Shown one piece after another: positions 1 to 64,000 of a DNA stretch of 64,000 bases. How positions within the stretch are numbered: position 1 is the first letter of the stretch; each line of letters begins with the position of its first letter. Made by a program: the position numbers and the translations under genes. The DNA lies in IMG/VR virus record IMGVR_UViG_3300034683_000333; one strand, written 5' to 3'. Under the pieces are notes generated by a model that was not told where the DNA came from, made no database searches, and worked only from the letters and a program-made list of their open reading frames with translations. The stretch is from a virus.

Positions 1-513
1 GTATTCTTTGCCACTAACTTCTGGATTAACTATTTTGTGTGTATCAAATGGTGCTATTTCAACAACAACTTTAGTAACTGGTAGTATCTTGGCTATTAAA
101 TTAACCAGTCTGATGTGTGCATCAACCCTCCATTGAACACTTGGTGCAAGCCATCCTTTGTATCGACGCCTGTTCAAAAATCTTGGTTTTCTATATCTTC
201 TCTTGCGATATCTTCTAAACCTTCTGTGTTCTCTTCTCTTCAGTAGCAACTTTCTGATATCTTGTCTAAGTTCAACTTCAGCACTGCACAATTCTTGTTT
301 GTTTGTTACTGCTGAAATACCAACTACTTTTGAACCAATGTCTATTCCGACAGTAACAGGTTGTGTATAGGTTGTAGTATCATACAATAGTTGAATTGTA
401 AATGGTTCTCTTCTAACAACTTTAGCAAGACCTTGTTTTAAAAGTCTTCTAACTTTACCATGTCTTTTTGTTGGCATAAGTGGTTTACCATCTTTTGAAA
501 TAACGTACACCAT
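1..513 (-). CDS. iscB: IscB RNA-guided endonuclease (RRXRR/PLMP N-terminus), 3' end runs off the window
   Basis: ATG at 513 after SD aaaggagg. Reads MVYVISKDGKPLMPTKRHGKVRRLLKQG...VTVGIDIGSK (RuvC-I)...RRFRRYRKRRYRKPRFLNRR...GWLAPSVQWRVDAHIRLV. Open to position 1, so it is absent from the ORF track. Both Trp codons are TGG. Confidence 0.92.
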   Translation of the reverse strand, partial: MVYVISKDGKPLMPTKRHGKVRRLLKQGLAKVVRREPFTIQLLYDTTTYTQPVTVGIDIGSKVVGISAVTNKQELCSAEVELRQDIRKLLLKRREHRRFRRYRKRRYRKPRFLNRRRYKGWLAPSVQWRVDAHIRLVNLIAKILPVTKVVVEIAPFDTHKIVNPEVSGKEY

Positions 514-519
514 ATGTGG

Positions 520-776
520 TAAGCCTCCTTTGAAGGAGTTAGGTGCTCATCCCCAATGTTAGACTGGCTTGTTAGGTATGTACCACTGTCCCTACCCCTC
601 AGGACTGTTTAGGTACATACGACAGAGCCTGGAACTTGAGCAGCATCCCAGGGTGTCATGACCAGTCTAACGTAGTCCGATAGGAAGATTAACTTCCCCT
701 GGCTGAGGGTAGTCAACTAGGGCTTGGCAAGCCCCCACTTCAAAAGCCGTTAGGCTTTAAGTGGTGGGTAGTTGAC
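520..776 (-). ncRNA. omegaRNA (HEARO-like) upstream of iscB
   Basis: Begins GTCAACTACCCACCAC and contains GTTGACTACCCTCAG, CTACGTT and ACATTGGGGATG, directly upstream of the iscB SD. A near-identical copy lies at 35913-36152. Confidence 0.85.
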
Positions 777-777
777 A

Positions 778-1625
778 ATGAATCTACATCCATCGATTTC
801 CATGTACTACGAATCCAACTTAAATCGCTGGTTTTTGCACCAGAAACCATAGCCACAAAATATTTATAACTATTCTAGTTTACCACGAAATGTTATTAAC
901 AATGTATATTTTGAATACAAGAATAAACGGTTGAGTTTTGAAAAGGTTCACATAATCATGACGGCCACTAATGACTGTCTAAGAGAATCCATGCACTCAA
1001 ACAAGATTATTGGAGATAAGCAACCACTTTTTTAGTTTGATGCTGGTAATGATCTCCCTTATGTTGAGTACCTGGCGAGTCTTCCAAATTCACACTTTAT
1101 TATACTTTATAGGAGAGACTTTAAAAAATACATTGATTCGGTGATCAATTGGGTACGTGGAGATTTTCCTAAAAAAAAAGAGAAATCTTACCCGAAGTGA
1201 AGTCCAGATTGTCTTCCTTTTCGTCCATTCCGTTGAGGTTATTAAAATCTATTGAAATTATATCCGATAGACCATGTTATGTGTGTTCCATAGAACAACT
1301 TTTTGAATCGTTTGAATATCACATAAACAATATGTATCAACTTGTCGATGTAAATAATATATGGACGTTTGAGGCGAAGAAGTATCCAGATGGTTACACA
1401 AAACAACTCAATGAGTTATTACATAAGAAATTTTTAAATTTTAGTATGCTCAAGGGGAAATATCATCATGCCAAATCGCTTACAAAAATAGACAATAAAC
1501 ATTTAACTGTATATAAGCATGAAAATATGATAAATCAATTATTAAGCAATCATCAAGACATTCACGAAATTAATGAATTGTACAATGAGCATATTTTACG
1601 TCTCAATCAATATGTTAAACCTTAA
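778..1625 (+). pseudogene. Sulfotransferase-like gene, lacking its N-terminus and split by a -1 frameshift at an A9 run (1171-1179)
   Basis: With TAG=W it reads MNLHPSISMYYESN...IIGDKQPLFWFD...HFIILYRRDFKKYIDSVINW, then shifts into ORF 1197..1625 (YVCSIEQLFESF). This resembles the Sulfotransfer_3 motifs HP.I..E, GDK.P and I..RD. The N-terminal P-loop (RSGT) is missing, probably cut off by the IscB element. Confidence 0.45.
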
Positions 1626-1690
1626 ACCAACAATTGCTTTGATTACTCAAGTATTGATAAATCATTTTTTGACGATTCTGAAAAAAATTC

Positions 1691-1719
1691 TTGACACGAT
1701 CGCTTCGTTATGATAAATT
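1691..1719 (+). promoter_or_regulatory. sigma70-type promoter (TTGACA-17-TAAATT with extended TG)
   Basis: TTGACA at 1691-1696, a 17-nt spacer ending TGA, TAAATT at 1714-1719, upstream of SD AGGAGGG and ATG 1766. Confidence 0.6.
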
Positions 1720-1765
1720 ACGATTAACAGTAAGGGTTGGATGACTCAAACATAGGAGGGCAATC

Positions 1766-2094
1766 ATGGAAAAGCGATTTCTTTTCAGCGATGTCGAAAG
1801 CGTTAAGAAGGAGATTGGGCAGATTCTTGATACTGTAGAACGTGGTAATCGGTCTCGTCTCATTGAACGTTGGTTTGTATTCGATTACTTGAATCTGCTC
1901 GAAGAGCACAATTACGGCTATAAGTCAAGTTGTTGGGTGAAGACGGGAATGCCTTTTTTATCCTCGGACAAGTGCGACGAGCACTCGTTCGAGCTGGGCA
2001 TCGTGATCTTGCCGAACAATACATAAAAGAGGCGACGAGTGGAGATTACGATCACCTGTTGAGAGTCACGATGAAATATGTAAACGTTTATTGA
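1766..2094 (+). CDS. Small conserved phage hypothetical protein with an apparent -1 frameshift near 1922
   Basis: The N-terminal half is in ORF 1766. Frame 1924..2094 reads VKLLGEDGNAFFILGQVRRALVRAGHRDLAEQYIKEATSGDYDHLLRVTMKYVNVY, a motif pattern I recognise from small phage proteins. One extra A in TATAA joins the two halves. Confidence 0.6.
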
Positions 2095-2112
2095 AAATTT
2101 AAACCAAAAATG

Positions 2113-2141
2113 AGGCCGCCGAATCTTCGGCGGCTTTTTTA
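2113..2141. terminator. Rho-independent terminator between convergent genes
   Basis: GCCGCCGAA-TC-TTCGGCGGC followed by a T tract. Confidence 0.8.
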
Positions 2142-2948
2142 TTTACAAAACGACCACAAAAGGAAGGCGACCGATGCCACGGAATCAATGTCACCCCCCA
2201 TCTTTATACATGTGTTCATAATCGAATGAAGTTGATCGATTTCATTTTCCTTCTTTTCGGCAAAATGGAGTGCCATAACAGCGTACATGTATGTATTTTT
2301 TACAGTTGTGTTGATTGGATGATATCGACAAAATTCTTCCATTGTAAGTTTGTGATAATGTCCTTTCAGTTTTGGATATTTTTTTGTTTCTTTACACTGT
2401 TTGATATGGTCAACCATTAAATTGATGACTTCATCAACTTCTTTGTGGTGATGAGTTAAATTTACGTATCTGTGAATAATCCATTTAATTTCCCGTTCAC
2501 TGAAATTTCCAAACGTTTCATATGTTTTCATCACTGGATAAATGAGAACAATTGCTCCGTTTCCACACGAATTGGCATCCATGGAAATTTCATAAATTTT
2601 TTGCAATTTAGTTTTGTGGTTATCAGGTAGTTTTTTGAGATAGTCAATCAGCAAGAAAAAGTTTTGCCAAGTTTTTCCATATCGAGTTGCACGACGGTTT
2701 TGCGCCAAGTAAAGGCACCAATCCCATAGTGTTTTGTCAAGATCATCTTGAATTTTTTTATTTTTTACAAATTCATAGAAGCACCGAACGATATCCGATT
2801 CATCTGAACCAAATGTGTCTGGTGTATCAGCAATCCTTAGAAATTTTTCTTTTGATATCCTTGTATCTGATAAATCGTAAGCCACGCCGGTTTCATAGTG
2901 TTTTCCAATTTTATCACCCAACATAAAGTAACGAATATGACGATCCAT
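2139..2948 (-). CDS. ADP-ribosylglycohydrolase (DraG/ARH family)
   Basis: Motifs MLGDKIG, SDES, NSCGNGA...IYP, LTHHH and MGGDIDSVASVA. No TAG; ends TAA. Confidence 0.85.
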   Translation of the reverse strand: MDRHIRYFMLGDKIGKHYETGVAYDLSDTRISKEKFLRIADTPDTFGSDESDIVRCFYEFVKNKKIQDDLDKTLWDWCLYLAQNRRATRYGKTWQNFFLLIDYLKKLPDNHKTKLQKIYEISMDANSCGNGAIVLIYPVMKTYETFGNFSEREIKWIIHRYVNLTHHHKEVDEVINLMVDHIKQCKETKKYPKLKGHYHKLTMEEFCRYHPINTTVKNTYMYAVMALHFAEKKENEIDQLHSIMNTCIKMGGDIDSVASVAFLLWSFCK

Positions 2949-2959
2949 AAACTACTCCA

Positions 2960-3529
2960 TTAGTCTTCTATGGGTTTTTCTAGATTCTTGATATGATTAT
3001 CCAACTCTTCAAAATACTTATAAATTTCGTCCATATACTTTTCGCTAAATTCCGTTCCAGATTTGAAAAAGGATAACTTGAGTGCTGGCTTTTCGGTTTG
3101 TTTATTTGCTACATTTTCTCTTGCGATATTTAGTGATTGAAGCGGAATCTGATAAACAGACGCCAATGCTACATCAATAAGGTCATATCCAAGCAGGTAA
3201 CTATCTAACTCCTCAGTTTTCATACCACGAAAATCGTATTTACCATCAACGTATTCTTCCGTGTAGAATTCGTAGTCGTCTCCCAGGATATTGAGTTTTA
3301 CCTTTTTCAAAACAATAGGTTTTTTATACTCTGGAGATTTATATCCAGTTTTGAAAACCGCTTCTTTTCCGTGTTTTCCCACGAGTTTTTCAATTGCCGT
3401 TTTGTATCTTTCCGTTTCAACTTCTTCTTTGTATTTTGCAACTTTATCACGAAGTTTCTTTTTAATTTTATCCTTGATTTCTGGTGGTGCATGATCTATT
3501 GTATTGGTATACATAAATTTAGATTCCAT
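2960..3529 (-). CDS. Hypothetical protein (189 aa)
   Basis: Clean ORF with SD GGGAGA, ends TAA. Confidence 0.75.
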   Translation of the reverse strand: MESKFMYTNTIDHAPPEIKDKIKKKLRDKVAKYKEEVETERYKTAIEKLVGKHGKEAVFKTGYKSPEYKKPIVLKKVKLNILGDDYEFYTEEYVDGKYDFRGMKTEELDSYLLGYDLIDVALASVYQIPLQSLNIARENVANKQTEKPALKLSFFKSGTEFSEKYMDEIYKYFEELDNHIKNLEKPIED

Positions 3530-3546
3530 TTTTGTCTCCCTTTTGA

Positions 3547-4896
3547 TTATGTTCTTGGTGTTCTGTCAATCTTTTTGGGTCTTTTGTAAGCCATGGTGAA
3601 CAATTCCTTTTCTTTCTGAAGTGCTCTCCTGATATAATAGTCGTATTCGTTAATGTTGTCAACCTTTTTATACTTGCTCATCAATAATTGGTATTCAGAT
3701 TCATCAACAACGCCTTTAATTCCATGTTTTGTAAACTCTTCCTTGATGGTTTCGATTCGACTGTTCTATGTCTTAATATCTTTCAAATCTTTATTCTTTT
3801 TGCTAATATAGTCTGGAACGTGATAAACGTAAAGATTCCTTGTGTCGGGTTCGTATGTGGCACCCTCAACACCGTGCTTTAAGAGGATGTCGAACGCATC
3901 TTTTTCGGATAGGCCGGATTCACCCAAATTGAGTTTGAGTGATTTCCCCACTTCTTTTCCGATCTGCATATCTTCGATATCGAGTTTCGTAAGTTCGGTA
4001 ACGATACCCGCATCTTGGTCAAAAGTTTTGAGAAAGAGGGCAACTCTACCTAAAATGATGTCGGGGTCACCCGAAAGTGTCAACTCCATCGAACCCTCAT
4101 GGCCGCCGTCCCACATACCATGAGTGTATTTCACCTCCTCGATGTCAATAAATGGGCTGTCGAGTGCCGTATCCAATGTTCCGTTCATGATATCCCAAAT
4201 CTTCGACCAATCTCCCGTCTCTTGTGCCTCCTTCGTGTATTTTACGATCTTTCGAAGGTTCTTCTTCATGGTCTCCTCTCTTGCCGCCGAAAGATTGACC
4301 TTGAACTTTCTGGCCCTAGTCACATCAAAGGGACGAAACATGGCGATCGCATTGCGCTTGTCATCCATTTTATAGTGCATTCCTGCAAATCCACGCTCCA
4401 TGAGTTCCCGTTCGGTCTGGGTCAACGCTTCAGCGCCACCCCAAGCATTTTCCTTCCAATATTTGGCGATTCCGAGTTCGTCTTTTTGAAGATCATAAAT
4501 CTGGTCCCTTGAAATGACGCCGTAGTATTTGGGAAGATTTTTAAAACGATCCTCCGGCTCGCTTCCGGCTGAATAGTAGTAGATGCGGTCAACGTAAATG
4601 TCGGGAAATTGCATCTGACGTTTACGTTCTGCGCCCTGTTGTCCCTTTCCGTGGTATTTTGGATCGAGGGTTTTGAGGCTTTGTTTTCGTGAGTAATGTT
4701 CCAGATACATGAGATTTTTCGTGTCTTTCTTTCCTGGTTTCACTTCATTTGGGTTCACCCAACGGTGGGCAAAATAGTATCCCTTTTCTGTCCTTGGGTC
4801 CTTCACCATTACCCGCTTGAGTAACTTTGCCGCTTTTTTCGTGCTTTTGTCTGCTACACGCCATTTTATATTTACTTTGATAAGTTTTTTATTCAT
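3547..4896 (-). CDS. Putative virion-associated protein (449 aa) with a basic N-terminus and a possible ART-fold domain; 1 in-frame TAG
   Basis: ORF 3766..4896 ends at TAG but continues open to TAA at 3547, just before the next gene's SD. Motifs include HRWVNPNE and HYSRKQSLKTLDPKYHGKGQQGAERKR...RIYYY...EPE. Confidence 0.75.
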
Positions 4897-4923
4897 GTTT
4901 TTCCTCCATATCCGATATCATTA

Positions 4924-6777
4924 TTACTCTAAAATATATTCGAACTCTTTCTTTATTTTGCTAGTAAGATCATATAGTACATCAAAATCAAATTGATTAT
5001 ATGTACTTCCATACAAATAAGACGGATTGTTATTTAGCTATTTGTCGTAAAATTCTCGCTCAATAATTTTCTCTAAATGTTCTTCTGTGTATTTATCCAT
5101 CAATTTATTTAAATCATTAAGAGTGGTTTTTTCTATTATTTGTTTAATTAGTTTATTAACATGAGTGTCAAGTCTTTCAATTTTACCATCTTTGAAATCA
5201 CTAATAAGTGTTTTAATTGTATCATAATATTTATTATCTTTATCAGCCTACTTTATTTTCTTCATCTATTCTTTAACATCTTCATCGTCCATGTAGTATT
5301 GTCCTTGATATTTTATATCCGTAAGAACATCAACGATATCTCGTTCTCTATTGTTAATCCATTTTTCATATAGTTGATTTAGTTGTTGATATGTTTCTGT
5401 ATTTTTAACATTTTCTTTCATTTCATCGTAGGTAATCTTCGTTTTGTTAATTCTGTCGTAATTGTTAACAAACGCTTCTAATGTTTTTGCCTATGATTCT
5501 CTACCATATACCTTATTCTCTTCCCAGTTCTTGAATTTTTGGCCATCATACTAAAGACTTATGCGTGCCTCTTTGTTTCCATTATTATCCGCCATAAAAA
5601 CAACCCAGTCACCAGAACGATGAAGATTTGTGCTGGCGAGAAGATTGTAGTTATATATACTAACATTAACCATTTTTTTATCTCTAATCGATTGACAACT
5701 TGCAAATCGGTCGGATGGTGATATCGTTATAAATGCCAATGGATTTTTAGAAAAATAGACATAATCCTTATTCGGATCATTTACATCTTTTAATAGTGAT
5801 TGTATTTTTTGTTCAAGTTGTTCCTATTTTTTTAAGCGTTCTTTTGTAAATTCGTACTTTGGTATGGATTTGTTTTTTATGAGGTCGGTTGCCGAGATGA
5901 CCAACTATTTTGCATCCGCATTTCCGAACTATTCGTAGAGTTCTTTGATCCTTGGATCATCGGAAATGTGATTTCTGAGCGCCGTTTTGAAGTGCTTTCG
6001 GATCATTTCCGGGTCGCCTACTACGGCCTCGATATCGGGGTCCTACATTTTTTCTTTCAGCGAATTGAGATTAAGTTTCGTGAGAAGCATGTCTGATAGT
6101 TCCTTTTTTCTGCTTATTGGATTGGAAAAAATTATGGCCTTATAAAGATGTTTTTTAATAGCTTTGGGACCGTATTTTTGATATGCATTGTTCATTCTGA
6201 TTATTTGCGATATCTATTGAGTTTCATGATCGTCAAACAATTCCGAAATACTATCCTGAAAGTCAATATCATATACAAGTGAATCAAGTTTTTCTTTTTC
6301 AGACATATTGTGTTTTACTTTTATCGTAAATGGGTCAATTCGCTCAATTTCTTCGAAATCTTTATGTAAAATTTTTTCCATCTCATCTACTTTAACAACG
6401 ATATCTTTATACCACTCTTTACTTGATAATAATTCAGCTAGCTCACGTGGATATTTATGTGCTGGAATACCGGAAAATAACTCCTTAGATTTGTGAACTA
6501 TATCATTCTAAAAGTCAAATGATACTATTTCATCAACATCACTTCCGGTGAGTTTGCGAAATAGATTGTCAATAATAGTCCATGAAGTGGCTACATCGTC
6601 TCCATGAGAGTTTTGTGATATAATATTATCAACTTCATTAAACTAGTATATACTATCCATTTGTTTTTGTTCTACACCAATGGCCGTTTCTTGTAATCGC
6701 TTATGAGCTTTTACAAGTTTACCTTCTCTCAAATGAGGTTTTACGTTTACGAGTTTTTTTGTTTTTGGTCTTTTCAT
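4924..6777 (-). CDS. Hypothetical protein, 617 aa, paralog B (multiple in-frame TAG)
   Basis: One frame from ATG 6777 (MKRPKTKKLVNVKPHLREGKLVKAHKRLQE) to TAA 4924 when TAG is read through. Aligns along its length with 6789..8642, for example YVYFSKNPLAFITISPSDRFASCQSIR. Confidence 0.8.
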
Positions 6778-6788
6778 ATTTTTTATTT

Positions 6789-8642
6789 TCAATAATTAAC
6801 TAGTTTTGTTCCAGTCATCCATTCCCATTCTTCATTTATTTCATCTATAAGCTCATTGAAATCATCAGAATAGGATTCAGACAAAGTTTCATTATATCCA
6901 TACAGAAAAGAAGGATTTTGCTCACTAAATAATTGTTGATTTATTTCTTCTTCTAGCTCGCTAAGCATATCATGATAATCTCTATCATGTAGCATCTAGT
7001 AAACTTCATTTAACGAAGAAAGTTCTGTAATTTCGTTTTCAACTTCGTGAATCATATCATCAAAATATTTTATATCTCCGTTTTTCTATTCCTCAATTTT
7101 TTGTTGAATATCATCATACCAATTACCACCGCTATCCACTCTTTTAATTTTTTCAAGATAATAGTCTATTGTGTCCATATCATCTTCATTTCCAACCATT
7201 TCACGTAGATATCTAACAATATCACGTTCTTCACTATTTTTCCAGTCATTCCAATGGCTAGCCAAGTCGTCATATAACCCGGTTTTTCTTAATAATTCTG
7301 AACCGTTTATATCTGGTGGATGATCTGATATGCGATCATAATTGTGATAAAAACTTGATAAGAGTGATGACCAATTTCCAGTACCATAGATTGATCCTCT
7401 TTCGTGGTTGTAAAACTTTTCTCCATCCCACTACAGGCTTACTCTTGCTTCTTTTTCACCTTTCTCATTAGCCATGAACGCAATCCAGTCACCAGAATCA
7501 CTAAGATTGACTGCCGCAAGCACGTTATAGTTGTTTTCACCAAGTGAAACATAGTCACGGTGTCGGATGGATTGACAACTTGCAAATCGATCTGCTGGTG
7601 ACATTGTAATAAATGCTAGTGGGTTTTTCGAAAAATAGACATATCTATTGGTGCCTGTGCTTATTTTATTGAATCCGGCCTGTAGTTTTTGTTCATATTG
7701 ATTCTACAGTTTCATATTATTATCATTAAATTTATAGTCCGGTATTTCTTTGTTTTTAATGAGACCTGTAGCGGCAATCACAAGCGATTTAGCATCTGCA
7801 CTGGAAAATGCATCATATAATTTTTTTACTGTAGGATCACCTAAGTGGGTTTTGAGTGCTGTTTTGAAGTGTTTTCGGATGACTTCTGGGTCGCCCACGA
7901 CAGCCTCTATGTCTTCGTCCCACATATTTTTCTTTAATGTTTCTAAATTCAATTTCGCTAACAGTTCATTTGGTAGTTGTTTATCACTTGGTGATTCTGT
8001 TAGCGTTATGGCTTTATAAAGGTGTTTTTTTATGGCTTTTGGACCATATTTTTCATGTGCTTTCTTGAGTCTTTCCATTTGTTCCATTAAAAGTACCCGC
8101 ATTCCACCAAATAATTTTTCAACGATATCGACCAAATCGTATCGGAAATCATCTAATAATTGATTATTTTCAATTGTATCTGTTTCAATGCGAATTGTAA
8201 AAGGATCTTCACGCTTTACATTATTAAAATCTTTAACCAAGATTTCTTGCATACGATCAACTTCATCAATTATGTCTCGGTAAAAATCTTCGTCAATGAT
8301 AAGGTCTGCCAATTCGGATGGATGATGACGAGCCATTACATTCGCTTTGTTCTATTTAGCATCCTCTAATAAATCTTTCCACATACGAGGTTCTTTAAAT
8401 TCATCAACATCGCTTCCCAAAAGCCTTCTAAAGTTTTTGTCGATAACTTCCCATGATAAATCTTCAATATCTTCATTTTTTTGTGATATGTTATCAATTT
8501 CACTTAACTATCGTTCAGTGTCTTGCTTTGTCTATTCTTTGTCAACAACTTTTTCTTGAAGTCGTTTGTGACTCTTAACAAGCTTTCCTTTGCGTGTATG
8601 TGATTTAACCTGAACAAGTTGTTTTGCTTTCGGGTGTTTCAT
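6789..8642 (-). CDS. Hypothetical protein, 617 aa, paralog A (multiple in-frame TAG)
   Basis: ATG 8642 (SD AAGGAAGG; MKHPKAKQLVQVKSHTRKGKLVKSHKRLQE). Joins ORFs 7704..8336 and 6789..6995 in one frame; ends TGA. Confidence 0.8.
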
Positions 8643-8659
8643 TATATTACCTTCCTTTC

Positions 8660-9034
8660 TTAAGCAAATGTGCCACAGTCGATATGAGCTAATTCGTATT
8701 CACTTGTTGTTCCATCTGTTGAATCAATTTTGAGAAGTTCGTTGAGCATCCAAATGTTACTTTCCACCTATTCATTTCCCATATCGATGAAGATCGTTCC
8801 GTGTCGTTCTCCACGGGTGACGACAAACATTCGTCCACGTTTACCTGGAGATGGAAGATTATCGTCGTGCCCACTCAGGATTTCTCCGGTTAGTTGCATG
8901 AATTTTCCACCTAGATATTTCAAGCTCCCAGTCGGGAGCTTTACTGCTTTATCAACTAGACTCCAACTATCGGGGAGTCCAATGAGTACATCTTCGTCTC
9001 CACTTAATCCACACACGAATAATATTTGAGGCAT
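8660..9034 (-). CDS. Small tail-fibre-related protein (124 aa), 1 TAG
   Basis: ORF 8768..9034 extends through TAG to ...IDCGTFA-TAA. Shares the PSPG..GR.F...DxG..W module and the DCGT C-terminus with 26242..27213. Confidence 0.7.
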
Positions 9035-9129
9035 GGAATCATCCTCCTTATTTCTGTTTATTTGTATTCTCCTAAATTAGTTTTTTCTTCAACTAATTAT
9101 GTAAGTTAAGAACTATTGGAGTTATTTGC

Positions 9130-9522
9130 ATGATTACGACTCACCAACTTGGTCAAAAAATTTCTAGCGATTGGAGATCTTGTAAGGTGCCAGTTAGAAC
9201 CATTTTTACAAGTGTACCAGGATTAACTGAAAAATTTGATATTGACGATTATGAACGATTATTATTTCAGTTTAAATTTAAGTCAAATTCAGATAATTTA
9301 ATTTTTAGACTGCTATTTTAGGATGTGAATAACAGATATCTTGGGTGTAGTAGTGTCTATAATGTAGGTGCTAATCCAATATTATTTGATGACGATTTAA
9401 CACATCCGTTTGTATCAACGTCATTGTTACTGTCGAACGAAATTGGATCTGCAAAGGTGTCGTTATTTACTTATAACGCACCTTTATATGGTTCGTGTAA
9501 AATAAATTTATATAAAAAATAA
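9130..9522 (+). CDS. Hypothetical virion protein (130 aa), 1 TAG
   Basis: ORFs 9130..9321 and 9325..9522 join across one TAG. RLLF[TAG]DVNNRYLG resembles MLEFYDMSGNFIG in 12498..12893. Confidence 0.7.
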
Positions 9523-9541
9523 GACTATAAGGGGTTATCTT

Positions 9542-10591
9542 ATGGCACTCCTTTTTATTGAAGGTTTTGAAACAGAAGAAAATATAGCATAGAATTGGAA
9601 CGTTGTTGGTACCCAGCCAACGTGGGAAATTGTTGTAGATAATGTGCGTAGTGGCCTTCGTTCCATGAGACTTACTAAGTATGGAAGTAGTTATGGTTAT
9701 TGGACATCAATGCAGAAATATATAACAAATGATACGACACGATTATGTGTTTCATTTGTTGTGAATCTGAGTCGTATTTCAAACAATAATAACTATATTT
9801 TTGTTATGGGAAACGATGATCGTTGGGTAAAAATTTATACAAAGGATGGTTATCTTAAAGCATATGGTTTGAATTCTGTTGGATTATCAGAATATTTATT
9901 ACAATCTGGTGCCTCGATTATAAGTGCAAATACTTGGTATCCAATTGAAATTGAATATATTAATGGTTCATCGGATGGGACCGTGAAGGCGTAGATGGAT
10001 TATACAACACCACTTTTTGATATTACCAGTTCTGATTTAAACTTATCTCAGAATCCAAACTGGGTTGAATTTCGATCACAAACCACAGATGATTATCAAT
10101 TATCCATTTAGTTAGATGATATTTATATATTTAACGATACACCACCAGATAACACGTTTCTTGGATGTGTTTCTATTGCTGGATCAAGAGTTGTGAATCT
10201 TGGATAGATTAATGATTTTACTGCATATGGTAACACAACGAAGCCATATAAAAACCTAAAAGAAATGTTTGGAGACACAACAACTTATCTTTATTCAACA
10301 ACGCCGGGTCAAGTTCAGTTGTTCGATGTAGAGAGTTTACCATCTATTGGGGATTTAATTGCTGTACAAACTGCTTATCATGTAGCCAAGTATGATGAAT
10401 TTTCTGGAAATGTACTAGCTGACCTTTTGATTGCACAAGACAGTACGACTTTTCATTCTGAAAGTGTTTTACTTACAGACCACGAATTTGAAAATTTTAC
10501 ATATATTTATAGACAAAATCCTTTGTTGTTAACCGATTAGACTAGCGAGGATTATAACAATTACCAATTAGGAATAAAATTTATTTCTTGA
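9542..10591 (+). CDS. LamG/ConA-like beta-sandwich virion protein (349 aa), several TAG
   Basis: MALLFIEGFE... is one frame through the TAGs to TGA 10591. Paralog of 10618..11691; NPLLLTD[TAG] aligns with NPITGLAW. Confidence 0.75.
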
Positions 10592-10617
10592 TACAATATG
10601 AATCAAAGGAGTTAATT

Positions 10618-11691
10618 ATGGCACTTTTATATTTTGATGGATTTGAAACTGAACATAGTATGGGTTATAAAGGATAGAGTAGTAGTTCTTATTATGCATA
10701 TTCACAACAATCAAATTCTGTTGTTCATAGTGGGAATTATTCCTTTCGTGTATGGCTTAATTATAATAGTGATAATTATAACATAGAATATTATAGAACA
10801 TTTTCTAACATGGATTCATCAACGATTATAGTTGGATTTGGACTTTATTATTCAAAAAATGAAAAATTTATAAATGGTTTCCCAATTATAACGTTAGGTG
10901 ATGAGGCAAATAGCCGTCGTATAAAATTAACTCAGGATTCGGACAGCTATCTTTTAGTTACTGATTTTGGAAGTATTGGTACTAATAGTATAATAGCAAA
11001 GTCTACTCTTCCACTTGGACCAAACGCATGGCATTATATACAAATTAAATACGTACAACACCCTGTTAATGGCGAACTAAAGGTTTTAATTGGTAATGAG
11101 CTTGTCATTGATGTGACACATCAAGATTTTCACAGCAATCTAAATATACCAAATTACGTGAAATTCTTAGGACGTGATCGTATTGATGGTATATTTGATG
11201 TATACTTTGATGACATGTATTTTCTTGATGGTAATCCACCACTTAATGATTTTCTTGGTGTTTGTAACATCATAGGTTTAATGCCATCCGACGAAGGTTA
11301 TCAAAATGATTTTGAAGTATATAATGCGCCAGATCATACAGCGGCACTCAGTGAACTTGTTGCTGATTCTAATACATATATTTGGAGTGCAATATTTGAT
11401 TCAAAAGTGCTTTTTAAAAAGCCTGTCGTTGATACAACTGGGAATATTGTAGCCGTATCGATCGAAGACTGGGCGGCCAGGAGTGATGCCGGATCTGGGT
11501 TTGGAAAATACCGGTACCTACTTCGTGATTCTACGGGAAATGAATGGCTTGGGGATGAGTTTGTTTTAAACTCTTCTACTTTTTCAAGACACTTGCAATA
11601 TTTATATAATAATCCGATTACTGGTCTAGCATGGGATACAACTTCATTAAATGATTTGGAATTTGGACTGAAAGTAACGCAAGTAGAGTGA
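10618..11691 (+). CDS. LamG/ConA-like beta-sandwich virion protein (357 aa), 1 TAG
   Basis: SD AAAGGAG, MALLYFDGFE..., one TAG near 10677, in frame with ORF 10810..11691; ends TGA. Confidence 0.8.
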
Positions 11692-11700
11692 GAGAATAAA

Positions 11701-12498
11701 ATGTCTGACGGCTTAAAAATAAGTAAACTATATTCGCAAAGTATATATCAAGTGGAATCACCTTATTTACCGCCGAAGCAATAGTTTAGTAAATTAAATA
11801 TGAATGTTTTAGTGGATTTTTCTAGTGAGGTGACGCAACTACAATATTCAAAATTAAATATCAATGTTTTTTCAATCGTTGATGCATATATACCACCAGA
11901 ATCAACAACTGGTGGTGTTGAAATAACAAGGCTTTATGCGCAATCACTTTATAAGGTTGATACTCCTTAGTTGCCATTAAAGCAATGGTTCAGTAAATTA
12001 AATATGAACGCATTGATTAGCGATGGGGATGTAATCGAAGCTCGATACAGTAAAATTTACATGAATACTTTAAATGTTGTTGATCCATGGATTTCACCAT
12101 CGAGTGATCAAACCGGTGTAGAAATCAGTAAAATTTATTCTCAGGGGTTGTTTAGAGTCAGTGAACCATAGCACCCGATACCGATGTATTAGTCAAAATT
12201 AAATCTAAATGCAATGATAAGTAGTGTTATAGGTAATCAACAACAAAGATTTTCTAAATTGTACCAAAACGTAGCTATCACGAATGTAACAAGACCTGTT
12301 GAAATTAGGGCATCTAAAATGTATATAAATGTTCTTGTCATCACGGAACCATATTATTCAAATATTGAAAATGTTAGTGGTATAAAAACACCAGATTTAG
12401 ACTTGCAATACATATTTGACGGTTGTGGTGGTCTGGTATATAAAAAATTGGAAGACAAAATACTATTATACGAAAAAGAAATTCTGGAGATGAAATAA
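11701..12498 (+). CDS. Repeat-containing virion protein (265 aa; about 10 SK[LI]xxxx[LI] repeats), 3 TAG
   Basis: ATG 11701 is in frame with ORFs 11971 and 12214. Internal repeat KQ[TAG]FSKLNMN (11782) matches KQ[TGG]FSKLNMN (11986). Confidence 0.8.
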
Positions 12499-12893
12499 TG
12501 CTTAAACTATCGACCTATGGACCACGGCGGGCACCCAAACCGGTTGTTCGTCCCGACACACCGCAAGTTACGGATGTAACGGATATTGGATCATATCCAG
12601 GAAGTCCGATTAGTGTGCTTTTTTCTGAGCGTATTATTGTTACACCATCTTTTTCAACGGATGGAACATGTTTCATTATGTTGGAATTTTATGATATGTC
12701 TGGAAACTTTATTGGATTATCGGAAAAGATTTTTATTCAAGCTTATGACGTTCCATTTTTTGATGATCCTGATCGATTGTCGGGTACGATGTATGTTGTC
12801 GCTAATGAACTTGGTGCATCATATGTTAAAGTACGATTACTTGAAACGCCGAGTAATGGTGCAAACATAACTGTATATATAAGTAGCACATAA
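12498..12893 (+). CDS. Hypothetical virion protein (131 aa)
   Basis: TAATG coupling to the upstream gene, ends TAA. Confidence 0.75.
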   Translation: MLKLSTYGPRRAPKPVVRPDTPQVTDVTDIGSYPGSPISVLFSERIIVTPSFSTDGTCFIMLEFYDMSGNFIGLSEKIFIQAYDVPFFDDPDRLSGTMYVVANELGASYVKVRLLETPSNGANITVYISST

Positions 12894-12902
12894 ACCAAAA
12901 AG

Positions 12903-12933
12903 AAAACCCGGCTAAACAAAGCCGGGTTTTTTT
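12903..12933. terminator. Bidirectional Rho-independent terminator
   Basis: AAAACCCGGC-loop-GCCGGGTTTTTTT between convergent operons. Confidence 0.85.
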
Positions 12934-12953
12934 GTTTTAGCATGTTGTCAATT

Positions 12954-14012
12954 TTACGCTAATCTCTAACCATGTTCATCATTGTAATAATACAAGTTAA
13001 ATGAAGTGTTTGTGTTCTATAATAAATCTTCCTCTAGCCCCATAATCTTTTTGCCATTCCTTAAAATTGTAACCGGATTGGATTCAAAACTATCTGCCCC
13101 GTTGATGAATTCAATTTTTGTTCCGAATACCGGATTAGGTTCAAGTGTTATATTGAAAGATCCGTTTGTACTGTTTACAAAACACACATCGTTTCCTTGA
13201 ACGGTGGTTGCCGAAGTTATATCTAGAAATCTTATTGGTGTTGATATTTCTGTTTGATCAATAAATGTAATACCAGTTTCATCTTGAGATACAACTAGAA
13301 CTTTACCTGCATTATTTGTATATGTAGTTGGTGTGTCATTCAAATCAATAAAGGTTGCGATAAGTTCTGAATCAGGTACCGTCTATGTACCATCGACGTG
13401 TTTTGTGATACTTGTTAGATCGTCGTTAACGTCGTACTAATAGTTTGTTGTGCACGTTACATCATTTACAATTGCAATTGTTTGAGTAAGATTGTTTGAA
13501 CTATCGTAAATATATGTAATGTCCTGAAGTACAGTTCCATCACTTAGAATCTGGGCACTCGTTAAATCTCCCAGTGGAGAATAGTGATACTGAGTAGTGC
13601 GTTCGTCAATTTGAAAATCGAAAGCCCGTACATAGTTCACAACAAAATCTGTTTCTCCTAAGACCTGATAGGGTCCAACGGATACGGGAACGGTCGTTTG
13701 ATCCCCACCACCACTTGATCCACCACTCACAATGCCGTGCTAGGTTGTTCCGTCGTCGATATAGAGTGTTCCAGACTGATCCCCGGAGGAGACAAAATAG
13801 GCACGTCCCAAAACACCGGGAGATGGACGATTATTAAGCGGACCGATTTCCACTTTGCCGATGAGCTAACCCGTGGTTCCGTCTGAAATGAAGAGTTCTT
13901 TGGTATCGAGTGAAAAGAACGGTTCTCCAGGATCGAGACGCAACAACTCGTTTGCCATCAATGCATCGTAGGTTGTTTTGTTTCCCCGTTTTAATTTTAA
14001 CGTTATGCTCAT
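12954..14012 (-). CDS. Tail-fibre-like protein (352 aa), several TAG
   Basis: ATG 14012 (MSITLKLKRGNKTTYD). The N-terminus is paralogous to 26242..27213; YIDDGTT[TAG]HGI aligns with WVDDGSQWLEI. Joins ORFs 13437 and 13017; ends HG[TAG]RLA-TAA. Confidence 0.8.
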
Positions 14013-14026
14013 GGATCAGCCTTTCG

Positions 14027-17000
14027 TTACCAAATTATATATGTAAGCTTTTTCTTTGGATTTTTAGAAATCAACTTGTGTTTATGTTTGATTTCTATAT
14101 TACTTCCTTTTATCACATTTCCAGATGTCAGATAATCATTCAATAAATTATTAGCCCACAATTCCAACGAATCAACTTGCGAACGAGTTACATAAATGTT
14201 ATATTCTTTTTCTTCACCAAGTTGTGTATTTCCTGTCATATCTTCAATGGTCAATATATGGTTATCATTGTATAGCAATAATTTTCCATCGTTTATATCC
14301 ACTGATTTTCCATAAATAGATTCAGAAATTGAATAAAATTCTATTGTTGTCGTATCTAAATCAATTTCATAAAGTCCGTTTACATATCCAGTATCGTCTA
14401 CACCACCTATTACGTGTAGCTTATTATTGTATATTATACATCCTGGTGATTTTATACCTTTTGGAATGTATGCCTACTCTGAAAATACACCAGTGGAAAA
14501 ATCAAATGACTAAATAGTTGAAATAAGCGTTGTTGCATCACTTTGACCACCAATGATGAAACAAGTGTCGTTTTCCTTTGTGATTCCGAAGTTGGCGTTA
14601 GGTATCGGAAGTGTTGTATCAAGTATCAATGTAGTTGTATCACCGATGTGATAAGTCTCAATTGTGTTTAGACAATTACCGCTTTCATCCATTCCACCCA
14701 AAATCCAGATGGTGTTGTCGTGGTAGATAACTCCTGGGTTGGTTCGGTCTGTTGTGAGGTGTGCCACATTGGACTACGTGGTGCTTTCGATATCGAATAC
14801 CCAAATCGGCGCACCCATGGTTCCATCTGGTACACCAATGAAGAAAAGTTTTGTTGTATCAATAAGTTGTGGAACTACCCCACTGACTACCCCACCGACT
14901 CCATCAGTGACAATCCCATTTGGAACGTCACTGACGATCTCCCACAAATCGTCCACTTCATTATATCGATAGAGATGATCAAGAGCCGCAAATCCGGTTG
15001 TGCTGTCTTGACGAATCCAATTATTCCTAATTTTCATCATGGGTGTTGTTCCAAAACTCAAAAGCTGTTCGTTGGTTCCGTCGGTATATCTCCATAATCC
15101 TGTTTCTTCTGTATCGGGTGAAATAATCACACCATATCCGTTTGTTCCACTTTCGTTCCATAGGAAACCGACCGTAGCTCTACCTTTGACATTTTCCAGT
15201 AAACATTCTAAAGTTATGGGCCTTGTTGATGTTAAATCACGATATATGGACCCATAACCTTCCGATTTAAGACTGTTGTTTTTAATCGTCTATTCACCGA
15301 TTGTTGTGGTCTAATAAGATAGATCATCTGAATTCGTGAAATCAACAAAATGTTCAAACACATCTGTTGCATTAAATTTAGTATCTCCACTTATACTACC
15401 AGTTAAAACTGCAATGGATGATGTAAAATCTGAACTTACTGGTATATTTACCCAAACAAATGCCGTTCGATCGGGTTCTTCTCCCACAACATTTTCGACC
15501 TACATTGGATATTCTGTTTTTAAGTGTGTTGAATAAATGGCAATATCTCCATTGTCTCCGCTTTTGGTGGGAAATCGTAAGGATTTTCCATCCAATGAGA
15601 TGTGACAATGACTGCAATCGGATGATTCGCCGATTTTTAGAAGAATCTGATGATTTCCTTCAGTTATGTTTCCACCGCTTAGAAGTTGTAACTCCTTTCC
15701 AAATGTTCTGTTTCCTGGGAAACCACCACCCTCTTTTTCTGCTACCACAAATCTTGGGTTGCTCTTGTTATGTTTGAAAATCATTACATAATCAATGATT
15801 GTTTTTCCACCACGTCCATCGGAGTATTCTCCTTGCCCAAACTATGGATATTTTGAATTGTTTAGATAGATAGTATCTGATGTCGTAATGTCAATTGCGT
15901 ATCCATTGTTATATACGATTTCCCCATCATCTGAATAAGAAAATTTTGCCATTTCCCATGTATTTAACTGGGTTAAGTTACCGCTATTTATCGCCGATAA
16001 TTTGACTGATGTTGCATTTGGTATGGTTTTAAAAATTCCTACATCATCTGCTCCGACACCACTAACCGGACTCTGATAGAATACAGAATAACCACCTTGT
16101 TTTACAGAATGCAACTATTCACCGTTTATGTTACTAATTGAATACATTCTACCTTCACCAAAACCAAAATCACTATAATTCTCACTATCAAATTTACGCT
16201 TATATATACATGAAAAACCGTGTGTAACAGGTTGTAGTGCTGTTATTGAAACCTAGTTAATAACATTTGATGTTGGTGACAATACACAAGATCCATCTCC
16301 CTATGTGTAAAGATTGCTATTGAGTGATGGATTATAAAAATCATCAAATAAGATAAAAACCGAGTGTGGATTAGATGCATTGTTTATATTTTTGCTACCA
16401 AAATAACAATAAATTGTTTGATCTGTATCAAGATCATCCAAAACTTTTATCCACACATAAGCTGTACGATTAGGTTTTACACCACGAACATCTTCTACCC
16501 ACATTGGATAAATAGATTGTGATTGAGCACCGACAAAAAGGATGTCACATGGTGCATATTTTTTGGAAGGAAATTTTTCAGAAAGTCCATCAAGGTGAAA
16601 ATCATAATCGGATGAATTTGCTGATTCACCAATTTTCAATTGAATCTGATAGTCTTTGCCAGCACCAGTTGATCCTTTGATGACAATTTGTTTTCGATAA
16701 TTCCAGTTATTTATATATTCGATTTTTCTATAGGTAGTTGCTTCTTCAGTCCCGAAAGTCAATAGGGTATCGAACAACGTGTAATAGGTTGCCTTGATCC
16801 ATGCATCAGAACGAGCAACGGAAGAAAGCCTGACCTCACATATCGTTCCCCTGAACTGGTCTATTGTCGCCCCATCGTTATTATGATAAGAAGCTCGTCC
16901 AAACTTCCAACTTCTTGCGTTTGACGACAGCGTTACGCCAGATCCAGTAGTTTTTGCGGTGTTTACGAATAGTGCTGATCCGACGCCAGATTCATTTCTG

Positions 17001-20000
17001 CCTGATAAATAATAGAAAACATCTGTGTCTAGTGCACTTCCGGTTAAAGACACATCGGCGTTCCAATCACCGCCACTATCAAGTTTCAAAAATGGTTGTC
17101 TTAGATTGTCCAGTCCTAGCGAAACAGGAAAGTCAGTGGTGCTTGTTGCGTAATATGACACCTTGTTGAAAATGAAATTATTAACATTGGAAACACCTGG
17201 TGTAGAACAAACAACTTCCATCGTCAAAGCCGTCGTATAATTCGTGGTCAGACCAGTATTTATGCAATCGTCAACACCATCAAAATCAAGACCTTTCCCA
17301 ACTAGACTTTCCACCAGATCGTCAGAAGTCATTGAACCCTCAACACTTGCGTGTCTTGCGTGCATAGAAGATTCAAGAATTGGATTGCCACCAACTGAAG
17401 GGTCTTGTCTTAAATGATAGACTAGTTCAAAGCCTGAATCCCAAACCTGTTGAGCTGGAGTTTCGCCGGTGTCTCCAACATAGGTTGTATTATCGGATTG
17501 TGTTGGATCATAATATAAATATAAAGTCGTATCTCTTGATGAACTTACAAATGGAACTCCAACATGAAGAAATCCTTTATTGGATGAATGATCCTAATAT
17601 TCTATTTCAACATAACATTGAGTTGTTCCATCACTAGTTGTCACAGCAATCTTTTTACGATCTAAATTAGAATTAAAGTCAGAAAATACTTCGCTTGGAA
17701 CTTTGATCATAATCGGGAAGTTGGTTAAATCTTCATCAATTTTTGAAGAATCAATGGTAATTGGAAGGCGATAGTTCCAGCCAGAGAGCTATTGAGATGC
17801 TATTTCCACATTTCCTGTTGAAAGGAAAGTTGGTTCCATACTCACAGCCTTGCGAACTGCAATGAAATCCACCTCACATTGCGAACCATAATGATTGCCG
17901 AATCCAACAGCACCCGTAGTGTAAGCCGAGTCTGTACGATCTACTGAACTTGTCCTGTTCAAACGTGTTCTCAGATAGGAACCTACAGCAGTCCCGGACA
18001 GAGTATGCCACACTCCATCGGGAACAGAAACGTCTATTCCATTAGGATATTCAACGCCATCTAAACGCTTAAGAATCCCAATTCTGTTGTTAGTATTGAC
18101 GCTGGCCCTAGCATAGTAGCAATTAACATTGCTCCAAGCCCTCGTCCTATCAAGCCGAATGAACAAATCATGCAACACGCTTATAGACCCTTTGAAGCTA
18201 GACATAATTTCACAGTCTGTAAAGTCGTCATTGGAAATTATGACTACTCTTCCAAAGTTGGGCGAGGACGTATTTCCAGAAATTGTGATGGTCCCGTTAT
18301 TGACCTGATATGAAGAATAATTTACATAAACACTCCATTTGTTGGTATCTAGGGATGTTCCATCAAAGTCGTCAAATAGTTCAAAAACCGAGTCTCCATC
18401 AGAAACGTTACTAGCTTCTGCGTTTCCAAAATAGCAGTATAGGTTGGCTGTGTTATCCAGATTATCAAGTACCTTAACCCAAATCCAAGCTGTTCGGTTC
18501 GGAGCTTGTCCATCTACTTTTTCAACCTAAAGAGGACAAAGAGTCGTTCCATCACTTGTGGTAAAGCGAATGTCACCTGAATGGTTCTTTCCAGTGGGAA
18601 ATAGTTTAGAAAGACCATCTAAATGAAAGTCTGCGTTAGATGAATCAGAAGACTCCCCTACTTTCAAAAGAACTTGGTAATTTTCTCCGACACCGGTAGA
18701 TCCTTGAATGGAAACTGTATTTCTGAAAAGCTAATTTCTTAACCACCCATTGATCGACTCTTGGGTTTCAGATAATGTTGTATCATTTATTTCCGTTGTA
18801 CTATCATTATAAAATTCCGGTTCGTCGTGAATAAATTTTCGAATAGCCGCATAATCTATTGTACGGGAACCACCGTTTCCATTAGAGTCTTCGGCTTGTC
18901 CGAAGAAGGGATATTTCATATTATTTATAAATGAACTATCAATCGTGTTTATAATTCTTGTTCCATCGAGGAATGCTTGGATGTATCCACTAGAATCAAT
19001 ACCAAGCTCACTGATAAACCATTCATTTAAATTGATAAGACCTGTGTGATCTGTATCAAATTCTAGAATCGTTTCGTTACCAGAACTTGGTACCGCAAGG
19101 CACGAGAACGTGCTTTGATCCCCGGTGATGGGGCTGTTAAACCATAGTGTGTAGCCTTCTCCAAGGACTGTTTTCTATGTTGCTTCATCCGAACCAAGCC
19201 CACGATACGGACCTGTTCCAAATCCCATTATTGAATAATGTTCATTATCTATTTTACTCTTTACTCGGAGGGCCACATTGTTAGTAAACAAATTGTTGGG
19301 TTTTAAAAGGATTGAAGAAAGTGAGTTTTGATTTCCACTGAGAGTGATCTGGCTTCCAAATTGTGTGATCGAAGGTGAGTTGAATTCTTCCTTTGTCTAA
19401 ACTGTTGTATCAATTGGATCACCTTCTGGGAGAAGTTCGACTGTCTATTTTTCTGGATCAAGAGATCCTTCAAAATCTTCGAAGAAATCAAACACCGAAT
19501 CTGGATCGCTTACATTTTCCGTGCTGTCTTTACCATAGAGACAGATGATTTTTTGTAAATCGGACCACTCATTGGGCACTCGAATCCACACCGTTGCTGT
19601 TCGATTGGGACTCGTACCAACCACATCGTGAACGTACATTGGGCAATAGGTTCCATCCATGGTTACAAATTGGATGTCACCACTTTCATTCTTTTGTGAA
19701 GGGAAGTGAAGTGCTTTTCCATCAAGGTGAAAATCGTAATTCAATGAGTTTTCTGACTCACCTATTTTTAATTCAAACTGTGATCCACTCTTAACATTAC
19801 CTTTACTAGATAAGTATATGCTGATACGTTCGCTGAATCCGTCTGTTGTATAGTTGGTGTTTATGGGTTGATATTTTTTCAATACTGGATATTTTTGCCG
19901 ATCCCAACGATGGATGTACTATTTATGTACGTCTGTATTTGAACTATACCATGTTCTAAGGTATAGTGGTCCACTATGAACATAATATCCATCAAACTTC

Positions 20001-23000
20001 CATATGTAATCAGCATGTTCAACAACTACACCTGAGTAATCATTTGCAATTGTATGCTATGCATAACCAATCATATCTCGTCCTGTAGATGATACACGAG
20101 TATTATTATAATATAATCCCCAATAAGATGAACCACCATCATCGTTATTATAAAAAAGCTATCTTGTTCCATATTGATATCGACTTGAACTTGTAACCTA
20201 TCTGACGTATGTGTTTATTTTGTAATTTCGTCCTTGAAGTTTATTGTATGATATCTAGAAATCATCAACGTCGTCCGTAGAACCGTTTTTGTTTAATTTA
20301 CAATAATAAGCGTAATATGCAGGTGTTCGTAATACATTGAGTTCTGGGTGGAGCGGTCCACCAGTCATAAATTGCCAGAATGTGAAAACATTATGAGGAT
20401 TATTTATATTTGGAGCATTTTCTAATCCATATTTCAATTTCAATGGTGTTGCACCGTATTTAAAATCTCCCTTAATCCAAATTTTTGCAATACGATTGGG
20501 TGATGTTCCATCGACGTATTCTACCTACATTGGAAGTGTTATGCCATCTTCCGTTACGAATCGGATGTCGCCGGAATGTTCAAGAGTTGGGAAAAAGAAG
20601 CATGAATGATCCAATGCAATATTACAATTTTCTGTTGTTGGTGACTCTCCGAGGATGATCGGGATTTGCCAATCCGTTACACTTTCATTTGTGTTTATTA
20701 CAATACAATCCTGTTCGTATCTAAATATACCAGTTTGATCCACCATTTCTTCATTGTGATATTCTAAGAATATTGGTTCTTGTTCAACGTATTTTCTTAC
20801 TCTTATCTAATCGTTACATAATTTTTTGTCATTACTTACTGCATTGGCGGTAAAACCTATGCAACCCGAATTTCTTTGAACGGAATCGATAAGCTCTAGC
20901 GATGCATATTGTGTTGTAAAATCATCTGTAAATGAGTAATAGATATAGGTATTGTCTAAAAGTGTTACCCTATACCACATCTATGTATTATGTGGTAATG
21001 GTTTTGCTGTATCAGAAATCTTTGGGTTTGGACTTTCTCCAACTATATTTATGCAAAATCTCCATATGTCTTCCGTTGAAGTTGTATTGTGTATAAATGT
21101 AACTTGTCCTGTTGGTGGAGAATCTGTATAATAACTTGAACGTGTTATTAGCGATATTTCACCATAACCACTTGTGTTAGCTGTCTTTGCTTTATATTCT
21201 ATAATTTGTTTTTCTGAATGTATATAATTTTTTGTACCCAAATTATTTTTATCACCAACATTACTCATCATTATATATGGTACAAATGTATTATCATCGT
21301 TGTATTTAATGTATTGATTAGCGTTTACCCACTATTTTTCGTAATTCAGACCATTTTCCCAATCTTCAAAAAAGTCAAAAACCTTTTCTCCACTGCTAAT
21401 GTTTGGTGCATTAGGATTTCCATAATAACAATAGATTGTGGTGTCACTTGTGCAATCAACGGGTATCTTAATCTAAATATAGGCAACATTCCCATTTTCT
21501 GTTTGAACGACCTTTTCTGTATACATCGGAACTTCGGTTGTTCCATCAAATAGGAGGAATTTGAGATCTCCAGAATCATTCATTTTGGTGGGAAATTTTT
21601 CTGAATGCCCATCAACGTGAAAATCCACGCCGGTGGTATCCTGAAACTCACCGACTTTTAGTAGGAATTGGTAATCGGCACCAACGGTTTCATTTCCACG
21701 AATCACAAATAGTTTCCTGAATTTCCATATATTGACTTGTTCAGATTTTTTCTCAATTTCACCGAACATTATTACCTTTGGCTCAATTAACGTTGCTTTT
21801 GTAATCAAAAGGTTCTTAAAATAAGCATATGTAGATCCTACATTATCACGTTGTGAATAAAACAATACATTGGCAACCCTAGAATAGATTTCGTGGTCCC
21901 AATAATGATATACATTATCTGTTATATCATTAAGAAGATCTGACCATATTGCGTTGCTGTGTTTTTTGAACCATTTCAATTCTGTATAATACTATTCTCT
22001 ACTTGATGTTGATCGTGCTTTTGAATAAAGCGTTATACTTGTTCCATTATACTATTTACTGATTTTTGGATGTTCACTATAAGATGTCGATCCACCAACT
22101 TTATGAGATACATAAAATCTATTGTCGTCATTATATAACAATGCCATACTTACCTAATATTGAAAACTTTCATTCGTTGCATAGTAAGTATGGAACTTTA
22201 CACCATCTAGGTTTTCTGGTAGTGTAAAAATATATTCACATTTACTTGTTGGTGTATGTGTATTTCTCAAATAATCGTATATTACATCATAGTTGGATTG
22301 ACTTTGTGTGCCAGTTGTATTTGTAAAATCTTTAAATGGATCACTTTTGCGATCCTAAGCCCAAATGACCGTAGATTTTGGATCGCTTATGTTTTCTGCG
22401 CTTTCATTTCCATAATATAAGTAAATATCTTGATCGAGTTCTGCGTTTGGAACCTTCACGTAGACAGTTGCGGTACGATTTGGTAAAAAGCCTTCAACTT
22501 TATGAACGTAGATAGGTAAAATTGTTGTTCCATCATCCAGTGTAAATCGGAGATCACCACTTTCGTTTGGACGTGAAGGAAATTTACAAACGTTTTTACC
22601 AAGAAAAACATCAAAATTGCTTGAATTGTGGGATTCACCAACTTTAATTTCCACGGCATAATCCGTACCGGCACCGTGAGAACCTGAAAGTTTGAGCTTC
22701 CTCCGGTAGGTCCATCCAGGTAACCAATTTGTTGTGGTTGTTGAATCCTCATTTATTATAATAGGTGTATATGTTGCATCAAGGTGTTCTTGTTTCCGTA
22801 TTTTGATACAATCCTAGTACATTGATCCACCGTCTTCCATCATACAGAATGCACCAACATATCCAGATTGATCTTTAAATATAGGATCTAACGTAGAACT
22901 CCACGATCCAATTTTTTGGCTACCGTTTTTGTAAATTGTGAAATCTACTTTATTATCGATTTTGGAAACTAAAATTTTATAAGGAACGTTGTTTTCCCAC

Positions 23001-25777
23001 GTTACAGAATCAAATTCAACTTGATACTATGAACCACCTGTCTATGTCCTGATTACTGGTTTACTGTAATATTTACTCAAGAATAGAGCACAGTAGTTTT
23101 GATTATCAAGATAGCATAATGTTACACCACCGTTTTCATTGCCATGTGTTCCACCGTGGTAGTAAATTGTTTCAAGTTTGAAATTATAGAGTTTATCTTT
23201 ATATGCAAATACTCCACCAGCATCCGGGTGAACTGGAACAAGAGCCTTGAGTCTTTGATCTTGGGTTATTTCCTAGTTGACTGTACCTACAGGAGTAAAA
23301 TTAGTCCAATCAATTAAATCGCTTATGGTAGAATCTGTAAAATCTTCGAAGCACAATTGATTATATGTTGTATATCGTACTTCCTTTAAATCAACATTTT
23401 CAGAAGTATAAAATTGAAATGGTGTAGTTGTAACATCTTTGTTTGTAAACGCATTATAATTAAATAGTAATTGGTTCAACGAAAGAGACTTCAAAGCCAC
23501 TCTAAATTCATCAATGTATCCAATAAATCCGTTGTCGTTTGATATGGAGTCTGCACGATTTCCAATACCAAGAGAACTTCGATTTGTGCGTGATCCGATG
23601 GCTGAAGGTAGAACAGTATCAATGATGCCGTTGACGATTAGTGTTGTTGTGTTGTCGCTTGAGTCTGATACTAGTGCAAATTGGTTTATTTTTCCTATTT
23701 CGATTTTTGCTGTTGTTGTTGCATCGCCGAATCCATCACCCAATCGATGAATGGCAATTGCTCCATCTGGAAGTAAATCAACCCAAGAATCACCACCGGA
23801 GTCGGAATCGTCATCCTAGAATAGTTTTCGTGCTTCGTTTGGGTATTCGTCTACTGTAAAATAAGCCTCGTATGTAATTGTCGATCCCGTTGTCACTGCT
23901 CCAATATATACTCTATCAACATCTCCATCAAAGTATTGAACAATATGATTGTCTTTTAGAAATAGGTTGGGTAAATTGCCGTTGTATGTACCATTTGTAT
24001 GTTTGGCTGAATCAAAAGCGGTTATATCACCATTTTCATTTAAATGATAAACATTTTGATATGTATGTCGCTACAGATAATCGGAATAGAGTTCATTATT
24101 GTTTACGATATGTGATGCTTCAATTCTTAGTGATGGATCATAAACAATGCTTAATGTCGTATCAGATGTGCTAGATATGTAAGGAACAAGAACGTGAATG
24201 ATTGCTGTGCTTGTATCAAAGTCGTAGGTATCAATTTCTACAAACAATATATTGTTATTATTATCAAAAACTCTAACATATTTTAGATCATTTATATGTT
24301 GTGTAAATTCAAAAAATGACGGATCTAGTTTAATAGCAACGGGCTAATTTGTTAAGTCTTCGGATATGTTTGAATGGTCTATGATAACATCGCTTTTAAA
24401 ATATCCATAATCTGATATAATATATGGTATACCATTTGGATTGTGTTTGCGAACAATAACCTAATCGCAATCAAAAGTTACGGATGCACTTGGGGCTCGA
24501 TGACAAAATGCCAAAAAAATATTTTTTGATATGGTTGGTGTATTATAACTGATAGTATTTGTATATTCTGCAATTTTTGATGTAATATCTGTTTGTGTTA
24601 CGATACATTGTGGATATAACTACTCATCCGTTGAAAATGCTGGAACTTGGACAAAATTTCCATTTGTTAATAAATTCCACGTACCACTAAGATTGTATAA
24701 ACTGGTGCAGATATAATTATCTTCATCACGTCCAATACCAATCATATAAGGATGATATTGATTTACATACGTTCCTCCAGATGTTTGTGTAAATTTTACT
24801 TTAGCTTCAATAACAAAATCAAATGCATTTATTTCATCTTTTGAGATAACGGACCTACCCCACCAACCACTGTTTACCCCATCTTCGTATGCGCTGGTGC
24901 TTGAAGATCGCTGTCCATCTATAATTAGGCTACCGTTTTCGGTGCGTGGTGTATTGTATCCAGGTGATACGTCGTGGGCATAGGGTCCATTTTTTTCATT
25001 TACGTAAACTCCGCTTGTCCAACCGGATAAATCACCCGTGAAATCATCAAAAATTAAAAACACTTTTTTTCCGTCACTGACATTTTCAGCGTTTTCATTT
25101 CCGTAATAACAAATCAGTTTCAAGTCTCGATCCAGCGATTCAGGGATTTTAATCTAAATGTTTGCAGTTCTATTGGGGGATGTTCCATCAATCGATTCAA
25201 CCCAAAGAGGACAGTTGATTAAATTTGAAGTTGAAAACCTTATATCTCCGCTATCGTTTGGACCATTGGGAAATTTCAGGGATTGTCCACCAATGTGGAA
25301 ATCATAATTACTGGAATCGGGAGATTCCCCCACCCGAACCTTGATTTGGTAATCGTATCCACAACCAGGAAAACCCTTTACATTGAATGGTTTTTGGTGT
25401 TGCCAATCGGCGTAATTAACAATTTCAACCGTTGATGAACTTCCTATTAGATCTTCTGTTTGATCGACATAAACTTCGGGTAGAATTCCTGTTCTTGTGG
25501 CAACCTATTTAACAAGCGTATTTGAGTAATCTGATTTTAGTCCGATTCCTTTTAATTCTGTAAAGTTGATATCATCAATAGAAATAAACGTTTGGTCGTT
25601 TAGTATTCCAACGATGCTTGTTTCGTCGAGTACGAGAGAAACACGAACAGGCTCCTTTGTCCCTAACCAGCGTTGAGCTTCTGGTTCATATTCATAGTGG
25701 ACTACAGTTTTGTCAAAATATTCTTTTGCTATTCTCTTAGCTTTTAGAAGTTTAGATAGAACAATCGGCTCGAACAT
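14027..25777 (-). CDS. Giant 3,916-aa virion/adhesin-like protein with about 10 DUF2341-like modules, 2 LamG domains and C-terminal Kelch-like repeats; 42 in-frame TAG
   Basis: Sixteen minus-strand ORF-track fragments from 25505..25777 down to 14027..14302 are in the same frame and are separated only by TAG. SD GGGGGA precedes ATG 25777, and the first TAA/TGA is at 14027. The module YQI.LKIGES...DFHLDG...KFP....SGDIRF...P.WVE...PNRTA.VWIK recurs. Confidence 0.88.
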
Positions 25778-25797
25778 ACTATATTTCCCCCGTTGTT

Positions 25798-26103
25798 TTA
25801 TTTAACAAGAATTTCTATGATTGTGTCGCTCTAATTGTAAGTGGATTTTAATATGACTTTGGGCTTAGAAGCTACGCAATACTGATGCTCATTAAATTCT
25901 CCAACTAGTCCGTATTCATCATGAATTTCTAATGGATTTGGGGACTTAATAATAAGTATTTCTTTGACATCATCAGATTCATAAAATGTGTAATCTTCAG
26001 AAATAGACATCCCGGTTGTATCAAGGGAATGTTTTAAGCCAGTTATTTTATCCAATTTGGGTTTTAAATTTTTTAAGGTGGTTAGTAGTACAGCATCTAA
26101 CAT
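25798..26103 (-). CDS. Hypothetical protein (101 aa), 1 TAG
   Basis: ORF 25831..26103 extends through TAG to TAA 25798, directly before the SD of the giant gene. Confidence 0.7.
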
Positions 26104-26177
26104 TGAAAAAGCTCCATGTTCGATTTTGTTTTTGTTTGTAAATTAGTTAGTTGCTGTGGGGATACTAAAATAGCTAA

Positions 26178-26215
26178 AAAAAACCACCATGAACAAAAAC
26201 GGATCATGGTGGTTT
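26178..26215 (-). terminator. Rho-independent terminator after the tail-fibre gene
   Basis: AAACCACCATGA...TCATGGTGGTTT stem followed by a T tract on the minus strand. Confidence 0.7.
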
Positions 26216-26241
26216 AAATTGTTTAGTAAAATCTTAGAAAA

Positions 26242-27213
26242 TTAGATAGTTCCACAATCCAAAGTCTTCACATAAAGTCGGTTTCCGTTACCGGCATCGA
26301 AATCGATGGTAGAACCATCCACTTTAAGTTTAAGTCCTCCGTTTTCGACGATGAACGGATGTGCATCAGTTGTGAATGCAAGATTTAGTGGTGCACCGTT
26401 TCCACCGGAAAGTCCTTGTCCTGCAACGTCGCCGATGACAAGTTCACCGGAGACTACCTTGATCGTCGTGTTATCGGTTCGTGCACTGATGGTGGAGTCG
26501 GAAATACTAATTCCGTCACCTGCTACATAGGTGGGGCTTGTAATGGTGGAGAAGGAAACCCACGAAGTGGTTTCGGCGTCATAAGTGTATCCCTTGTCTT
26601 CATCTTGGACAAAAACGGCCCAGTTTGCAGACGGAGCAAAGAAATCCCAAGATGTTCCGTTCCATTGTGCAATCTTGGCATCTTGTCCAGCCCAGTCGCC
26701 GGTTGCACCCGAGCCAACGAGATAGCGATCACCGGAATTTGGTGTAAGAGCGGATGGATCGGTAACGATGTCGAGCACAGGGTCACGCCAAGATAAACCA
26801 GCAATGGCGTTGTCAATTTCATTTCTGATTTTTTGAGAACTCCAAGCTTTCGTGGATAGTGTTGTTGAATCGTCGATTTCTGTATGAATTGAAGTGTTAA
26901 TAACATGGTTTGTGAAGTCTGTTTCTATACTAGTAGATCCACCCGAAATTTCGAGCCATTGACTTCCGTCATCAACCCATGTATCACCCGTGGATGAATC
27001 GACAAAAATACGACCTTTGACACCAGGTGATGGACGATTAGTAAGTAGATCAACAATGGCACGCCCAACGAGATGTGCATTTGTGCCATCGCTGATGTAA
27101 ATTTCGTTTGTGTCGGTCGTGTATGCAAGTTCACCAATCAGGAGTGGCGTCGTGCTCATAACAGTATCTAGGGCTGATTTTGTTCCTCGTTTAATTTGAA
27201 TAGTTGTTGGCAT
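26242..27213 (-). CDS. Tail fibre/spike-like protein (323 aa)
   Basis: MPTTIQIKRGT...GELAYTTDT N-terminus, a DUF2793-like segment (GDRYLVG.GATGDWAGQD.KIA.W.G..W.F), ends LDCGTI-TAA. All of its Trp codons are TGG. Confidence 0.8.
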   Translation of the reverse strand: MPTTIQIKRGTKSALDTVMSTTPLLIGELAYTTDTNEIYISDGTNAHLVGRAIVDLLTNRPSPGVKGRIFVDSSTGDTWVDDGSQWLEISGGSTSIETDFTNHVINTSIHTEIDDSTTLSTKAWSSQKIRNEIDNAIAGLSWRDPVLDIVTDPSALTPNSGDRYLVGSGATGDWAGQDAKIAQWNGTSWDFFAPSANWAVFVQDEDKGYTYDAETTSWVSFSTITSPTYVAGDGISISDSTISARTDNTTIKVVSGELVIGDVAGQGLSGGNGAPLNLAFTTDAHPFIVENGGLKLKVDGSTIDFDAGNGNRLYVKTLDCGTI

Positions 27214-27323
27214 TGTATAAACCCCCTTTCAGTTAATTTATTAAGCTAATCTAAAAGATAGTTTGACCTTTTTTGTTGAGTGTAATAACTTTTTTAATTA
27301 GTTAAAGAATTTATCAAAAATCG

Positions 27324-27352
27324 TTGACAAAGCTTTTTATGAGTAGTATAAA
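27324..27352 (+). promoter_or_regulatory. Near-consensus sigma70 promoter pointing into the TnpB element's right end
   Basis: TTGACA-17 nt-TATAAA followed by GGAGGGA, immediately before the element end. Confidence 0.75.
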
Positions 27353-27378
27353 GTTGAAAACTTCAAACATGGAGGGAT

Positions 27379-27530
27379 GTCAACTGCTCCCACTTAACTT
27401 CTGACGAAGTTTGAAGTGGGAGCTTGCGACTACCCAGTAGTACCAACGTGCTAAGCACTCCTACCTTCAATTGGTGTCGCATCAGGGCAGGTTGACGGCC
27501 ACCCAACCACCCAAGTCATGCTTGGATGGT
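27379..27530 (-). ncRNA. TnpB reRNA/omegaRNA (right-end derived)
   Basis: Structured region from the end of tnpB to the element's right end. The flanking ATCCCTCCATGTTTGAAG would serve as the guide. The 5' boundary is uncertain. Confidence 0.6.
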
Positions 27531-28637
27531 TTCTTCAACGATGTACTCAATTCCTTTTCGTTGAAGATTCATAGCACCCACTCGATCATCATTGGATTGG
27601 TAATGGCAATTTTTACAACAAAATGTATGTGTTTGTTTATTTCGATTGTCTTTTTCAGTATGTCCGCATTTTGGACAAGTTTGTGAAGTATATTTAGGAT
27701 CAACTGTAATGACTTTTGCTCGATGTTTTAAGGCTTTATATTCAATCTTTTGGCGTAAATCATAAAAAGCCCAAGACACCATGGTATATCGATCTTTCTT
27801 GCGGACTTTTTCTGTTGCTAGACGAATACCTGTTAAATCTTCTAAAACAAACAACGTGTTTGCTCCATATCGTTCAACGAGTGCCTTGCTAATGCAGTGG
27901 TTGACATCCTGCATCCAACGGTTTTCTCGTTGACCGATAGCTTTTAATCTTCTGCGAGCAGAAGGAGTTCGTTTCTGTTGCAACTGTTTACGCAATCGTT
28001 TATATTTTTCACGTTGATGTTTGATTCGTCGTCCATTCCAAAAGAATGTTTTTCCATTGGAATCATAGGTGGTGATGACAAAATTAACTCCAAAATCTAC
28101 TCCAACTACCTGATTGATACTTTTTAGATCACATTCTTCTATCTCTTTAGACATTGGAATATACAAAAACCATTTTCCGTGCTTGTACACAAGTTTCGCT
28201 GTGCCAAATGTCCAAGTACCATCAAAATATCCTTCAAATCCTTTAATTTCAAAAGGTACTTTGATTCGCCCTTCTAATGTGTTAACAGAAAACAAACCTT
28301 TATTTAAAGAATAATCTCGGTTGAAAACTAAGTCATATTGAGGTTTTTTAAAACATACCAATGTCCAAGAGTGACCATTGCTTTTTATGGTTCTATATTT
28401 AGCAATCACCGTTTTGATGACGGATTGAGCCATCTGTGAACGCAAACCAAATTGAGAACGTAAGTCTCTGTAAGTCATATTATGTAATTTAGCTTGCGTT
28501 AAAATTTTAGAGTGAAAAATAATTTCGGATACAAAATTACAGGCTTTTCGATAAGCATTCATAGTTTCTTTTAAAATAATTGCTTGTTCATTCGTAGGAT
28601 TTATTTTGATTTTAGCAGTTAGTGTTAAATTCATCAT
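27516..28637 (-). CDS. tnpB: TnpB RNA-guided endonuclease
   Basis: SD AAAGGAGG, RuvC motifs VGVDFG and VLEDL, Zn finger TSQTCPKCG...FCCKNC...NDDRVGAMNL. All Trp codons are TGG; ends TGA. Confidence 0.93.
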   Translation of the reverse strand: MMNLTLTAKIKINPTNEQAIILKETMNAYRKACNFVSEIIFHSKILTQAKLHNMTYRDLRSQFGLRSQMAQSVIKTVIAKYRTIKSNGHSWTLVCFKKPQYDLVFNRDYSLNKGLFSVNTLEGRIKVPFEIKGFEGYFDGTWTFGTAKLVYKHGKWFLYIPMSKEIEECDLKSINQVVGVDFGVNFVITTYDSNGKTFFWNGRRIKHQREKYKRLRKQLQQKRTPSARRRLKAIGQRENRWMQDVNHCISKALVERYGANTLFVLEDLTGIRLATEKVRKKDRYTMVSWAFYDLRQKIEYKALKHRAKVITVDPKYTSQTCPKCGHTEKDNRNKQTHTFCCKNCHYQSNDDRVGAMNLQRKGIEYIVEETIQA

Positions 28638-28762
28638 TACACCTCCTTTCACTAAAATATAGTATAACATAAAATTAGTGAAAAGTCAACTTTATGTAGA
28701 AAGGAAAGAAGGCGATTCCTCTCCAACTTTCGCTAACGCTTAGAAGTTGGAGTCTCCTCGCC

Positions 28763-29001
28763 AAGTTGTGATGAATGATATTTTGTGGTTTGATTTTCCT
28801 GTTCGTGGGGTCGAGCAGGTGGATCATCCCGTTGGCGCTCTCTGGATCTTTGGGATTGAGCAACTGGGTTGTGGCGTTGCCCTGGGGGTCGTTGTCGATT
28901 ACCAATACACGTTTATGTTTGGTTCCCAATACGGCGGCAAGGTTGCATGTAATCGTGGTTTTACCGACGCCCCCCTTGTTGTTCCCAATCGTGATAATCA
29001 C
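28763..29001 (-). pseudogene. parA: ParA/Soj ATPase N-terminal fragment truncated at the TnpB element
   Basis: [16 protein letters not shown]...[14 protein letters not shown] (deviant Walker A). No ParA continuation follows the other end of the element. Confidence 0.8.
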
Positions 29002-29214
29002 GGTACACTCCGTAGGTTATTGTTACCATCCTTTCTACCCCAATTGTGAACCGAGTTCCCCCAAGAAAATCACATTTTTGCGTCTCTTGCAAACGGAAAA
29101 CAAAATTTTGGACGAAAAAATTCCCCCCATATCACCTAGTTTGGCAAAATATATTTATTCTCAACTAATTTATTAAATATTTCGGCATCAATTATAACAA
29201 CTAATGAGGATTTC

Positions 29215-30408
29215 ATGACATACGATCTTTAGATTCCAAAAAATTTTGATACGGAATTTATTGATTTACCTATTGAAAGAGTGTTTGTTGTGGAAGACGG
29301 TGCTCGTTTACCATTTGTTAATGTTATGGTTGATTAGTTTGTAATAATAGTTAATCAACCGGATGTCTTCGCAATGGCAATGGAGACGGGGTTCAATCTT
29401 GTTGGGTTGGATGTTGCAATGACGCTTCATGCGGAAATGGACCCAACACAATTGTTTGTACCGTACTGGTCATTTGATTGGTATATGGAAGATAGTACAG
29501 ATGTTAGTACTGGAAAAAGATTGTTTCAAACTTATATTGATGCTATTCAGCCTTATTATGAAATTTTGTACAATTTTACCCAAATAGATATGGGTAGGGT
29601 AGGGCTTAACCTTTAGATTAATATGTATGAAAATGATTTATAGCCCGCTTATATGGATTTATTGAATTATTGCCGTGGAATTCTGACAGCGCTTTCAAGA
29701 TATAAGGAAATATATTATATAGAATATGATGGTAACGATCCAGCGCTTGGCCCAATTCCAATAAACACGTGTACTTATCATACAAAAAATAACAATTTAT
29801 CAATAAGTGATCCTGGAAGTTGGTATGGTGATATGAATTGGAACATTTTCGATCCTTAGAGGTTTGAAACTTACTTGGAAGGGTTAGATGGGGTTTACAT
29901 TTATGATGTAAGTGTATCGGATTCAGATATTCAAGCTTCTCATGGAATTCCATATACAAATCTCGATAAAGATACATTGATTGTAAATTGGTCTTCTGAA
30001 GGTGTAACTGGAATTGAATTTCCATTTTCAATTCATAATCGAAAATAGGCAAACAATCTTATTCTGACGTTTTCAAATGTAGAAAAACCATCAAGTGTTA
30101 GTGGGTAGGACCTAGCATTTACAACAAGTAAAAAATATCTATTCAAGGGAGAAAAAGCTATTGGGCAATTTTGTCAAGCTTTTTCGTGGTTTTTTCTTCA
30201 ACCTATGATAACACATAAACTATAGAAGAAATATAGAGAATGGAATGGATATTCACTTACAAATGAAGATATGATTCTTTTTCCATCACCAATCAATACC
30301 AAATCAAAGTAGGATAATTTTATTAACTATTATAAAGAAAATTACGCATATGGACAATTTATGAAGTCTGGAATGGCTTCAATATAGAATAACATCTTTG
30401 ATGAGTAA
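29215..30408 (+). CDS. Hypothetical protein (397 aa), about 10 TAG
   Basis: SD GAGG before ATG 29215. One frame through ORFs 29374 and 29653 to TAA 30408. Confidence 0.75.
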
Positions 30409-30439
30409 TTAAAACCAAATAAATTAGGAGATAATATCC

Positions 30440-31696
30440 ATGCTTAACGACGTTTTTTACAGACTCTAGAATCGAAGATTTTATGATTCACGTGATTATC
30501 CCGTAAAGATTACGGAAAAACATTCGATTAATGGGCCGATCACGGAAGATACACGTAAGATCAAGCTAGGTGAACGGGTTTTCGATTTCGACGATGTACT
30601 TCTCGCACGAATTGTGAAGTCGACGAGTGCTGTATCACTTCGTTTGATTCATTATGAATCCATTGCCTTTTACGGGATTCCGTTTGATCTCACGGTCGAT
30701 TTCCTAAGCTATGATGCAACAACCGATAATTATTACTTTTCACTACACTTTTTCCGTGGAGATAATTTCGATACTTGGTCAACGGACTACACGCTTAATG
30801 GTGGTATCGGGGGAAATCACCCGATTGTTATTGATGCCCTTTGGGGGAAGATGACATTGGTGATTGATGAGTTTTCAGCCGGAGCCATGGCTGTTATCAC
30901 AATGATTGCCTATGGAAATGAAGTTATTGTTGTTGATTCCCTAAATGTGTTTGCCAAGCGAGGAGATGTAAATGCTTTATATTTCAACGTTCCATCAAAT
31001 TCAATTGTTTTAAACGATTTACCATATCCGTGGAAGGATGGATATATTGATGTTTTGATTCGTTATCGTGGTCTTGGTAGTATCATTCGTGCAGAAGATT
31101 TGAATGATATTGTTGATGTTGTTAAATATTATAATTTACTACCAAAATTTGATATTGTGAAGAACAATAACAATGACATTAAGTTGACGATTCGTGGGGA
31201 ATATTATTATCTAGGGAGTCATATTGAAAAATATGAGACTCAAACAATACAGATTGAGGATGAAATTCTAATTGGTCAATAGAATGTACTCGTAGGATAC
31301 CTTGACATCCTAAATAATATTTTCGGAGTAAGGAGAATTGCGACTGCATCCAACTACAATCTCGTGATTGATACAGTTCCAGATTTTGAGTTTGAAAATC
31401 CAGATGTGGAAACTCCCGTGTTTATCATGGTGTTTGATTCTGAAAAAAATATTTATGAATATGCCTACATTCAGAACCGAAGCGGTGGTAGTGGTGGTGG
31501 TCTCAATAAATATTCAGTAACCATTGATAATGCAACGCACGTGGTGATTCCCATGGCGACTGAAAATCCACCCATTGTGGCGATTTATGGGAGTGATGGG
31601 AAACAGGTCTTTGCCGATAGTGTGGAGTGGATAGGGAATAACGTTGTTGTTGATTTTCTGAATCCACAAAGCGGCACTGTTGTTGTGATCAATTGA
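30440..31696 (+). CDS. Hypothetical, probably structural, protein (418 aa), 2 TAG
   Basis: SD AGGAG before ATG 30440. Joins ORFs 30614 and 31364; ends TGA. Confidence 0.75.
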
Positions 31697-31994
31697 AACG
31701 AAAACAGTTGCTAAGTAAAGAGAACTTCACCCGATACAAAAGCGAAGTTCTCTTTTTTTTCTGTTACTTACAAAGTCTACTTATTGCTTTTGGGGTGTCA
31801 TGCTATACATTAAATTTATCGCTAGCATATTGTAATAGTGCAGGAATACGGCTTTCGCTAAATAAGTTGGGTTGCTACTATTTTTCCATATGTTCGGTTG
31901 CAAATTCTAAGAAAAACGTAAAGTATTGGTTGGTATTTATTTTTTCTGGGTTATACTATTTATCAAAATTGTTAGAACAAGTACGTGAACATTG

Positions 31995-32218
31995 TTGACT
32001 TTAACTGAACAGCAACAGAAGTCGCCCACTTCTGTAAGTGGGTGATGAATGTTGCAAAAATATATAAAAAATGCTAAAATTATTATAGCGAAAACCAAGC
32101 TAATTAGCCATGTAATTGGTAAAGCTGGGGAAGGAACAGCCCTTTGAGCGTGGGATAACTTGCTCCGTTGGGAGTATTGACCACGAAGCCACCACTTCTA
32201 TAAGTGGGGGTAGTTCAC
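31995..32218 (+). mobile_element. Non-autonomous IS200/IS605 miniature element (no ORF) with a TnpB-type right end
   Basis: Left part TTGAC...CGCCCACTTCTGTAAGTGGGTG hairpin, an internal promoter-like stretch (TTGCAA...TAAAAT), and right end GAAGCCACCACTTCTATAAGTGGGGGTAGTTCAC. Confidence 0.7.
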
Positions 32219-32344
32219 TGCGTTACTAATATACATAGAATTAGTTATTTATTCAATGTAAATCAGAATTTTATGTTTGTGGGGTGTATTTAGTTGTTAC
32301 ACTGGCGTTGTCACGAGAATTTTTGACAATGATTGGAGGAAACA

Positions 32345-32827
32345 ATGAAGCACTAGAAATATTTAAAATACATAACAAAACATAAGTAGTATGTATTTAT
32401 CGAGTGTGTTAAAATGGGGATTCCATTGACTGGAATTTTCCATGATTGGAGTAAATTTAGGCCATCTGAGTGGTTTCCATATGCAAACTACTTTTTTGGA
32501 AAAAAATCAAAATACACCGAGGCTAAATTTGATTTCGCTTGGTTACTTCATCAAAAACGAAACAAGCACCATTGGGAGTATTGGGTTTTGCGTGGGAAAA
32601 ATGGCAAGGTAAAGGTGTTCCCTATGCCGCTGAGATACAGAAAGGAAATGTTAGCTGATTGGATTGGGACAGGTAAAGCAAAAAACAATAAAAACGACGT
32701 TGTTGAGTGGTATTTGAACAATAAACATCGTATTATTCTACACTAGCATACTAGGAGATAGATTGAGCGAGAATTGGGTATTGATCCATTATTTAATCAA
32801 CCGCTAAAGCCATCAAAACAAAAGTAA
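32345..32827 (+). CDS. DUF5662-like HD-type phage protein (160 aa), 4 TAG
   Basis: SD GGAGG. Reads MKH[TAG]KYLKYITKHK[TAG]YVFIEC...HDWSKFRPSEW...AWLLHQKRNKHHWEYW...EMLADWIG...ILH[TAG]HTRR[TAG]IERELG, ending TAA. The family motifs HKWYVF and TRKWIE are recalled, not searched. Confidence 0.8.
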
Positions 32828-32880
32828 TGATTTTTTTCTTTACTTGTTGTCATGTATATGATATAAGATAATCAAAATAG

Positions 32881-33441
32881 ATGGAGGAGGGTGTTATGGA
32901 AGTCAGAGTTTTCTTTTTCAGGGGAAAGAAGGGTGACATCATTGGACATTCCGAAGACGGGAAGATCGTCTTTATTGACCGAAAGTCCACTTTGATCCCC
33001 AATGATGGGGAAGCTTGGTTTGCTAGGGTTGTAGCTGAAACACGTTCGGGTCATAAGATTGTTAGCCCGGTGGAACGTGTGAGTGATCGGCAAAAACGTG
33101 AAGCCGCCGCCATGACATCGGAGGCGGTTTCTTGCGCTCGTCGTTGGGCCAATGGGGACCCGGATCGGCTTGAATTTGTGAAGAAGTTCAACGACGACAC
33201 AATTCTATATTATTACAAAAATGGTGTTGATTTTCTTCAAAGGTCGCTTTCGGATGCGTTTGATCTTTGGATGAAGACGCAAAAGAGAGTGAGAAAATCC
33301 CCCGATTTTATCCATGAGGTAATTTCGGCCATCGAACCCGGTCCCGAAACGGAACCGCCCAAGGCTCCCGAAAAGCCTGAATGTGATCGACCTGGGTTGG
33401 TTCCCCTTTTCAATCGAGAAGAGGGGGGTGTGTTTCGGTGA
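32881..33441 (+). CDS. Hypothetical protein (186 aa)
   Basis: Clean GC-richer ORF, ends TGA. Possible start at 32896 after GGAGG. Confidence 0.7.
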   Translation: MEEGVMEVRVFFFRGKKGDIIGHSEDGKIVFIDRKSTLIPNDGEAWFARVVAETRSGHKIVSPVERVSDRQKREAAAMTSEAVSCARRWANGDPDRLEFVKKFNDDTILYYYKNGVDFLQRSLSDAFDLWMKTQKRVRKSPDFIHEVISAIEPGPETEPPKAPEKPECDRPGLVPLFNREEGGVFR

Positions 33442-33442
33442 T

Positions 33443-33873
33443 ATGCGTATCATCCATTTGAGAATGTTTTCTATGTCACGGGCGTTTCGGATAGTCCCTA
33501 CAAGGGGGATCTGAAGGTTTCGAAATCTCTTCGGAGGCCCGTTGAGATCACCACAACCCAGGAAACTTTGGATTGGGATGCTTTCGGGTATCCTACGGAT
33601 TCGGTCGAGATTATGAAGAAAAAGATCCATGATGCCAGAGAACGGGCCTTGATTTGGATGGACTACGAAGCGAAGCTCGAAGATTATAAAAAGGCAAAGG
33701 CTCAGTGGCTCTCCGGTTCCGTTAGGAACCAGCTTTAGCATTTCAATTGGACCGTCGAAGATGGGAAGGTTTACGTTCCCGGTGAAGAAGGTCTGGTTGA
33801 GGTTCATCCCACGTCATGGGAAGATGTTCATGAACTCCTGGATGTGCAAAGACGGCGGGGTGGTGTAATTTAA
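33443..33873 (+). CDS. Hypothetical protein (about 143 aa) with an unresolved start, 1 TAG
   Basis: Open frame YAYHPFENVFYVTG...NQL[TAG]HFNW...GVI-TAA continues in the frame of 32881..33441 after its TGA. The ATG at 33443 is one base out of frame. Confidence 0.5.
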
Positions 33874-33897
33874 ATAAAAAAAAAAATGATTACTTTT

Positions 33898-33929
33898 AAC
33901 CCGGTCATTTCAAAATGACCGGGTTTTTA
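33898..33929. terminator. Bidirectional Rho-independent terminator
   Basis: AACCCGGTCATTT-CA-AAATGACCGGGTTTTT between convergent genes. Confidence 0.85.
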
Positions 33930-34069
33930 TTTTGTTATCTATCAGCAAATATACACGGCGAAATAATTAGCATCCAAATAAATATGGAAAATCCGAAAAA
34001 ACAAGCGCAAAGAAAAATAAAAAAGAGATCTACGAAGACATCTGTTTTATTTCTCATCGAATTGTCCTA

Positions 34070-35248
34070 TTAACAAACAAATCCAAAAGTTTCGTATTCG
34101 ATGTTGTTCTTTTTTAGAAATTCCTTTGCCTGTTCAAGCCGATACGTCTTTTTGAGAATCATGTTTTTAAGACAGTTAGCCACAATTTGTTCATCTCCAT
34201 TTTCGTAAGCCCCAAAGAGAACCGGGGAATATTCTTTGTAATCTTTCATCACAATTTCCGCAAATTCTTTCCTCGAATTAGTTGAATTACGTAAATCGTT
34301 AAGTAATTTATGAAGTTCATCAACCGTTGTGTTAAAATAGTTAACAAATCCCTGCCACAACGAAGTTACATAGTCTCGTATTGCTGTTTGATCGTTTGGT
34401 ATGTTATTCATCAAATCATCAATTTTTTCTTCGAGAACGAGACGAATAATGTCATTTTCCCGAATGCCACTTCCCGATATCAACCGATGCCGTTCAAAAT
34501 ACCAACTGGTTTTCAGCTTAACAAGTTGATCGGAATAAACCAAAATCCAACCTTCAACACCTTCCAAGGTTTTGCTCTGGTTTATCAAGTGATCCAAAGT
34601 CATGTTGTCGAATCGCCGTGCAACTGGGATATCGTACTTGGTAATGAGATTGGTTGCGTAGGGGTCGTTATAAATATCAAGGTATTCTCCAGTCGTCTCA
34701 TCCCTCATCTGAATGAGGGTAAGCGATGGTTTGTCATAATAGATGACGATCTGATTTCCCGGAGCACAATATTCAAAAATTGCCGCTTTTCCATCGGAAA
34801 TCGTTTGTTCAACGAATGCACGTACATTTGGGTTATTTTCGAAAATGATCTGTGCGTTTTTGGCCGGATCAGATTCAAATGAAAGTTTCGTTTTGGCTCG
34901 AATGTTTCCGTTCACAGGAACAAAGCGAATCATTGATCCATCGAGTTTTTCAACAACGTACAACAGGTTTTTATTTTTCAATTCATGATACTGGTAACCA
35001 TCGGTTTCATTGAGATTGAAAAATTTATGAAGATGTAAAAATCTAGAAAAACAATCCGATCCGTTTTCGACAAAAGTAAGTCCCCTCAATTCCTGTGCAT
35101 TGAAAATGGAAAAATCTTGGGGAGTCGCAAGCATATAGGAAAACTGATAGACCTTTTTGCCATCAATCAATTCTTCTTTTACCCGAAAGGAAGTAGAATT
35201 TTTAACAATTTCAAAACAAGTGTTGAGATCTGGTAAATAAAAAGACAT
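34070..35248 (-). CDS. T4 RnlA-like RNA ligase 1
   Basis: Motifs HKFFNLNE, EKLDGSMI (adenylation Lys), AIFE, EGVEGW and VKLKTSWYFERH. No TAG; ends TAA. Confidence 0.88.
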   Translation of the reverse strand: MSFYLPDLNTCFEIVKNSTSFRVKEELIDGKKVYQFSYMLATPQDFSIFNAQELRGLTFVENGSDCFSRFLHLHKFFNLNETDGYQYHELKNKNLLYVVEKLDGSMIRFVPVNGNIRAKTKLSFESDPAKNAQIIFENNPNVRAFVEQTISDGKAAIFEYCAPGNQIVIYYDKPSLTLIQMRDETTGEYLDIYNDPYATNLITKYDIPVARRFDNMTLDHLINQSKTLEGVEGWILVYSDQLVKLKTSWYFERHRLISGSGIRENDIIRLVLEEKIDDLMNNIPNDQTAIRDYVTSLWQGFVNYFNTTVDELHKLLNDLRNSTNSRKEFAEIVMKDYKEYSPVLFGAYENGDEQIVANCLKNMILKKTYRLEQAKEFLKKNNIEYETFGFVC

Positions 35249-35268
35249 GGATTAAACACCCCCTTCAA

Positions 35269-35622
35269 TTAAATTTCTTTATACATTTCTTCTTCTGTCC
35301 AATCAAGTGATGGATCAATTGGATTACCATTTTCATCAACGAGATTGGTGAAGATGTTTGGTCCCGAAGACCAGATATCTGCGGCTTCTATTTCATAAAC
35401 GGTTCTACCATCTTTTAATACGTATCCTGGTAGCATTACTTCGTGGCTATATGGATTAAACACGTCAATGTAGAAATATTTTCCGTCAACTATTTTCATT
35501 TTGTCGTATGTTTCTTGTAGTTTGCCATCAACGTACACTTCGACTTTTTCTGTTGCGGCGTTTTCATCGAGAAATTCGTAGGCACGTTGTGTTAAACCTA
35601 TAAAAGTTGTGGATCTTGCCAT
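35269..35622 (-). CDS. Hypothetical protein (117 aa)
   Basis: SD GGGGA before ATG 35622 (MARSTT), ends TAA. Confidence 0.7.
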   Translation of the reverse strand: MARSTTFIGLTQRAYEFLDENAATEKVEVYVDGKLQETYDKMKIVDGKYFYIDVFNPYSHEVMLPGYVLKDGRTVYEIEAADIWSSGPNIFTNLVDENGNPIDPSLDWTEEEMYKEI

Positions 35623-35639
35623 TGTAAGTCCCCCATGGT

Positions 35640-35861
35640 TTAATCTAGTGTCCAAGCGGTTTTACCATAAACTTGAAGATAAATAATTGCATGATTGATA
35701 AAAAGGGCTTCTGGATCGATGATTACTGGAACTTGTTTATCAACAAGCACCATGGCCTCACCCAAGGAAAGATCATGTACGTTTACAAGAACGTACTCAT
35801 CGGTTCTGAAAACATCAAGATTTTTGGAATGTTCGGGATGATAGACAACGACGGTTTTCAT
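35640..35861 (-). CDS. Hypothetical protein (73 aa)
   Basis: SD GGAGG before ATG 35861 (MKTVVV), ends TAA. Confidence 0.65.
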   Translation of the reverse strand: MKTVVVYHPEHSKNLDVFRTDEYVLVNVHDLSLGEAMVLVDKQVPVIIDPEALFINHAIIYLQVYGKTAWTLD

Positions 35862-35884
35862 AATCAACCTCCAACAACAGTGTT

Positions 35885-36152
35885 TTAAGTACGAACACTA
35901 ACAAGAAGTGTTCCTCCTTTCGGAGTTATTTTGCCCATCCCCAATGTTAGACTGGCTTGTTTTGTATGTACCACTGTCCCTACCCCTCAGGACTGTTTAG
36001 GTACATGCGGCAGAGCATGGGACTTGAGCAGCATCCCATGGTGTCATGACCAGTCTAACGTAGCCCGATGGAAAGTTAATCTTTCCCATGGCTGAGGGTA
36101 GTCAACTAAGGCTTTTGCAAGCCTCCACCTCTATAGGTGGTGGGTAGTTGAC
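35885..36152 (-). ncRNA. Stand-alone IscB-type omegaRNA (iscB reduced to about 6 codons)
   Basis: Nearly identical to 520-776 from GTCAACTACCCACCAC to the SD AAAGGAGG, then TTG TTA GTG TTC GTA CTT (LLVFVL, like an IscB start), then unrelated phage sequence. Confidence 0.85.
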
Positions 36153-36227
36153 AAATACCTCCGTAAGTTAAGGCACAAGGAAGTCTCTAGAACTTCCAAG
36201 TGCCCCCAAAAGCCGAGTGTTGTTGTT

Positions 36228-36437
36228 TCAGTACCAATACTTAATCCGATCAAACCAAGTATTTTTCTGTTTGAACCTCATACCATGTTCTTTATAAAAA
36301 TTATTGAGATCTTTTTCCCGTTGTTTTTCATTTTCATCAATTCTTGACTCAAAATCTTCTTTTAATTGATTAAATCTATAATCAGCAAAAACGGTAGCAA
36401 GTAATGACCATTGAAAAAACGGGTAATAGGCAAACAT
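36228..36437 (-). CDS. Small hypothetical protein (69 aa)
   Basis: SD AAGGAG before ATG 36437, ends TGA. Confidence 0.55.
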   Translation of the reverse strand: MFAYYPFFQWSLLATVFADYRFNQLKEDFESRIDENEKQREKDLNNFYKEHGMRFKQKNTWFDRIKYWY

Positions 36438-36523
36438 AACGATCTCCTTCCCAGGCAACTAATTATATTGATTACATTAAATCTATTATATACCAAAACA
36501 CATTAGGGGTCAATAGTAAACCA

Positions 36524-39500
36524 ATGCCTAAAACAAAATACGAACAAACCGAACCCAAAATGATCGATCCAGAAATTTCTGGTGCCGCTGAAATGATTGG
36601 TCAAAGTCTTGAAATGCTTTCAACCGCTGTTTCTAAATTTGAACGTGCGGGATCGGCGGTGGATGCATTTGCCACGAAACTTCGTTCGGTGAGTGAGGGA
36701 TTTTCAAATGCCTTGTCAACACTTAATAAGTTGGCAAGTGGTGGTGGAGGTGGCGGAACACCGTCGGGAGTTGGCGTTGGTACTCGACCTTTGCCGGGTG
36801 ATCCCACATCACTATTGCAACAAATCAGTCAAATGTGGGGTCAACCTTCCCCGTTAACGGGCCGTAGAATGGGTGCTGGTTCGATTTCAAAATTATTGTC
36901 AGAACAAGCCGGGTATTCACAAATGGATGTTCAACGTCTTATTAAAGAAGCTCAACGTGGAGAATATGGAGATGTTTTTAAGAGAAAATTAAACGAATAT
37001 GTTCACCAACCCAACTTGGAACGGATGCAGACAACGAACATGGCTCCGTCTTCCAACGTGGCACGTACATGGAGCGATGTTCAATACCTAAATCGAAAAC
37101 TTTCCGATTGGGTTGAAAAACAAACCCAGCGAATTGCTTCACTTCCAGGACCGGAACAACAACGACGGTCCATGGGGCCGACACCACAGACGCAACAACC
37201 ACCGTGGTATGCACCCACTCAGCCTCAACGTATTGCTTCCACGGCCCTTGTCCCGGTATCTCAAGTCGGGAAAACACCCCCACCACCCCCACCTTCTCCC
37301 GCAACTCCTCCACCGACGGGTGGTCCAAAGCAGTTGCCTGTCCCGACCAAACCCCAGGTTATTGTTATTGAACCTAAAGATATACCACGTAGGGGTGGGT
37401 TTGGTCCAACTGCTACTGGTGCCGGTGGCGGTTATTTACCACCTCCTGGTGGCCCTGGTGGTGGAGAGGGTAGAAACTGGCGAGATTGGGAACCACCCCC
37501 TGGTGGTGGAGATGATGGTGGTGAATCTGGTGGTAGTCGTGGCGGTGGTGGAAGGATGGATGATTTTCTAATGACATTTGAGATGATGAACCCATTTGCG
37601 CCGAGGAACTTGGCGTGGTTGGGAATGTTTTCCTTTTCTGGTCAACTCTAGCCTGCAACCATGGCCCTTAGTCAACCAACCATGATGGCTGGTCAACATT
37701 ACCAAAATGTCGTGGAAGGTCTCAAGCAATTTGGATCTTCTTTTTCCGGGCTTCCAAGGTTATCTGGTTTATTTCAACAAATTATTCAAACAGATGCCTT
37801 TGATCTTTATGAATCAATGCACCAAAGTTTTACTGTTTTGAAAAATGTGTATTCAAGTTCAACACGTGCAGAAAAGATTATGGGACAATCCATTCAGTTG
37901 GCCCGTTCAACTCCCCTTGAAGTACGAGATCTTTTGGGAATCTTTTCAACATTTTCGGTTAACCCCGAACTTCGTGGGATTTTAAGTAACAGGCAACAAA
38001 TGACTCAATTAGCAACGGGTGTTGCTGGTTTATCGTTCTTAGTTCCAGAACAGGGAACGGAAGGTGCTATTTTTGCCATTCGTGAAGCTTTGGCTGGACA
38101 ATACCGATCCATTAAACGCCGTTTTAATATTTCACCCGAAATTATTGCATCATCGGCTGGTATGACGCTTGGAGAACTCAAGGAAAAACCAGTTTCATTC
38201 CTCGAAGCACTTGATATATTTTTGAAACAAAACCTTGGTCAAAATACATTTACGGAACTTCAAGATACATTTACCAAACAGGTTGGAAATATTTATGACT
38301 CATTGATGGGTGGAATTTTCCGTGGTTTCAGGGAAACGAGTATATATTCAAACGTGACGATGTTTGCCAAGGAAACTAGTAATGTTGTGGATCGTTTGTT
38401 TAAATCAGACGTATTTGGTAATTTTTTTCAAAATTTCTCTCAAAGTATTAACACCAATTTTACTCGTGCTGTTGATGTTCTAAGAACGATTGATTTTGAT
38501 CGTGATCCACCGGAACAAATTCGTGAAAAAGCCCAAAATGCTTTTCAATATGCCTTTTCGAGTATCATTAAGGACACGATTCCAGCCGTTGATGCGTTGA
38601 AGGAAGTAGTAACGCCTATTGCAAGTAAGCTAAGTGATGCCATGATTTCAAGCATGAGTCGAACGGTTGGATCAATTTTTACTGGAATGATGGGTGCCGG
38701 TGTTAAACAAACCATTCTATTGGGAACCAGTGTTGCCAGTAAATTGGTTCCTGGAGAAACGCTTTCGGGTGCAGTCGAACAGATGGGAGAATCGTTTGGT
38801 ACGTTCGCAACGGAAAATCCGTTTTTAACGATTGGTGGACTTGCCGTTGCAAGCAAGGGAATCATGGGTCGTGTAAGGGGATTTCTCACAAGACCGGATG
38901 TTGCGGATGCCGGTGGGGTGCTAAATTACCTGAGTGCTAGGGCAACCCAAAGTCGTGGAATTGGATATTTGATGAGTCAATCCTTTTTGGGTTCACGGGC
39001 GGCGATCCCAACCTTCATGGCTCCGGCAATTCTTTACCAATTTTATCGAGATTATCAAAAAATTCAAGAAGCTACCAAAGCTCAACCAGTTGATTACGAA
39101 CAACAAGCCGATATTCTCCAATATATGGCGGCCCGTCCAGGAGCACCCATTTCTGATATCATGGATCAGATCAACGCTCTTGGAACCAACTTTGAAACCG
39201 AAAAAATCCGTTTCGGTTATGGTGATATTGCCACCCACTCACTTCTTGCCGGAAGTCTCGCTTAGGGTGCTTTGGGTCGTGTGACTCCCGATTGGGCACT
39301 ACAACGCATCGGAACTCTCCCACAGAACCGCTTTGTGAATGCGTTTCGTCGTCCAACCGCCTGGGCATTGGACCGATTGGCCTCCATGTCAACCCTTCGT
39401 CGTCAATTTTTGGGAGCGGCTGGAGTTGGATCAGCCGTTGGACTTGCCGGACTTATGATGGAAGGTGATATTGATGTTTCTAAAAGATTCATGGCAGATT

Positions 39501-42037
39501 ATCGCCAAGGTGTCGGTTTGGTTCACACACTTGGTAGTGGTCTTTCCATGTTGGGATTTATGACAGGTAATCCTTACGTTGGTTTGGCTGGAGTGGCCTT
39601 ATCTGTTGGTGGTGAGTTTGCTGTATCTAAGTATTACGAACATAAAACCGACGAATATAGAAAAACAATTAACAAACGAATTGAAGAAAACCGACAAATT
39701 GTTAACAAACAATTATCTTCTTATCTTAGTATATTGGATAAACAACCAGAAGAAATTGTAAAAACACTTTCTCAAGATACTGGTGAATTATCCAATGTTC
39801 TAGGACTTATTGATGTTATGGGTACGAATTGGTCACAGAAACGAGATGAGTATTTTTCAAAACTTGTTTCTTCTGGTGATATTGGTCAAGAACGGTCTCA
39901 AAAACTAAAAGGAGTGATTGCACGGAACATAAAGCGAATTTCGTCAAATGAAAAACAATATAAGGCTTTAATGGATGCAATTGGTAAGAGTAATGTGGAA
40001 AGAGTGAAGGATATTCTTAGTTTAACTTCAGAAGATGTCGGTGGAATTAGAAATGAACAACTATTTTTATCTGCTATTATGGCAGAAGCATTAAATCTTC
40101 AACAACAGTTGCAACCAACACTGGCGACGGATCTCATGTCAACGATTACTCAGTCACTTATCGAGCGAACGAGAGGAACTGCATTTGGTAATGTTTTAAG
40201 ACGAAATTATACGGGTGAAGTGCAACGTACACGAACCATATTTTCATTGGATAGACAACAAAGAAATCTCAATCAAATTAAAGAGTCTTTAGAGGATGTT
40301 TTTACTGCTTCTATAATGACTTCGATGCCAGAAATGAAGCTTGAAAAAGCGCAAAATTTGGCTTCAAAGGAAGTATCTCGTGTTTATGATCTGGATAAAG
40401 TTTCTGGTATCATGAACACATTGCGTCAATATGCTGTATCTGAAAGAAATTTTTATGAAAGTCAGGTATTTGGTCTTGATGAATTTGCTAAGTCGGAAAT
40501 AAACCGAAATGCTGGTCCACGAACAATTTTTCAAGAAGCTGACGAACGGGTAAAGGCGCTTCGTCAATTTGATCAACAATCTATTGGAAGATTGTTCTTA
40601 AGTAGAAGTGTTGATATGTTCGGACAACAAAGCGCTTTGCCGTGGATTGGTTATCAGTTTGCACAGAAAAATCCACAGATGATGAGTCCAGAACTTTTTA
40701 GAGAATTTTCAACAAGAACAACAGATTTGTACGGACAAATTTTTGAAAAACAAGTTTCACAGTATTGGAATGTTACCGCAACAGCAAGAACTTCCATCGG
40801 AGAACTATCAGAAGGTATAAACAAGTTCAAAAATGTTGCAACAGAAAGTCAACTAAACGAAAGCATTAAAAAATACAATAATGCTAAAAATGAGTTTATT
40901 GATAGTGTTGTAAAGCTTATGGATACACGTCCCATTGAAAGTGCAATTGATAAGAATACTCGGCTGTATGATATGGCACCAGAATCCATAACATCCCAAC
41001 AACTTGATCGTGAAAAAGTTATAGAAAAGATTACTAAAGAAGCTGGTACTTGGGATGTTAATAAAATGCGTGAATATCTAATGGGTGAAATGACACGTGG
41101 ATTGGCACCCGAAGAACGTGGTACCATGCTTGAACGTATTGATAAGGAAATTTTACCAAAATATGGCGAAACTTTAAAATTTAAAAACGTTTCATCAACC
41201 GTGGAAAATCTACGTTCGTTTATGCAGTCATCGACGGAAGAAATTACTCCAATGTTGGTACAATCCATGAATGCACAGCAGGTACAAAATGTTTATGCCA
41301 CGATGCAAAATTATTTGGAACAGGTATATGGTGGAATGGGAACATCCATGAATATTATGGGTATGATGGCTGGTGGTGTCCAACAAACCCTTGGGGGTGG
41401 TGGCGGTCTATTTGGTTATGTGGGAATGGGCGAAACGTTGCTTCCTGGACAAATAACCGTCGGGGGTGTTCGGGCCACCAACCCCTTTGTTCTATCCGAA
41501 CAGCGAAAACTCGAAGAGGAGTCCCAGATTTCATAGGAAGATCTCAATAAACTTCAGGGCCAGCGATCCGTGGTTCGAGAACAATGGACACAGCAAATGA
41601 GCAAGGTCCTGAACTTCATGGTGGAAAATCCAGAACAGGTTGATCCGGCCATGCTTAAGCAGGTTGCGGAATATCAAAAGATGGGTGTATCCATGGGATT
41701 TGGGATGAGTGGAGAACAACGGGCCATGCTTGCCCAGGTGCAACTCAACATGCTCTCCAGGCAAGGAGAAGTTGTGGGATCGTTTTTTGATGAGATGCAA
41801 TCGGGTCGTATGGGGCTTGCCAAGGACATTCTTTCCCTTGCAGGTCAATCGGGTCTCGATTTGGGCGAAATCGGTGGAAAATCTCCCATTGATGATCTCG
41901 TTCGAGCAAAAGACGGAATTGTTGGAGCACTTCAAGAGCTTAAGGAATCGCTTTCCAATGCGGCAAAGGACATCGGAGAATTGTTTGAAAATCTTGGTAC
42001 CACTCCCGGTAGCCGGGTGGAGGTTCCCAGTCCATGA
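36524..42037 (+). CDS. Tape measure protein (1,837 aa), 3 in-frame TAG
   Basis: ORFs 36524, 37661, 39272 and 41570 are in one frame, separated only by TAG at 37649, 39263 and 41534. Tape-measure-like segment (ARSTPLEVRDL...GAIFAIREALAGQY) and helical Gly/Ala-rich repeats; ends TGA overlapping the next ATG. Confidence 0.82.
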
Positions 42038-42957
42038 AACGAAAAATTATTCTATTTTGTTTGATGATCGTTTTCACTTGGGGAACGGTTTATTCCATGG
42101 GTTGGGTTGGGAATAATCCAACCCAACCTATTTCTGAACAAGAAGGTTCTGATGTAAAAGATGATTCGATGGAAAAGCCGGTTATTGATTCAGTATCCAC
42201 ACCACAAAAGATTTCCATCACGAAAGAGTGGTTGCAAACGATTAAAGATACATTTTTGGAACAACACGATGAAATGTTGGAAATTTTGAGTGAAAAATAC
42301 GGTATCGAAGATTACAAGAAAGCATCGCAATATAAGTTTCGTGTATGTGGTGCAAAATTTTACAATTGTTACGTAGAAAGTCGTTATAAGTATTTTGTTT
42401 CCTATGCAAAATACATTGAGAAATAGGGAAAATTTTATTTTAATTTAGATTATGATGAATTGGCTTTCAGGCTTATTTCATCTATTGCTTGGTGTGAATC
42501 TGGATTTAAAGCAAATTTGGTAAGCCCCGATGGTGGTTATGGAGCTTTTCAGGTTACTCCATCGGCGGTTGGAGATAAAACAATTGATGTTTCCCGACTT
42601 TTGAATCCAGATTATAATACTCAACAAGGAGTCTATATTCTTTATAAATTTTGGAAATCTTCATTTGATCTACTCCCACGAAGTCTTAAAGAATATGACG
42701 AAACGATTCGGTGGTAGATCACGTTACGTGGATATAACGGTGGATATAAATGGATTAAGAGAATTCTGGATCGGTGTGTGGAAGAAAATGACTATCAAGC
42801 TTTTATCGAGACTGTAGTTTCGGGTGATTTTTTGAATACAAGTAAGTGCAACGGTAGATTTTTATGTTACGAACGTGTCAATGTATCCTACCCAATCAAA
42901 ATATATATAACAGAAGACTGGTTACTTAAATTAAATATAACGATTGGGGGGTTTTAA
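42034..42957 (+). CDS. Lytic transglycosylase (SLT) with N-terminal signal/TM segment (307 aa), 2 TAG
   Basis: Joins ORFs 42034 and 42460. SLT motifs AWCESGF, GYGAFQV, YNTQQGVYIL and RW[TAG]ITLRGYNGG; ends TAA in a TAATG overlap. Confidence 0.82.
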
Positions 42958-43469
42958 TGGAAAGAACATATAGAAGGTCCACCCGTTTTTCTACATATAC
43001 ACATTTCGAAAAAGACGAACTTGAAGATATTATTGATGAAATAAAGAAAACGGGTGTAATTCCTAAAGGAAAATATATTTCTCCGCCACAAATCGAGCCC
43101 TTTTTAAAGGACTTGTACTTTAGATTACAAGATATGTACGAAGATGTGAGAAACGGGAACGTTGATGATTCGACGAAACGATAGTTTGACATGACATTTG
43201 ACCAAATGAAAGCCGATTTCATCAATTTAAGCCAACCTATTTAGTTACCACTTATCAAAAAATTCTAGATCGGAAATTCCTTCAGAGAATTACAACACAC
43301 CGTTATAATAAAAATAATGGAAATTTTAAATAATAATACATATAATAAGGATAAGGCGGCTATTACGTCGTGGATTTACGAAAATGTATACTGGGTCCTT
43401 TTGAAAAACCTCAAGGATGAAAAAGAATATGAACAAAAAATGCTTACTTTAATTGATTTTGAGGGATAA
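42957..43469 (+). CDS. Small protein resembling sigma70 region 2 (170 aa), 3 TAG
   Basis: ORF 42957 extends through three TAGs to TAA 43469. The C-terminal YNKDKAAITSWIYENVYWVLLKNLKDE resembles sigma region 2.3-2.4 (YDP.KG..F.TWA..II). Confidence 0.45.
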
Positions 43470-43473
43470 AAAA

Positions 43474-43887
43474 ATGGCTATGCAAATCGATACAGGATTT
43501 ATTCGTGGAACCATTTCTGATGTATATGAAACAATCAAGGGATTGGGTTATGAATTTGATATTGTGGTGCAGGAAGTGGATCTCAATACGGGAACAACCA
43601 CCGATTTTACGACAAAGGGTCTTTGGGTGAGTCACGATACGGTGACGATCAACGAACACGTGTCGTTGCAGGTGCAAAATTCGCCTACAGTTTACGTGAA
43701 ATTTGAAAACCTCATGGATGGAACAAATTACATTGTACCAAAATTTAATTAGCGTATTAAACGGATAGATGTTATTGATTTTGATCTTGATAGAACAGGT
43801 GAAGAAGTCGTTTACGAATCGAAAGTATATAGTATTCAATCCATCAACCGTGTATTTAATTTATGGATTCTTAGGTTGAAACTCTAA
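43474..43887 (+). CDS. Hypothetical protein, possibly head-tail joining (137 aa), 1 TAG
   Basis: SD GAGGG, ATG 43474, reads through TAG 43750 to TAA 43887. Confidence 0.65.
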
Positions 43888-43903
43888 TTTTGGGAGTTTT
43901 TTA

Positions 43904-44380
43904 ATGGATTTAACAAGTAGCCACCTAAACAATTTTTATACGTTTGCGATGTTGGAACCCGTCTATGGGTTTGGCGAGGGGGAGAGTCGTTTGACTTCGT
44001 TGGAGTTTTCTCCCACGTAGGATCTGGGTTGTGTCATGCCGTCTTTGCTCAGTCGGGAAATGTCTCATTTGATTATTAACGATTACGTGATGGAAGAACT
44101 TACTCGCACCACAATCATCAACGATATTTTGTCGAAACATGATTCAGTCGTCGTTTGGGATGGAACGAATATTCAAACCGATGATACTGGGATAACATTT
44201 ATAACAAATAGATTAAATTTTTATGATTATCTTCTTATACTAAACATAGATAATCCACTTATTGATAAAATCAATTTACAATTATCGGAAGATCTCATTC
44301 AAGAAAAGTATTTTGCGAATTTGGTGATTGATGAGGAATTTTTCAAGGTTTTTAGAATTTATACAAAAATGAAGATATGA
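43904..44380 (+). CDS. Hypothetical protein (158 aa), 1 TAG
   Basis: SD GGGAG, ATG 43904, in frame with ORF 44036, ends TGA. Confidence 0.7.
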
Positions 44381-44398
44381 TAATATATGGGGGTTTGA

Positions 44399-46141
44399 AT
44401 GGCAAAAAAAAGAAGATTTCGTAAACAAGATAGCCATCTTATTCAACCAAATAGCGAGATAGATGATAAGTATAAAGGTAAAGATCCAGAATAGTATAAA
44501 AAAGAAATCCAGAAATGTAACAACGGATTGGATGGAGCAAAGTATTTTATCAACAATTATATATATGTACCGAATAAAATTGAACAACGTATTATCGAAT
44601 CAAAACCTAATTGGTTTAAGCATCTCATATTTGAAGGCGATCGAATCAATTTAAAACTATATGGAAAACAAGAAGAATATCTTGAACACTTGTTTTCAAA
44701 CCGTTTGGTTGCTACATATAAAAGCCGCCAAACTGGTATTAGTACAATTACATAGGCTTATATATTGTGGTATGCCACATTCAATAGTAGTAAGGAAGTT
44801 GTTATTGTGTCCAAATCAGAGACGGAGGCCATTAAATTTCTTGAAACGATTTATTATATGTATAATCATCTTCCGTTCTTTTTGCGGCGTCCCTATTCCA
44901 AGGCCGTCACCAAATCGTTTTGGTTGGGGGATCGAAACAGTGCAACGAAAATCAACGTTCTCACCTCCACCGCCAAATCCGGTCGTAGTTTTTCAGCGAC
45001 AATTCTTGTCCTTGATGAATGTGAGTTTATTGACTATGCCGATACGCTTTGGGGAGCTGCCCAGCCCACATTGTCCGCCACGGGTGGTCAGGGTATTTTG
45101 ATTTCCACACCCTGGATGTATAATTCGTGGTTTTGGGGTGTATGTAATCCCACCGATCCCGAAAATCATCCATTCGACGTTTTCAAAATTCACTGGAGCG
45201 ATATTCCCGGTCGTGATAAGGACTGGTACGAAGAACAGTGCAAGGAATTGAACTGGGATCAAATGAAAATCAAAACGGAATTGGATATGCAATGGATCAT
45301 TCCTTACACACTATATTTCAACGAAGAACACTTAAATGATAAATATATTGTTGATAAGAAAAGTGTGTATAAATACGATAAACAATAGAACTTATACATT
45401 CTTCATGAATATAACCCAAATGAAACATATTATTTTGGAATTGATACATATGAACAGGGTAATGATTTTAATGCTGGAACTATAATTGATTCAACGGGAA
45501 GAGTATATGCGTTTTTTAAAACTAAGCGAATTGATATAAGGGAATTGATTATTCATCTTTGCGAAAAATACCATGTATTGGCAAACGTAGAGCGCAATCG
45601 TGGTTTTTGGTTAATCAAGGAATTTATGGATAACGATATTGCTGAAAAGTATTTATTATATCAAGCGAAAAAGTGGAAAGGCATTGAACGCAAATATTTT
45701 GGATATGTAGTTAATGAAAATCGCCAAATGATCTTAAGTTATCTTTCATCCTGGCTGAAGGATGTAAATGTTTACAACGAAGTTGTTGATAAAAAGGAAT
45801 GGATTCTAATACCAGATGAATTGATGGAGGAAATGAAATACTTTGTAATTAAAAATCGACGCATTGAAGGTTTGAAACATGACGATGGTTTATTTTCACT
45901 TGGTGCCGCACAATTCGTGTTGAATAATCAAGATGTTTTTAAGAACATCGAAAAAGAACACGATGGAAAAACGGTTCCACCCGATGAATTTTATAAAAAC
46001 GTAAATGATCCAAAACGAAAACACCAACGAAAAATGTCCGTTGAAAATATGAAACGTCTCCTTTTGGGAAGCCGTGAGATGAGTCCATCGATGTCCGTTG
46101 AAGAGTTATTGGAGATGGAAAGGTTGCTCAATAAAAAATAA
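44399..46141 (+). CDS. terL: Terminase large subunit, T4 gp17-like (580 aa), 3 in-frame TAG
   Basis: KSRQTGIST (Walker A), GRSFSATILVLDECEF (Walker B), ILISTP and YFGIDT (RNase H). The ATPase and nuclease domains join only by reading through TAG at 44492, 44753 and 45386; ends TAA. Confidence 0.92.
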
Positions 46142-46144
46142 TAA

Positions 46145-46173
46145 AAAAACACCGGGGATCACCCGGTGTTTTT
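46145..46173. terminator. Bidirectional Rho-independent terminator
   Basis: AAAAACACCGG-loop-CCGGTGTTTTT between convergent genes. Confidence 0.85.
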
Positions 46174-46201
46174 AGTTTGATGTCTTTTGAACACCGTGTT
46201 T

Positions 46202-46669
46202 TTAACTGGATAGACTCTTAATCCAATCCATTTCTCCATCTGTATCCATATTTTTCGTTGTATCGTTTAGAAGTTTCTTCCATTTAATTAGGTATTCTTG
46301 AATCTTACAACTTGTTTCCAATAGTTTGAAAAGAATATCTTTACGATGTCCAATTAGGTTTACAATGGAATCGTTTAATTTCTTGGCCGTGTCAAAAACA
46401 GAAATGTCAATAGATTCCTCGATTTTTTCAATGTATGTTCGAATGTATTCAAGTTCATCAATCAGCATAATAAGACTATAATAAAGTAGGTTGTTTATTC
46501 TATTTGGCGAATGTTTCAGATCAATAGTTTCTGCTATATCTTGTAAAATACCATTTAATTCATCAATAGCTTCTTTAATACTGTCACGGACTGTATCTTT
46601 ATTTGGTTGTATAAGTTGTTTATTTATTTGTTCAAAATTATATGAATCTTTGTTAAATTCTAATCCCAT
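46202..46669 (-). CDS. Hypothetical helical protein (155 aa)
   Basis: SD GGAGTG before ATG 46669 (MGLEFNK), ends TAA. Confidence 0.7.
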   Translation of the reverse strand: MGLEFNKDSYNFEQINKQLIQPNKDTVRDSIKEAIDELNGILQDIAETIDLKHSPNRINNLLYYSLIMLIDELEYIRTYIEKIEESIDISVFDTAKKLNDSIVNLIGHRKDILFKLLETSCKIQEYLIKWKKLLNDTTKNMDTDGEMDWIKSLSS

Positions 46670-46692
46670 AATCTCACTCCTTAAGTTGAATT

Positions 46693-46722
46693 GGGGGAGA
46701 TGGCTTTTACACCATCTCCCCC
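46693..46722 (-). terminator. Strong hairpin after the capsid gene (terminator or processing site)
   Basis: GGGGGAGATGG...CCATCTCCCCC 11-bp stem with only a weak U tract. Confidence 0.55.
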
Positions 46723-46744
46723 CCAGATCAGTTAGGATCATTCA

Positions 46745-47896
46745 TCAGACGAAGACGACCTTACCGAGGGTGTTGGGAGTCACCACCTCGAAGGCATCGC
46801 AACGATAAATGATCCGATAGGTGTTGGCGTTCTTCTCGGTGATCGGAGGCGTGGTGCCCACGAGATAAGGAGCAAACACACCGGAGAACACTTCGTGTTC
46901 GGGATAGTTACAGGTCATGAGAACGCCGGGCATGAAGGGATCGTAGACGATCTCATAGGCCATGTTATACACACCGAGGAAAATACGACCGAGAGTGCCG
47001 GAAAATGGCGTGCCGCCGGGAACGATCTGGAGCTTTTCACGATCGAGGAGGGAGTAGGCATCGGGTCCCACAACGAGAACGTTGGGCTTCACGCCGTACT
47101 GACGGAAAATCTGAGCGGCAAGTTGTTCAATTACATCTCCAAATGTCTTCTTGTAGTATTCCAGCTTCACGGGATCGTTGCTAAAATCGGTGGGATTGAG
47201 TTCAAAATTTGCTGTGTTGACGGCGGGAACGTAGTTCCACAGTTCATTGATCACGTCGAATTCAGCCTCGTCCTTCAGCTTGCTGTAAATGGTGTTGGTG
47301 AGGCGTTCGTCAACGAAAGAATTGGCGTTTTCAAGGCCCATTACGGAGGCCAGGGCGATGATGGACTCAAGGGTCCATTCGGCATTGATTCGACGGATCT
47401 GGGTCGTTACGCTCTTGGAGCGAACGGAAGCCTTGATGCCACGGGCAACGGAGCTTTCGCCAACCATACCGTAGGTACGGGTGCGCTTTTCCCGAAGCAG
47501 GTCACCGGCAACCAGCGTGGTGTCGGAGGCACCGAGAGCGCCGGTCTCGGTGAAGGCGTCGGCATATTCCTAATCCACAAAGTAGATTACGGGATAAGGA
47601 GTTTCGGCCTTCTGCACGTTCACCACCTTGTCCACGATGGTGTTGATCCAGAACTTGGGAACCACAACGGAAAGTACATTGCTGAACACATCGATGTCGG
47701 ATGCGCTCATGCCACTTTCCATCGTCTTCTTCATGGTGATGAGCTTTTCGGAGTTTTCAAGCACGGACTTCACAACGGAGCGCTTGCTATAAGTGAGTGA
47801 ACTCCCGAGATTGTCCAGAATGGCATCAATACGATTGCGCTTTTCTTCTGGAATGGTGATGCGATTTAGAACTTCTAGGTTAGTCTGTAGCTTCAT
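46745..47896 (-). CDS. Major capsid protein, T4 gp23-like (383 aa), 1 in-frame TAG
   Basis: ORFs 47570..47896 and 46745..47467 are in one frame joined by TAG 47570 (YFVD[TAG]EYA). gp23-like order: VVNVQ...PVIYF, then SKSVTTQIRRINAEWTLE...DER...EINELW, then NVLVVGP...GIFAPY. C-rich third positions suggest high expression; ends TGA. Confidence 0.88.
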
Positions 47897-48012
47897 TTTT
47901 GTTTTTCCCCCTATGGTTTTTATTTAAGTTTTTCTGCTTTTTTTTTTTAATTTATTTTGACTATCCAATAAAATCAATTTATACGATTACTTAATTAGTT
48001 ACACGTTATAGA

Positions 48013-50730
48013 TTATTTAGACTTGATTAGCGTAACAATGTTATCAATTACGGTGTTTTTCTTATTGCTATTGTCTTCCATCACAACATTCTTGTTAATC
48101 TTAGCCGCATCTGCTGTAACCGTTTGGGTGTCGATGTCCATTTTTTCAAAAATGTCAGACACCACCAGCTTGTTCTTTCCGGCCATTTTTGCTAGCCATT
48201 TCTGAACAAGTTTCAACTGATCAGCGTTTTTGATTCCACTGATTTCGGTGAATACATCGTTGTCCAGCACTTCACGGAACCTGTAACAAAGTTCCATCTT
48301 CTTTTGCTCAAGTTCCATTTTGTCCATGAGCGCCTTGTGGTTGCTTTCCACTTCGTGGTATTTCGCCTCAAGGCTTTCCCGTTCTGACTTGATGGATTCC
48401 ATTGTCTTCTCAAGTTCTTCCTTTTCGCTCTTAAGTGATTTCATTGCGCTGCTAAGGGTTGATACTTGGTCACGTAACTTGCTAATTTCACCGTTCATCG
48501 TGTTGAAAATTTCAGAATTTTCCGTAGACTTAAACGCATCAACAGATTCTCCATTCACAATCTTCGCAACGTCTACTGCAAACTTATTGAGATGTTTTGC
48601 AAGAGTTACAAATCGATCCTCATTGAGTTCGATAATTGCATAATCCTCAATAAATGGATCGATGGTTTTAACGATAGAATCAAGGATAGAATACATTTCT
48701 TCATTGGTAATGTTTAGAGTTTCCTTGAAGTAATCACCATTGTCGATAAGTTTTTCAATCATCTTATCGTCAAGCTTAACGGAGATTTTGTCGGTTTCAT
48801 AGAAAACTTCCGCAAACTTGACGCTTTCACCCATCTTCATGAGATTTTCGGGTGCTTCCAGTTCCAGTTCCTCGTAATGGCGAAGGAGATGTTGGGCGGC
48901 GGCCTGCTTTTCTTCACCGGTTGCCACCACACCACCTCGTGCGCCACTTAGGGCCTGGGAGGCGGCGAGGAGTCCCTGCTTGCTCACAGATACGGAAACA
49001 ACATCATCTTCGACGCTCACCGCATGGTGGGGAAGCTTCCATTCCTCGGCCTTTTCGTAGCCACGAACGATTCCGAAAACCTCGTCAACGAGTGCCTTGA
49101 AATCTTCTTCTTCGAGAAGTGCATCTTCCTTGACCTTTAGAACCATGGAGCGGACTTCATCGCCATTCCACTTTTCTTCGTTCAACTCATCCGTCTTATT
49201 CATCAAGGAAGCATCGGCCACTTCCTGCTTTCCATCATCACCGGCATCACTATCATCATCCTGGGGTTCATCGTCGGTCTTCATTTCGGGCTTATCGGAA
49301 CTATCCTTGAGTTCGTTCCAAAGACACACAAAATATTCCTTTTCTTCGGCCATTGTGGAAAGATTCTGGTGAACCGCATCCAGAACTTCTTCCAGATCGC
49401 CTTCATCCACGGAATCGGCGATAATTGTTTTAAGTTCGTCTCCGTTGAGAACAAATCCGTTGTCAACAAGTTCTCCAAATTTTTCGTCTCCAAATAGCTG
49501 AACAATTGTCTTTAGTGCATCCATGTTAATTTCCTTGAGATATCCACCAACCCATTCTTCAACGGATTCCTTGGTTTCTTCCAGCGATTCAACAACCGCT
49601 GAAATAGATTCACGAATTTCGTCCGTTACTTTGTAGTCTTCCTTGATGTTTGCGGTCATCCATTCATCAATGTTGTCGGTGGTTAGTTCAACAATTTCAT
49701 CCATGTTGTCAAAAATCAACGCCAAATCATCAAGAACGTTGAACATGTAGTTCGCATCTTGTAGTTTTTCCTTGTTAATTTTCATGTCCAAATCCTTCCC
49801 CTTAAGTAAAAATTTTAATTCATCCAACGTTGTAGTTGGTTTAACATGCTCCTTGAGCAGTTTATCATTTACCTTCATTGCACAAAGCGCAACGGGTGAT
49901 TTTACATCTATATATTCTTCGGAGATGTAGTTAAAAACCACATCATCTTTTGTAACATGTTTATTTGTGTTAATTGTATCTGTTACGTTTACACCAACAA
50001 TGTCATATTTTGTTGATTGACATAGAAAATCACCGGGATATGTTACGATATCAAATCCAAGTAGGCGAAGCACATCAATTTGAGAAACGTAATCGGAATC
50101 TACATCCCAAAAATCAAGGGATTCGAATACTTCCTTAAGATAGGTGATTCCATTGAAGTTATTTCTATGTGTCGGTCGATCATACTTTTGTATTCCAGCC
50201 ATGAATCCACGCTGTGAAATTCCTATTACCGGATCAACCGATCGCATGAAATAATCAATGAGTTGTTGTTTTACCAAAACAAAATCAAGAATGATTGCCG
50301 CATGTTTTCTTCCTTTAATATTTATATATTCAAGATTTGCATCAAGAATATATCCAGCGATATCCTCATAACGATTGTTTTCACCCATGTTAGGATCTTC
50401 AGAATCTTCCGTGGTAGGATGACTATCAAACATCATTCTGTAGTAATTTTGTTCATCTATTAGTTTCTTATATTTATGATAGGCTTCTTCAATGGCTTCG
50501 TTCGAATAGATTCTGTTTTTACTAATTTCGAGATTTCCAACTGTTCCAATACCACGCAAAACGATGTTGAAAAGCTTTCCTTGTTTATAGAGTTCGACAG
50601 CCTTTTTCCATTTACCGTCGTCTCGATTTGAAAATATATAAGAATCGACGGTGATGTTGGTATTTCCAAGCTTTAGTGGTTGAATATGTTTTGCGTTGTC
50701 AAAATAAGATAATTCTGCCATTTTTTGCAT
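48013..50730 (-). CDS. Prohead protease (gp21/S77-like) fused to an acidic coiled-coil scaffold (905 aa)
   Basis: N-terminal KNRIYSNE...FDSHP...IGISQRG...GFDIVTYPG, then long acidic and coiled-coil regions, directly upstream of the capsid gene. No TAG. Confidence 0.75.
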   Translation of the reverse strand: MQKMAELSYFDNAKHIQPLKLGNTNITVDSYIFSNRDDGKWKKAVELYKQGKLFNIVLRGIGTVGNLEISKNRIYSNEAIEEAYHKYKKLIDEQNYYRMMFDSHPTTEDSEDPNMGENNRYEDIAGYILDANLEYINIKGRKHAAIILDFVLVKQQLIDYFMRSVDPVIGISQRGFMAGIQKYDRPTHRNNFNGITYLKEVFESLDFWDVDSDYVSQIDVLRLLGFDIVTYPGDFLCQSTKYDIVGVNVTDTINTNKHVTKDDVVFNYISEEYIDVKSPVALCAMKVNDKLLKEHVKPTTTLDELKFLLKGKDLDMKINKEKLQDANYMFNVLDDLALIFDNMDEIVELTTDNIDEWMTANIKEDYKVTDEIRESISAVVESLEETKESVEEWVGGYLKEINMDALKTIVQLFGDEKFGELVDNGFVLNGDELKTIIADSVDEGDLEEVLDAVHQNLSTMAEEKEYFVCLWNELKDSSDKPEMKTDDEPQDDDSDAGDDGKQEVADASLMNKTDELNEEKWNGDEVRSMVLKVKEDALLEEEDFKALVDEVFGIVRGYEKAEEWKLPHHAVSVEDDVVSVSVSKQGLLAASQALSGARGGVVATGEEKQAAAQHLLRHYEELELEAPENLMKMGESVKFAEVFYETDKISVKLDDKMIEKLIDNGDYFKETLNITNEEMYSILDSIVKTIDPFIEDYAIIELNEDRFVTLAKHLNKFAVDVAKIVNGESVDAFKSTENSEIFNTMNGEISKLRDQVSTLSSAMKSLKSEKEELEKTMESIKSERESLEAKYHEVESNHKALMDKMELEQKKMELCYRFREVLDNDVFTEISGIKNADQLKLVQKWLAKMAGKNKLVVSDIFEKMDIDTQTVTADAAKINKNVVMEDNSNKKNTVIDNIVTLIKSK

Positions 50731-50817
50731 CCTATAAGTTTAGTGTGTAAATATCATTTATACATCGAATAATTAGTTATATGTTAAGCGCTTAAAATCC
50801 TTAGATTTGAGGTATAA

Positions 50818-52443
50818 ATGAAAGAAAACCGCACCACCAATGGATTTAACGCCCTTATAAGTATATTTTCCTTTGCTGAATTCGTACAAAAAAACGTTTT
50901 TGAAGTGAACCCAGAACCCGTGATATTGGGTGGAAATCCATGTGTTGTGTATCCATTTGATATCAAGCGAGGTTTGAAATTCTACTATTCAATGATTTCG
51001 AAAAAAATGTTTCCAGAATTTGGGAAATTTTTTAAATTGGGGTAGAGTAAGTTTTCAACCATCGACGTTATGAAGCTAATAAATTTTGATTTTCTAATGG
51101 ATGTCCTTTCGGATACTCTCATTTTATACAACGAAGAAAATGAAGATGTTAGGGACCTTCTTTTGAAATCAAGCTTCAAACAAATTGTCTATTTATTATA
51201 TGTTATTAAAAAGATGAATTTTCCGAAGTCGATTTTTGAACCACTCGATAAAAACATCTATGGTGAACGGTGGATCATTGATGAACTTCAACGACTCATC
51301 CATGGGCGTCAAGAGGTAAAATCCGATGGGTTTTCTGTCGTCAGTCTGGGGGGTGTGGACTATGCGGGTAATGTTGTGGATTCGACCATGCTTTCATTTC
51401 AGGATGCTTGGGTTCTCGATTATGTGATGACCTATGATCGGTTTTATCTTGTGGTGTTCGATTCGCTCATAAATCGCCTTATCCCCCATTGGTTTGAAAT
51501 TGACGATCGCTTTGGTGTCCCACGGGTTTTGTGCCGACGTTCGCTTGAAAATTGCCATCCTGGATGTTCACGATTTTTCGACGTGTGTGGATACCGTCGT
51601 TTGGACTGGAATGGATTTGTCCCCTTTTCATTTGTCTATGTTATGACCCAGTGCATCGAAGCCGCCAGGCTTTACGAGAAGGAGGATATGCTTGATACCC
51701 TTGTTCGCTCATTTGGATATACAATTTCTGCGGTCATGGGGAAACAAAACACCGAACTTTTGCATGTCCATCCAACATCATCACTCAATCGTGTGAAAAC
51801 ATCGATGCTTGAAACTGCAATTGATTATGTATTTGGTTCTGATCATACACTATTTAATTATGATAACTATAGGGTTCTATTGGGTATCGGAGAACAAAAA
51901 GACGTAACATCGTTTGAGTATTTAAAATCGGTGCTTATGAAAGTATATTCAATGATTGATACAAACGTTCAAATATGGTGTAACGACAAAAATCGTGAAG
52001 CCGTGGATGATGTTGTTAAGAAGTTTCAAAAATTTTTGCTAAATGATTCTGACGATTTTACGGCTTATTTATATCAAAAAGCAAATGATATTGCCAAACT
52101 CGATAAAATGTTAAAGTATTTTCCACACGATATTGAAAATGTGGATCAATTGGCAAATAGAATCGTTGACGAAATGAAGAAAATGGAAGCGGAAGCCAAG
52201 AAAAATAAAATGCCCATTGGATTCAATCCCAAAAAGCCTTTGTTGGAATCGTCATCGTCACTACATAAACGAATTGCCATTGATGATGCTTTATTTGAGT
52301 TTTATAAAGAAAATAAAAGAACAAAGAAAATAAACGATATTATATTTTGGAAATGGTCGATAGCACTTTATTATGTAGCTGAAATTATTTTAGATCTACC
52401 CAAAGAGCATCCGGTTTATACAATTGATTTTAACGATATGTAA
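50818..52443 (+). CDS. Hypothetical protein (541 aa), 1 TAG
   Basis: ORFs 50818 and 51070 are in one frame across TAG 51043; ends TAA. Confidence 0.75.
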
Positions 52444-52469
52444 AACAACAAAAGAAAGGAGATTTTACG

Positions 52470-52826
52470 ATGTTTGTTAAAAAATGGAATGAAGAAAAGG
52501 AATGGATTATCAACCGATGGAAAGATTTTCTCTGGACAATTGTGGCCTGGATGCCTATACTCATCCTTGGATGTGTATTTTTTGCTCTTGGAGTGGTCTC
52601 TGAGCCGACGGGAACACTCTTTGACATGGTGATCCGGTTGAACCTGGTGGTGGGAAAGATTTTACTTGCGGTTTATCTCGGAGAAGTGTTCTGGAATCTG
52701 TTTTTCCCCACACTGGAGGCCACGGTGTTTCGTCCACTGAAGAACGTGGAGGCAAAATTTTTCCATATCATGTACGGTCGTTTGATCATGCATTTCATTA
52801 TGCAGTTTGCCATCATGAATGTTTAA
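52470..52826 (+). CDS. Membrane protein (118 aa), possible holin
   Basis: SD AAAGGAG, 2-3 hydrophobic segments, ends TAA. The holin role is a guess. Confidence 0.55.
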   Translation: MFVKKWNEEKEWIINRWKDFLWTIVAWMPILILGCVFFALGVVSEPTGTLFDMVIRLNLVVGKILLAVYLGEVFWNLFFPTLEATVFRPLKNVEAKFFHIMYGRLIMHFIMQFAIMNV

Positions 52827-52840
52827 TGGAGTGTTGGTGA

Positions 52841-54082
52841 ATGAGTGATGATATTATTCTATCAATTATCAAAACGCTCGAATCGGTTCTCTCCAATGTT
52901 CGTATAACAAATCGGAAGGGGGATGTGTTTCTTGAATCCGATTGTCCTTATTGCGGAAGGTCGAAGAGCGGCCATCCCCATTTTTCGGTTCTCATTCAAC
53001 AAACCGATTCTGGAAAGATCACTGGATGTGTGGGATGTTTCCGATGCGGTGAAACGAAATCGTTGACCCGATTTTTGCTGGAATATAAGAACGTATTTTC
53101 AACAATTGGTTTGACAAAAACCGTAATCAACGAAAATATTGAGACCGTTCCAGGGAATAAGGCACGAGAAAATGGTTTTTTATCAGCCGTTCGTTATTCC
53201 AATCAACGATTTATTGATCGACAGCTTTTTTACAAAAAACTTTTTCAGAAAGAAAATGCGGTACAAATTGCACAAAATAAACTTTTAGCATTTAAATATG
53301 TCAAGGATCGGTTGAAAATTCAAAGTGAATTGACGGTTTTTGATGCCTATTCCATGCTTCATCGACTTCATGTCAATACCAAGTCCTATTCTGATGGTAT
53401 GGTGATGCGATTTCAAAATCATATCGATTATGTCTTTGAATATGGAAATAATCCTAAATATATTCAGCTAAAAGAGCCGATGGATATTAAGCTATTCGGC
53501 AAGGACACGATTTCATATAATATATCTTCATATCGAAAACATTTTTATGGGGAAAAGCGTGAACCATATATTCTTGGGCAAGATATGGAAATGAAACCCG
53601 TTGTTTTGTCTGAAATATCAAACAAGTATGATACACTGAATATTTACATAGCAGAAGGTGTATTTGACACACTGACTATGTATTTTCATAATCATTACAT
53701 GAACATCCATTTCGAGAACATGAAGAAATACGCACAATTTTTTGTCGCAACGGGATCGAATAAGTTGGAAACAGTTGTTACGAATAGTATTTATGCCCTA
53801 ATGAATATTGATAATCCAGGTAGTCTTGGAATTCCAAAACAATTAAACGTTGTGTTTGTTCCTGATCGAAACATGAATTGGAAAAGGTATTTATTGCGTC
53901 TGAATAAGTTTTTTAGAAAATCGGATATCGTGTCACTTTTGAGATCGCTTTCTCTGCAATCGTTGAAAATATATTACATAGACATATATTCGTTGGATGG
54001 TAGTCCATCTGATATTAATGAATATCTCATGCAAAATCCTCTTACAAAACTTAATGCGGTTGATGCAATAAGAGTTGCATAA
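52841..54082 (+). CDS. DNA primase (Zn-finger plus TOPRIM, gp61-like)
   Basis: CPYCG...HF...CFRCG zinc ribbon, IYIAEGVFDT and FVPDRN...SDINEYL. No TAG. Confidence 0.8.
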   Translation: MSDDIILSIIKTLESVLSNVRITNRKGDVFLESDCPYCGRSKSGHPHFSVLIQQTDSGKITGCVGCFRCGETKSLTRFLLEYKNVFSTIGLTKTVINENIETVPGNKARENGFLSAVRYSNQRFIDRQLFYKKLFQKENAVQIAQNKLLAFKYVKDRLKIQSELTVFDAYSMLHRLHVNTKSYSDGMVMRFQNHIDYVFEYGNNPKYIQLKEPMDIKLFGKDTISYNISSYRKHFYGEKREPYILGQDMEMKPVVLSEISNKYDTLNIYIAEGVFDTLTMYFHNHYMNIHFENMKKYAQFFVATGSNKLETVVTNSIYALMNIDNPGSLGIPKQLNVVFVPDRNMNWKRYLLRLNKFFRKSDIVSLLRSLSLQSLKIYYIDIYSLDGSPSDINEYLMQNPLTKLNAVDAIRVA

Positions 54083-54127
54083 GGGTACTAATTTAGAGAT
54101 ATTATAGCGATTTAACAAACCAAACCA

Positions 54128-55420
54128 ATGGAAACCAAGATGGTTATAAACGGAAATCTTAACATTGTTGGTAAACTAACAACAGGAGAACTCGAACTTT
54201 CACAATTTTTGGATGTTTCTTCTTCCCCGAAGGGGTTGTTAGTCGATCCCATAAACGGGTATCTCATTTATAAAATTGACAATGAAATTATTCATCGATT
54301 CCCAACGGAAGAGAAAATCAGCGAACTGACGGGTGGAGTCACCCCCCAGGTCGTTTCGGAATATGTTACCAAAGAAAAAACACTGAACAATTTGTTGAAT
54401 CGTGCACTCTTTCCCGTTTTTGATTCATCAACGCTTTAGTTGGTGGGATTCAACCTCGATGAAACGGTGGATTATCCCGAAATGTCGTTTGCGTTGGATA
54501 AATTCTCGTTTCTTCATCGGGATGGGGAGGATATGACAAGTTTTTCTTATTGGTTACAGCCCTACAAATCAGTTCAATTTTTTGAAAACCACGATGTTCT
54601 TCCTCGTTTCAGTATGATCCGGTTTGAAGCTCTCACCGATTCCACCGAAGATTCCACCGATCTTATCTAGAACATATTGAATAAATGGTTGGATCATACA
54701 AGTTTTGATATAACAAATATTCTCGATATGTTGGTATTCGATGAAACGACCATTTCACGAATGGATATCAATTGGTTTCCAGTTTTTTGGATTGCCTAGC
54801 CCAATTCGAGGCTTTCTCTCGTGGATTATAAAAACGCAATGGATAAATTCTTTAACGATTTCATTGGATGGAAACTTCATATCTCAACGCCCGTTATGCT
54901 TCCAACATGGGTAAAATACGATACAACAAACGAACAACTTTATGCACACCTACGATTTTTTGATTATTCCTAGTTTTTTATCAATCAAATTGCACAACTT
55001 GTAAAACACGTCATCACCCCCGTTTGGAACGGAGACATAACAACCCAATCACCATTACTAAATTTTGTAAATCAATATAAAATTGATAATTCCATCAGTG
55101 CTGATCTTGATTTGACCCAAGTTGGGATTTCGTTTAATCCAGATTACATATTCGAAGATTGGCTCCATACCCCATTTTTACATATACTTGATACAACAAA
55201 AAATAACATTTTTATCAACGTGTTAAAATAGAATGTTGAATCACTAAATAATACAAGTTATAGTGATATGGACACCGAAATAATCCATAATGTAAAATAT
55301 AATAAAGAAGAATTCATTAAATTTTACATCGATCTGCCAAATTACATCGAGAATGAGTTATTCGTTCCACTGATTGAGTTTCAAATAGAGTTGAGAAACC
55401 ATTTGGATATGCTTATTTAA
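54128..55420 (+). CDS. Hypothetical, probably structural, protein (430 aa), 5 TAG
   Basis: Joins ORFs 54128 and 54440 and continues to TAA 55420. Confidence 0.7.
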
Positions 55421-55454
55421 TGGAAGCTTTGGCGAATAAAATGGAGAGACATAA

Positions 55455-57029
55455 ATGATTTATCTTTCTACTGGATATATCGATAAAGATGAACGCATTG
55501 CATTTCCAACATATATGTTTGATATTGTAAAATATCCTATTTATTTCGATTTATCCAATGCCATGCAATTGATTGATTGCACGGAAGATGTTGGTTGGGT
55601 TGACTACAACTGGAAACAAATTTAGTCGGTGGATATTTTACCAAAAGTAGATGTAATTTACAATCATTTTAAGACATTTTCCAATCCAGACGATTACACA
55701 ATTACACCAGCAATTCAAAATGATTATAATGAACTTTATGATACCTTAATGGATTTTATCTGGGATATTCAAAAAAAGAATGCTCAGTTCATTGGAAGGG
55801 CGGCGGCCATCACTGACGTTCATCGCTTGGTTCCATTGGCCGAAATTGTGATCGTGCGAAAAAACGGATATGTTGCAACGGCATTTTTGAACGAGTTTCT
55901 TCGAAGTACGGATTCGGCCATTGAATTGCTCCAATCTAACTTTCTTTCCAATTTCTACAACTTTTATTCCGATAATACATCAAGATATGCGACTACGTAT
56001 CTGCGATAGACGACCAATGAAAATGAACTTAAAATTTATCCACGTGTTGTCTCACTCGAACTTGATTCCACAAGTTCACCAAGATTTTCCATCATGCTCG
56101 ATTCGACGGTTGTGGATACGTCGTTTGCTTACCGATTACCCTATGCCGAAACCGCCACAATTTGGTTTGTAAACGGAACGTGGCTTTGCCATCTTGACGC
56201 TACCGGAGATTCCACCATCTGGGACGGAACATTTTATACCGTAACCCATGATTACACATTTTCATTAATGGATTTTACATCAGAAGACCATCTTCGTCGG
56301 TTTACCAATGGTTCAAGTTACGTGGATTTTACCGAATTCGGAGTTTCCGAGATTTTATTTAAAATTCAATCACTCAAACCACTCGATCTCATGACACTGG
56401 GAACCGACACACATTTTTCAAATTATGTTTCGTTTAAGTCGTTGTGCGACTTCTTTTCATCATATACCGATACCACATACGCCTCTTATTCCGATCTTTG
56501 TTCCGATTTTACAACCACTTCCCTTATAAAATATGATGGAAAGTACATTCCCTCTCATAATTCCAATATCGACATTCAACAAAACTAGTCACTTCTAAGA
56601 AATTACAAGATTGACATTCCCAGTGGAACAACAGTTGATAAAACGTCGCTCGTTTCAGATGGAACAATATCGATCACGTTTGTTTTTGGTGACTCAACGT
56701 CATACTCAGTTGCATTTTTAAACACATATCGATCTCTTCTCCATATACTTCATGATGGGTCATTTGACAATGAAGTTCTTGTTCTTCGTGTACTCGATTA
56801 TACAAACGTAAGTGCAAATGTACTTAAGATTAATTATAAAATAGTTTAGTTGAATGATTCTTGGAAATTGGGAATTCCAGATACTTATGAATTTCCTATT
56901 GGATCACAAATGATTTGGTATAAACATAGTTTATTTGGAATTTTAAATGTGTTTAATATAAAGGATGCGAAGCTTTCTAAGCGAACCATAAACCTCATGC
57001 AACAGGGGTATGAATTTACGAATGTATAA
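55455..57029 (+). CDS. Hypothetical, probably structural, protein (524 aa), 4 TAG
   Basis: SD GGAGA, ATG 55455, joins ORFs 55629 and 56094, ends TAA. Confidence 0.72.
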
Positions 57030-57546
57030 TAAAACTAATGAAATAAATATCGTTTAGTTGAATAATGAGCCACTACAAAATGAATGTTCCGATTGTTTGA
57101 GTGGCAAACTTCACCAACTTGTTGTTTCTGGTTGTCGCTTATTTATGAATCAAAACTTTGTTTATAGAATAACTGATATTTTTGTAAAATCAGAAACCTG
57201 TGTTGAAATACATGCAAAATATATAACTCCAATTCCAAACATTTTACATTACAACAATATAGATGACATTGTTTTCGTTGTTTCCAATACAAATATCAAT
57301 GAGTTTATTTTCTTTGAAAAAAATGAGTGTGTTGTGGATGTTTTTGGTAATATTTATTATGACGGTATATTTATTGAAAATCTATTGATAATGTTCGATA
57401 AGCAAGATATCTATTCTTTTAATCAAAATGTAATCAATTATATATACGACAAGATTCGAAATGAAACCGACAAGGTAATTATGATTTGGTCACCGTGGAA
57501 TTGTCTTGGATTTTTTGAACAAACCAATGAAAAAGGAGAAGTTTAA
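57022..57546 (+). CDS. Hypothetical protein (174 aa), 1 TAG
   Basis: ATG 57022 overlaps the upstream stop and reads through TAG into ORF 57058. Confidence 0.65.
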
Positions 57547-58643
57547 TGTTTCGATTACAAGTAAATATCGGAACAAATGCCAATCCCCAGTGGATGGATG
57601 TGGAAAATACCGATTCCATCGTTTTCTGTGATGGATACAAAGGAAGTTCCGGTTTTTCTGGAATAAATCGAATTGCTAATGATTTTGTTGAAATTTCTGG
57701 GAACTATGCCAAAAAATCATATCTTCTTCGTGATAATAATGTTTGGGAAATCAACTGGGATTCGGAAAAAATCATGGGAGATGACACGTCCAATCTCAAA
57801 ACCCTATCGTTTCGTTATGTGTATGTGAACGATTCGATTGATTGGATTCGTGTCCCGGAATTCAGAACGATCATACCCAAGACGTTTTACGGTTATACGC
57901 CGATCAATACAAATCTATTGACGTTTTTCTAGACAGATCAATCCGATATTGCTGTGGGATATGAGATTGAATTGGATGGAAATATCGTTGAAGTGACAAA
58001 AGTGGAACCATATGGAGATACTTGGAAAGTTTTTTTCCGTGTTCTTGAGTCAAACTTTATTATTGATAAAAGCAAATATATTTGTAGAAATTACAGTCTT
58101 CATCAAAATGTATCTGGAATCAAGATGAAGGTTTTCTTCCACGATCAATTTGCGACTTCGTTTGTTCCTCCAGATCCAGCCGACGACGTAACCGATCAAA
58201 CGATACGAAAGCATACCAATGAGGGCGTGTGGATGGATGTTGATACGGCACCCATTTGGTTCGAACTGAGTCCCATTGACGATCTCACCAATTGGGCATT
58301 GATTTCCGATGCCACGCTGACACAAAATGTTGAGTATTCATCTACTGTTCTTTATCTCGATACCACCAGGTTTGTTGATTTTAGGCGTGGAGATTGGATT
58401 GTTTTGAGAAATAGTGTGTGGAATGAAGCCATGAGAATTGAAACAATCAACTCAAACAATCACACCCTTACAGTTTATCGTCCATTTACCCACCAAAACT
58501 TTCTTTCCTCGGATAACAGCGTCAAGGTGTTTCTCAATATGCCAGTCTATTTTCAATCGTTTATTTTTACGGATGGAAACAATTCAGGTGGAGTCAATGC
58601 CCCGGTGGTCGTGTATTTTGATCTTAGATAGTTAGGAATTTGA
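57546..58643 (+). CDS. Hypothetical, probably structural, protein (365 aa), 2 TAG
   Basis: Joins ORFs 57546 and 57954 and ends DLR[TAG]LGI-TGA just before a terminator. Confidence 0.72.
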
Positions 58644-58653
58644 AAAAAAAAAT

Positions 58654-58684
58654 GGGGGACTACTTTGTCCCCCTTGTTTTTTTT
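58654..58684. terminator. Bidirectional Rho-independent terminator
   Basis: GGGGGAC-loop-GTCCCCC flanked by A and T tracts, between convergent genes. Confidence 0.8.
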
Positions 58685-61430
58685 AGATCAGGATGATCAA
58701 CTCACTTTCACCTAATGCGTGTCCAAAATAAAGGTTTTTGTTCCTAATATGTTCCATACCATCGTGATCAAGTAGCATAATAACGTTTTTCACAGGAATA
58801 TCTTTCATTTTGAGTTTATAACCATTTTCTGGATCATCTCCGTGAGCAATTGCAGTTAAATAGGGTTGCCAATTTTTCTTGATACGTACATCCACACCAT
58901 GTTTCTTCCAAACATCCAACGTTTCCTCAATGGGTAAATAATTATCGTCGGCTTTTGAAAAAATACTTGGTATTCCACTATCATAAGTTGTGGAGACAAC
59001 ACCTCCCATTATATACCACTTGCCATGTACGGAAGGACCATGTTTTTGTGGATCGATTAAATAATTTCCACGGTATATATCGTGGCTTATAACTTTTTCT
59101 CCATTTTTGTCTTTTATACCAAAAAATATCTGTGCATCTTGTCTGTTAAGATATTCTTGGGTGGTTTCATATATAGCTTTAAATTCTTTTACCTAAAGTT
59201 CTGGTACATCTTCTTCTCGTAATGAATTTGGGTTCTAATTATAAATTGAATTTCTTACATAGTCGAAATCATCCGATACTGAAATATTAAGGATATTTCG
59301 TGCAGTTCTCCTTATAAGAAGTGAATTGTTTTTATTTGAACTATTGAGCCAATTACCAATAATATTATGTGAAGAGATTCTAAGCATATCTATAATATTG
59401 TCATCGTTATGACCAATGCGCTTGAGTAAATCTGACTATGCTTTTGGCTTTATTGAATTGAAATATAAACGATGAAAATAAGTACGATTTAGGTATGGAT
59501 CAAGTTTTTTGAGATGTTCTGCGAATGTTGATCCATCAAATCCATCGGGTCGATATACCACGTCATGATCGATAAGTGCACCAATCTGTTTTTTAAGTGG
59601 GTCATTTACATAGTATCTAAAAGCATTGTATGTGAATGCATCTTCAAATTCCTTACTATCTACCAAGCCTTTGGCTATGGCGACACTCTAGGCATCAGTG
59701 ATGTTTTCTTCCTTACCATATTTATCCCATAGTTTTGCCGTATGTGGTAAATCTAGGTCTGTAACCATTTGTGACCATTTTTTATGATAATCTTTATCAT
59801 ATATACTTTCAACCCAAGAACTATTCGAATAAAGATAGGATAGCTTTGTTATCATCGATCGTGGATCATCTTTATCCCATAAGCTATCCACGATCTTCAC
59901 AAAATCTTTTACTGGAGTATTTCCAAAAACGTGTTGTCGATCCGATGTGAGACCCCATTTAGACATCGTGTTGGCAACCGCAAGATAAAAGATAGCGGGT
60001 TCTTTGTCTTTAACTTTTTTAGTCCAATCGATTCCAGAAAAAATATCAAAATTTTTTTTCTTTGTGGAGCTAACATATCCAAGAAAATCAAGCGTTGTTT
60101 TCAAGAACTCAGTAAATGATACTGGATAACCAGTTTTAGAAAGCGTCATGTAAGACTGACCTTCTCCAGTTTCAATAAAGTGTTTAATGAAGGATTTAAG
60201 TCTTGTAAATGTGTATTCTTCATTACCCCATTCACCACCCATATATTTTTGATGCCAATTTGGTCCACGTTCCGAAACACCGACAAAATCTCCAATGAGT
60301 TTTTCAAAGTTTTTAGTTTTCGTGAGTTCATTAAAGTCAATTAACTTTTCGACATTCACAACTTCACCTTTGTAAATACCATATTCATTAACTTGTTCTT
60401 TTTTGACATCAACGGTGGTTTTCATCTTGTCAATTGAGGTTTCCAGTTTTGTGACTCCAGGACCGAACAACCGATTAACATTTAGAATGCCAACAATCTC
60501 CCTTGCATGGCGCATGGCAAATGTTTTGATATCCGCCCGATCTTGCATCGAAAGTTTTCCGGTTTTGGCGTACTCTCGAATCCAATTATCAACTTGAAGT
60601 TGTTTGGTTGGAGTAAGCTTGAAAACACCCTTACCAAGGTATTGTTCGTAAAACGGTCTGATGTTGGGATCTCCATGAATTGATCGGTACATGTGAACAA
60701 GCTGAAGGGCATAAATGGAGCTTTTTTCAATAGACGAAATAAGACCATCGGTCGTTAGTGGGCGTCTCTTTTTGCTTGGCTTCCCACGCTTTGGCTTAGC
60801 TTCGGGTACTGGTGTAAGGGATTTCGATTTTGTTGCTTTCGCTTCAACGGGTTTGGAGACCGAAGTGAGATTGAATTCCTTCGCCTTCTTTGCAATCACA
60901 TCCTTTGGAAGCTTGAATTGTCGCCAACGATTGTTACCATTTAAAATATCGGCAAGCTGGTGGGAATACTTAGGCATTTTTGCCTGTACCGCATCGATGG
61001 CCCGTTGAAAACTACGTGGATCGGTTTTTTCCCAATTTCTGAATCCTCCGTAGTTTCTTATTTTACGAATGAAATCGGCAACAAAAATACCATCTGGTTT
61101 ATTAAAACCAACGTTATTTTTGAAAATTGTTCTTCCAAAGTTTTTTTCGGTATCGGTTTGAAACTCCCAAAGAAAAAGAAATGCTTCCATTGCGTAATCT
61201 TTATCGGTTGATATTCTATGCCTTATGTCTTTCCAGTGATATCGATTTATGGGTTGATCCATGAAATAATCCACATTTTCCTTCATTTTCTTGAAACTCT
61301 TCTTATTTGGGTCTACCCAATAGGCATTAAGTTTACGAATAGTTTTGACTTTTCCACCCTTTGTTTTGATTCTAGTAGTAATAAACTTATGAATTTTAAT
61401 TAGCTTACCTTTGTTCTTTAAACGAGGCAT
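58683..61430 (-). CDS. 915-aa protein with a basic N-terminus and a C-terminal R-S-E type ADP-ribosyltransferase-like domain, 4 TAG
   Basis: ORFs 59688, 59436 and 58683 are in one frame. C-terminal IYRG...VVSTTY...GESELIIL, then TAA. Confidence 0.7.
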
Positions 61431-61480
61431 TTTAACTATCCTTTTTTATTTGCCTTTTATGTAAAATTAGAAAAAATTAG

Positions 61481-62518
61481 TTAAAAGTAGTTGTTAAATA
61501 ACCACCACGAGTTCTCCTTCGTGGTAACCACCCCAGCCTGGACAATCCTTTGTATTTTTGATTCAAGGTTTGCCTCATGTGGATTGAAAAGCTTATTCAC
61601 GTTAAGAATACCGGCAAGTTCCGTTGCTAAATAACTAGCCGTTCGTTTTACCCATTTCTTTTCTTGATTTGAAAGTTTACCCTCGCTTGTGACGGATTTG
61701 TAAACCATCCATGTGGGAGCATCGATCGTATTCCATGCGTCAACAAGCGTCCTCCTTCCAAGATAGGCACCGTAACGATCGAGTAAATCCTTGTTATTTA
61801 CGATTGTGTCAAGTAGATGAATCATCTGAAGGGCGTATTCTGAACTACGGTTGATTGAATTTTTGATTCCATCAGCCGTAACAAGTTTGATGCGACGACT
61901 TGGTTTTCCCTTTTTTGTCTTAACACCGCCCTTTGCAAATTCCTTAACGGTCTTTGACTTATTGTGTAGTTGTTTCGTTTTCTTGACAAACACGTCTTCG
62001 GGAAGTACAAATTGGCGACGAGAATTATTTCCGTTTAGAATATCTGCAATTTGGCGTGCATATTTAGGCATAACCATTGTAAGTTTTTCACGCCATAGAT
62101 TGAATTCACGGGCATTTTGTTTCTTCTATCCAGCAAGACCCCCCATTCGTCGAATATGTTCAATGGATTGTGATACAAAAGCTCCATCGGGCTTGTTGAA
62201 ACCAACGTTATTTTTGAGTATCGTTTTCCAAAGTTCCTTTTCCATATCCGTTTGAAATTCATACAACATAAGGAAATTTTCAAGTGCATAATCTTTATCG
62301 CTAGACAATTTCTTTCTAATATTTCTGTGATCACATTTTGGTTTATCGACGAGAAAATAATCAACACCTTCCTTGAGTTTTTTGAATGACTCTTTGTTGG
62401 GATCAACATAATATGTGCGAAGAATTGTTACTGGAGTCTTACTTTTACCAACTTTTGTATTCACAAGCTTTTTTATCTTCAGCAACTTGGAATAGTTCTT
62501 TTTTCGACCCATATCCAC
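61481..62518 (-). CDS. 345-aa paralog of the N-terminal half of 58683..61430, 1 TAG
   Basis: ORFs 62126 and 61481 join. GGLAG[TAG]KK aligns with GGFRNWEK; both share KNNVGFNKPDG and MPKY..Q.ADILNGNN. Confidence 0.8.
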
Positions 62519-62577
62519 ATTCCTATTTAGTTTTTGTTAATTAGTTGGTTTATTTATGAAGCCTATAAAAAGCGAAA

Positions 62578-62602
62578 GCCCGCCATGAATTGGGTGGCGG
62601 GC
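62578..62602 (-). terminator. Rho-independent terminator after the UDG gene
   Basis: GCCCGCCA...TGGCGGGC stem followed by TTTCGCTTTT on the minus strand. Confidence 0.7.
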
Positions 62603-62627
62603 ATCGAATTGGAAATGTATTTTTTTT

Positions 62628-63242
62628 TTATTCTAAAAGTGATTTAATCTTGCGTATCGCCTCAACGAAAATTTCACGATTATTGGGATTGTAAAAACAA
62701 GACGATGGATGAATACAATGAAGAACTTTGAAGGAATTTCCACCGAGAATTTCCATTTTCTCAATTTTGCCACAATCAGCGGTCACGCCGCTCATTTTTC
62801 CCCAAAAGAGTTGCCTCGGATAGGCCCCCAAAAGAAGAATGCTGTCAATGCCGAACTCACGTTTGATAGCATCGAGAAGGTTGGTACGCTTAAGAAAACA
62901 ACTCGCCATGGCATCGGGTGTGGGTTTTCCGATCCGCTTTCCGTTTTCGGGTGTAGGCATACAAAAGACGGTGTTTAAAATGATGAGATCATCCCTGGTC
63001 ATTCCAGCTTCCGACTGGAGAGTATCGGTTAGAAGCTTTCCGCTTCGTCCCACAAAAAACGTCCCCTCGGAAATCTCATCAACGTGGGGTGCTTCACCAA
63101 CGACAATAAGTTTTGGGTGTTTTCCAAACCAGGGATACGCCTTTCCATTCTTGTAAAAATCACAAAGCGTACAATCACGAACTTTTTCATGCACTCGTTT
63201 GATGAAATCGATGGGTCGCTTCATTTTCTTTACTCCTCTCAT
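62628..63242 (-). CDS. Uracil-DNA glycosylase, family 4 (4Fe-4S)
   Basis: CTLC...VVGEAPHVDE...FVGRSGKLL...LNTVFCMP...C...LLG...IHPS. No TAG; the start may be 63221. Confidence 0.9.
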   Translation of the reverse strand: MRGVKKMKRPIDFIKRVHEKVRDCTLCDFYKNGKAYPWFGKHPKLIVVGEAPHVDEISEGTFFVGRSGKLLTDTLQSEAGMTRDDLIILNTVFCMPTPENGKRIGKPTPDAMASCFLKRTNLLDAIKREFGIDSILLLGAYPRQLFWGKMSGVTADCGKIEKMEILGGNSFKVLHCIHPSSCFYNPNNREIFVEAIRKIKSLLE

Positions 63243-63255
63243 AATGGGTAAAAAA

Positions 63256-64000
63256 TTATGATTTTTGCAATCTATAATTGTGCCACTCTAAGATGTTCTT
63301 CGTTTCATTATATACATCTTTGAAACGTTTTGCAATAAGATAATTTTCCTTGAACATGTCGATTGAAGTAGCTCCATAGTGAAGGCTCTGTATCTTTTCA
63401 AAAACTCCAAGTCGTTTTAATATATTGTCATACGATTCTGTTTCAGGTAAAATATCTTCGATAACTTTTTCAAGTTTTTTAGTGAACTGTATACTTTTTT
63501 CAACGTCGTAATTCTGGACGATAGCCAAATGTTCACCATCTAATTCTTCAAATTGTTTTTCACGTTTCAGGAGATGATCATACACACCGTCCTGAATATC
63601 ATACTCTTTTATCGGTCTATCTTTATTTGCTATTGGCATATTTTTCCAGAACGTTTTATAAATATCTAAATCATTCATTCCGTACCATTCTCCATATTCC
63701 CAATTGACAAATTCATTTTCCAATAAAGTCACGCTTTTTCTGCTTGTTTTTTCATATCCGTTTTTTGTTTTTTCTGCCGTGTACCACACAAAATCATCAT
63801 AACTGTTGGCCCAAATGTGACTTAGGATATTTGAGTTATTAGTATTTACCGTATCTGAAATGCTTTGGCAACTTTCAAATCTTCCCTTTGGACTCATTGA
63901 TAGAAAATCCAATGGGTTGTTGCTAATATAAGAATATCGTAGACTGCTGATTTTTTGACCTATTGTGGATTGAAAAATACTTAAAAGATTTTTTTGAAGT
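63256..64000 (-). CDS. Hypothetical protein, 5' end outside the window
   Basis: The frame of ORF 63256..63912 stays open to the window edge. Six Trp codons, all TGG; ends TAA. Confidence 0.7.
   Translation of the reverse strand, partial: LQKNLLSIFQSTIGQKISSLRYSYISNNPLDFLSMSPKGRFESCQSISDTVNTNNSNILSHIWANSYDDFVWYTAEKTKNGYEKTSRKSVTLLENEFVNWEYGEWYGMNDLDIYKTFWKNMPIANKDRPIKEYDIQDGVYDHLLKREKQFEELDGEHLAIVQNYDVEKSIQFTKKLEKVIEDILPETESYDNILKRLGVFEKIQSLHYGATSIDMFKENYLIAKRFKDVYNETKNILEWHNYRLQKS

Follow-up and report, generated by a model that had tools for sequence, protein, structure and literature searches.

The amber codon TAG appears to specify tryptophan in a phage with a genome of ~195 kb

Results

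We analysed a stretch of 64,000 nucleotides (the window), which forms the first 64 kb of a phage genome of ~195 kb and was read onward through 100%-identical contigs to ~83 kb. Open reading frames (ORFs) of at least 300 aa covered a fraction of 0.31 of the window under the standard code and 0.78 when TAG was read as sense. Treating TGA or TAA as sense gave little or no gain (0.33-0.37). The 34 genes of the window contain 128 in-frame TAG and 253 TGG codons, and they end at TAA (24 genes) or TGA (10 genes). Thus, TAG is not a terminator in the window. When TAG is counted as Trp, roughly one in three Trp codons here is TAG.

The TAG codons concentrate in structural and tail genes (Table 1). Among the long genes, the 622-aa ORF has the highest TAG enrichment. 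The giant 3916-aa ORF carries 42 TAGs, and no full-length homologues of it were found; its internal repeats escaped BLAST. No close relatives of the terminase turned up in IMG/VR, and JGI metagenomes yielded just two short contigs. Near-identical DNA was absent from the GenBank phages, whose terminases are ~23% identical.

Table 1. Position and codon use of the window and of selected features within it
Feature	Position	Strand	TAG	TGG	Remarks
Phage segment (window)	1..64000	.	128	253	TAG as sense; no tRNA, synthetase or release-factor gene
622-aa ORF, family unknown	4924..6792	-	12	5	p = 0.003
Mtd_N tail-fibre-like gene	12954..14012	-	6	0	6/6 Trp-type codons are TAG; p = 0.0014 vs window average
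Giant 3916-aa ORF	14027..25777	-	42		DUF2341 repeats, LamG, Kelch
Mtd_N + DUF2793 tail-fibre-like gene	26242..27213	-	0	9	TAG-free despite its TGG codons, p = 0.03
TnpB (IS605 OrfB) mobile element	27516..28670	-	0	6	TAG-free
DUF5662 protein	32333..32827	+	4
T4 Rnl1-type RNA ligase	34070..35248	-	0		PF09511; TAG-free
SLT transglycosylase	42034..42957	+	2
Terminase large subunit	44399..46141	+	3
Terminase codon 119 (counter-example)	44753..44755	+			TAG here; CAG in strain L092 (99.7% identical); CAA/GAA/CAA in 52-54% relatives
Gp23-like major capsid protein	46745..47896	-	1
905-aa ORF, family unknown	48013..50730	-	0	8	TAG-free; standard-code host could translate it
Primase-like protein	52841..54082	+	0		phrog_47; TAG-free

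To determine which amino acid TAG specifies, we compared a contig of the same genome (L073) with a diverged strain (L076) over 2347 aligned codons, at 65% amino acid identity. TAG was exchanged with TGG 21 times, with TAT four times, with CAA once and never with CAG. The 53 TGG codons in this comparison remained unchanged at 37 positions, became TAG at 12 and another codon at four, making TAG the destination at 12 of the 16 positions that changed. None of the 71 Gln codons had become TAG. Note that L092, a strain 99.7% identical to the window phage, has almost no power for such a codon-swap test.

Conserved positions in individual proteins were inspected as well. In the AdoMet decarboxylase, the Trp of the HTWPE motif is encoded by TAG (aligned to PDB 2iii). 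Across 150 homologues of the DUF5662 protein, the columns of its TAG sites hold mainly Trp at site 19 (72%) and site 143 (49%), Leu (45%) or Trp (17%) at site 8, and Pro (59%) at site 138. Gln was absent from the six commonest residues listed for each of these four columns. The DUF2341 copies of the giant ORF contain six TAGs; when the copies are aligned as paralogues, five of these TAGs occupy two columns, both aromatic (W5/Y1 and Y3/W2). In the SLT transglycosylase, codon 131 is matched by TGG or TAG in relatives and codon 228 by Trp, Trp and Tyr. Viewed from the other side, most in-frame TAGs in the terminases of relatives lie at conserved Trp residues of the window terminase (for example in ISTPWMY, AYILWYA and NRGFWLI); overall, TAGs of relatives faced Trp in the window proteins at 14 of 23 sites and Gln at none. 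When candidate residues were ranked by BLOSUM score over 18 window TAG sites, Trp came first (46.9), followed by Tyr (23.2), with Gln at -16.2. On these comparisons, TAG in this phage means Trp and not Gln. A preliminary description of this DNA had taken this meaning as a premise without stating it; the codon swaps, the HTWPE motif, DUF5662, DUF2341 and the BLOSUM ranking all agree with it.

The alternative assumed by public gene callers is the ordinary phage code 15 with TAG = Gln, and the proteins deposited in databases for this lineage follow that translation. Codon composition had at first suggested this assignment, TGG being normal (1.36%) and CAG depleted; CAG is also rare relative to CAA in the TAG-rich genes, and one TAG/CAG polymorphism exists. 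The alignments overturned it. The codon swaps, the DUF5662 columns and the BLOSUM ranking effectively refute code 15 for this phage.

A subtler possibility is mixed decoding, in which TAG would be read mostly as Trp but with appreciable insertion of Gln (by GlnRS reading U35), Lys or Tyr that the proteins tolerate. TAG may be read in part as Gln (or Lys), because terminase codon 119 is CAG in the sister strain L092 and Q/E/Q in relatives, and because about four of the nine window TAG sites compared with relatives align to K/Q/E-type residues. The four swaps between TAG and TAT and the Pro column at DUF5662 site 138 point in the same direction. However, TAG behaves as a nearly exact synonym of TGG in the strain comparison and occupies invariant Trp positions such as that of HTWPE, where Gln would probably be harmful. 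We therefore regard appreciable mixed decoding as quite unlikely.

We also considered editing of the mRNA, whereby a phage deaminase would convert UAG to UIG, to be read as UGG. The 128 TAG sites have no sequence context in common, which argues against such an enzyme, and the base following TAG matches the base following TGG (p = 0.43). To our knowledge, no UAG-editing system of this kind exists in bacteria or phages, and this explanation appears exceedingly improbable.

TAG is unevenly distributed among the genes: seven TAG-free genes together contain 30 TGG codons (P = 4.6e-6). This subset, which includes TnpB, the RNA ligase, the primase-like protein, the 905-aa ORF and others, should therefore be translatable by an unmodified host. 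Among the window genes, the RNA ligase alone is related to tRNA; it is a candidate tRNA-repair enzyme rather than a part of the decoding apparatus.

The exact TnpB protein of the window was found at its own neighbourhood only, and among the listed members of ten neighbouring TnpB clusters none belonged to the window genome. A set of contigs retrieved with the TnpB gene (L001-L018) was rejected as relatives of the phage, and another TnpB (P0033) comes from a TAG-recoded phage (27% GC) that is not related to this one. The nearest bacterial relatives of the window TnpB are in Bacillota, the sole hint as to the host.

Next, we searched for the decoding machinery. The preliminary description had reported, from inspection by eye, that the window lacks tRNA, aminoacyl-tRNA synthetase and release-factor genes, and this was borne out by ARAGORN, Infernal/Rfam, Pfam, PHROGs and tblastn. 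ARAGORN detected no tRNA or tmRNA gene in positions 1-64000. Infernal, run with the full set of 4227 Rfam families and a threshold of E <= 1, found no tRNA in the window; its matches were two HEARO RNAs and otherwise at chance level. All ORFs of at least 150 aa, translated with TAG as X, were compared with Pfam, and ten among the longest with PHROGs as well, without a match to class I or II synthetases, RF-1/PCRF or tRNA-modifying families. In tblastn searches with E. coli TrpRS, RF1, GlnRS and LysRS, the best matches in the window and its 100%-identical extension (L059, L073) had E~1. No release-factor gene or RF1 antagonist was seen in the window or the extension, and ARAGORN found no tRNA in the extension contigs (L073, L074, L076). 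Thus, no decoding apparatus was detected in the window or the next ~19 kb (genome positions 1-83 kb). For the window this negative covers 64 kb of ~195 kb and is unremarkable on its own. With TAG read as Trp, the decoding genes that the window lacks must be located in another part of the genome or belong to the host.

Two explanations give the host a part in the decoding. The phage may provide only a tRNA-CUA that is charged by the host TrpRS, making a dedicated synthetase unnecessary. Positions 1-83 kb without a synthetase fit this arrangement, and Borges et al. rarely found phage synthetases and proposed that host enzymes charge the suppressors (10.1101/2021.08.26.457843). On the other hand, bacterial TrpRS recognises C34, C35 and A36, and we consider charging by the host enzyme unlikely. 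Alternatively, the host itself may read TAG as Trp or carry a suppressor, so that the phage needs nothing of its own, as would fit the absence of machinery from the 83 kb examined. The preliminary description had framed the host alternative as a host that may lack GlnRS or be recoded itself. The split between TAG-free and TAG-rich genes fits instead a switch driven by the phage in a standard-code host. We know of no bacterium with TAG = Trp, and decoding supplied wholly by the host seems very unlikely.

The reading that we favour, with a probability of roughly 0.6, is that the phage uses table 11 with TAG = Trp, decoded by a phage tRNA-CUA and a phage TrpRS encoded elsewhere in the genome. TAG would be read by a phage-encoded tRNA with the anticodon CUA, which would be charged with Trp by a phage TrpRS whose own gene is predicted to be TAG-free. 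Together they would form a self-contained code-change pair comparable to the TGA-to-Trp modules of Jade-type phages. The preliminary description had made a similar prediction, of a Trp-type tRNA-CUA with G73 outside the window, probably accompanied by a phage TrpRS or by RF2 or an RF1 antagonist.

Such a tRNA faces a known difficulty. As the preliminary description correctly stated, Trp-derived amber suppressors of the Su7 type are mischarged with Gln: the identity of E. coli tRNA-Trp resides in G73 and the CCA anticodon, and versions with CUA are charged by GlnRS (PMC2965240). The phage must therefore have overcome a specific problem of recognition. Mischarging of this type would be avoided by an acceptor end that escapes GlnRS, TrpRS and LysRS of the host. 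RF1 would be a further competitor at the codon.

A pattern search for acceptor stem and anticodon loop across 2.9 million viral contigs returned exactly one real CUA tRNA, at positions 1884-1957 of contig L062, which belongs to a different phage. It combines C1:G72 and U73 with an encoded CCA, in contrast to the G73 and A1:U72 of su+7-like bacterial tRNA-Trp. No match to it was found in GenBank phages and no look-alike stretch in the indexed windows. When GenBank phages were searched with E. coli TrpRS, the matches were standard-code, apparently bacterial fragments, and were discarded. About evenly balanced, in our judgement, is the more specific proposal that the window phage has a natural self-contained TrpRS/tRNA-Trp(CUA) pair, with an unusual acceptor end of this kind (C1:G72, U73) hidden from host GlnRS, TrpRS and LysRS, by which the virus imposes TAG = Trp on a standard-code bacterium.

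Discussion

A survey of phage recoding found only TAG-to-Gln and TGA-to-Trp where the code of the phage differs from that of its host, and TGA-to-Gly only in phages whose host shares the code (10.1101/2021.08.26.457843). The reason given was that host GlnRS and TrpRS readily accept suppressors of the first two types (10.1101/2021.08.26.457843). A phage with TAG = Trp breaks this rule. If the virus imposes this reading on a standard-code bacterium, phages whose code departs from that of the host would have three stop-codon assignments instead of two. We found no description of TAG = Trp in phages in the papers examined. Because public gene callers use TAG = Gln, the database proteins of this lineage contain Gln at positions that should be Trp, to the detriment of homology searches and structure prediction. 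If a dedicated pair is present and orthogonal, it would be a ready-made amber-Trp pair of synthetase and tRNA and a natural starting point for placing Trp analogues at amber codons.

The predicted code, with TAG = Trp and both TAA and TGA retained as stops, is formally equal to NCBI table 32. That table is the plastid code of Balanophoraceae, with TAG = Trp and with TAA and TGA as stops. It arose independently in a reduced plant plastid genome, whereas here a virus would switch the code inside a standard-code cell.

Among tRNAs, E. coli su+7 is a Trp-derived amber reader that differs from tRNA-Trp by a single substitution (CCA to CUA). GlnRS charges it, and Gln is the main residue inserted (PMC2965240), whereas the TAG sites of the window phage behave as Trp. 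That UAG can have meanings beyond Gln is shown by phage CUA tRNAs, of which two were tested together with a paired synthetase (PMC12636597). Those described, GlnRS:tRNA-CUA-59, TyrRS:tRNA-CUA-27 and the UAG-to-Ala tRNA-CUA-151, do not insert Trp (PMC12636597).

A precedent for the proposed pair is provided by phage modules for TGA = Trp that consist of TrpRS, a suppressor tRNA and RF1 (10.1101/2021.08.26.457843; PMC12636597). Like the pair proposed here, they place Trp at a stop codon; their own genes are in the standard code, and AP1 is orthogonal in E. coli. However, they read TGA through a UCA anticodon, and RF1 is part of the Jade module, whereas reading TAG adds the problem of U35 and GlnRS. 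No counterpart of such a module lies within the first ~83 kb of the window phage.

The window phage shares several features with the code 15 phages (crAss-like, Lak, Garnet and others; 10.1101/2021.08.26.457843, PMC9523058). In both, the phages are large and were recovered from metagenome assemblies, TAG appears in frame chiefly in structural and late genes and does not serve as a terminator, and part of the gene set fits the standard code. They differ in the residue placed at TAG, which is Gln in the code 15 phages and Trp in the window phage.

TAG is a sense codon read as tryptophan

Treating TAG as a sense codon raised the coverage of the window by open reading frames (ORFs) of at least 300 amino acids from 31% to 78%, while reading TGA or TAA as sense gave a coverage of just 33-37%. 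The 34 window genes contained 128 in-frame TAG codons, and all of them terminated with TAA (24 genes) or TGA (10 genes). Gln, first suspected from composition to be the residue encoded by TAG, was overturned by alignments.

Three distant relatives (L039, L040 and L041; terminase identity 52-54%), represented in Logan and ENA assemblies, are likewise amber-recoded with TAG at Trp positions. In the 23 informative cases, their TAG codons stood opposite a Trp of the window 14 times and never opposite Gln, frequently within conserved strings such as ISTPWMYNSWFWG and AYILWYATFN. The assignment of TAG to Trp is therefore a trait of the clade and not of a single genome.

Codon exchange was analyzed between L073, a contig that continues the genome of the window, and L076, a diverged strain (nucleotide identity 67-83%). 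Three genes immediately past the window contributed 2347 aligned codons. TAG was exchanged with TGG 21 times, with TAT 4 times, with CAA once and with CAG never. Among 53 TGG codons, 37 were retained, 12 were replaced by TAG and 4 by other codons, and none of 71 Gln codons had turned into TAG. In these alignments TAG acts as a synonym of TGG.

Individual protein families gave a similar picture. In the AdoMet decarboxylase of the phage, the Trp position of motif HTWPE is occupied by TAG (alignment with PDB 2iii). The four TAG columns of a DUF5662 protein in the window, aligned with 150 homologues, were occupied by W (72%), W (49%), L (45%, with W at 17%) and P (59%); Gln was outside the six commonest residues listed at all four. 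In the DUF2341 repeats of the giant ORF, 5 of 6 TAGs were confined to two columns of aromatic residues (W5/Y1 and Y3/W2). Summed BLOSUM62 scores over 18 window sites were 46.9 for W, 23.2 for Y, 3.6 for F and -16.2 for Q. Thus, the premise implied in the preliminary description, that TAG is a sense codon meaning Trp, is upheld by ORF coverage, terminators and alignments; it is well supported, and it is unusual. Public translations of this lineage with code 15 (TAG = Gln), including the gene calls of the three relatives, are wrong at each TAG.

A polymorphic TAG codon in the terminase

Codon 119 of the terminase (44753-44755) is TAG in the window, CAG in a 99.7%-identical strain, and CAA, GAA and CAA in the three relatives. 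This polymorphism was the sole difference affecting a TAG across the ~37 kb compared between 99.7%-identical strains, and the way in which JGI gene calls with code 11 are fragmented points to TAG as the more frequent allele. Either Q119W is tolerated beside the Walker A region, or TAG receives some Gln. Such mixed decoding seems improbable; we give it a small residual weight because of codon 119 and because K, Q or E is found opposite about 4 of 9 window TAG sites compared with relatives. We retain Trp as the meaning of TAG.

Gene content and uneven use of TAG

The window is phage DNA. Exact look-ups placed proteins encoded by it on public contigs, the largest of 195,227 bp; by the index of scanned windows, it corresponds to the initial 64 kb of this contig.

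Table. Features of the window and of related contigs
Feature	Location	Strand	Basis or remark
T4-type terminase large subunit	44399-46141		Profile search
Gp23-like capsid protein	46745-47896		Profile search
SLT transglycosylase	Window		Profile search
Tail-fibre-like Mtd_N proteins	Window		Profile search
3916-aa ORF with DUF2341, LamG and Kelch domains	Window		Profile search
T4 Rnl1-type RNA ligase	34070-35248	-	Standard-code gene, without TAG
UDG	Window		Profile search
ADP-ribosylglycohydrolase	Window		Profile search
TAG-rich gene	12954-14012		TAG in 6/6 Trp-type codons
TAG-rich gene	4924-6792		TAG 12, TGG 5
Mobile element TnpB	27378-28779		Profile searches; ~95% similar to L177:9890-11300 (six-frame comparison)
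IscB-type RRXRR ORF	1-513	-	Truncated by contig start
HEARO (IscB omega-RNA), first	538-776	-	Rfam, 153 bits; followed by the RRXRR ORF
HEARO, second	35926-36152	-	Rfam, 160 bits; no IscB ORF after it
HEARO repeat, third, and the gene after it	L059:4395-5944		~5 kb past window; followed by complete 422-aa RRXRR-HNH gene
AdoMet decarboxylase (PF02675)	L074:8907-9317		Genome ~74 kb
tRNA array of a different phage	L062:377-6724		14 tRNA genes within 6.4 kb
CUA tRNA of a different phage	L062:1884-1957		Sole match to the DNA pattern

TAG accounted for 33.6% of the Trp-type codons in the window, with an uneven distribution. Seven genes without TAG together contained 30 TGG codons (P = 4.6e-6): TnpB, the Rnl1-type ligase, a 905-aa ORF, a primase-like gene, an Mtd_N/DUF2793 gene and two small genes. 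The next base did not differ between TAG and TGG (p = 0.43), and a read-through context is therefore not evident. In the model proposed for recoded phages, genes compatible with the standard code are expressed first, and recoded, mostly structural genes become translatable after the suppressor arrives (Borges et al., 10.1101/2021.08.26.457843). The split into TAG-free and TAG-rich genes agrees with this model.

Decoding machinery

ARAGORN detected no tRNA gene in the window, and Rfam gave no tRNA match there at E<=1. Pfam assigned none of the window ORFs of at least 150 aa to a synthetase, release-factor or tRNA-modifying family, and tblastn with E. coli TrpRS, RF1, GlnRS and LysRS gave no match in the window or in the 100%-identical contigs that extend the genome to ~83 kb. 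These searches confirm the earlier statement that the window is without a tRNA, synthetase or release-factor gene. By itself this negative is ordinary, because only one third of a large genome is covered. The predicted Trp-type tRNA-CUA with a dedicated synthetase elsewhere in the genome is plausible. T4 Rnl1 repairs tRNA cleaved by a host anticodon nuclease; the Rnl1-type ligase may be relevant to a phage that relies on a special tRNA.

A DNA pattern specifying the acceptor stem CCCCGUG/CACGGGG, the anticodon loop CU-CUA-AA and discriminator U73 had exactly one match among 2.9 million viral contigs, in the IMG/VR fragment L062. The match is a genuine CUA tRNA (C1:G72, U73, encoded CCA, a 3-bp D stem and the T-loop TTTAATT). 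It directly follows tRNA-Gln(UUG) and tRNA-Gln(CUG); it is no paralogue of these adjoining genes, and no look-alike was found in the sequence index of scanned windows. The match shows that CUA tRNAs of this type exist in phages; L062 is a different phage, and the match does not place such a tRNA in the genome of the window.

Mobile elements and mosaicism

The nearest bacterial relatives of TnpB are from Bacillota only (Anoxybacillus, ~76%, then rumen or gut Lachnospiraceae, Erysipelotrichaceae and Butyrivibrio, 57-63%), a weak hint at a Bacillota host. The hint is weak because the element is mobile and has a 95%-similar copy in L177, a 125-kb ENA contig (27% GC) of an unrelated TAG-recoded phage. 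OMEGA elements seem to pass between amber-recoded phages while remaining free of TAG.

Across the centre of the window (22.8-61 kb), strains of sample 3300005882 share 99.7% identity with it; in the region of the Kelch and 1518-aa genes immediately past its end (genome 64-83 kb), identity falls to 67-83%. By this comparison the genome is a mosaic that includes a hypervariable region, putatively a module for host recognition.

Comparison with known systems

GlnRS charges E. coli tRNA-Trp(CUA) (PMC2965240), in agreement with what the preliminary description had said of Trp-derived amber suppressors. Characterised phage TrpRS:tRNA-UCA pairs include AP1 and HF2, and the phage CUA tRNAs described give Gln, Tyr or Ala, none Trp (2025 preprint, PMC12636597). 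No report of TAG-to-Trp in phages was found in the literature searched. Among phages that differ from the code of their host, Borges et al. (10.1101/2021.08.26.457843) observed TAG-to-Gln and TGA-to-Trp alone, the TGA-to-Trp module of Jade phages consisting of a suppressor tRNA, TrpRS and RF1. In contrast to the TAG-recoded phages of that study, in which TAG is reassigned to Gln, the phage analyzed here reads TAG as Trp.

Follow-up and report, generated by a model that had tools for sequence, protein, structure and literature searches.

Does TAG end genes in this viral DNA or does it stand for an amino acid, and if so, for which one? A sequence-only reading of the window, the whole 64,000-nt (64-kb) stretch analysed here, had proposed that TAG encodes tryptophan from position 3547 to 62518. 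Listing the codons gene by gene, we counted 137 TAGs in frame, spread over 31 of the 44 genes, which bears out the claim that TAG falls inside many genes on both strands; the TAGs do occupy the proposed extent, and their actual span is slightly wider, from 673 to 63288. Gene ends also behave as proposed, the stop of the 43 complete genes being TAA in 32, TGA in 11 and TAG in 0. The individual TAGs that had been singled out (6043, 10538, 11782, 13740, 15500, 17789, 18527, 19445, 20525, 20807, 21473, 25154, 32387 and 62126) each lie in frame, in the frame given for them.

A comparison of coding density, which had been suggested as a check, came out the same way. ORFs with a minimum of 100 codons cover 0.74 of the window under table 11 and 0.97 when TAG is taken as sense, against 0.83 for TGA and 0.91 for TAA in control reassignments scored by the same measure, and the longest ORF lengthens from 909 codons to 3925. 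In-frame TAA is absent, and the single in-frame TGA (33439) is a strain polymorphism. Across the whole window TAG codes for an amino acid: as in phages recognised as recoded, a stop codon stands in frame in many intact genes, opening it improves density beyond the controls, and it is never terminal. Counting TAG as Trp would bring the Trp share of the proteome from 1.4% (TGG alone) to 2.1%, which is high compared with typical proteomes. The role of TAG is ambiguous in three genes where it stands 4-7 codons ahead of the stop, and one ORF calls for caution on other grounds:

658-1200, ORF with 6 TAGs, four of them at 673-769, and a HEARO RNA on the opposite strand at 538-776

Given the HEARO RNA overlap on the other strand, the 5′ part of this ORF may be non-coding.

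The residue at TAG can be read from homologs of two genes with recognisable domains:

32333..32827, plus strand, DUF5662 gene (PF18907, E 6e-38) with TAGs at 32354, 32387, 32744 and 32759
14027..25777, minus strand, giant protein of 3916 aa with 10 DUF2341 repeats, LamG and Kelch (Pfam) and 42 in-frame TAGs

Across 119 aligned DUF5662 homologs, W fills the column of TAG 32387 in 107 and that of TAG 32759 in 108, with Y in 9/119 and F in 1/119 at the former; the column of TAG 32354 is L/F/I/W and that of TAG 32744 is P or variable. Q appears in none of the four (0/119 at both Trp columns). In the DUF2341/LamG giant protein, Trp dominates the columns of six TAGs, with Q at 0-1%: W is present at TAG 17594 in 85% of 175 homologs, at 17789 in 79% of 117, at 18731 in 7/7, at 18527 in 9/9, and at 25154 and 21473 in 9/9 homologs. 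Aligned to solved Kelch structures, TAG 14774 coincides with the canonical Kelch Trp, and in the register of the ten DUF2341 repeats TAG stands where sister repeats carry W or Y. In the flank of the same phage, about 10 kb beyond the window (L024), TAG takes the place of the Trp in the HTWPE motif of an AdoMet decarboxylase. Every well-conserved column of an outside family on which these alignments place a TAG is a Trp column, which supports the earlier assignment of TAG to this residue.

Comparisons internal to the window involve a repeat and a pair of tandem paralogs:

11701..12498, plus strand, gene with an internal 88-nt repeat (repeat family D4; copies at 11717-11804 and 11921-12008)
4924-6792, minus strand, tandem paralog with 12 TAGs (self-BLAST)
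6789-8642, minus strand, tandem paralog with 7 TAGs (self-BLAST)

Between the two repeat copies, TAG 11782 faces TGG 11986. Self-BLAST sets W opposite TAG at 13740 and 62126 and, between the tandem paralogs, at 6043 and 5491, while three further TAG sites of the paralogs face TAG. Paralog and repeat pairs cited in favour of Trp were recovered (by self-BLAST, the D4 repeat and the DUF2341 register) and the exceptions conceded at the time are equally real, namely A opposite TAG 5929, S opposite 5905, and Y and F as frequent paralog partners. Distant homologs of the tandem paralogs (25-31% identity) have F, I/L/V, T/N or variable residues in the TAG columns, never Q, and none of these columns is Trp-dominated. 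A database copy of the 12-TAG paralog (P0241) shows Q at all 12 TAGs, and this is a gene-caller artefact.

The packaging and capsid genes contain TAG as well:

44399-46141, plus strand, large terminase (PF03237) with 3 TAGs
46202-46741, TAG-free gene between the terminase and capsid genes
46745-47896, minus strand, Gp23-like major capsid protein (PF07068) with 1 TAG

The terminase is 23% identical to those of known phages, so its homologs are too distant for reading a single column; only one of its TAGs could be aligned to T4 gp17, where the residue is an uninformative Ala. The TAG-free gene has a homolog in the related phage contig L019 where an in-frame TAG aligns to a Trp (TGG) of the window gene. 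In the UDG gene the alignment does not reach the TAG, a search of solved structures with the SLT protein gave no match, and a PHROGs scan of 10 TAG-rich genes matched four, weakly.

Summing log-odds over 27 TAG sites in the manner of Codetta, Trp is the sole residue with a positive total (W +13.6 nats, F -7.6, Y -22, K -33, Q -33). As a control of the method, W, Q, Y, F, L, E, K and H were each recovered from their own codons. The Trp score per site is 0.5 nats at TAG against 2.18 nats at TGG, and TAG sites are less conserved and more heterogeneous than TGG sites, as a recent gain of many TAGs at tolerant sites would lead one to expect. Taken from these alignments, the amino acid at TAG is most likely Trp. 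TAG does not align with Gln in homologs, as it would under genetic code 15; it falls on conserved Trp with TAA and TGA as stops, the pattern of genetic code 32, in a lineage that differs from the plastid of that code. Pyrrolysine decoding was also considered and rejected, with K at -32.8 nats and Trp in the TAG columns.

Assembled contigs from other samples were compared at the same positions. The independent assemblies L003, L004, L006 and L014-L018 are 99.9-100% identical over TAG-rich stretches, and contigs with the same genes come from a second study (oil field), so that the same TAGs occur in assemblies from at least two studies. Strains nevertheless differ at some TAGs, with four TGG/TAG, two CAG/TAG and two TAT/TAG polymorphisms. 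An oil-field strain has TGG at 18731-18733 where the window has TAG, and an oil-field strain has TAG at 8451-8453 where the window has TGG. Other variants lie in two genes:

32881..33873, plus strand, gene with TAG 33736 (TGG in a strain variant) and in-frame TGA 33439
29215..30408, plus strand, gene with 10 in-frame TAGs and CAG 29548, which is TAG in another strain

In the first, TAG 33736 of the window corresponds to TGG in L005 (alignment of 33737, A against G) and TGA 33439 to CGA (T against C). A minus-strand ORF near 33 kb was rejected as a gene in favour of 32881-33873 on the plus strand. The second gene returned no detectable homolog in a homolog search. Its polymorphism at 29548, one of the two CAG/TAG cases, argues weakly for Gln; since both would be silent if TAG were Gln, we count them against Trp.

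Putting these results together, we conclude with considerable confidence that the window covers the structural and packaging genes of a tailed phage of ~195 kb, recovered from subsurface and oil-field metagenomes, in which UAG is translated as an amino acid, most probably Trp, and only UAA and UGA are stops.

The machinery for such decoding was looked for next. The 64-kb window has no tRNA gene, and neither it nor the roughly 46 kb of flank that could be recovered yielded a tRNA, a release factor or a synthetase; the flank was walked rightward by exact-protein look-ups to about +46 kb with contig breaks at about +33 and +46 kb. An exact-protein look-up of the TnpB of the window returned solely its own copy. 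A tRNA pattern search detected tRNA-CUA in L019 and two other contigs and had no match in the genome contigs searched or in the recovered DNA of the window phage itself. The body of the L019 tRNA-CUA is 64% identical to E. coli tRNA-Trp and likewise to a phage tRNA-Gln. In L020 and L043, a tRNA-CUA with the same acceptor stem adjoins tRNA-Gln(UUG) and tRNA-Gln(CUG). E. coli GlnRS readily charges tRNAs with a CUA anticodon, so some Gln insertion is possible.

That TAG is ambiguous, receiving both Trp and Gln through a mischarged CUA tRNA, or that it encodes another bulky or hydrophobic residue (Tyr, Phe or Leu), seems to us unlikely. The greater heterogeneity of TAG sites, the frequent Y and F in paralog pairs, the two TAT/TAG polymorphisms and the F/I/L/V columns of the 4924 family would all fit it, but the strongly conserved columns are Trp, Tyr and Phe are minor even at 32387 and both sum to negative scores, and heterogeneity is what recent TAGs at tolerant sites would produce.

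We find it very improbable that TAG is plainly Gln (genetic code 15), the reading used by crAss-like, Lak and other recoded phages. Gln is virtually missing from the Trp columns of DUF5662 and DUF2341, its summed score is -33 nats against +13.6 for Trp, true CAA/CAG sites do return Q in the same procedure, and the four TGG/TAG polymorphisms would become Trp/Gln replacements; these observations stand against the facts that Gln is the sole meaning of TAG published for phages, that gene callers already translate the phage in this way (P0241), that two strain polymorphisms are CAG/TAG, and that tRNA-CUA with the shared acceptor sits beside tRNA-Gln genes in L020 and L043.

Fainter still is the prospect that A-to-I editing of the mRNA turns UAG into UGG. 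It would also yield Trp and need no suppressor tRNA, but well over 130 sites without a common local structure would have to be edited, and a tRNA-CUA is present in the relative L019. Editing of bacterial mRNA by TadA requires a hairpin resembling tRNA-Arg and affects few sites, which again speaks against it. That the TAGs are untranslated (pseudogenes, assembly errors, or true stops with rare readthrough) is favoured by nothing except the default use of table 11 and has next to no probability, as 31 genes would be broken by TAG alone while some 19,800 codons contain no such break by TAA or TGA, essential terminase and capsid genes and the 3916-aa protein among them, the same TAGs are kept across several samples and two studies, and domains run on in frame past them.

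Returning to Trp as the meaning of TAG, we propose that the phage would supply an amber-reading tRNA with the anticodon CUA and that this tRNA would carry Trp, perhaps loaded by a TrpRS of the phage. Both would come into play after takeover of the cell, confining production from the TAG-rich virion genes to the recoded state. Whether the lineage carries a self-contained Trp amber system, made of a tRNA-CUA whose acceptor end is unusual (C1:G72, U73) and a cognate divergent phage TrpRS, we put at even chances; no natural UAG=Trp code would precede it except that of a plant plastid, and none in which a virus gives its host this meaning of UAG.

The code itself is not unprecedented, since NCBI table 32, that of Balanophoraceae (Balanophora) plastids, has TAG=Trp; the sequence-only reading, which knew of no such NCBI table, needs correcting on this point. 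It also knew of no phage with TAG=Trp; our text searches of the literature found no phage case, and this use by a phage appears to be new. In the plastid, as relayed from Su et al. 2019 in PMC13128298, the release factor pRF1 was lost and a nuclear tRNA-Trp (CUA) is imported. The codon table is the same as in the phage, with UAG=Trp and UAA and UGA as stops, whereas the plastid is an organelle of a parasitic plant and the phage, where the code would be of independent origin, must impose it on a host cell.

Published recoded phages (crAss-like, Lak, Garnet, Topaz, Jade and Agate; 10.1101/2021.08.26.457843; Peters et al. PMC9523058) give TAG the meaning Gln, or TGA the meaning Trp or Gly, and encode a suppressor tRNA in 35-40% of cases; a phage tRNA acting after cell takeover is the model proposed for those with TAG=Gln and TGA=Trp. 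Like them, the window phage uses one stop as sense in many genes including virion genes, keeps other genes free of the recoded codon and ends all genes with the two remaining stops; it differs in having TAG at Trp positions and in its habitat, subsurface and oil field rather than gut. Jade phages, with TGA=Trp and their own TrpRS, RF1 and suppressor tRNA (Borges et al. 10.1101/2021.08.26.457843), are similar in inserting Trp and in the proposed mechanism of phage TrpRS plus suppressor tRNA, but their codon is TGA with a UCA anticodon whereas here it is TAG. Four queries gave no relatives in IMG/VR or GTDB genomes, and no cultured phage matched the window at the DNA level.

If TAG=Trp is true, phage recoding would gain a third amino-acid meaning and a codon/amino-acid pairing new to it, and a code termed exceptionally rare (PMC13128298) would have a separate origin. 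Because published recoded phages read TAG as Gln, current gene callers mistranslate the window phage, and the 12 Gln of P0241 illustrate why that assumption is unsafe. A further question is then how a tRNA with a CUA anticodon escapes mischarging with Gln; if the tRNA-CUA and TrpRS are real and mutually specific, they would be a candidate natural orthogonal pair for amber suppression with Trp.

A separate look-up, that of P0007, led to an unrelated phage whose standard-code gene calls appear intact.

Contigs of up to 195 kb contain the sequence of the window, and the runs in which it occurs are labelled subsurface, soil and oil-field metagenomes and belong to two studies. The G+C content of the window is 37%. 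Products with a family assignment are a T4-type large terminase, a Gp23-like major capsid protein, an SLT lysozyme-like protein, a family-4 UDG, a DUF5662 protein and a giant 3916-aa protein (14027-25777, minus strand) in which ten DUF2341 repeats are combined with LamG and Kelch domains; many other genes have no family assignment. Given this content, the window is the region of a large tailed phage genome that holds structural and packaging genes.

Treating TAG as readable gives 44 genes, which together occupy 93% of the window; 31 of them carry a total of 137 in-frame TAGs. As the sequence-only reading had claimed, genes end only in TAA (32) or TGA (11), with TAG closing none of the 43 complete ones. 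Coverage by ORFs of at least 100 codons goes from 74% under table 11 to 97% with TAG as sense, against 83% and 91% for the control reassignments of TGA and TAA, and the longest ORF, 909 codons under table 11, reaches 3925. TAG-rich genes are found at 99.9-100% identity in contigs from other samples, and contigs of a second, independent study map to the same TAG-carrying genes; the TAGs are therefore not assembly errors. That TAG is a sense codon in this phage is close to certain.

For the amino acid, TAG was translated as X in the queries, which frees the searches of bias towards any residue, and homolog residues were tabulated at the X columns. The DUF5662 protein, with four TAGs and 119 homologs, has W in 107 of them at TAG 32387 and in 108 at TAG 32759; the remaining two columns are L/F/I/W in one case and P or variable in the other, and Q is absent from the TAG columns of these homologs. 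Among the best-covered sites of the giant protein, W makes up 85% of 175 aligned residues at TAG 17594 and 79% of 117 at TAG 17789, and is invariant at TAG 18731 (7/7) and TAG 18527 (9/9), as it also is at TAGs 25154 and 21473 (9/9 each). With the ten DUF2341 repeats in register, TAG sits at the two positions that W or Y fills in sister repeats, much as had been noticed from the sequence, and alignment with solved Kelch structures places TAG 14774 opposite the Kelch repeat's signature Trp. Several TAG/Trp pairs noticed earlier also hold: TAG faces TGG in window paralogs at 6043, 13740 and 62126, to which 5491 is added, and in an internal repeat (11782 versus 11986). About 10 kb past the window, the AdoMet decarboxylase of the same phage (contig L024) has TAG at the Trp of HTWPE. 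In L019, a contig of a related phage with 25% G+C, one gene shares 60% protein identity with window gene 46202-46741 and carries a TAG that aligns exactly with a Trp in the product of 46202-46741.

A Codetta-style sum of log-odds over 27 TAG sites, each with at least 5 aligned homolog residues, gave Trp as the sole positive total (+13.6 nats), followed by Phe (-7.6), Tyr (-22), and Lys and Gln (-33 each); applied to codons for W, Q, Y, F, L, E, K and H in the query, the method returned the correct residue in each case. We regard Trp as very probably the meaning of TAG in this phage.

Some points fit Trp poorly. Per site, the Trp log-odds is 0.5 nats at TAG, below the 2.18 nats at TGG, and at the TAG columns of the tandem paralogs 4924-6792 and 6789-8642 distant homologs have F, I/L/V or T/N, or vary, and show neither Q nor W. 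Counting TAG as Trp, the encoded proteins contain 2.1% Trp. Most simply, many of the TAGs would be recent arrivals at tolerant sites. Strain differences involving TAG codons number eight: four TGG/TAG (33737, 8452, 18732 and one in the flank), two CAG/TAG (29548, 9268) and two TAT/TAG. They lean towards Trp, but they are few and some stem from low-depth contigs. A minor share of another residue may enter at TAG, for example Gln by mischarging.

Database translations carry Gln: the database copy of 4924-6792 (P0241) has it at 12 of 12 TAG positions, and TAG-containing genes appear as full-length products in Logan gene calls. Evidently the caller used code 15, so every TAG is probably mistranslated in this phage's database proteins.

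Established phage recodings are TAG to Gln and TGA to Trp or Gly (Borges et al. 10.1101/2021.08.26.457843; Peters et al. PMC9523058), and in phages whose code is unlike the host's Borges et al. state that they observed no reassignments other than TAG=Gln and TGA=Trp; the present phage differs in having TAG at Trp positions. The sequence-only reading knew of no phage or NCBI table with TAG=Trp. The first part stands, as no such phage or prokaryote was found in text searches that covered few subscription journals; the second does not, since table 32, of Balanophora plastids, has TAG=Trp. These plastids have lost pRF1 and import a tRNA-Trp(CUA), and the two changes underlie an assignment termed exceptionally rare (PMC13128298).

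No tRNA genes lie within the 64-kb window, where no gene decodes TAG, nor in the ~46 kb beyond its right end, as traced in further assemblies of this phage, a flank with replication-type genes (SNF2 helicase, SSB, HNH/IscB protein) and few TAGs. A pattern with acceptor C1:G72 and U73 found CUA tRNAs in three other contigs, including L019; the acceptor stem they share was imposed by the pattern and is therefore no evidence of conservation. In two of the three, the unrelated contigs L020 (401-632, minus strand) and L043 (1638-1957, plus strand), the tRNA-CUA (acceptor CCCCGTG/CACGGGG, U73) immediately follows tRNA-Gln(UUG) and tRNA-Gln(CUG). The body of the L019 tRNA resembles E. coli tRNA-Trp and a phage tRNA-Gln to the same degree. 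In the proposed mechanism, TAG would be read by a phage tRNA-CUA that carries Trp, attached perhaps by a phage-encoded TrpRS; we give this phage-encoded pair about an even chance of being the mechanism.

TAG use is uneven among genes. It accounts for 12 of 17 Trp-type codons in 4924-6792 and 6 of 6 in 12954-14012, and for none in 26242-27213 (0/9), 48013-50730 (0/8) and a TnpB gene (0/6), a pattern that agrees with the timing model of Borges et al. without proving it. In the products of 12954-14012 and 26242-27213 (both minus strand) the N-terminus is of the Mtd_N (major tropism determinant) type; the former gene has 6 TAG and no TGG, the latter 9 TGG and no TAG; the latter also has DUF2793 (precomputed Pfam, identical copy in L003, a contig from another assembly).

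HEARO RNA and TnpB loci are as follows.

538-776, minus strand: HEARO RNA (RF02033), upstream of ORF 513-1, which runs past the window edge
35926-36152, minus strand: HEARO RNA (RF02033), upstream only of the 128-aa ORF 35269-35655
4395-4615 of contig L011, plus strand: HEARO RNA (RF02033), upstream of a 422-aa RRXRR+HNH (IscB-like) gene
27516-28670, minus strand: TnpB (OrfB_IS605 / Cas12f-like) gene, free of TAG

HEARO is the guide RNA of IscB/OMEGA elements; the three copies score 153-163 bits, and the 128-aa ORF is perhaps a remnant. Three strain variants (L001, L002, L005) are without the TnpB gene and have other genes (NT5C, a ParA-like ATPase) in its place, which marks 27.4-28.8 kb as a strain-variable spot. 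Gene 32881-33873 has an in-frame TGA at 33439-33441, CGA (Arg) in L005, which is either a readthrough site or a nonsense mutation in the window's strain. A TAG/TGG strain polymorphism at 33736 also falls in this gene. In contigs of two runs, 7643 is joined back to 5800 through 36 letters of other sequence, which points to a different arrangement or to recombination of the tandem paralogs 4924-6792 and 6789-8642. In the flank, contigs from several samples (L032, the record of L027, L036) end at the same two points, about +33 kb and +46 kb past the end of the window; the latter falls inside a TnpB fragment, and this suggests repeats or strain variation there.

Follow-up and report, generated by a model that had tools for sequence, protein, structure and literature searches.

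The stretch of viral DNA analyzed here, 64,000 nucleotides long and referred to as the window, contains virion-assembly genes whose reading frames are crossed by TAG codons, which raises the question of whether these codons act in such genes as a gate on late expression or simply belong to the genetic code that the phage uses. The reading that we prefer, with a probability of roughly 0.6, is that the TAGs of the four focal genes, namely those of the major capsid protein (MCP), the large terminase subunit (TerL), a tape-measure-like protein, and an SLT-domain lytic transglycosylase (SLT), are ordinary codons of a code in which TAG specifies tryptophan, and that these genes depend on UAG decoding as an incidental consequence of the code and of when they are expressed, with no gate having been placed.

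On the plus strand, the putative tape-measure-like ORF (36524..42037; 1837 aa) carries TAGs at 37649-37651, 39263-39265, and 41534-41536, corresponding to codons 376, 914, and 1671. Its stop codon overlaps the start of the SLT gene in the sequence ATGA, and the SLT gene itself (42034..42957; 307 aa) carries TAGs at 42424-42426 and 42715-42717 (codons 131 and 228). Three small ORFs of 170, 144, and 158 aa follow on the same strand (42957..44380), with three, one, and one TAG, respectively, and with no transmembrane segment in any of them; then comes the TerL gene (44399..46141; 580 aa), with TAGs at 44492, 44753, and 45386 (codons 32, 119, and 330). A terminator-like, bidirectional hairpin at 46145..46173, which has a 12-bp stem and T runs on both strands, separates the TerL unit from the convergent head-gene unit. 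On the minus strand, the MCP gene (46745..47896; 383 aa; GC3 0.64) has a single TAG at 47570-47572 (codon 109); downstream of it lies a TAG-free ORF of 179 aa with three TGG codons (46202..46741), and directly upstream of it lies a TAG-free ORF of 905 aa with eight TGG codons (48013..50730). In-frame TAA and TGA are absent from all four focal genes, and the terminal codon is TAA or TGA in each. Every TAG count and coordinate that the sequence-only reading had given for these genes was reproduced.

The identities of three of the four proteins are established by family matches. MCP matched the Pfam Gp23 family (PF07068) with an E-value of 1.6e-13 and a score of 51.3 bits, where the gathering cutoff is 24.4. 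TerL matched Pfam Terminase_6N and the PHROG terminase large subunit (E = 8e-25) as well as T4 gp17 (E = 3.5e-9), while its identity to any cultured phage terminase is at most ~24%. It has the features of a T4-type large terminase, that is, a P-loop (KSRQTGIST, residues 107-115), a Walker B motif (LVLDE, 203-207), and the acidic residues of a C-terminal nuclease, including a nuclease-type FGID at 346-349; in the P-loop, Ile stands at the place of T4 gp17 Lys166, and a Lys is found just before the motif. Codon 330 just precedes the first nuclease strand, in agreement with the earlier statement that the TAG at 45386 lies between the ATPase and the nuclease. SLT matched PF01464 over residues 144-244 (E = 3.1e-9; 36.8 bits; cutoff 21.3) and shows the catalytic E155-S156, GAFQV, and YNGG of family-1 lytic transglycosylases, together with an N-terminal hydrophobic segment at residues 4-25 corresponding to a signal-anchor. 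The claim that these genes are otherwise intact is borne out, and catalytic motifs were read from the sequences of TerL and SLT.

Two of the labels given earlier are less secure. The tape-measure-like ORF had no match to any Pfam or PHROG family, and the label, which reflects only its size, composition (a Gly/Pro/Gln-rich N-terminus and Gly-rich hydrophobic segments), and position, is putative and weaker than the sequence-only reading had stated. Its homologs P0178-P0180 (1525-2391 aa) align through site 376, where they have F, Q, or Y, and are collinear past site 914. Nor is the description of SLT as lysis-related proven, since a search beside the gene gave no candidate for a holin or a spanin. 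As a lead only, the 905-aa ORF may combine a prohead protease and a scaffold in one fusion: its neighbors in the protein Atlas are the Peptidase_S77, Peptidase_S78, and YonD_N families, and the AlphaFold single-sequence model of its N-terminal 280 aa has a pLDDT of 32, which is too poor to confirm the assignment. A tblastn search with SLT and the 905-aa ORF found nothing, nor did a PDB sequence search with SLT, two TAG-rich ORFs, and the 905-aa ORF.

Under the standard code with RF1 active, MCP would end at residue 108 of 383, TerL at residue 31, ahead of the P-loop, the tape-measure-like protein at residue 375 of 1837, and SLT at residue 130, ahead of the catalytic Glu155. Full-length MCP, TerL, SLT, and tape-measure-like protein depend on UAG decoding; because all four would be truncated, no virions would form without UAG-to-Trp decoding, and this part of the earlier proposal stands.

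As judged from the alignments, TAG appears to be a second tryptophan codon, not a glutamine codon, throughout the genome, with TAA and TGA still acting as stops. About 130 TAGs occur in 29 of the 46 ORFs (63%) and make up ~32% of the Trp codons in the window. TAG terminates none of the 46 ORFs; the 45 with a 3' end inside the window use TAA or TGA, and the 46th is a partial IscB gene that extends past the window edge. In a giant DUF2341 protein, seven well-aligned TAG sites coincide with columns in which Trp makes up 78-99% of the residues among ~146 distant homologs, where the Trp counts are 168/172, 170/176, and 129/131 at sites 208, 1435, and 1751, and 40/51, 107/137, 185/195, and 121/122 at sites 2111, 2349, 2417, and 3426, respectively. 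The residue aligned to TAG sites is W at a mean of 35%, exceeding 75% at seven sites, and Q at a mean of 2%. In a likelihood based on the modal residue, W is the best assignment, with Y 8.7 nats and Q 10.8 nats below it. A cross-entropy likelihood on the column frequencies did not separate W from Y, and the two were told apart by the modal-residue model together with TAG/TGG swaps at the DNA level. Such an exchange is also seen among internal repeats, in which KQ[TAG]FSKLNMN occurs alongside KQ[TGG]FSKLNMN; self-BLAST of the giant protein gave no HSPs, and its modules were compared with phmmer and MAFFT. The comparative data point to a Trp-like residue at TAG, not to its chemical identity.

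The relatives of MCP and TerL show the same exchange. The column of MCP codon 109 is W in ten of the twelve relatives and F in the other two, and the codon is TGG in the DNA of relatives L001-L003. The MCP DNA of L001-L004 shows TAG and TGG swapped at three columns, and the MCP gene of L001 has no TAG at all. Four MCP fragments in the databases end exactly ahead of a Trp column, and one begins just past one. The TerL relatives show "Q" at invariant-Trp columns, and the column of TerL site 330 is Y, W, or F. At least one TAG is apparently kept in ~11 of the twelve MCP relatives and in all three full-length TerL relatives. A check on whether TAG is conserved at the same sites in relatives was answered in the negative: the positions drift, with TAG toggling to and from TGG. 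No MCP relative was found in IMG/VR or GTDB genomes, and JGI metagenomes yielded only four short MCP contigs; a blastn search with the TerL-to-MCP region against cultured phages returned nothing.

The foremost alternative is that selection has retained TAGs in the morphogenesis and lysis genes as a late-gene gate, so that virion proteins await UAG-to-Trp decoding; we consider this possible but doubtful. In its favor, TAG occurs in every focal gene and in each of the three small ORFs that lie among them, the first TAGs precede catalytic or core domains, and nearly all of the few relatives available apparently retain at least one TAG in MCP and TerL. However, the presence of TAG is what chance predicts. 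At a TAG share of 32%, MCP would carry one or more TAGs with a probability of 0.79 and each of the other three genes with a probability of 0.98-1.00, and the focal genes are in fact TAG-poor: TAG accounts for one of four Trp codons in MCP, 3/18 in TerL, 3/17 in the tape-measure-like ORF, and 2/10 in SLT, all under the mean of 32%, or 9/49 (18%) when pooled, compared with 34% elsewhere (Fisher p = 0.033). SLT does not appear to be preferentially recoded in this one genome, unlike the lysis genes in published cases, and TAG positions that shift among relatives, with none in the L001 MCP, are difficult to reconcile with selected sites. The heaviest recoding within this single genome is found in fibre-like genes (6/6, 12/17, 10/17, and 42/99 Trp codons), for which a gate would serve no evident purpose, whereas two probable virion genes, the protease-scaffold candidate (0/8) and one tail-fibre gene (0/9), escape it. 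Along genes, the placement of TAG is uniform (KS p = 0.69); the TAG share declines with rising GC3 (rho = −0.38, p = 0.023), and the +4 base context of TAG is the same as that of TGG (p = 0.45).

The genes for enzymes and mobile elements also speak for such a gate. In IscB, ARH, TnpB, Rnl1, a primase-like gene, and UDG, none of the 19 Trp codons is TAG (p about 0.0007), where ARH and UDG are scored as TAG-free because their TAGs precede better start codons. This pattern would fit genes that act early and can be translated by the standard code, their timing being taken from gene function only. TAG-free and TAG-bearing genes share same-strand arrays, with ARH placed downstream of genes that hold 12 and 7 TAGs and UDG placed upstream of others that carry the codon; the partition therefore does not follow transcription units cleanly. 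A promoter scan gave chance-level hits only. The proportion of recoded ORFs also agrees with a gate: recoded phages of standard-code hosts have 26-71% of their ORFs recoded, compared with about 90% in code-sharing phages (10.1101/2021.08.26.457843), and the 63% of the window falls inside the former range. The same hypothesis of a selected gate has been put forward in print for phages with TAG-to-Gln and TGA-to-Trp codes. The proposal of a late-gene gate is thus partly supported, by the TAG-free enzyme and mobile genes and by the share of recoded ORFs, and its other prediction, enrichment in core morphogenesis and lysis genes, does not hold in the window. Similarly tentative is the idea that the TAG=Trp code is an obligate licensing step: the enzymes and mobile elements would be legible in the standard code of the host, the capsid, terminase, tail, and muralytic genes would await an active phage-borne tRNA(CUA) and TrpRS, and the code switch would in this way time virion production.

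A mismatch between the codes of host and phage is assumed throughout the above argument. If the host shared the TAG=Trp code, there would be no mismatch and no switch, and TAG use would mirror the codon usage of the host. The window gives no indication of the host's code, and neither ARAGORN nor an Rfam search allowing E-values as high as 5 found a tRNA in it. Nevertheless, a shared code is improbable considering the TAG-free Trp codons of the enzyme and mobile genes and the difference from the roughly 90% reported for code-sharing phages; moreover, the papers that were searched do not mention a bacterium or a phage in which TAG is decoded as Trp.

A glutamine reading of TAG (code 15), which is the one known from recoded gut phages, is very unlikely. 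Gene callers do put Q at TAG in P0001 and P0014-P0016, but the "Q" of the relatives sits on invariant Trp columns, TAG and TGG swap in the DNA, and Q falls far below W in both the aligned residues and the likelihood. Pseudogenisation, a defective genome, and errors of assembly or sequencing can practically be dismissed, and the sequence-only reading had already argued against the first of these: the standard code does split the focal genes, but the pieces share one frame with no other stop, none of the ~130 TAGs in 29 ORFs terminates, the identical TAG occurs in an independently assembled MCP (P0001, three contigs from other assemblies, rendered as Q there and differing at one other residue), and relatives from other samples do likewise at other Trp columns.

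Among phages with a code unlike that of their host, only TAG-to-Gln and TGA-to-Trp have been observed, according to Borges et al. (preprint 10.1101/2021.08.26.457843). The comparison with TAG-to-Gln gut phages, which had been made earlier, is apt, since these phages (crAss-like, Lak, Garnet, and Topaz, among others; 10.1101/2021.08.26.457843; PMC9523058) also have in-frame TAGs in genes for structure, packaging, and cell-wall cleavage, do not use TAG as a terminator, have genomes that are partly readable in the standard code, and have given rise to the same hypothesis that late genes wait for the change of code. However, TAG aligns with Trp here and not with Gln, and, in contrast to what was published for crAss-like phages and Agate, recoding in this one genome appears to favor the fibre-like genes and not the muralytic gene. 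Jade and Agate use TGA-to-Trp (code 4) and carry a code-change module comprising tRNA(UCA), TrpRS, and RF1 (10.1101/2021.08.26.457843). As in these phages, Trp has taken over a stop codon, which coexists with TGG; the captured codon is UAG, read by RF1, here and UGA, read by RF2, there, and no code-change gene (suppressor tRNA or TrpRS) was found within the window.

The same reassignment, TAG=Trp, is listed as NCBI table 32, the Balanophoraceae plastid code. This plastid code was reported by Su et al. 2019, as cited in PMC6821328. It resembles the present case in occurring in a very AT-rich genome, where TGG-to-TAG is a single G-to-A transition, and differs in that the plastid code is that of an organelle and is fixed, without a host/parasite mismatch or a temporal switch. 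In amber conditional-lethal mutants of T4 and lambda, UAGs in head, tail, and packaging genes allow virions to form only with a suppressor tRNA. Unlike those laboratory ambers, the TAGs here occur naturally across the whole genome and specify the wild-type residue, and the suppressor would be phage-borne.

Taken as a by-product of code and timing, the observed distribution could arise as follows. The source would be a large AT-rich tailed phage with TAG as a second Trp codon, in which a phage tRNA(CUA) and a phage TrpRS, both presumably encoded outside the window, would supply the decoding. Genes expressed before the switch, such as those of enzymes and mobile elements, would be held TAG-free by selection, and AT pressure would let TGG drift to TAG in the genes expressed after it. 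Among the latter, the most expressed or constrained core genes would remain TAG-poor, and the fibre and adhesin genes would turn TAG-rich.

If true, TAG=Trp would add a third stop-codon capture in phages beside TAG-to-Gln and TGA-to-Trp. Gene callers limited to codes 4, 11, and 15 mistranslate or fragment such genomes; in the public databases, this MCP is stored with Gln at a conserved Trp, and the giant protein is stored as TAG-cut pieces. The alternative Trp codon coexists with TGG, and therefore TAG/(TAG+TGG) can be analyzed exactly like TGA/(TGA+TGG). The TAG/TGG pair thus forms a clean two-codon system, to which the test used for TGA-to-Trp phages would be directly applicable with more genomes of this clade.

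When TAG is read through, the region at 36524–47896, which is split into many ORFs by the standard code, contains nine ORFs. A tape-measure-like ORF of 1837 aa (36524–42037, + strand) has TAG at 37649, 39263, and 41534, and a 307-aa SLT-domain protein (42034–42957, +) has TAG at 42424 and 42715. The large terminase, TerL (44399–46141, +), has TAG at 44492, 44753, and 45386, and the major capsid protein, MCP (46745–47896, −), has a single TAG at 47570. Three small ORFs carry three, one, and one TAG, and a 179-aa ORF on the MCP strand (−) is TAG-free. A hairpin at 46145–46173 divides the two convergent units on the TerL and MCP sides.

Pfam and PHROGs assigned the SLT protein, a Gp23-type MCP, and a T4-type TerL, for which T4 gp17 was the PDB match. 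The P-loop, Walker B, and nuclease-type acidic motifs can be read in TerL, and the catalytic Glu-Ser and YNGG motifs in SLT. These readthrough ORFs, matches, and motifs bear out the TAG coordinates and counts given by the sequence-only reading for the four genes, and the conserved catalytic motifs it described are seen in TerL and SLT. Its label of tape measure found no family support, but the ORF is a single gene spanning its TAGs because homologs of 1525–2391 aa align through the first TAG and stay collinear beyond the second. The TerL P-loop (44717–44743, codons 107–115) is KSRQTGIST, with Ile aligned to the Walker A Lys166 position of T4 gp17; a Lys stands before the motif, as in the deviant P-loops of some terminases.

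Across the window, about 130 in-frame TAG codons were counted versus 279 TGG codons, and no ORF of the window ends in TAG. A 1200-aa piece of the giant 3916-aa DUF2341/LamG/Kelch protein (14027–25777, −) was searched against 1.8 billion database representatives, and 146 non-identical matches were aligned. Seven TAG sites of this protein, which has 42 TAGs, fall on columns that are 78–99% Trp (for example, 168/172, 170/176, 129/131, 185/195, and 121/122). In a modal-residue likelihood calibrated on the same alignments, Trp was best, followed by Tyr and Gln at 8.7 and 10.8 nats lower, respectively. The MCP TAG of the window is TGG in three metagenomic orthologs, another column is TGG in the window and TAG in two of those three, and a third is TAG in contig L004 and TGG in contig L002. 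Among database MCP relatives, four fragments stop exactly ahead of a Trp column, one begins just past one, and Q stands at a Trp column in two full-length calls; TerL relatives likewise have Q at invariant Trp columns. Repeat copies within one gene read KQ[TAG]FSKLNMN and KQ[TGG]FSKLNMN. The Trp columns, the likelihood, the TAG/TGG exchanges, the fragment ends, the Q calls, and the repeats together indicate that TAG is a Trp codon; Gln is contradicted by its likelihood and by the position of the Q calls on Trp columns.

At 11701–12498 (+), three internal repeats of ~68 aa have one column that is TAG, TGG, or TAT depending on the copy. The giant protein comprises at least nine modules of ~330 aa (DUF2341 and a LamG-like part) and a Kelch-like C-terminus, and mean Trp in its homologs is 35% at TAG sites versus 64% at TGG sites, the TAG sites being less conserved.

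With termination by RF1, MCP ends at residue 108, ahead of the Gp23 core, TerL at residue 31, ahead of the P-loop, SLT at residue 130, ahead of Glu155, and the tape-measure-like protein at residue 375. The dependence of these four focal genes on UAG decoding is a fact of the sequence, separate from the question of a gate. The sequence-only reading had proposed that the TAGs block late genes until readthrough is active; the need for decoding stands, whereas the TAGs are at chance level, sparse, and not positionally conserved.

The tests of this proposal cover one window of one genome, with gene timing inferred from function. As TAG makes up 32% of Trp codons, MCP would carry one or more TAGs by chance with a probability of 0.79 and the other three focal genes with one of 0.98–1.00, so that TAG in each is the chance expectation. 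The focal genes are TAG-poor (9/49 Trp codons, 18%, versus 34% elsewhere; Fisher p = 0.033), and the TAG-rich genes are fibre-like: 12954–14012 (6/6), 4924–6792 (12/17), 29215–30408 (10/17), and the giant protein (42/99). The TAG share decreases with higher GC3 (rho = −0.38). TAGs are distributed uniformly within genes (KS p = 0.69), and TAG and TGG do not differ in the +4 base that follows them (p = 0.45). Conservation of the positions in relatives, proposed earlier as a check, was not found: TAG and TGG alternate in MCP relatives, where TAG occupies six Trp columns in all and is absent from the MCP of contig L001; TerL relatives have inferred TAGs at columns with TGG in the window and sense codons at site 330, which is TAG in the window. 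The MCP gene has a GC of 0.52 and a GC3 of 0.64 versus a window mean of ~0.36 GC, a strong capsid-gene codon bias.

A temporal partition of TAG is favored by the six recognisable enzyme or mobile genes (IscB, ARH, TnpB, Rnl1, a primase-like gene, and UDG), which have TAG at 0/19 Trp codons (p ~0.0007, using corrected start codons for ARH and UDG). Their GC3 resembles that of the other window genes, which gives no obvious reason to invoke recent import. The partition is also favored by the presence of TAG in 63% of window ORFs, which falls inside the 26–71% range of recoded phages whose hosts use the standard code, and under the ~90% where the host code is shared (10.1101/2021.08.26.457843). 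Among the exceptions to a gate, a 905-aa ORF upstream of MCP, probably a prohead protease-scaffold according to its Atlas neighbours only, is TAG-free (0/8), as is the Mtd_N/DUF2793 fibre gene (0/9), and the partition does not follow operons neatly because same-strand arrays mix TAG-free and TAG-bearing genes. A gate, with the focal-gene TAGs selected to hold back virion production, is considered less likely, and we favor, with a probability of roughly 0.6, a by-product in which the focal-gene TAGs follow from code and timing, with no sign of selection for gating.

An artefact is rejected because a 99.7% identical MCP from three contigs of other assemblies (database protein P0001) carries the same TAG and because TAG is also used for Trp by relatives found in several samples. 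In public protein collections, P0001 stands as the MCP of this phage with the TAG translated as Gln, and four fragments of the giant protein (P0030, P0039, P0046, and P0065) are each cut directly before a TAG codon, one fitting exactly between two adjacent TAGs. These entries are mis-annotated because codes 15 and 11 were used to call the genes.

The window has two HEARO elements (IscB omega-RNA), which score 153–160 bits. The first (1–776, −) lies upstream of a TAG-free RRXRR/IscB ORF running off the window; the second (35926–36152, −), between the Rnl1-like RNA ligase and tape-measure-like genes, is 83% identical to it over 258 nt and is an orphan copy, with no IscB ORF after it. The TAG-free TnpB gene (OrfB_IS605/Cas12f1-like TNB; 27516–28670, −) adjoins the TAG-free, GC-richer Mtd_N/DUF2793 fibre gene (26242–27213, −), and the two may form an imported cassette. 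The latter shares its Mtd_N N-terminal domain with the fibre-like gene at 12954–14012 (−), and the two use opposite Trp codons (0 TAG and 9 TGG versus 6 TAG and 0 TGG).

The gate idea and the recoded late-gene pattern have been published for TAG-to-Gln and TGA-to-Trp phages, stated there to be the only reassignments seen in phages with a code unlike that of the host (10.1101/2021.08.26.457843). The parallel with recoded gut phages drawn by the sequence-only reading is sound, and the late-gene dependence is already known; the present phage shares it, but its amino acid for TAG is Trp, which is the new element. No report of TAG-to-Trp in phages or bacteria was found in the literature searched. 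The same reassignment is known in Balanophora plastids.

For the favored by-product, UAG-to-Trp decoding would be supplied by the phage; no tRNA was found within the window. The TAG-free T4 Rnl1-like RNA ligase (PF09511 and T4_Rnl1_C domain; 34070–35248, −) may serve tRNA repair, which, if true, is of interest for a phage relying on its own tRNA. Genes needed before decoding is available would stay TAG-free, and genes expressed afterwards would gather TGG-to-TAG transitions in the AT-rich genome, with the lowest numbers in core genes that are highly expressed or constrained and the highest in fibres. Virion production would thereby become conditional on the code change.
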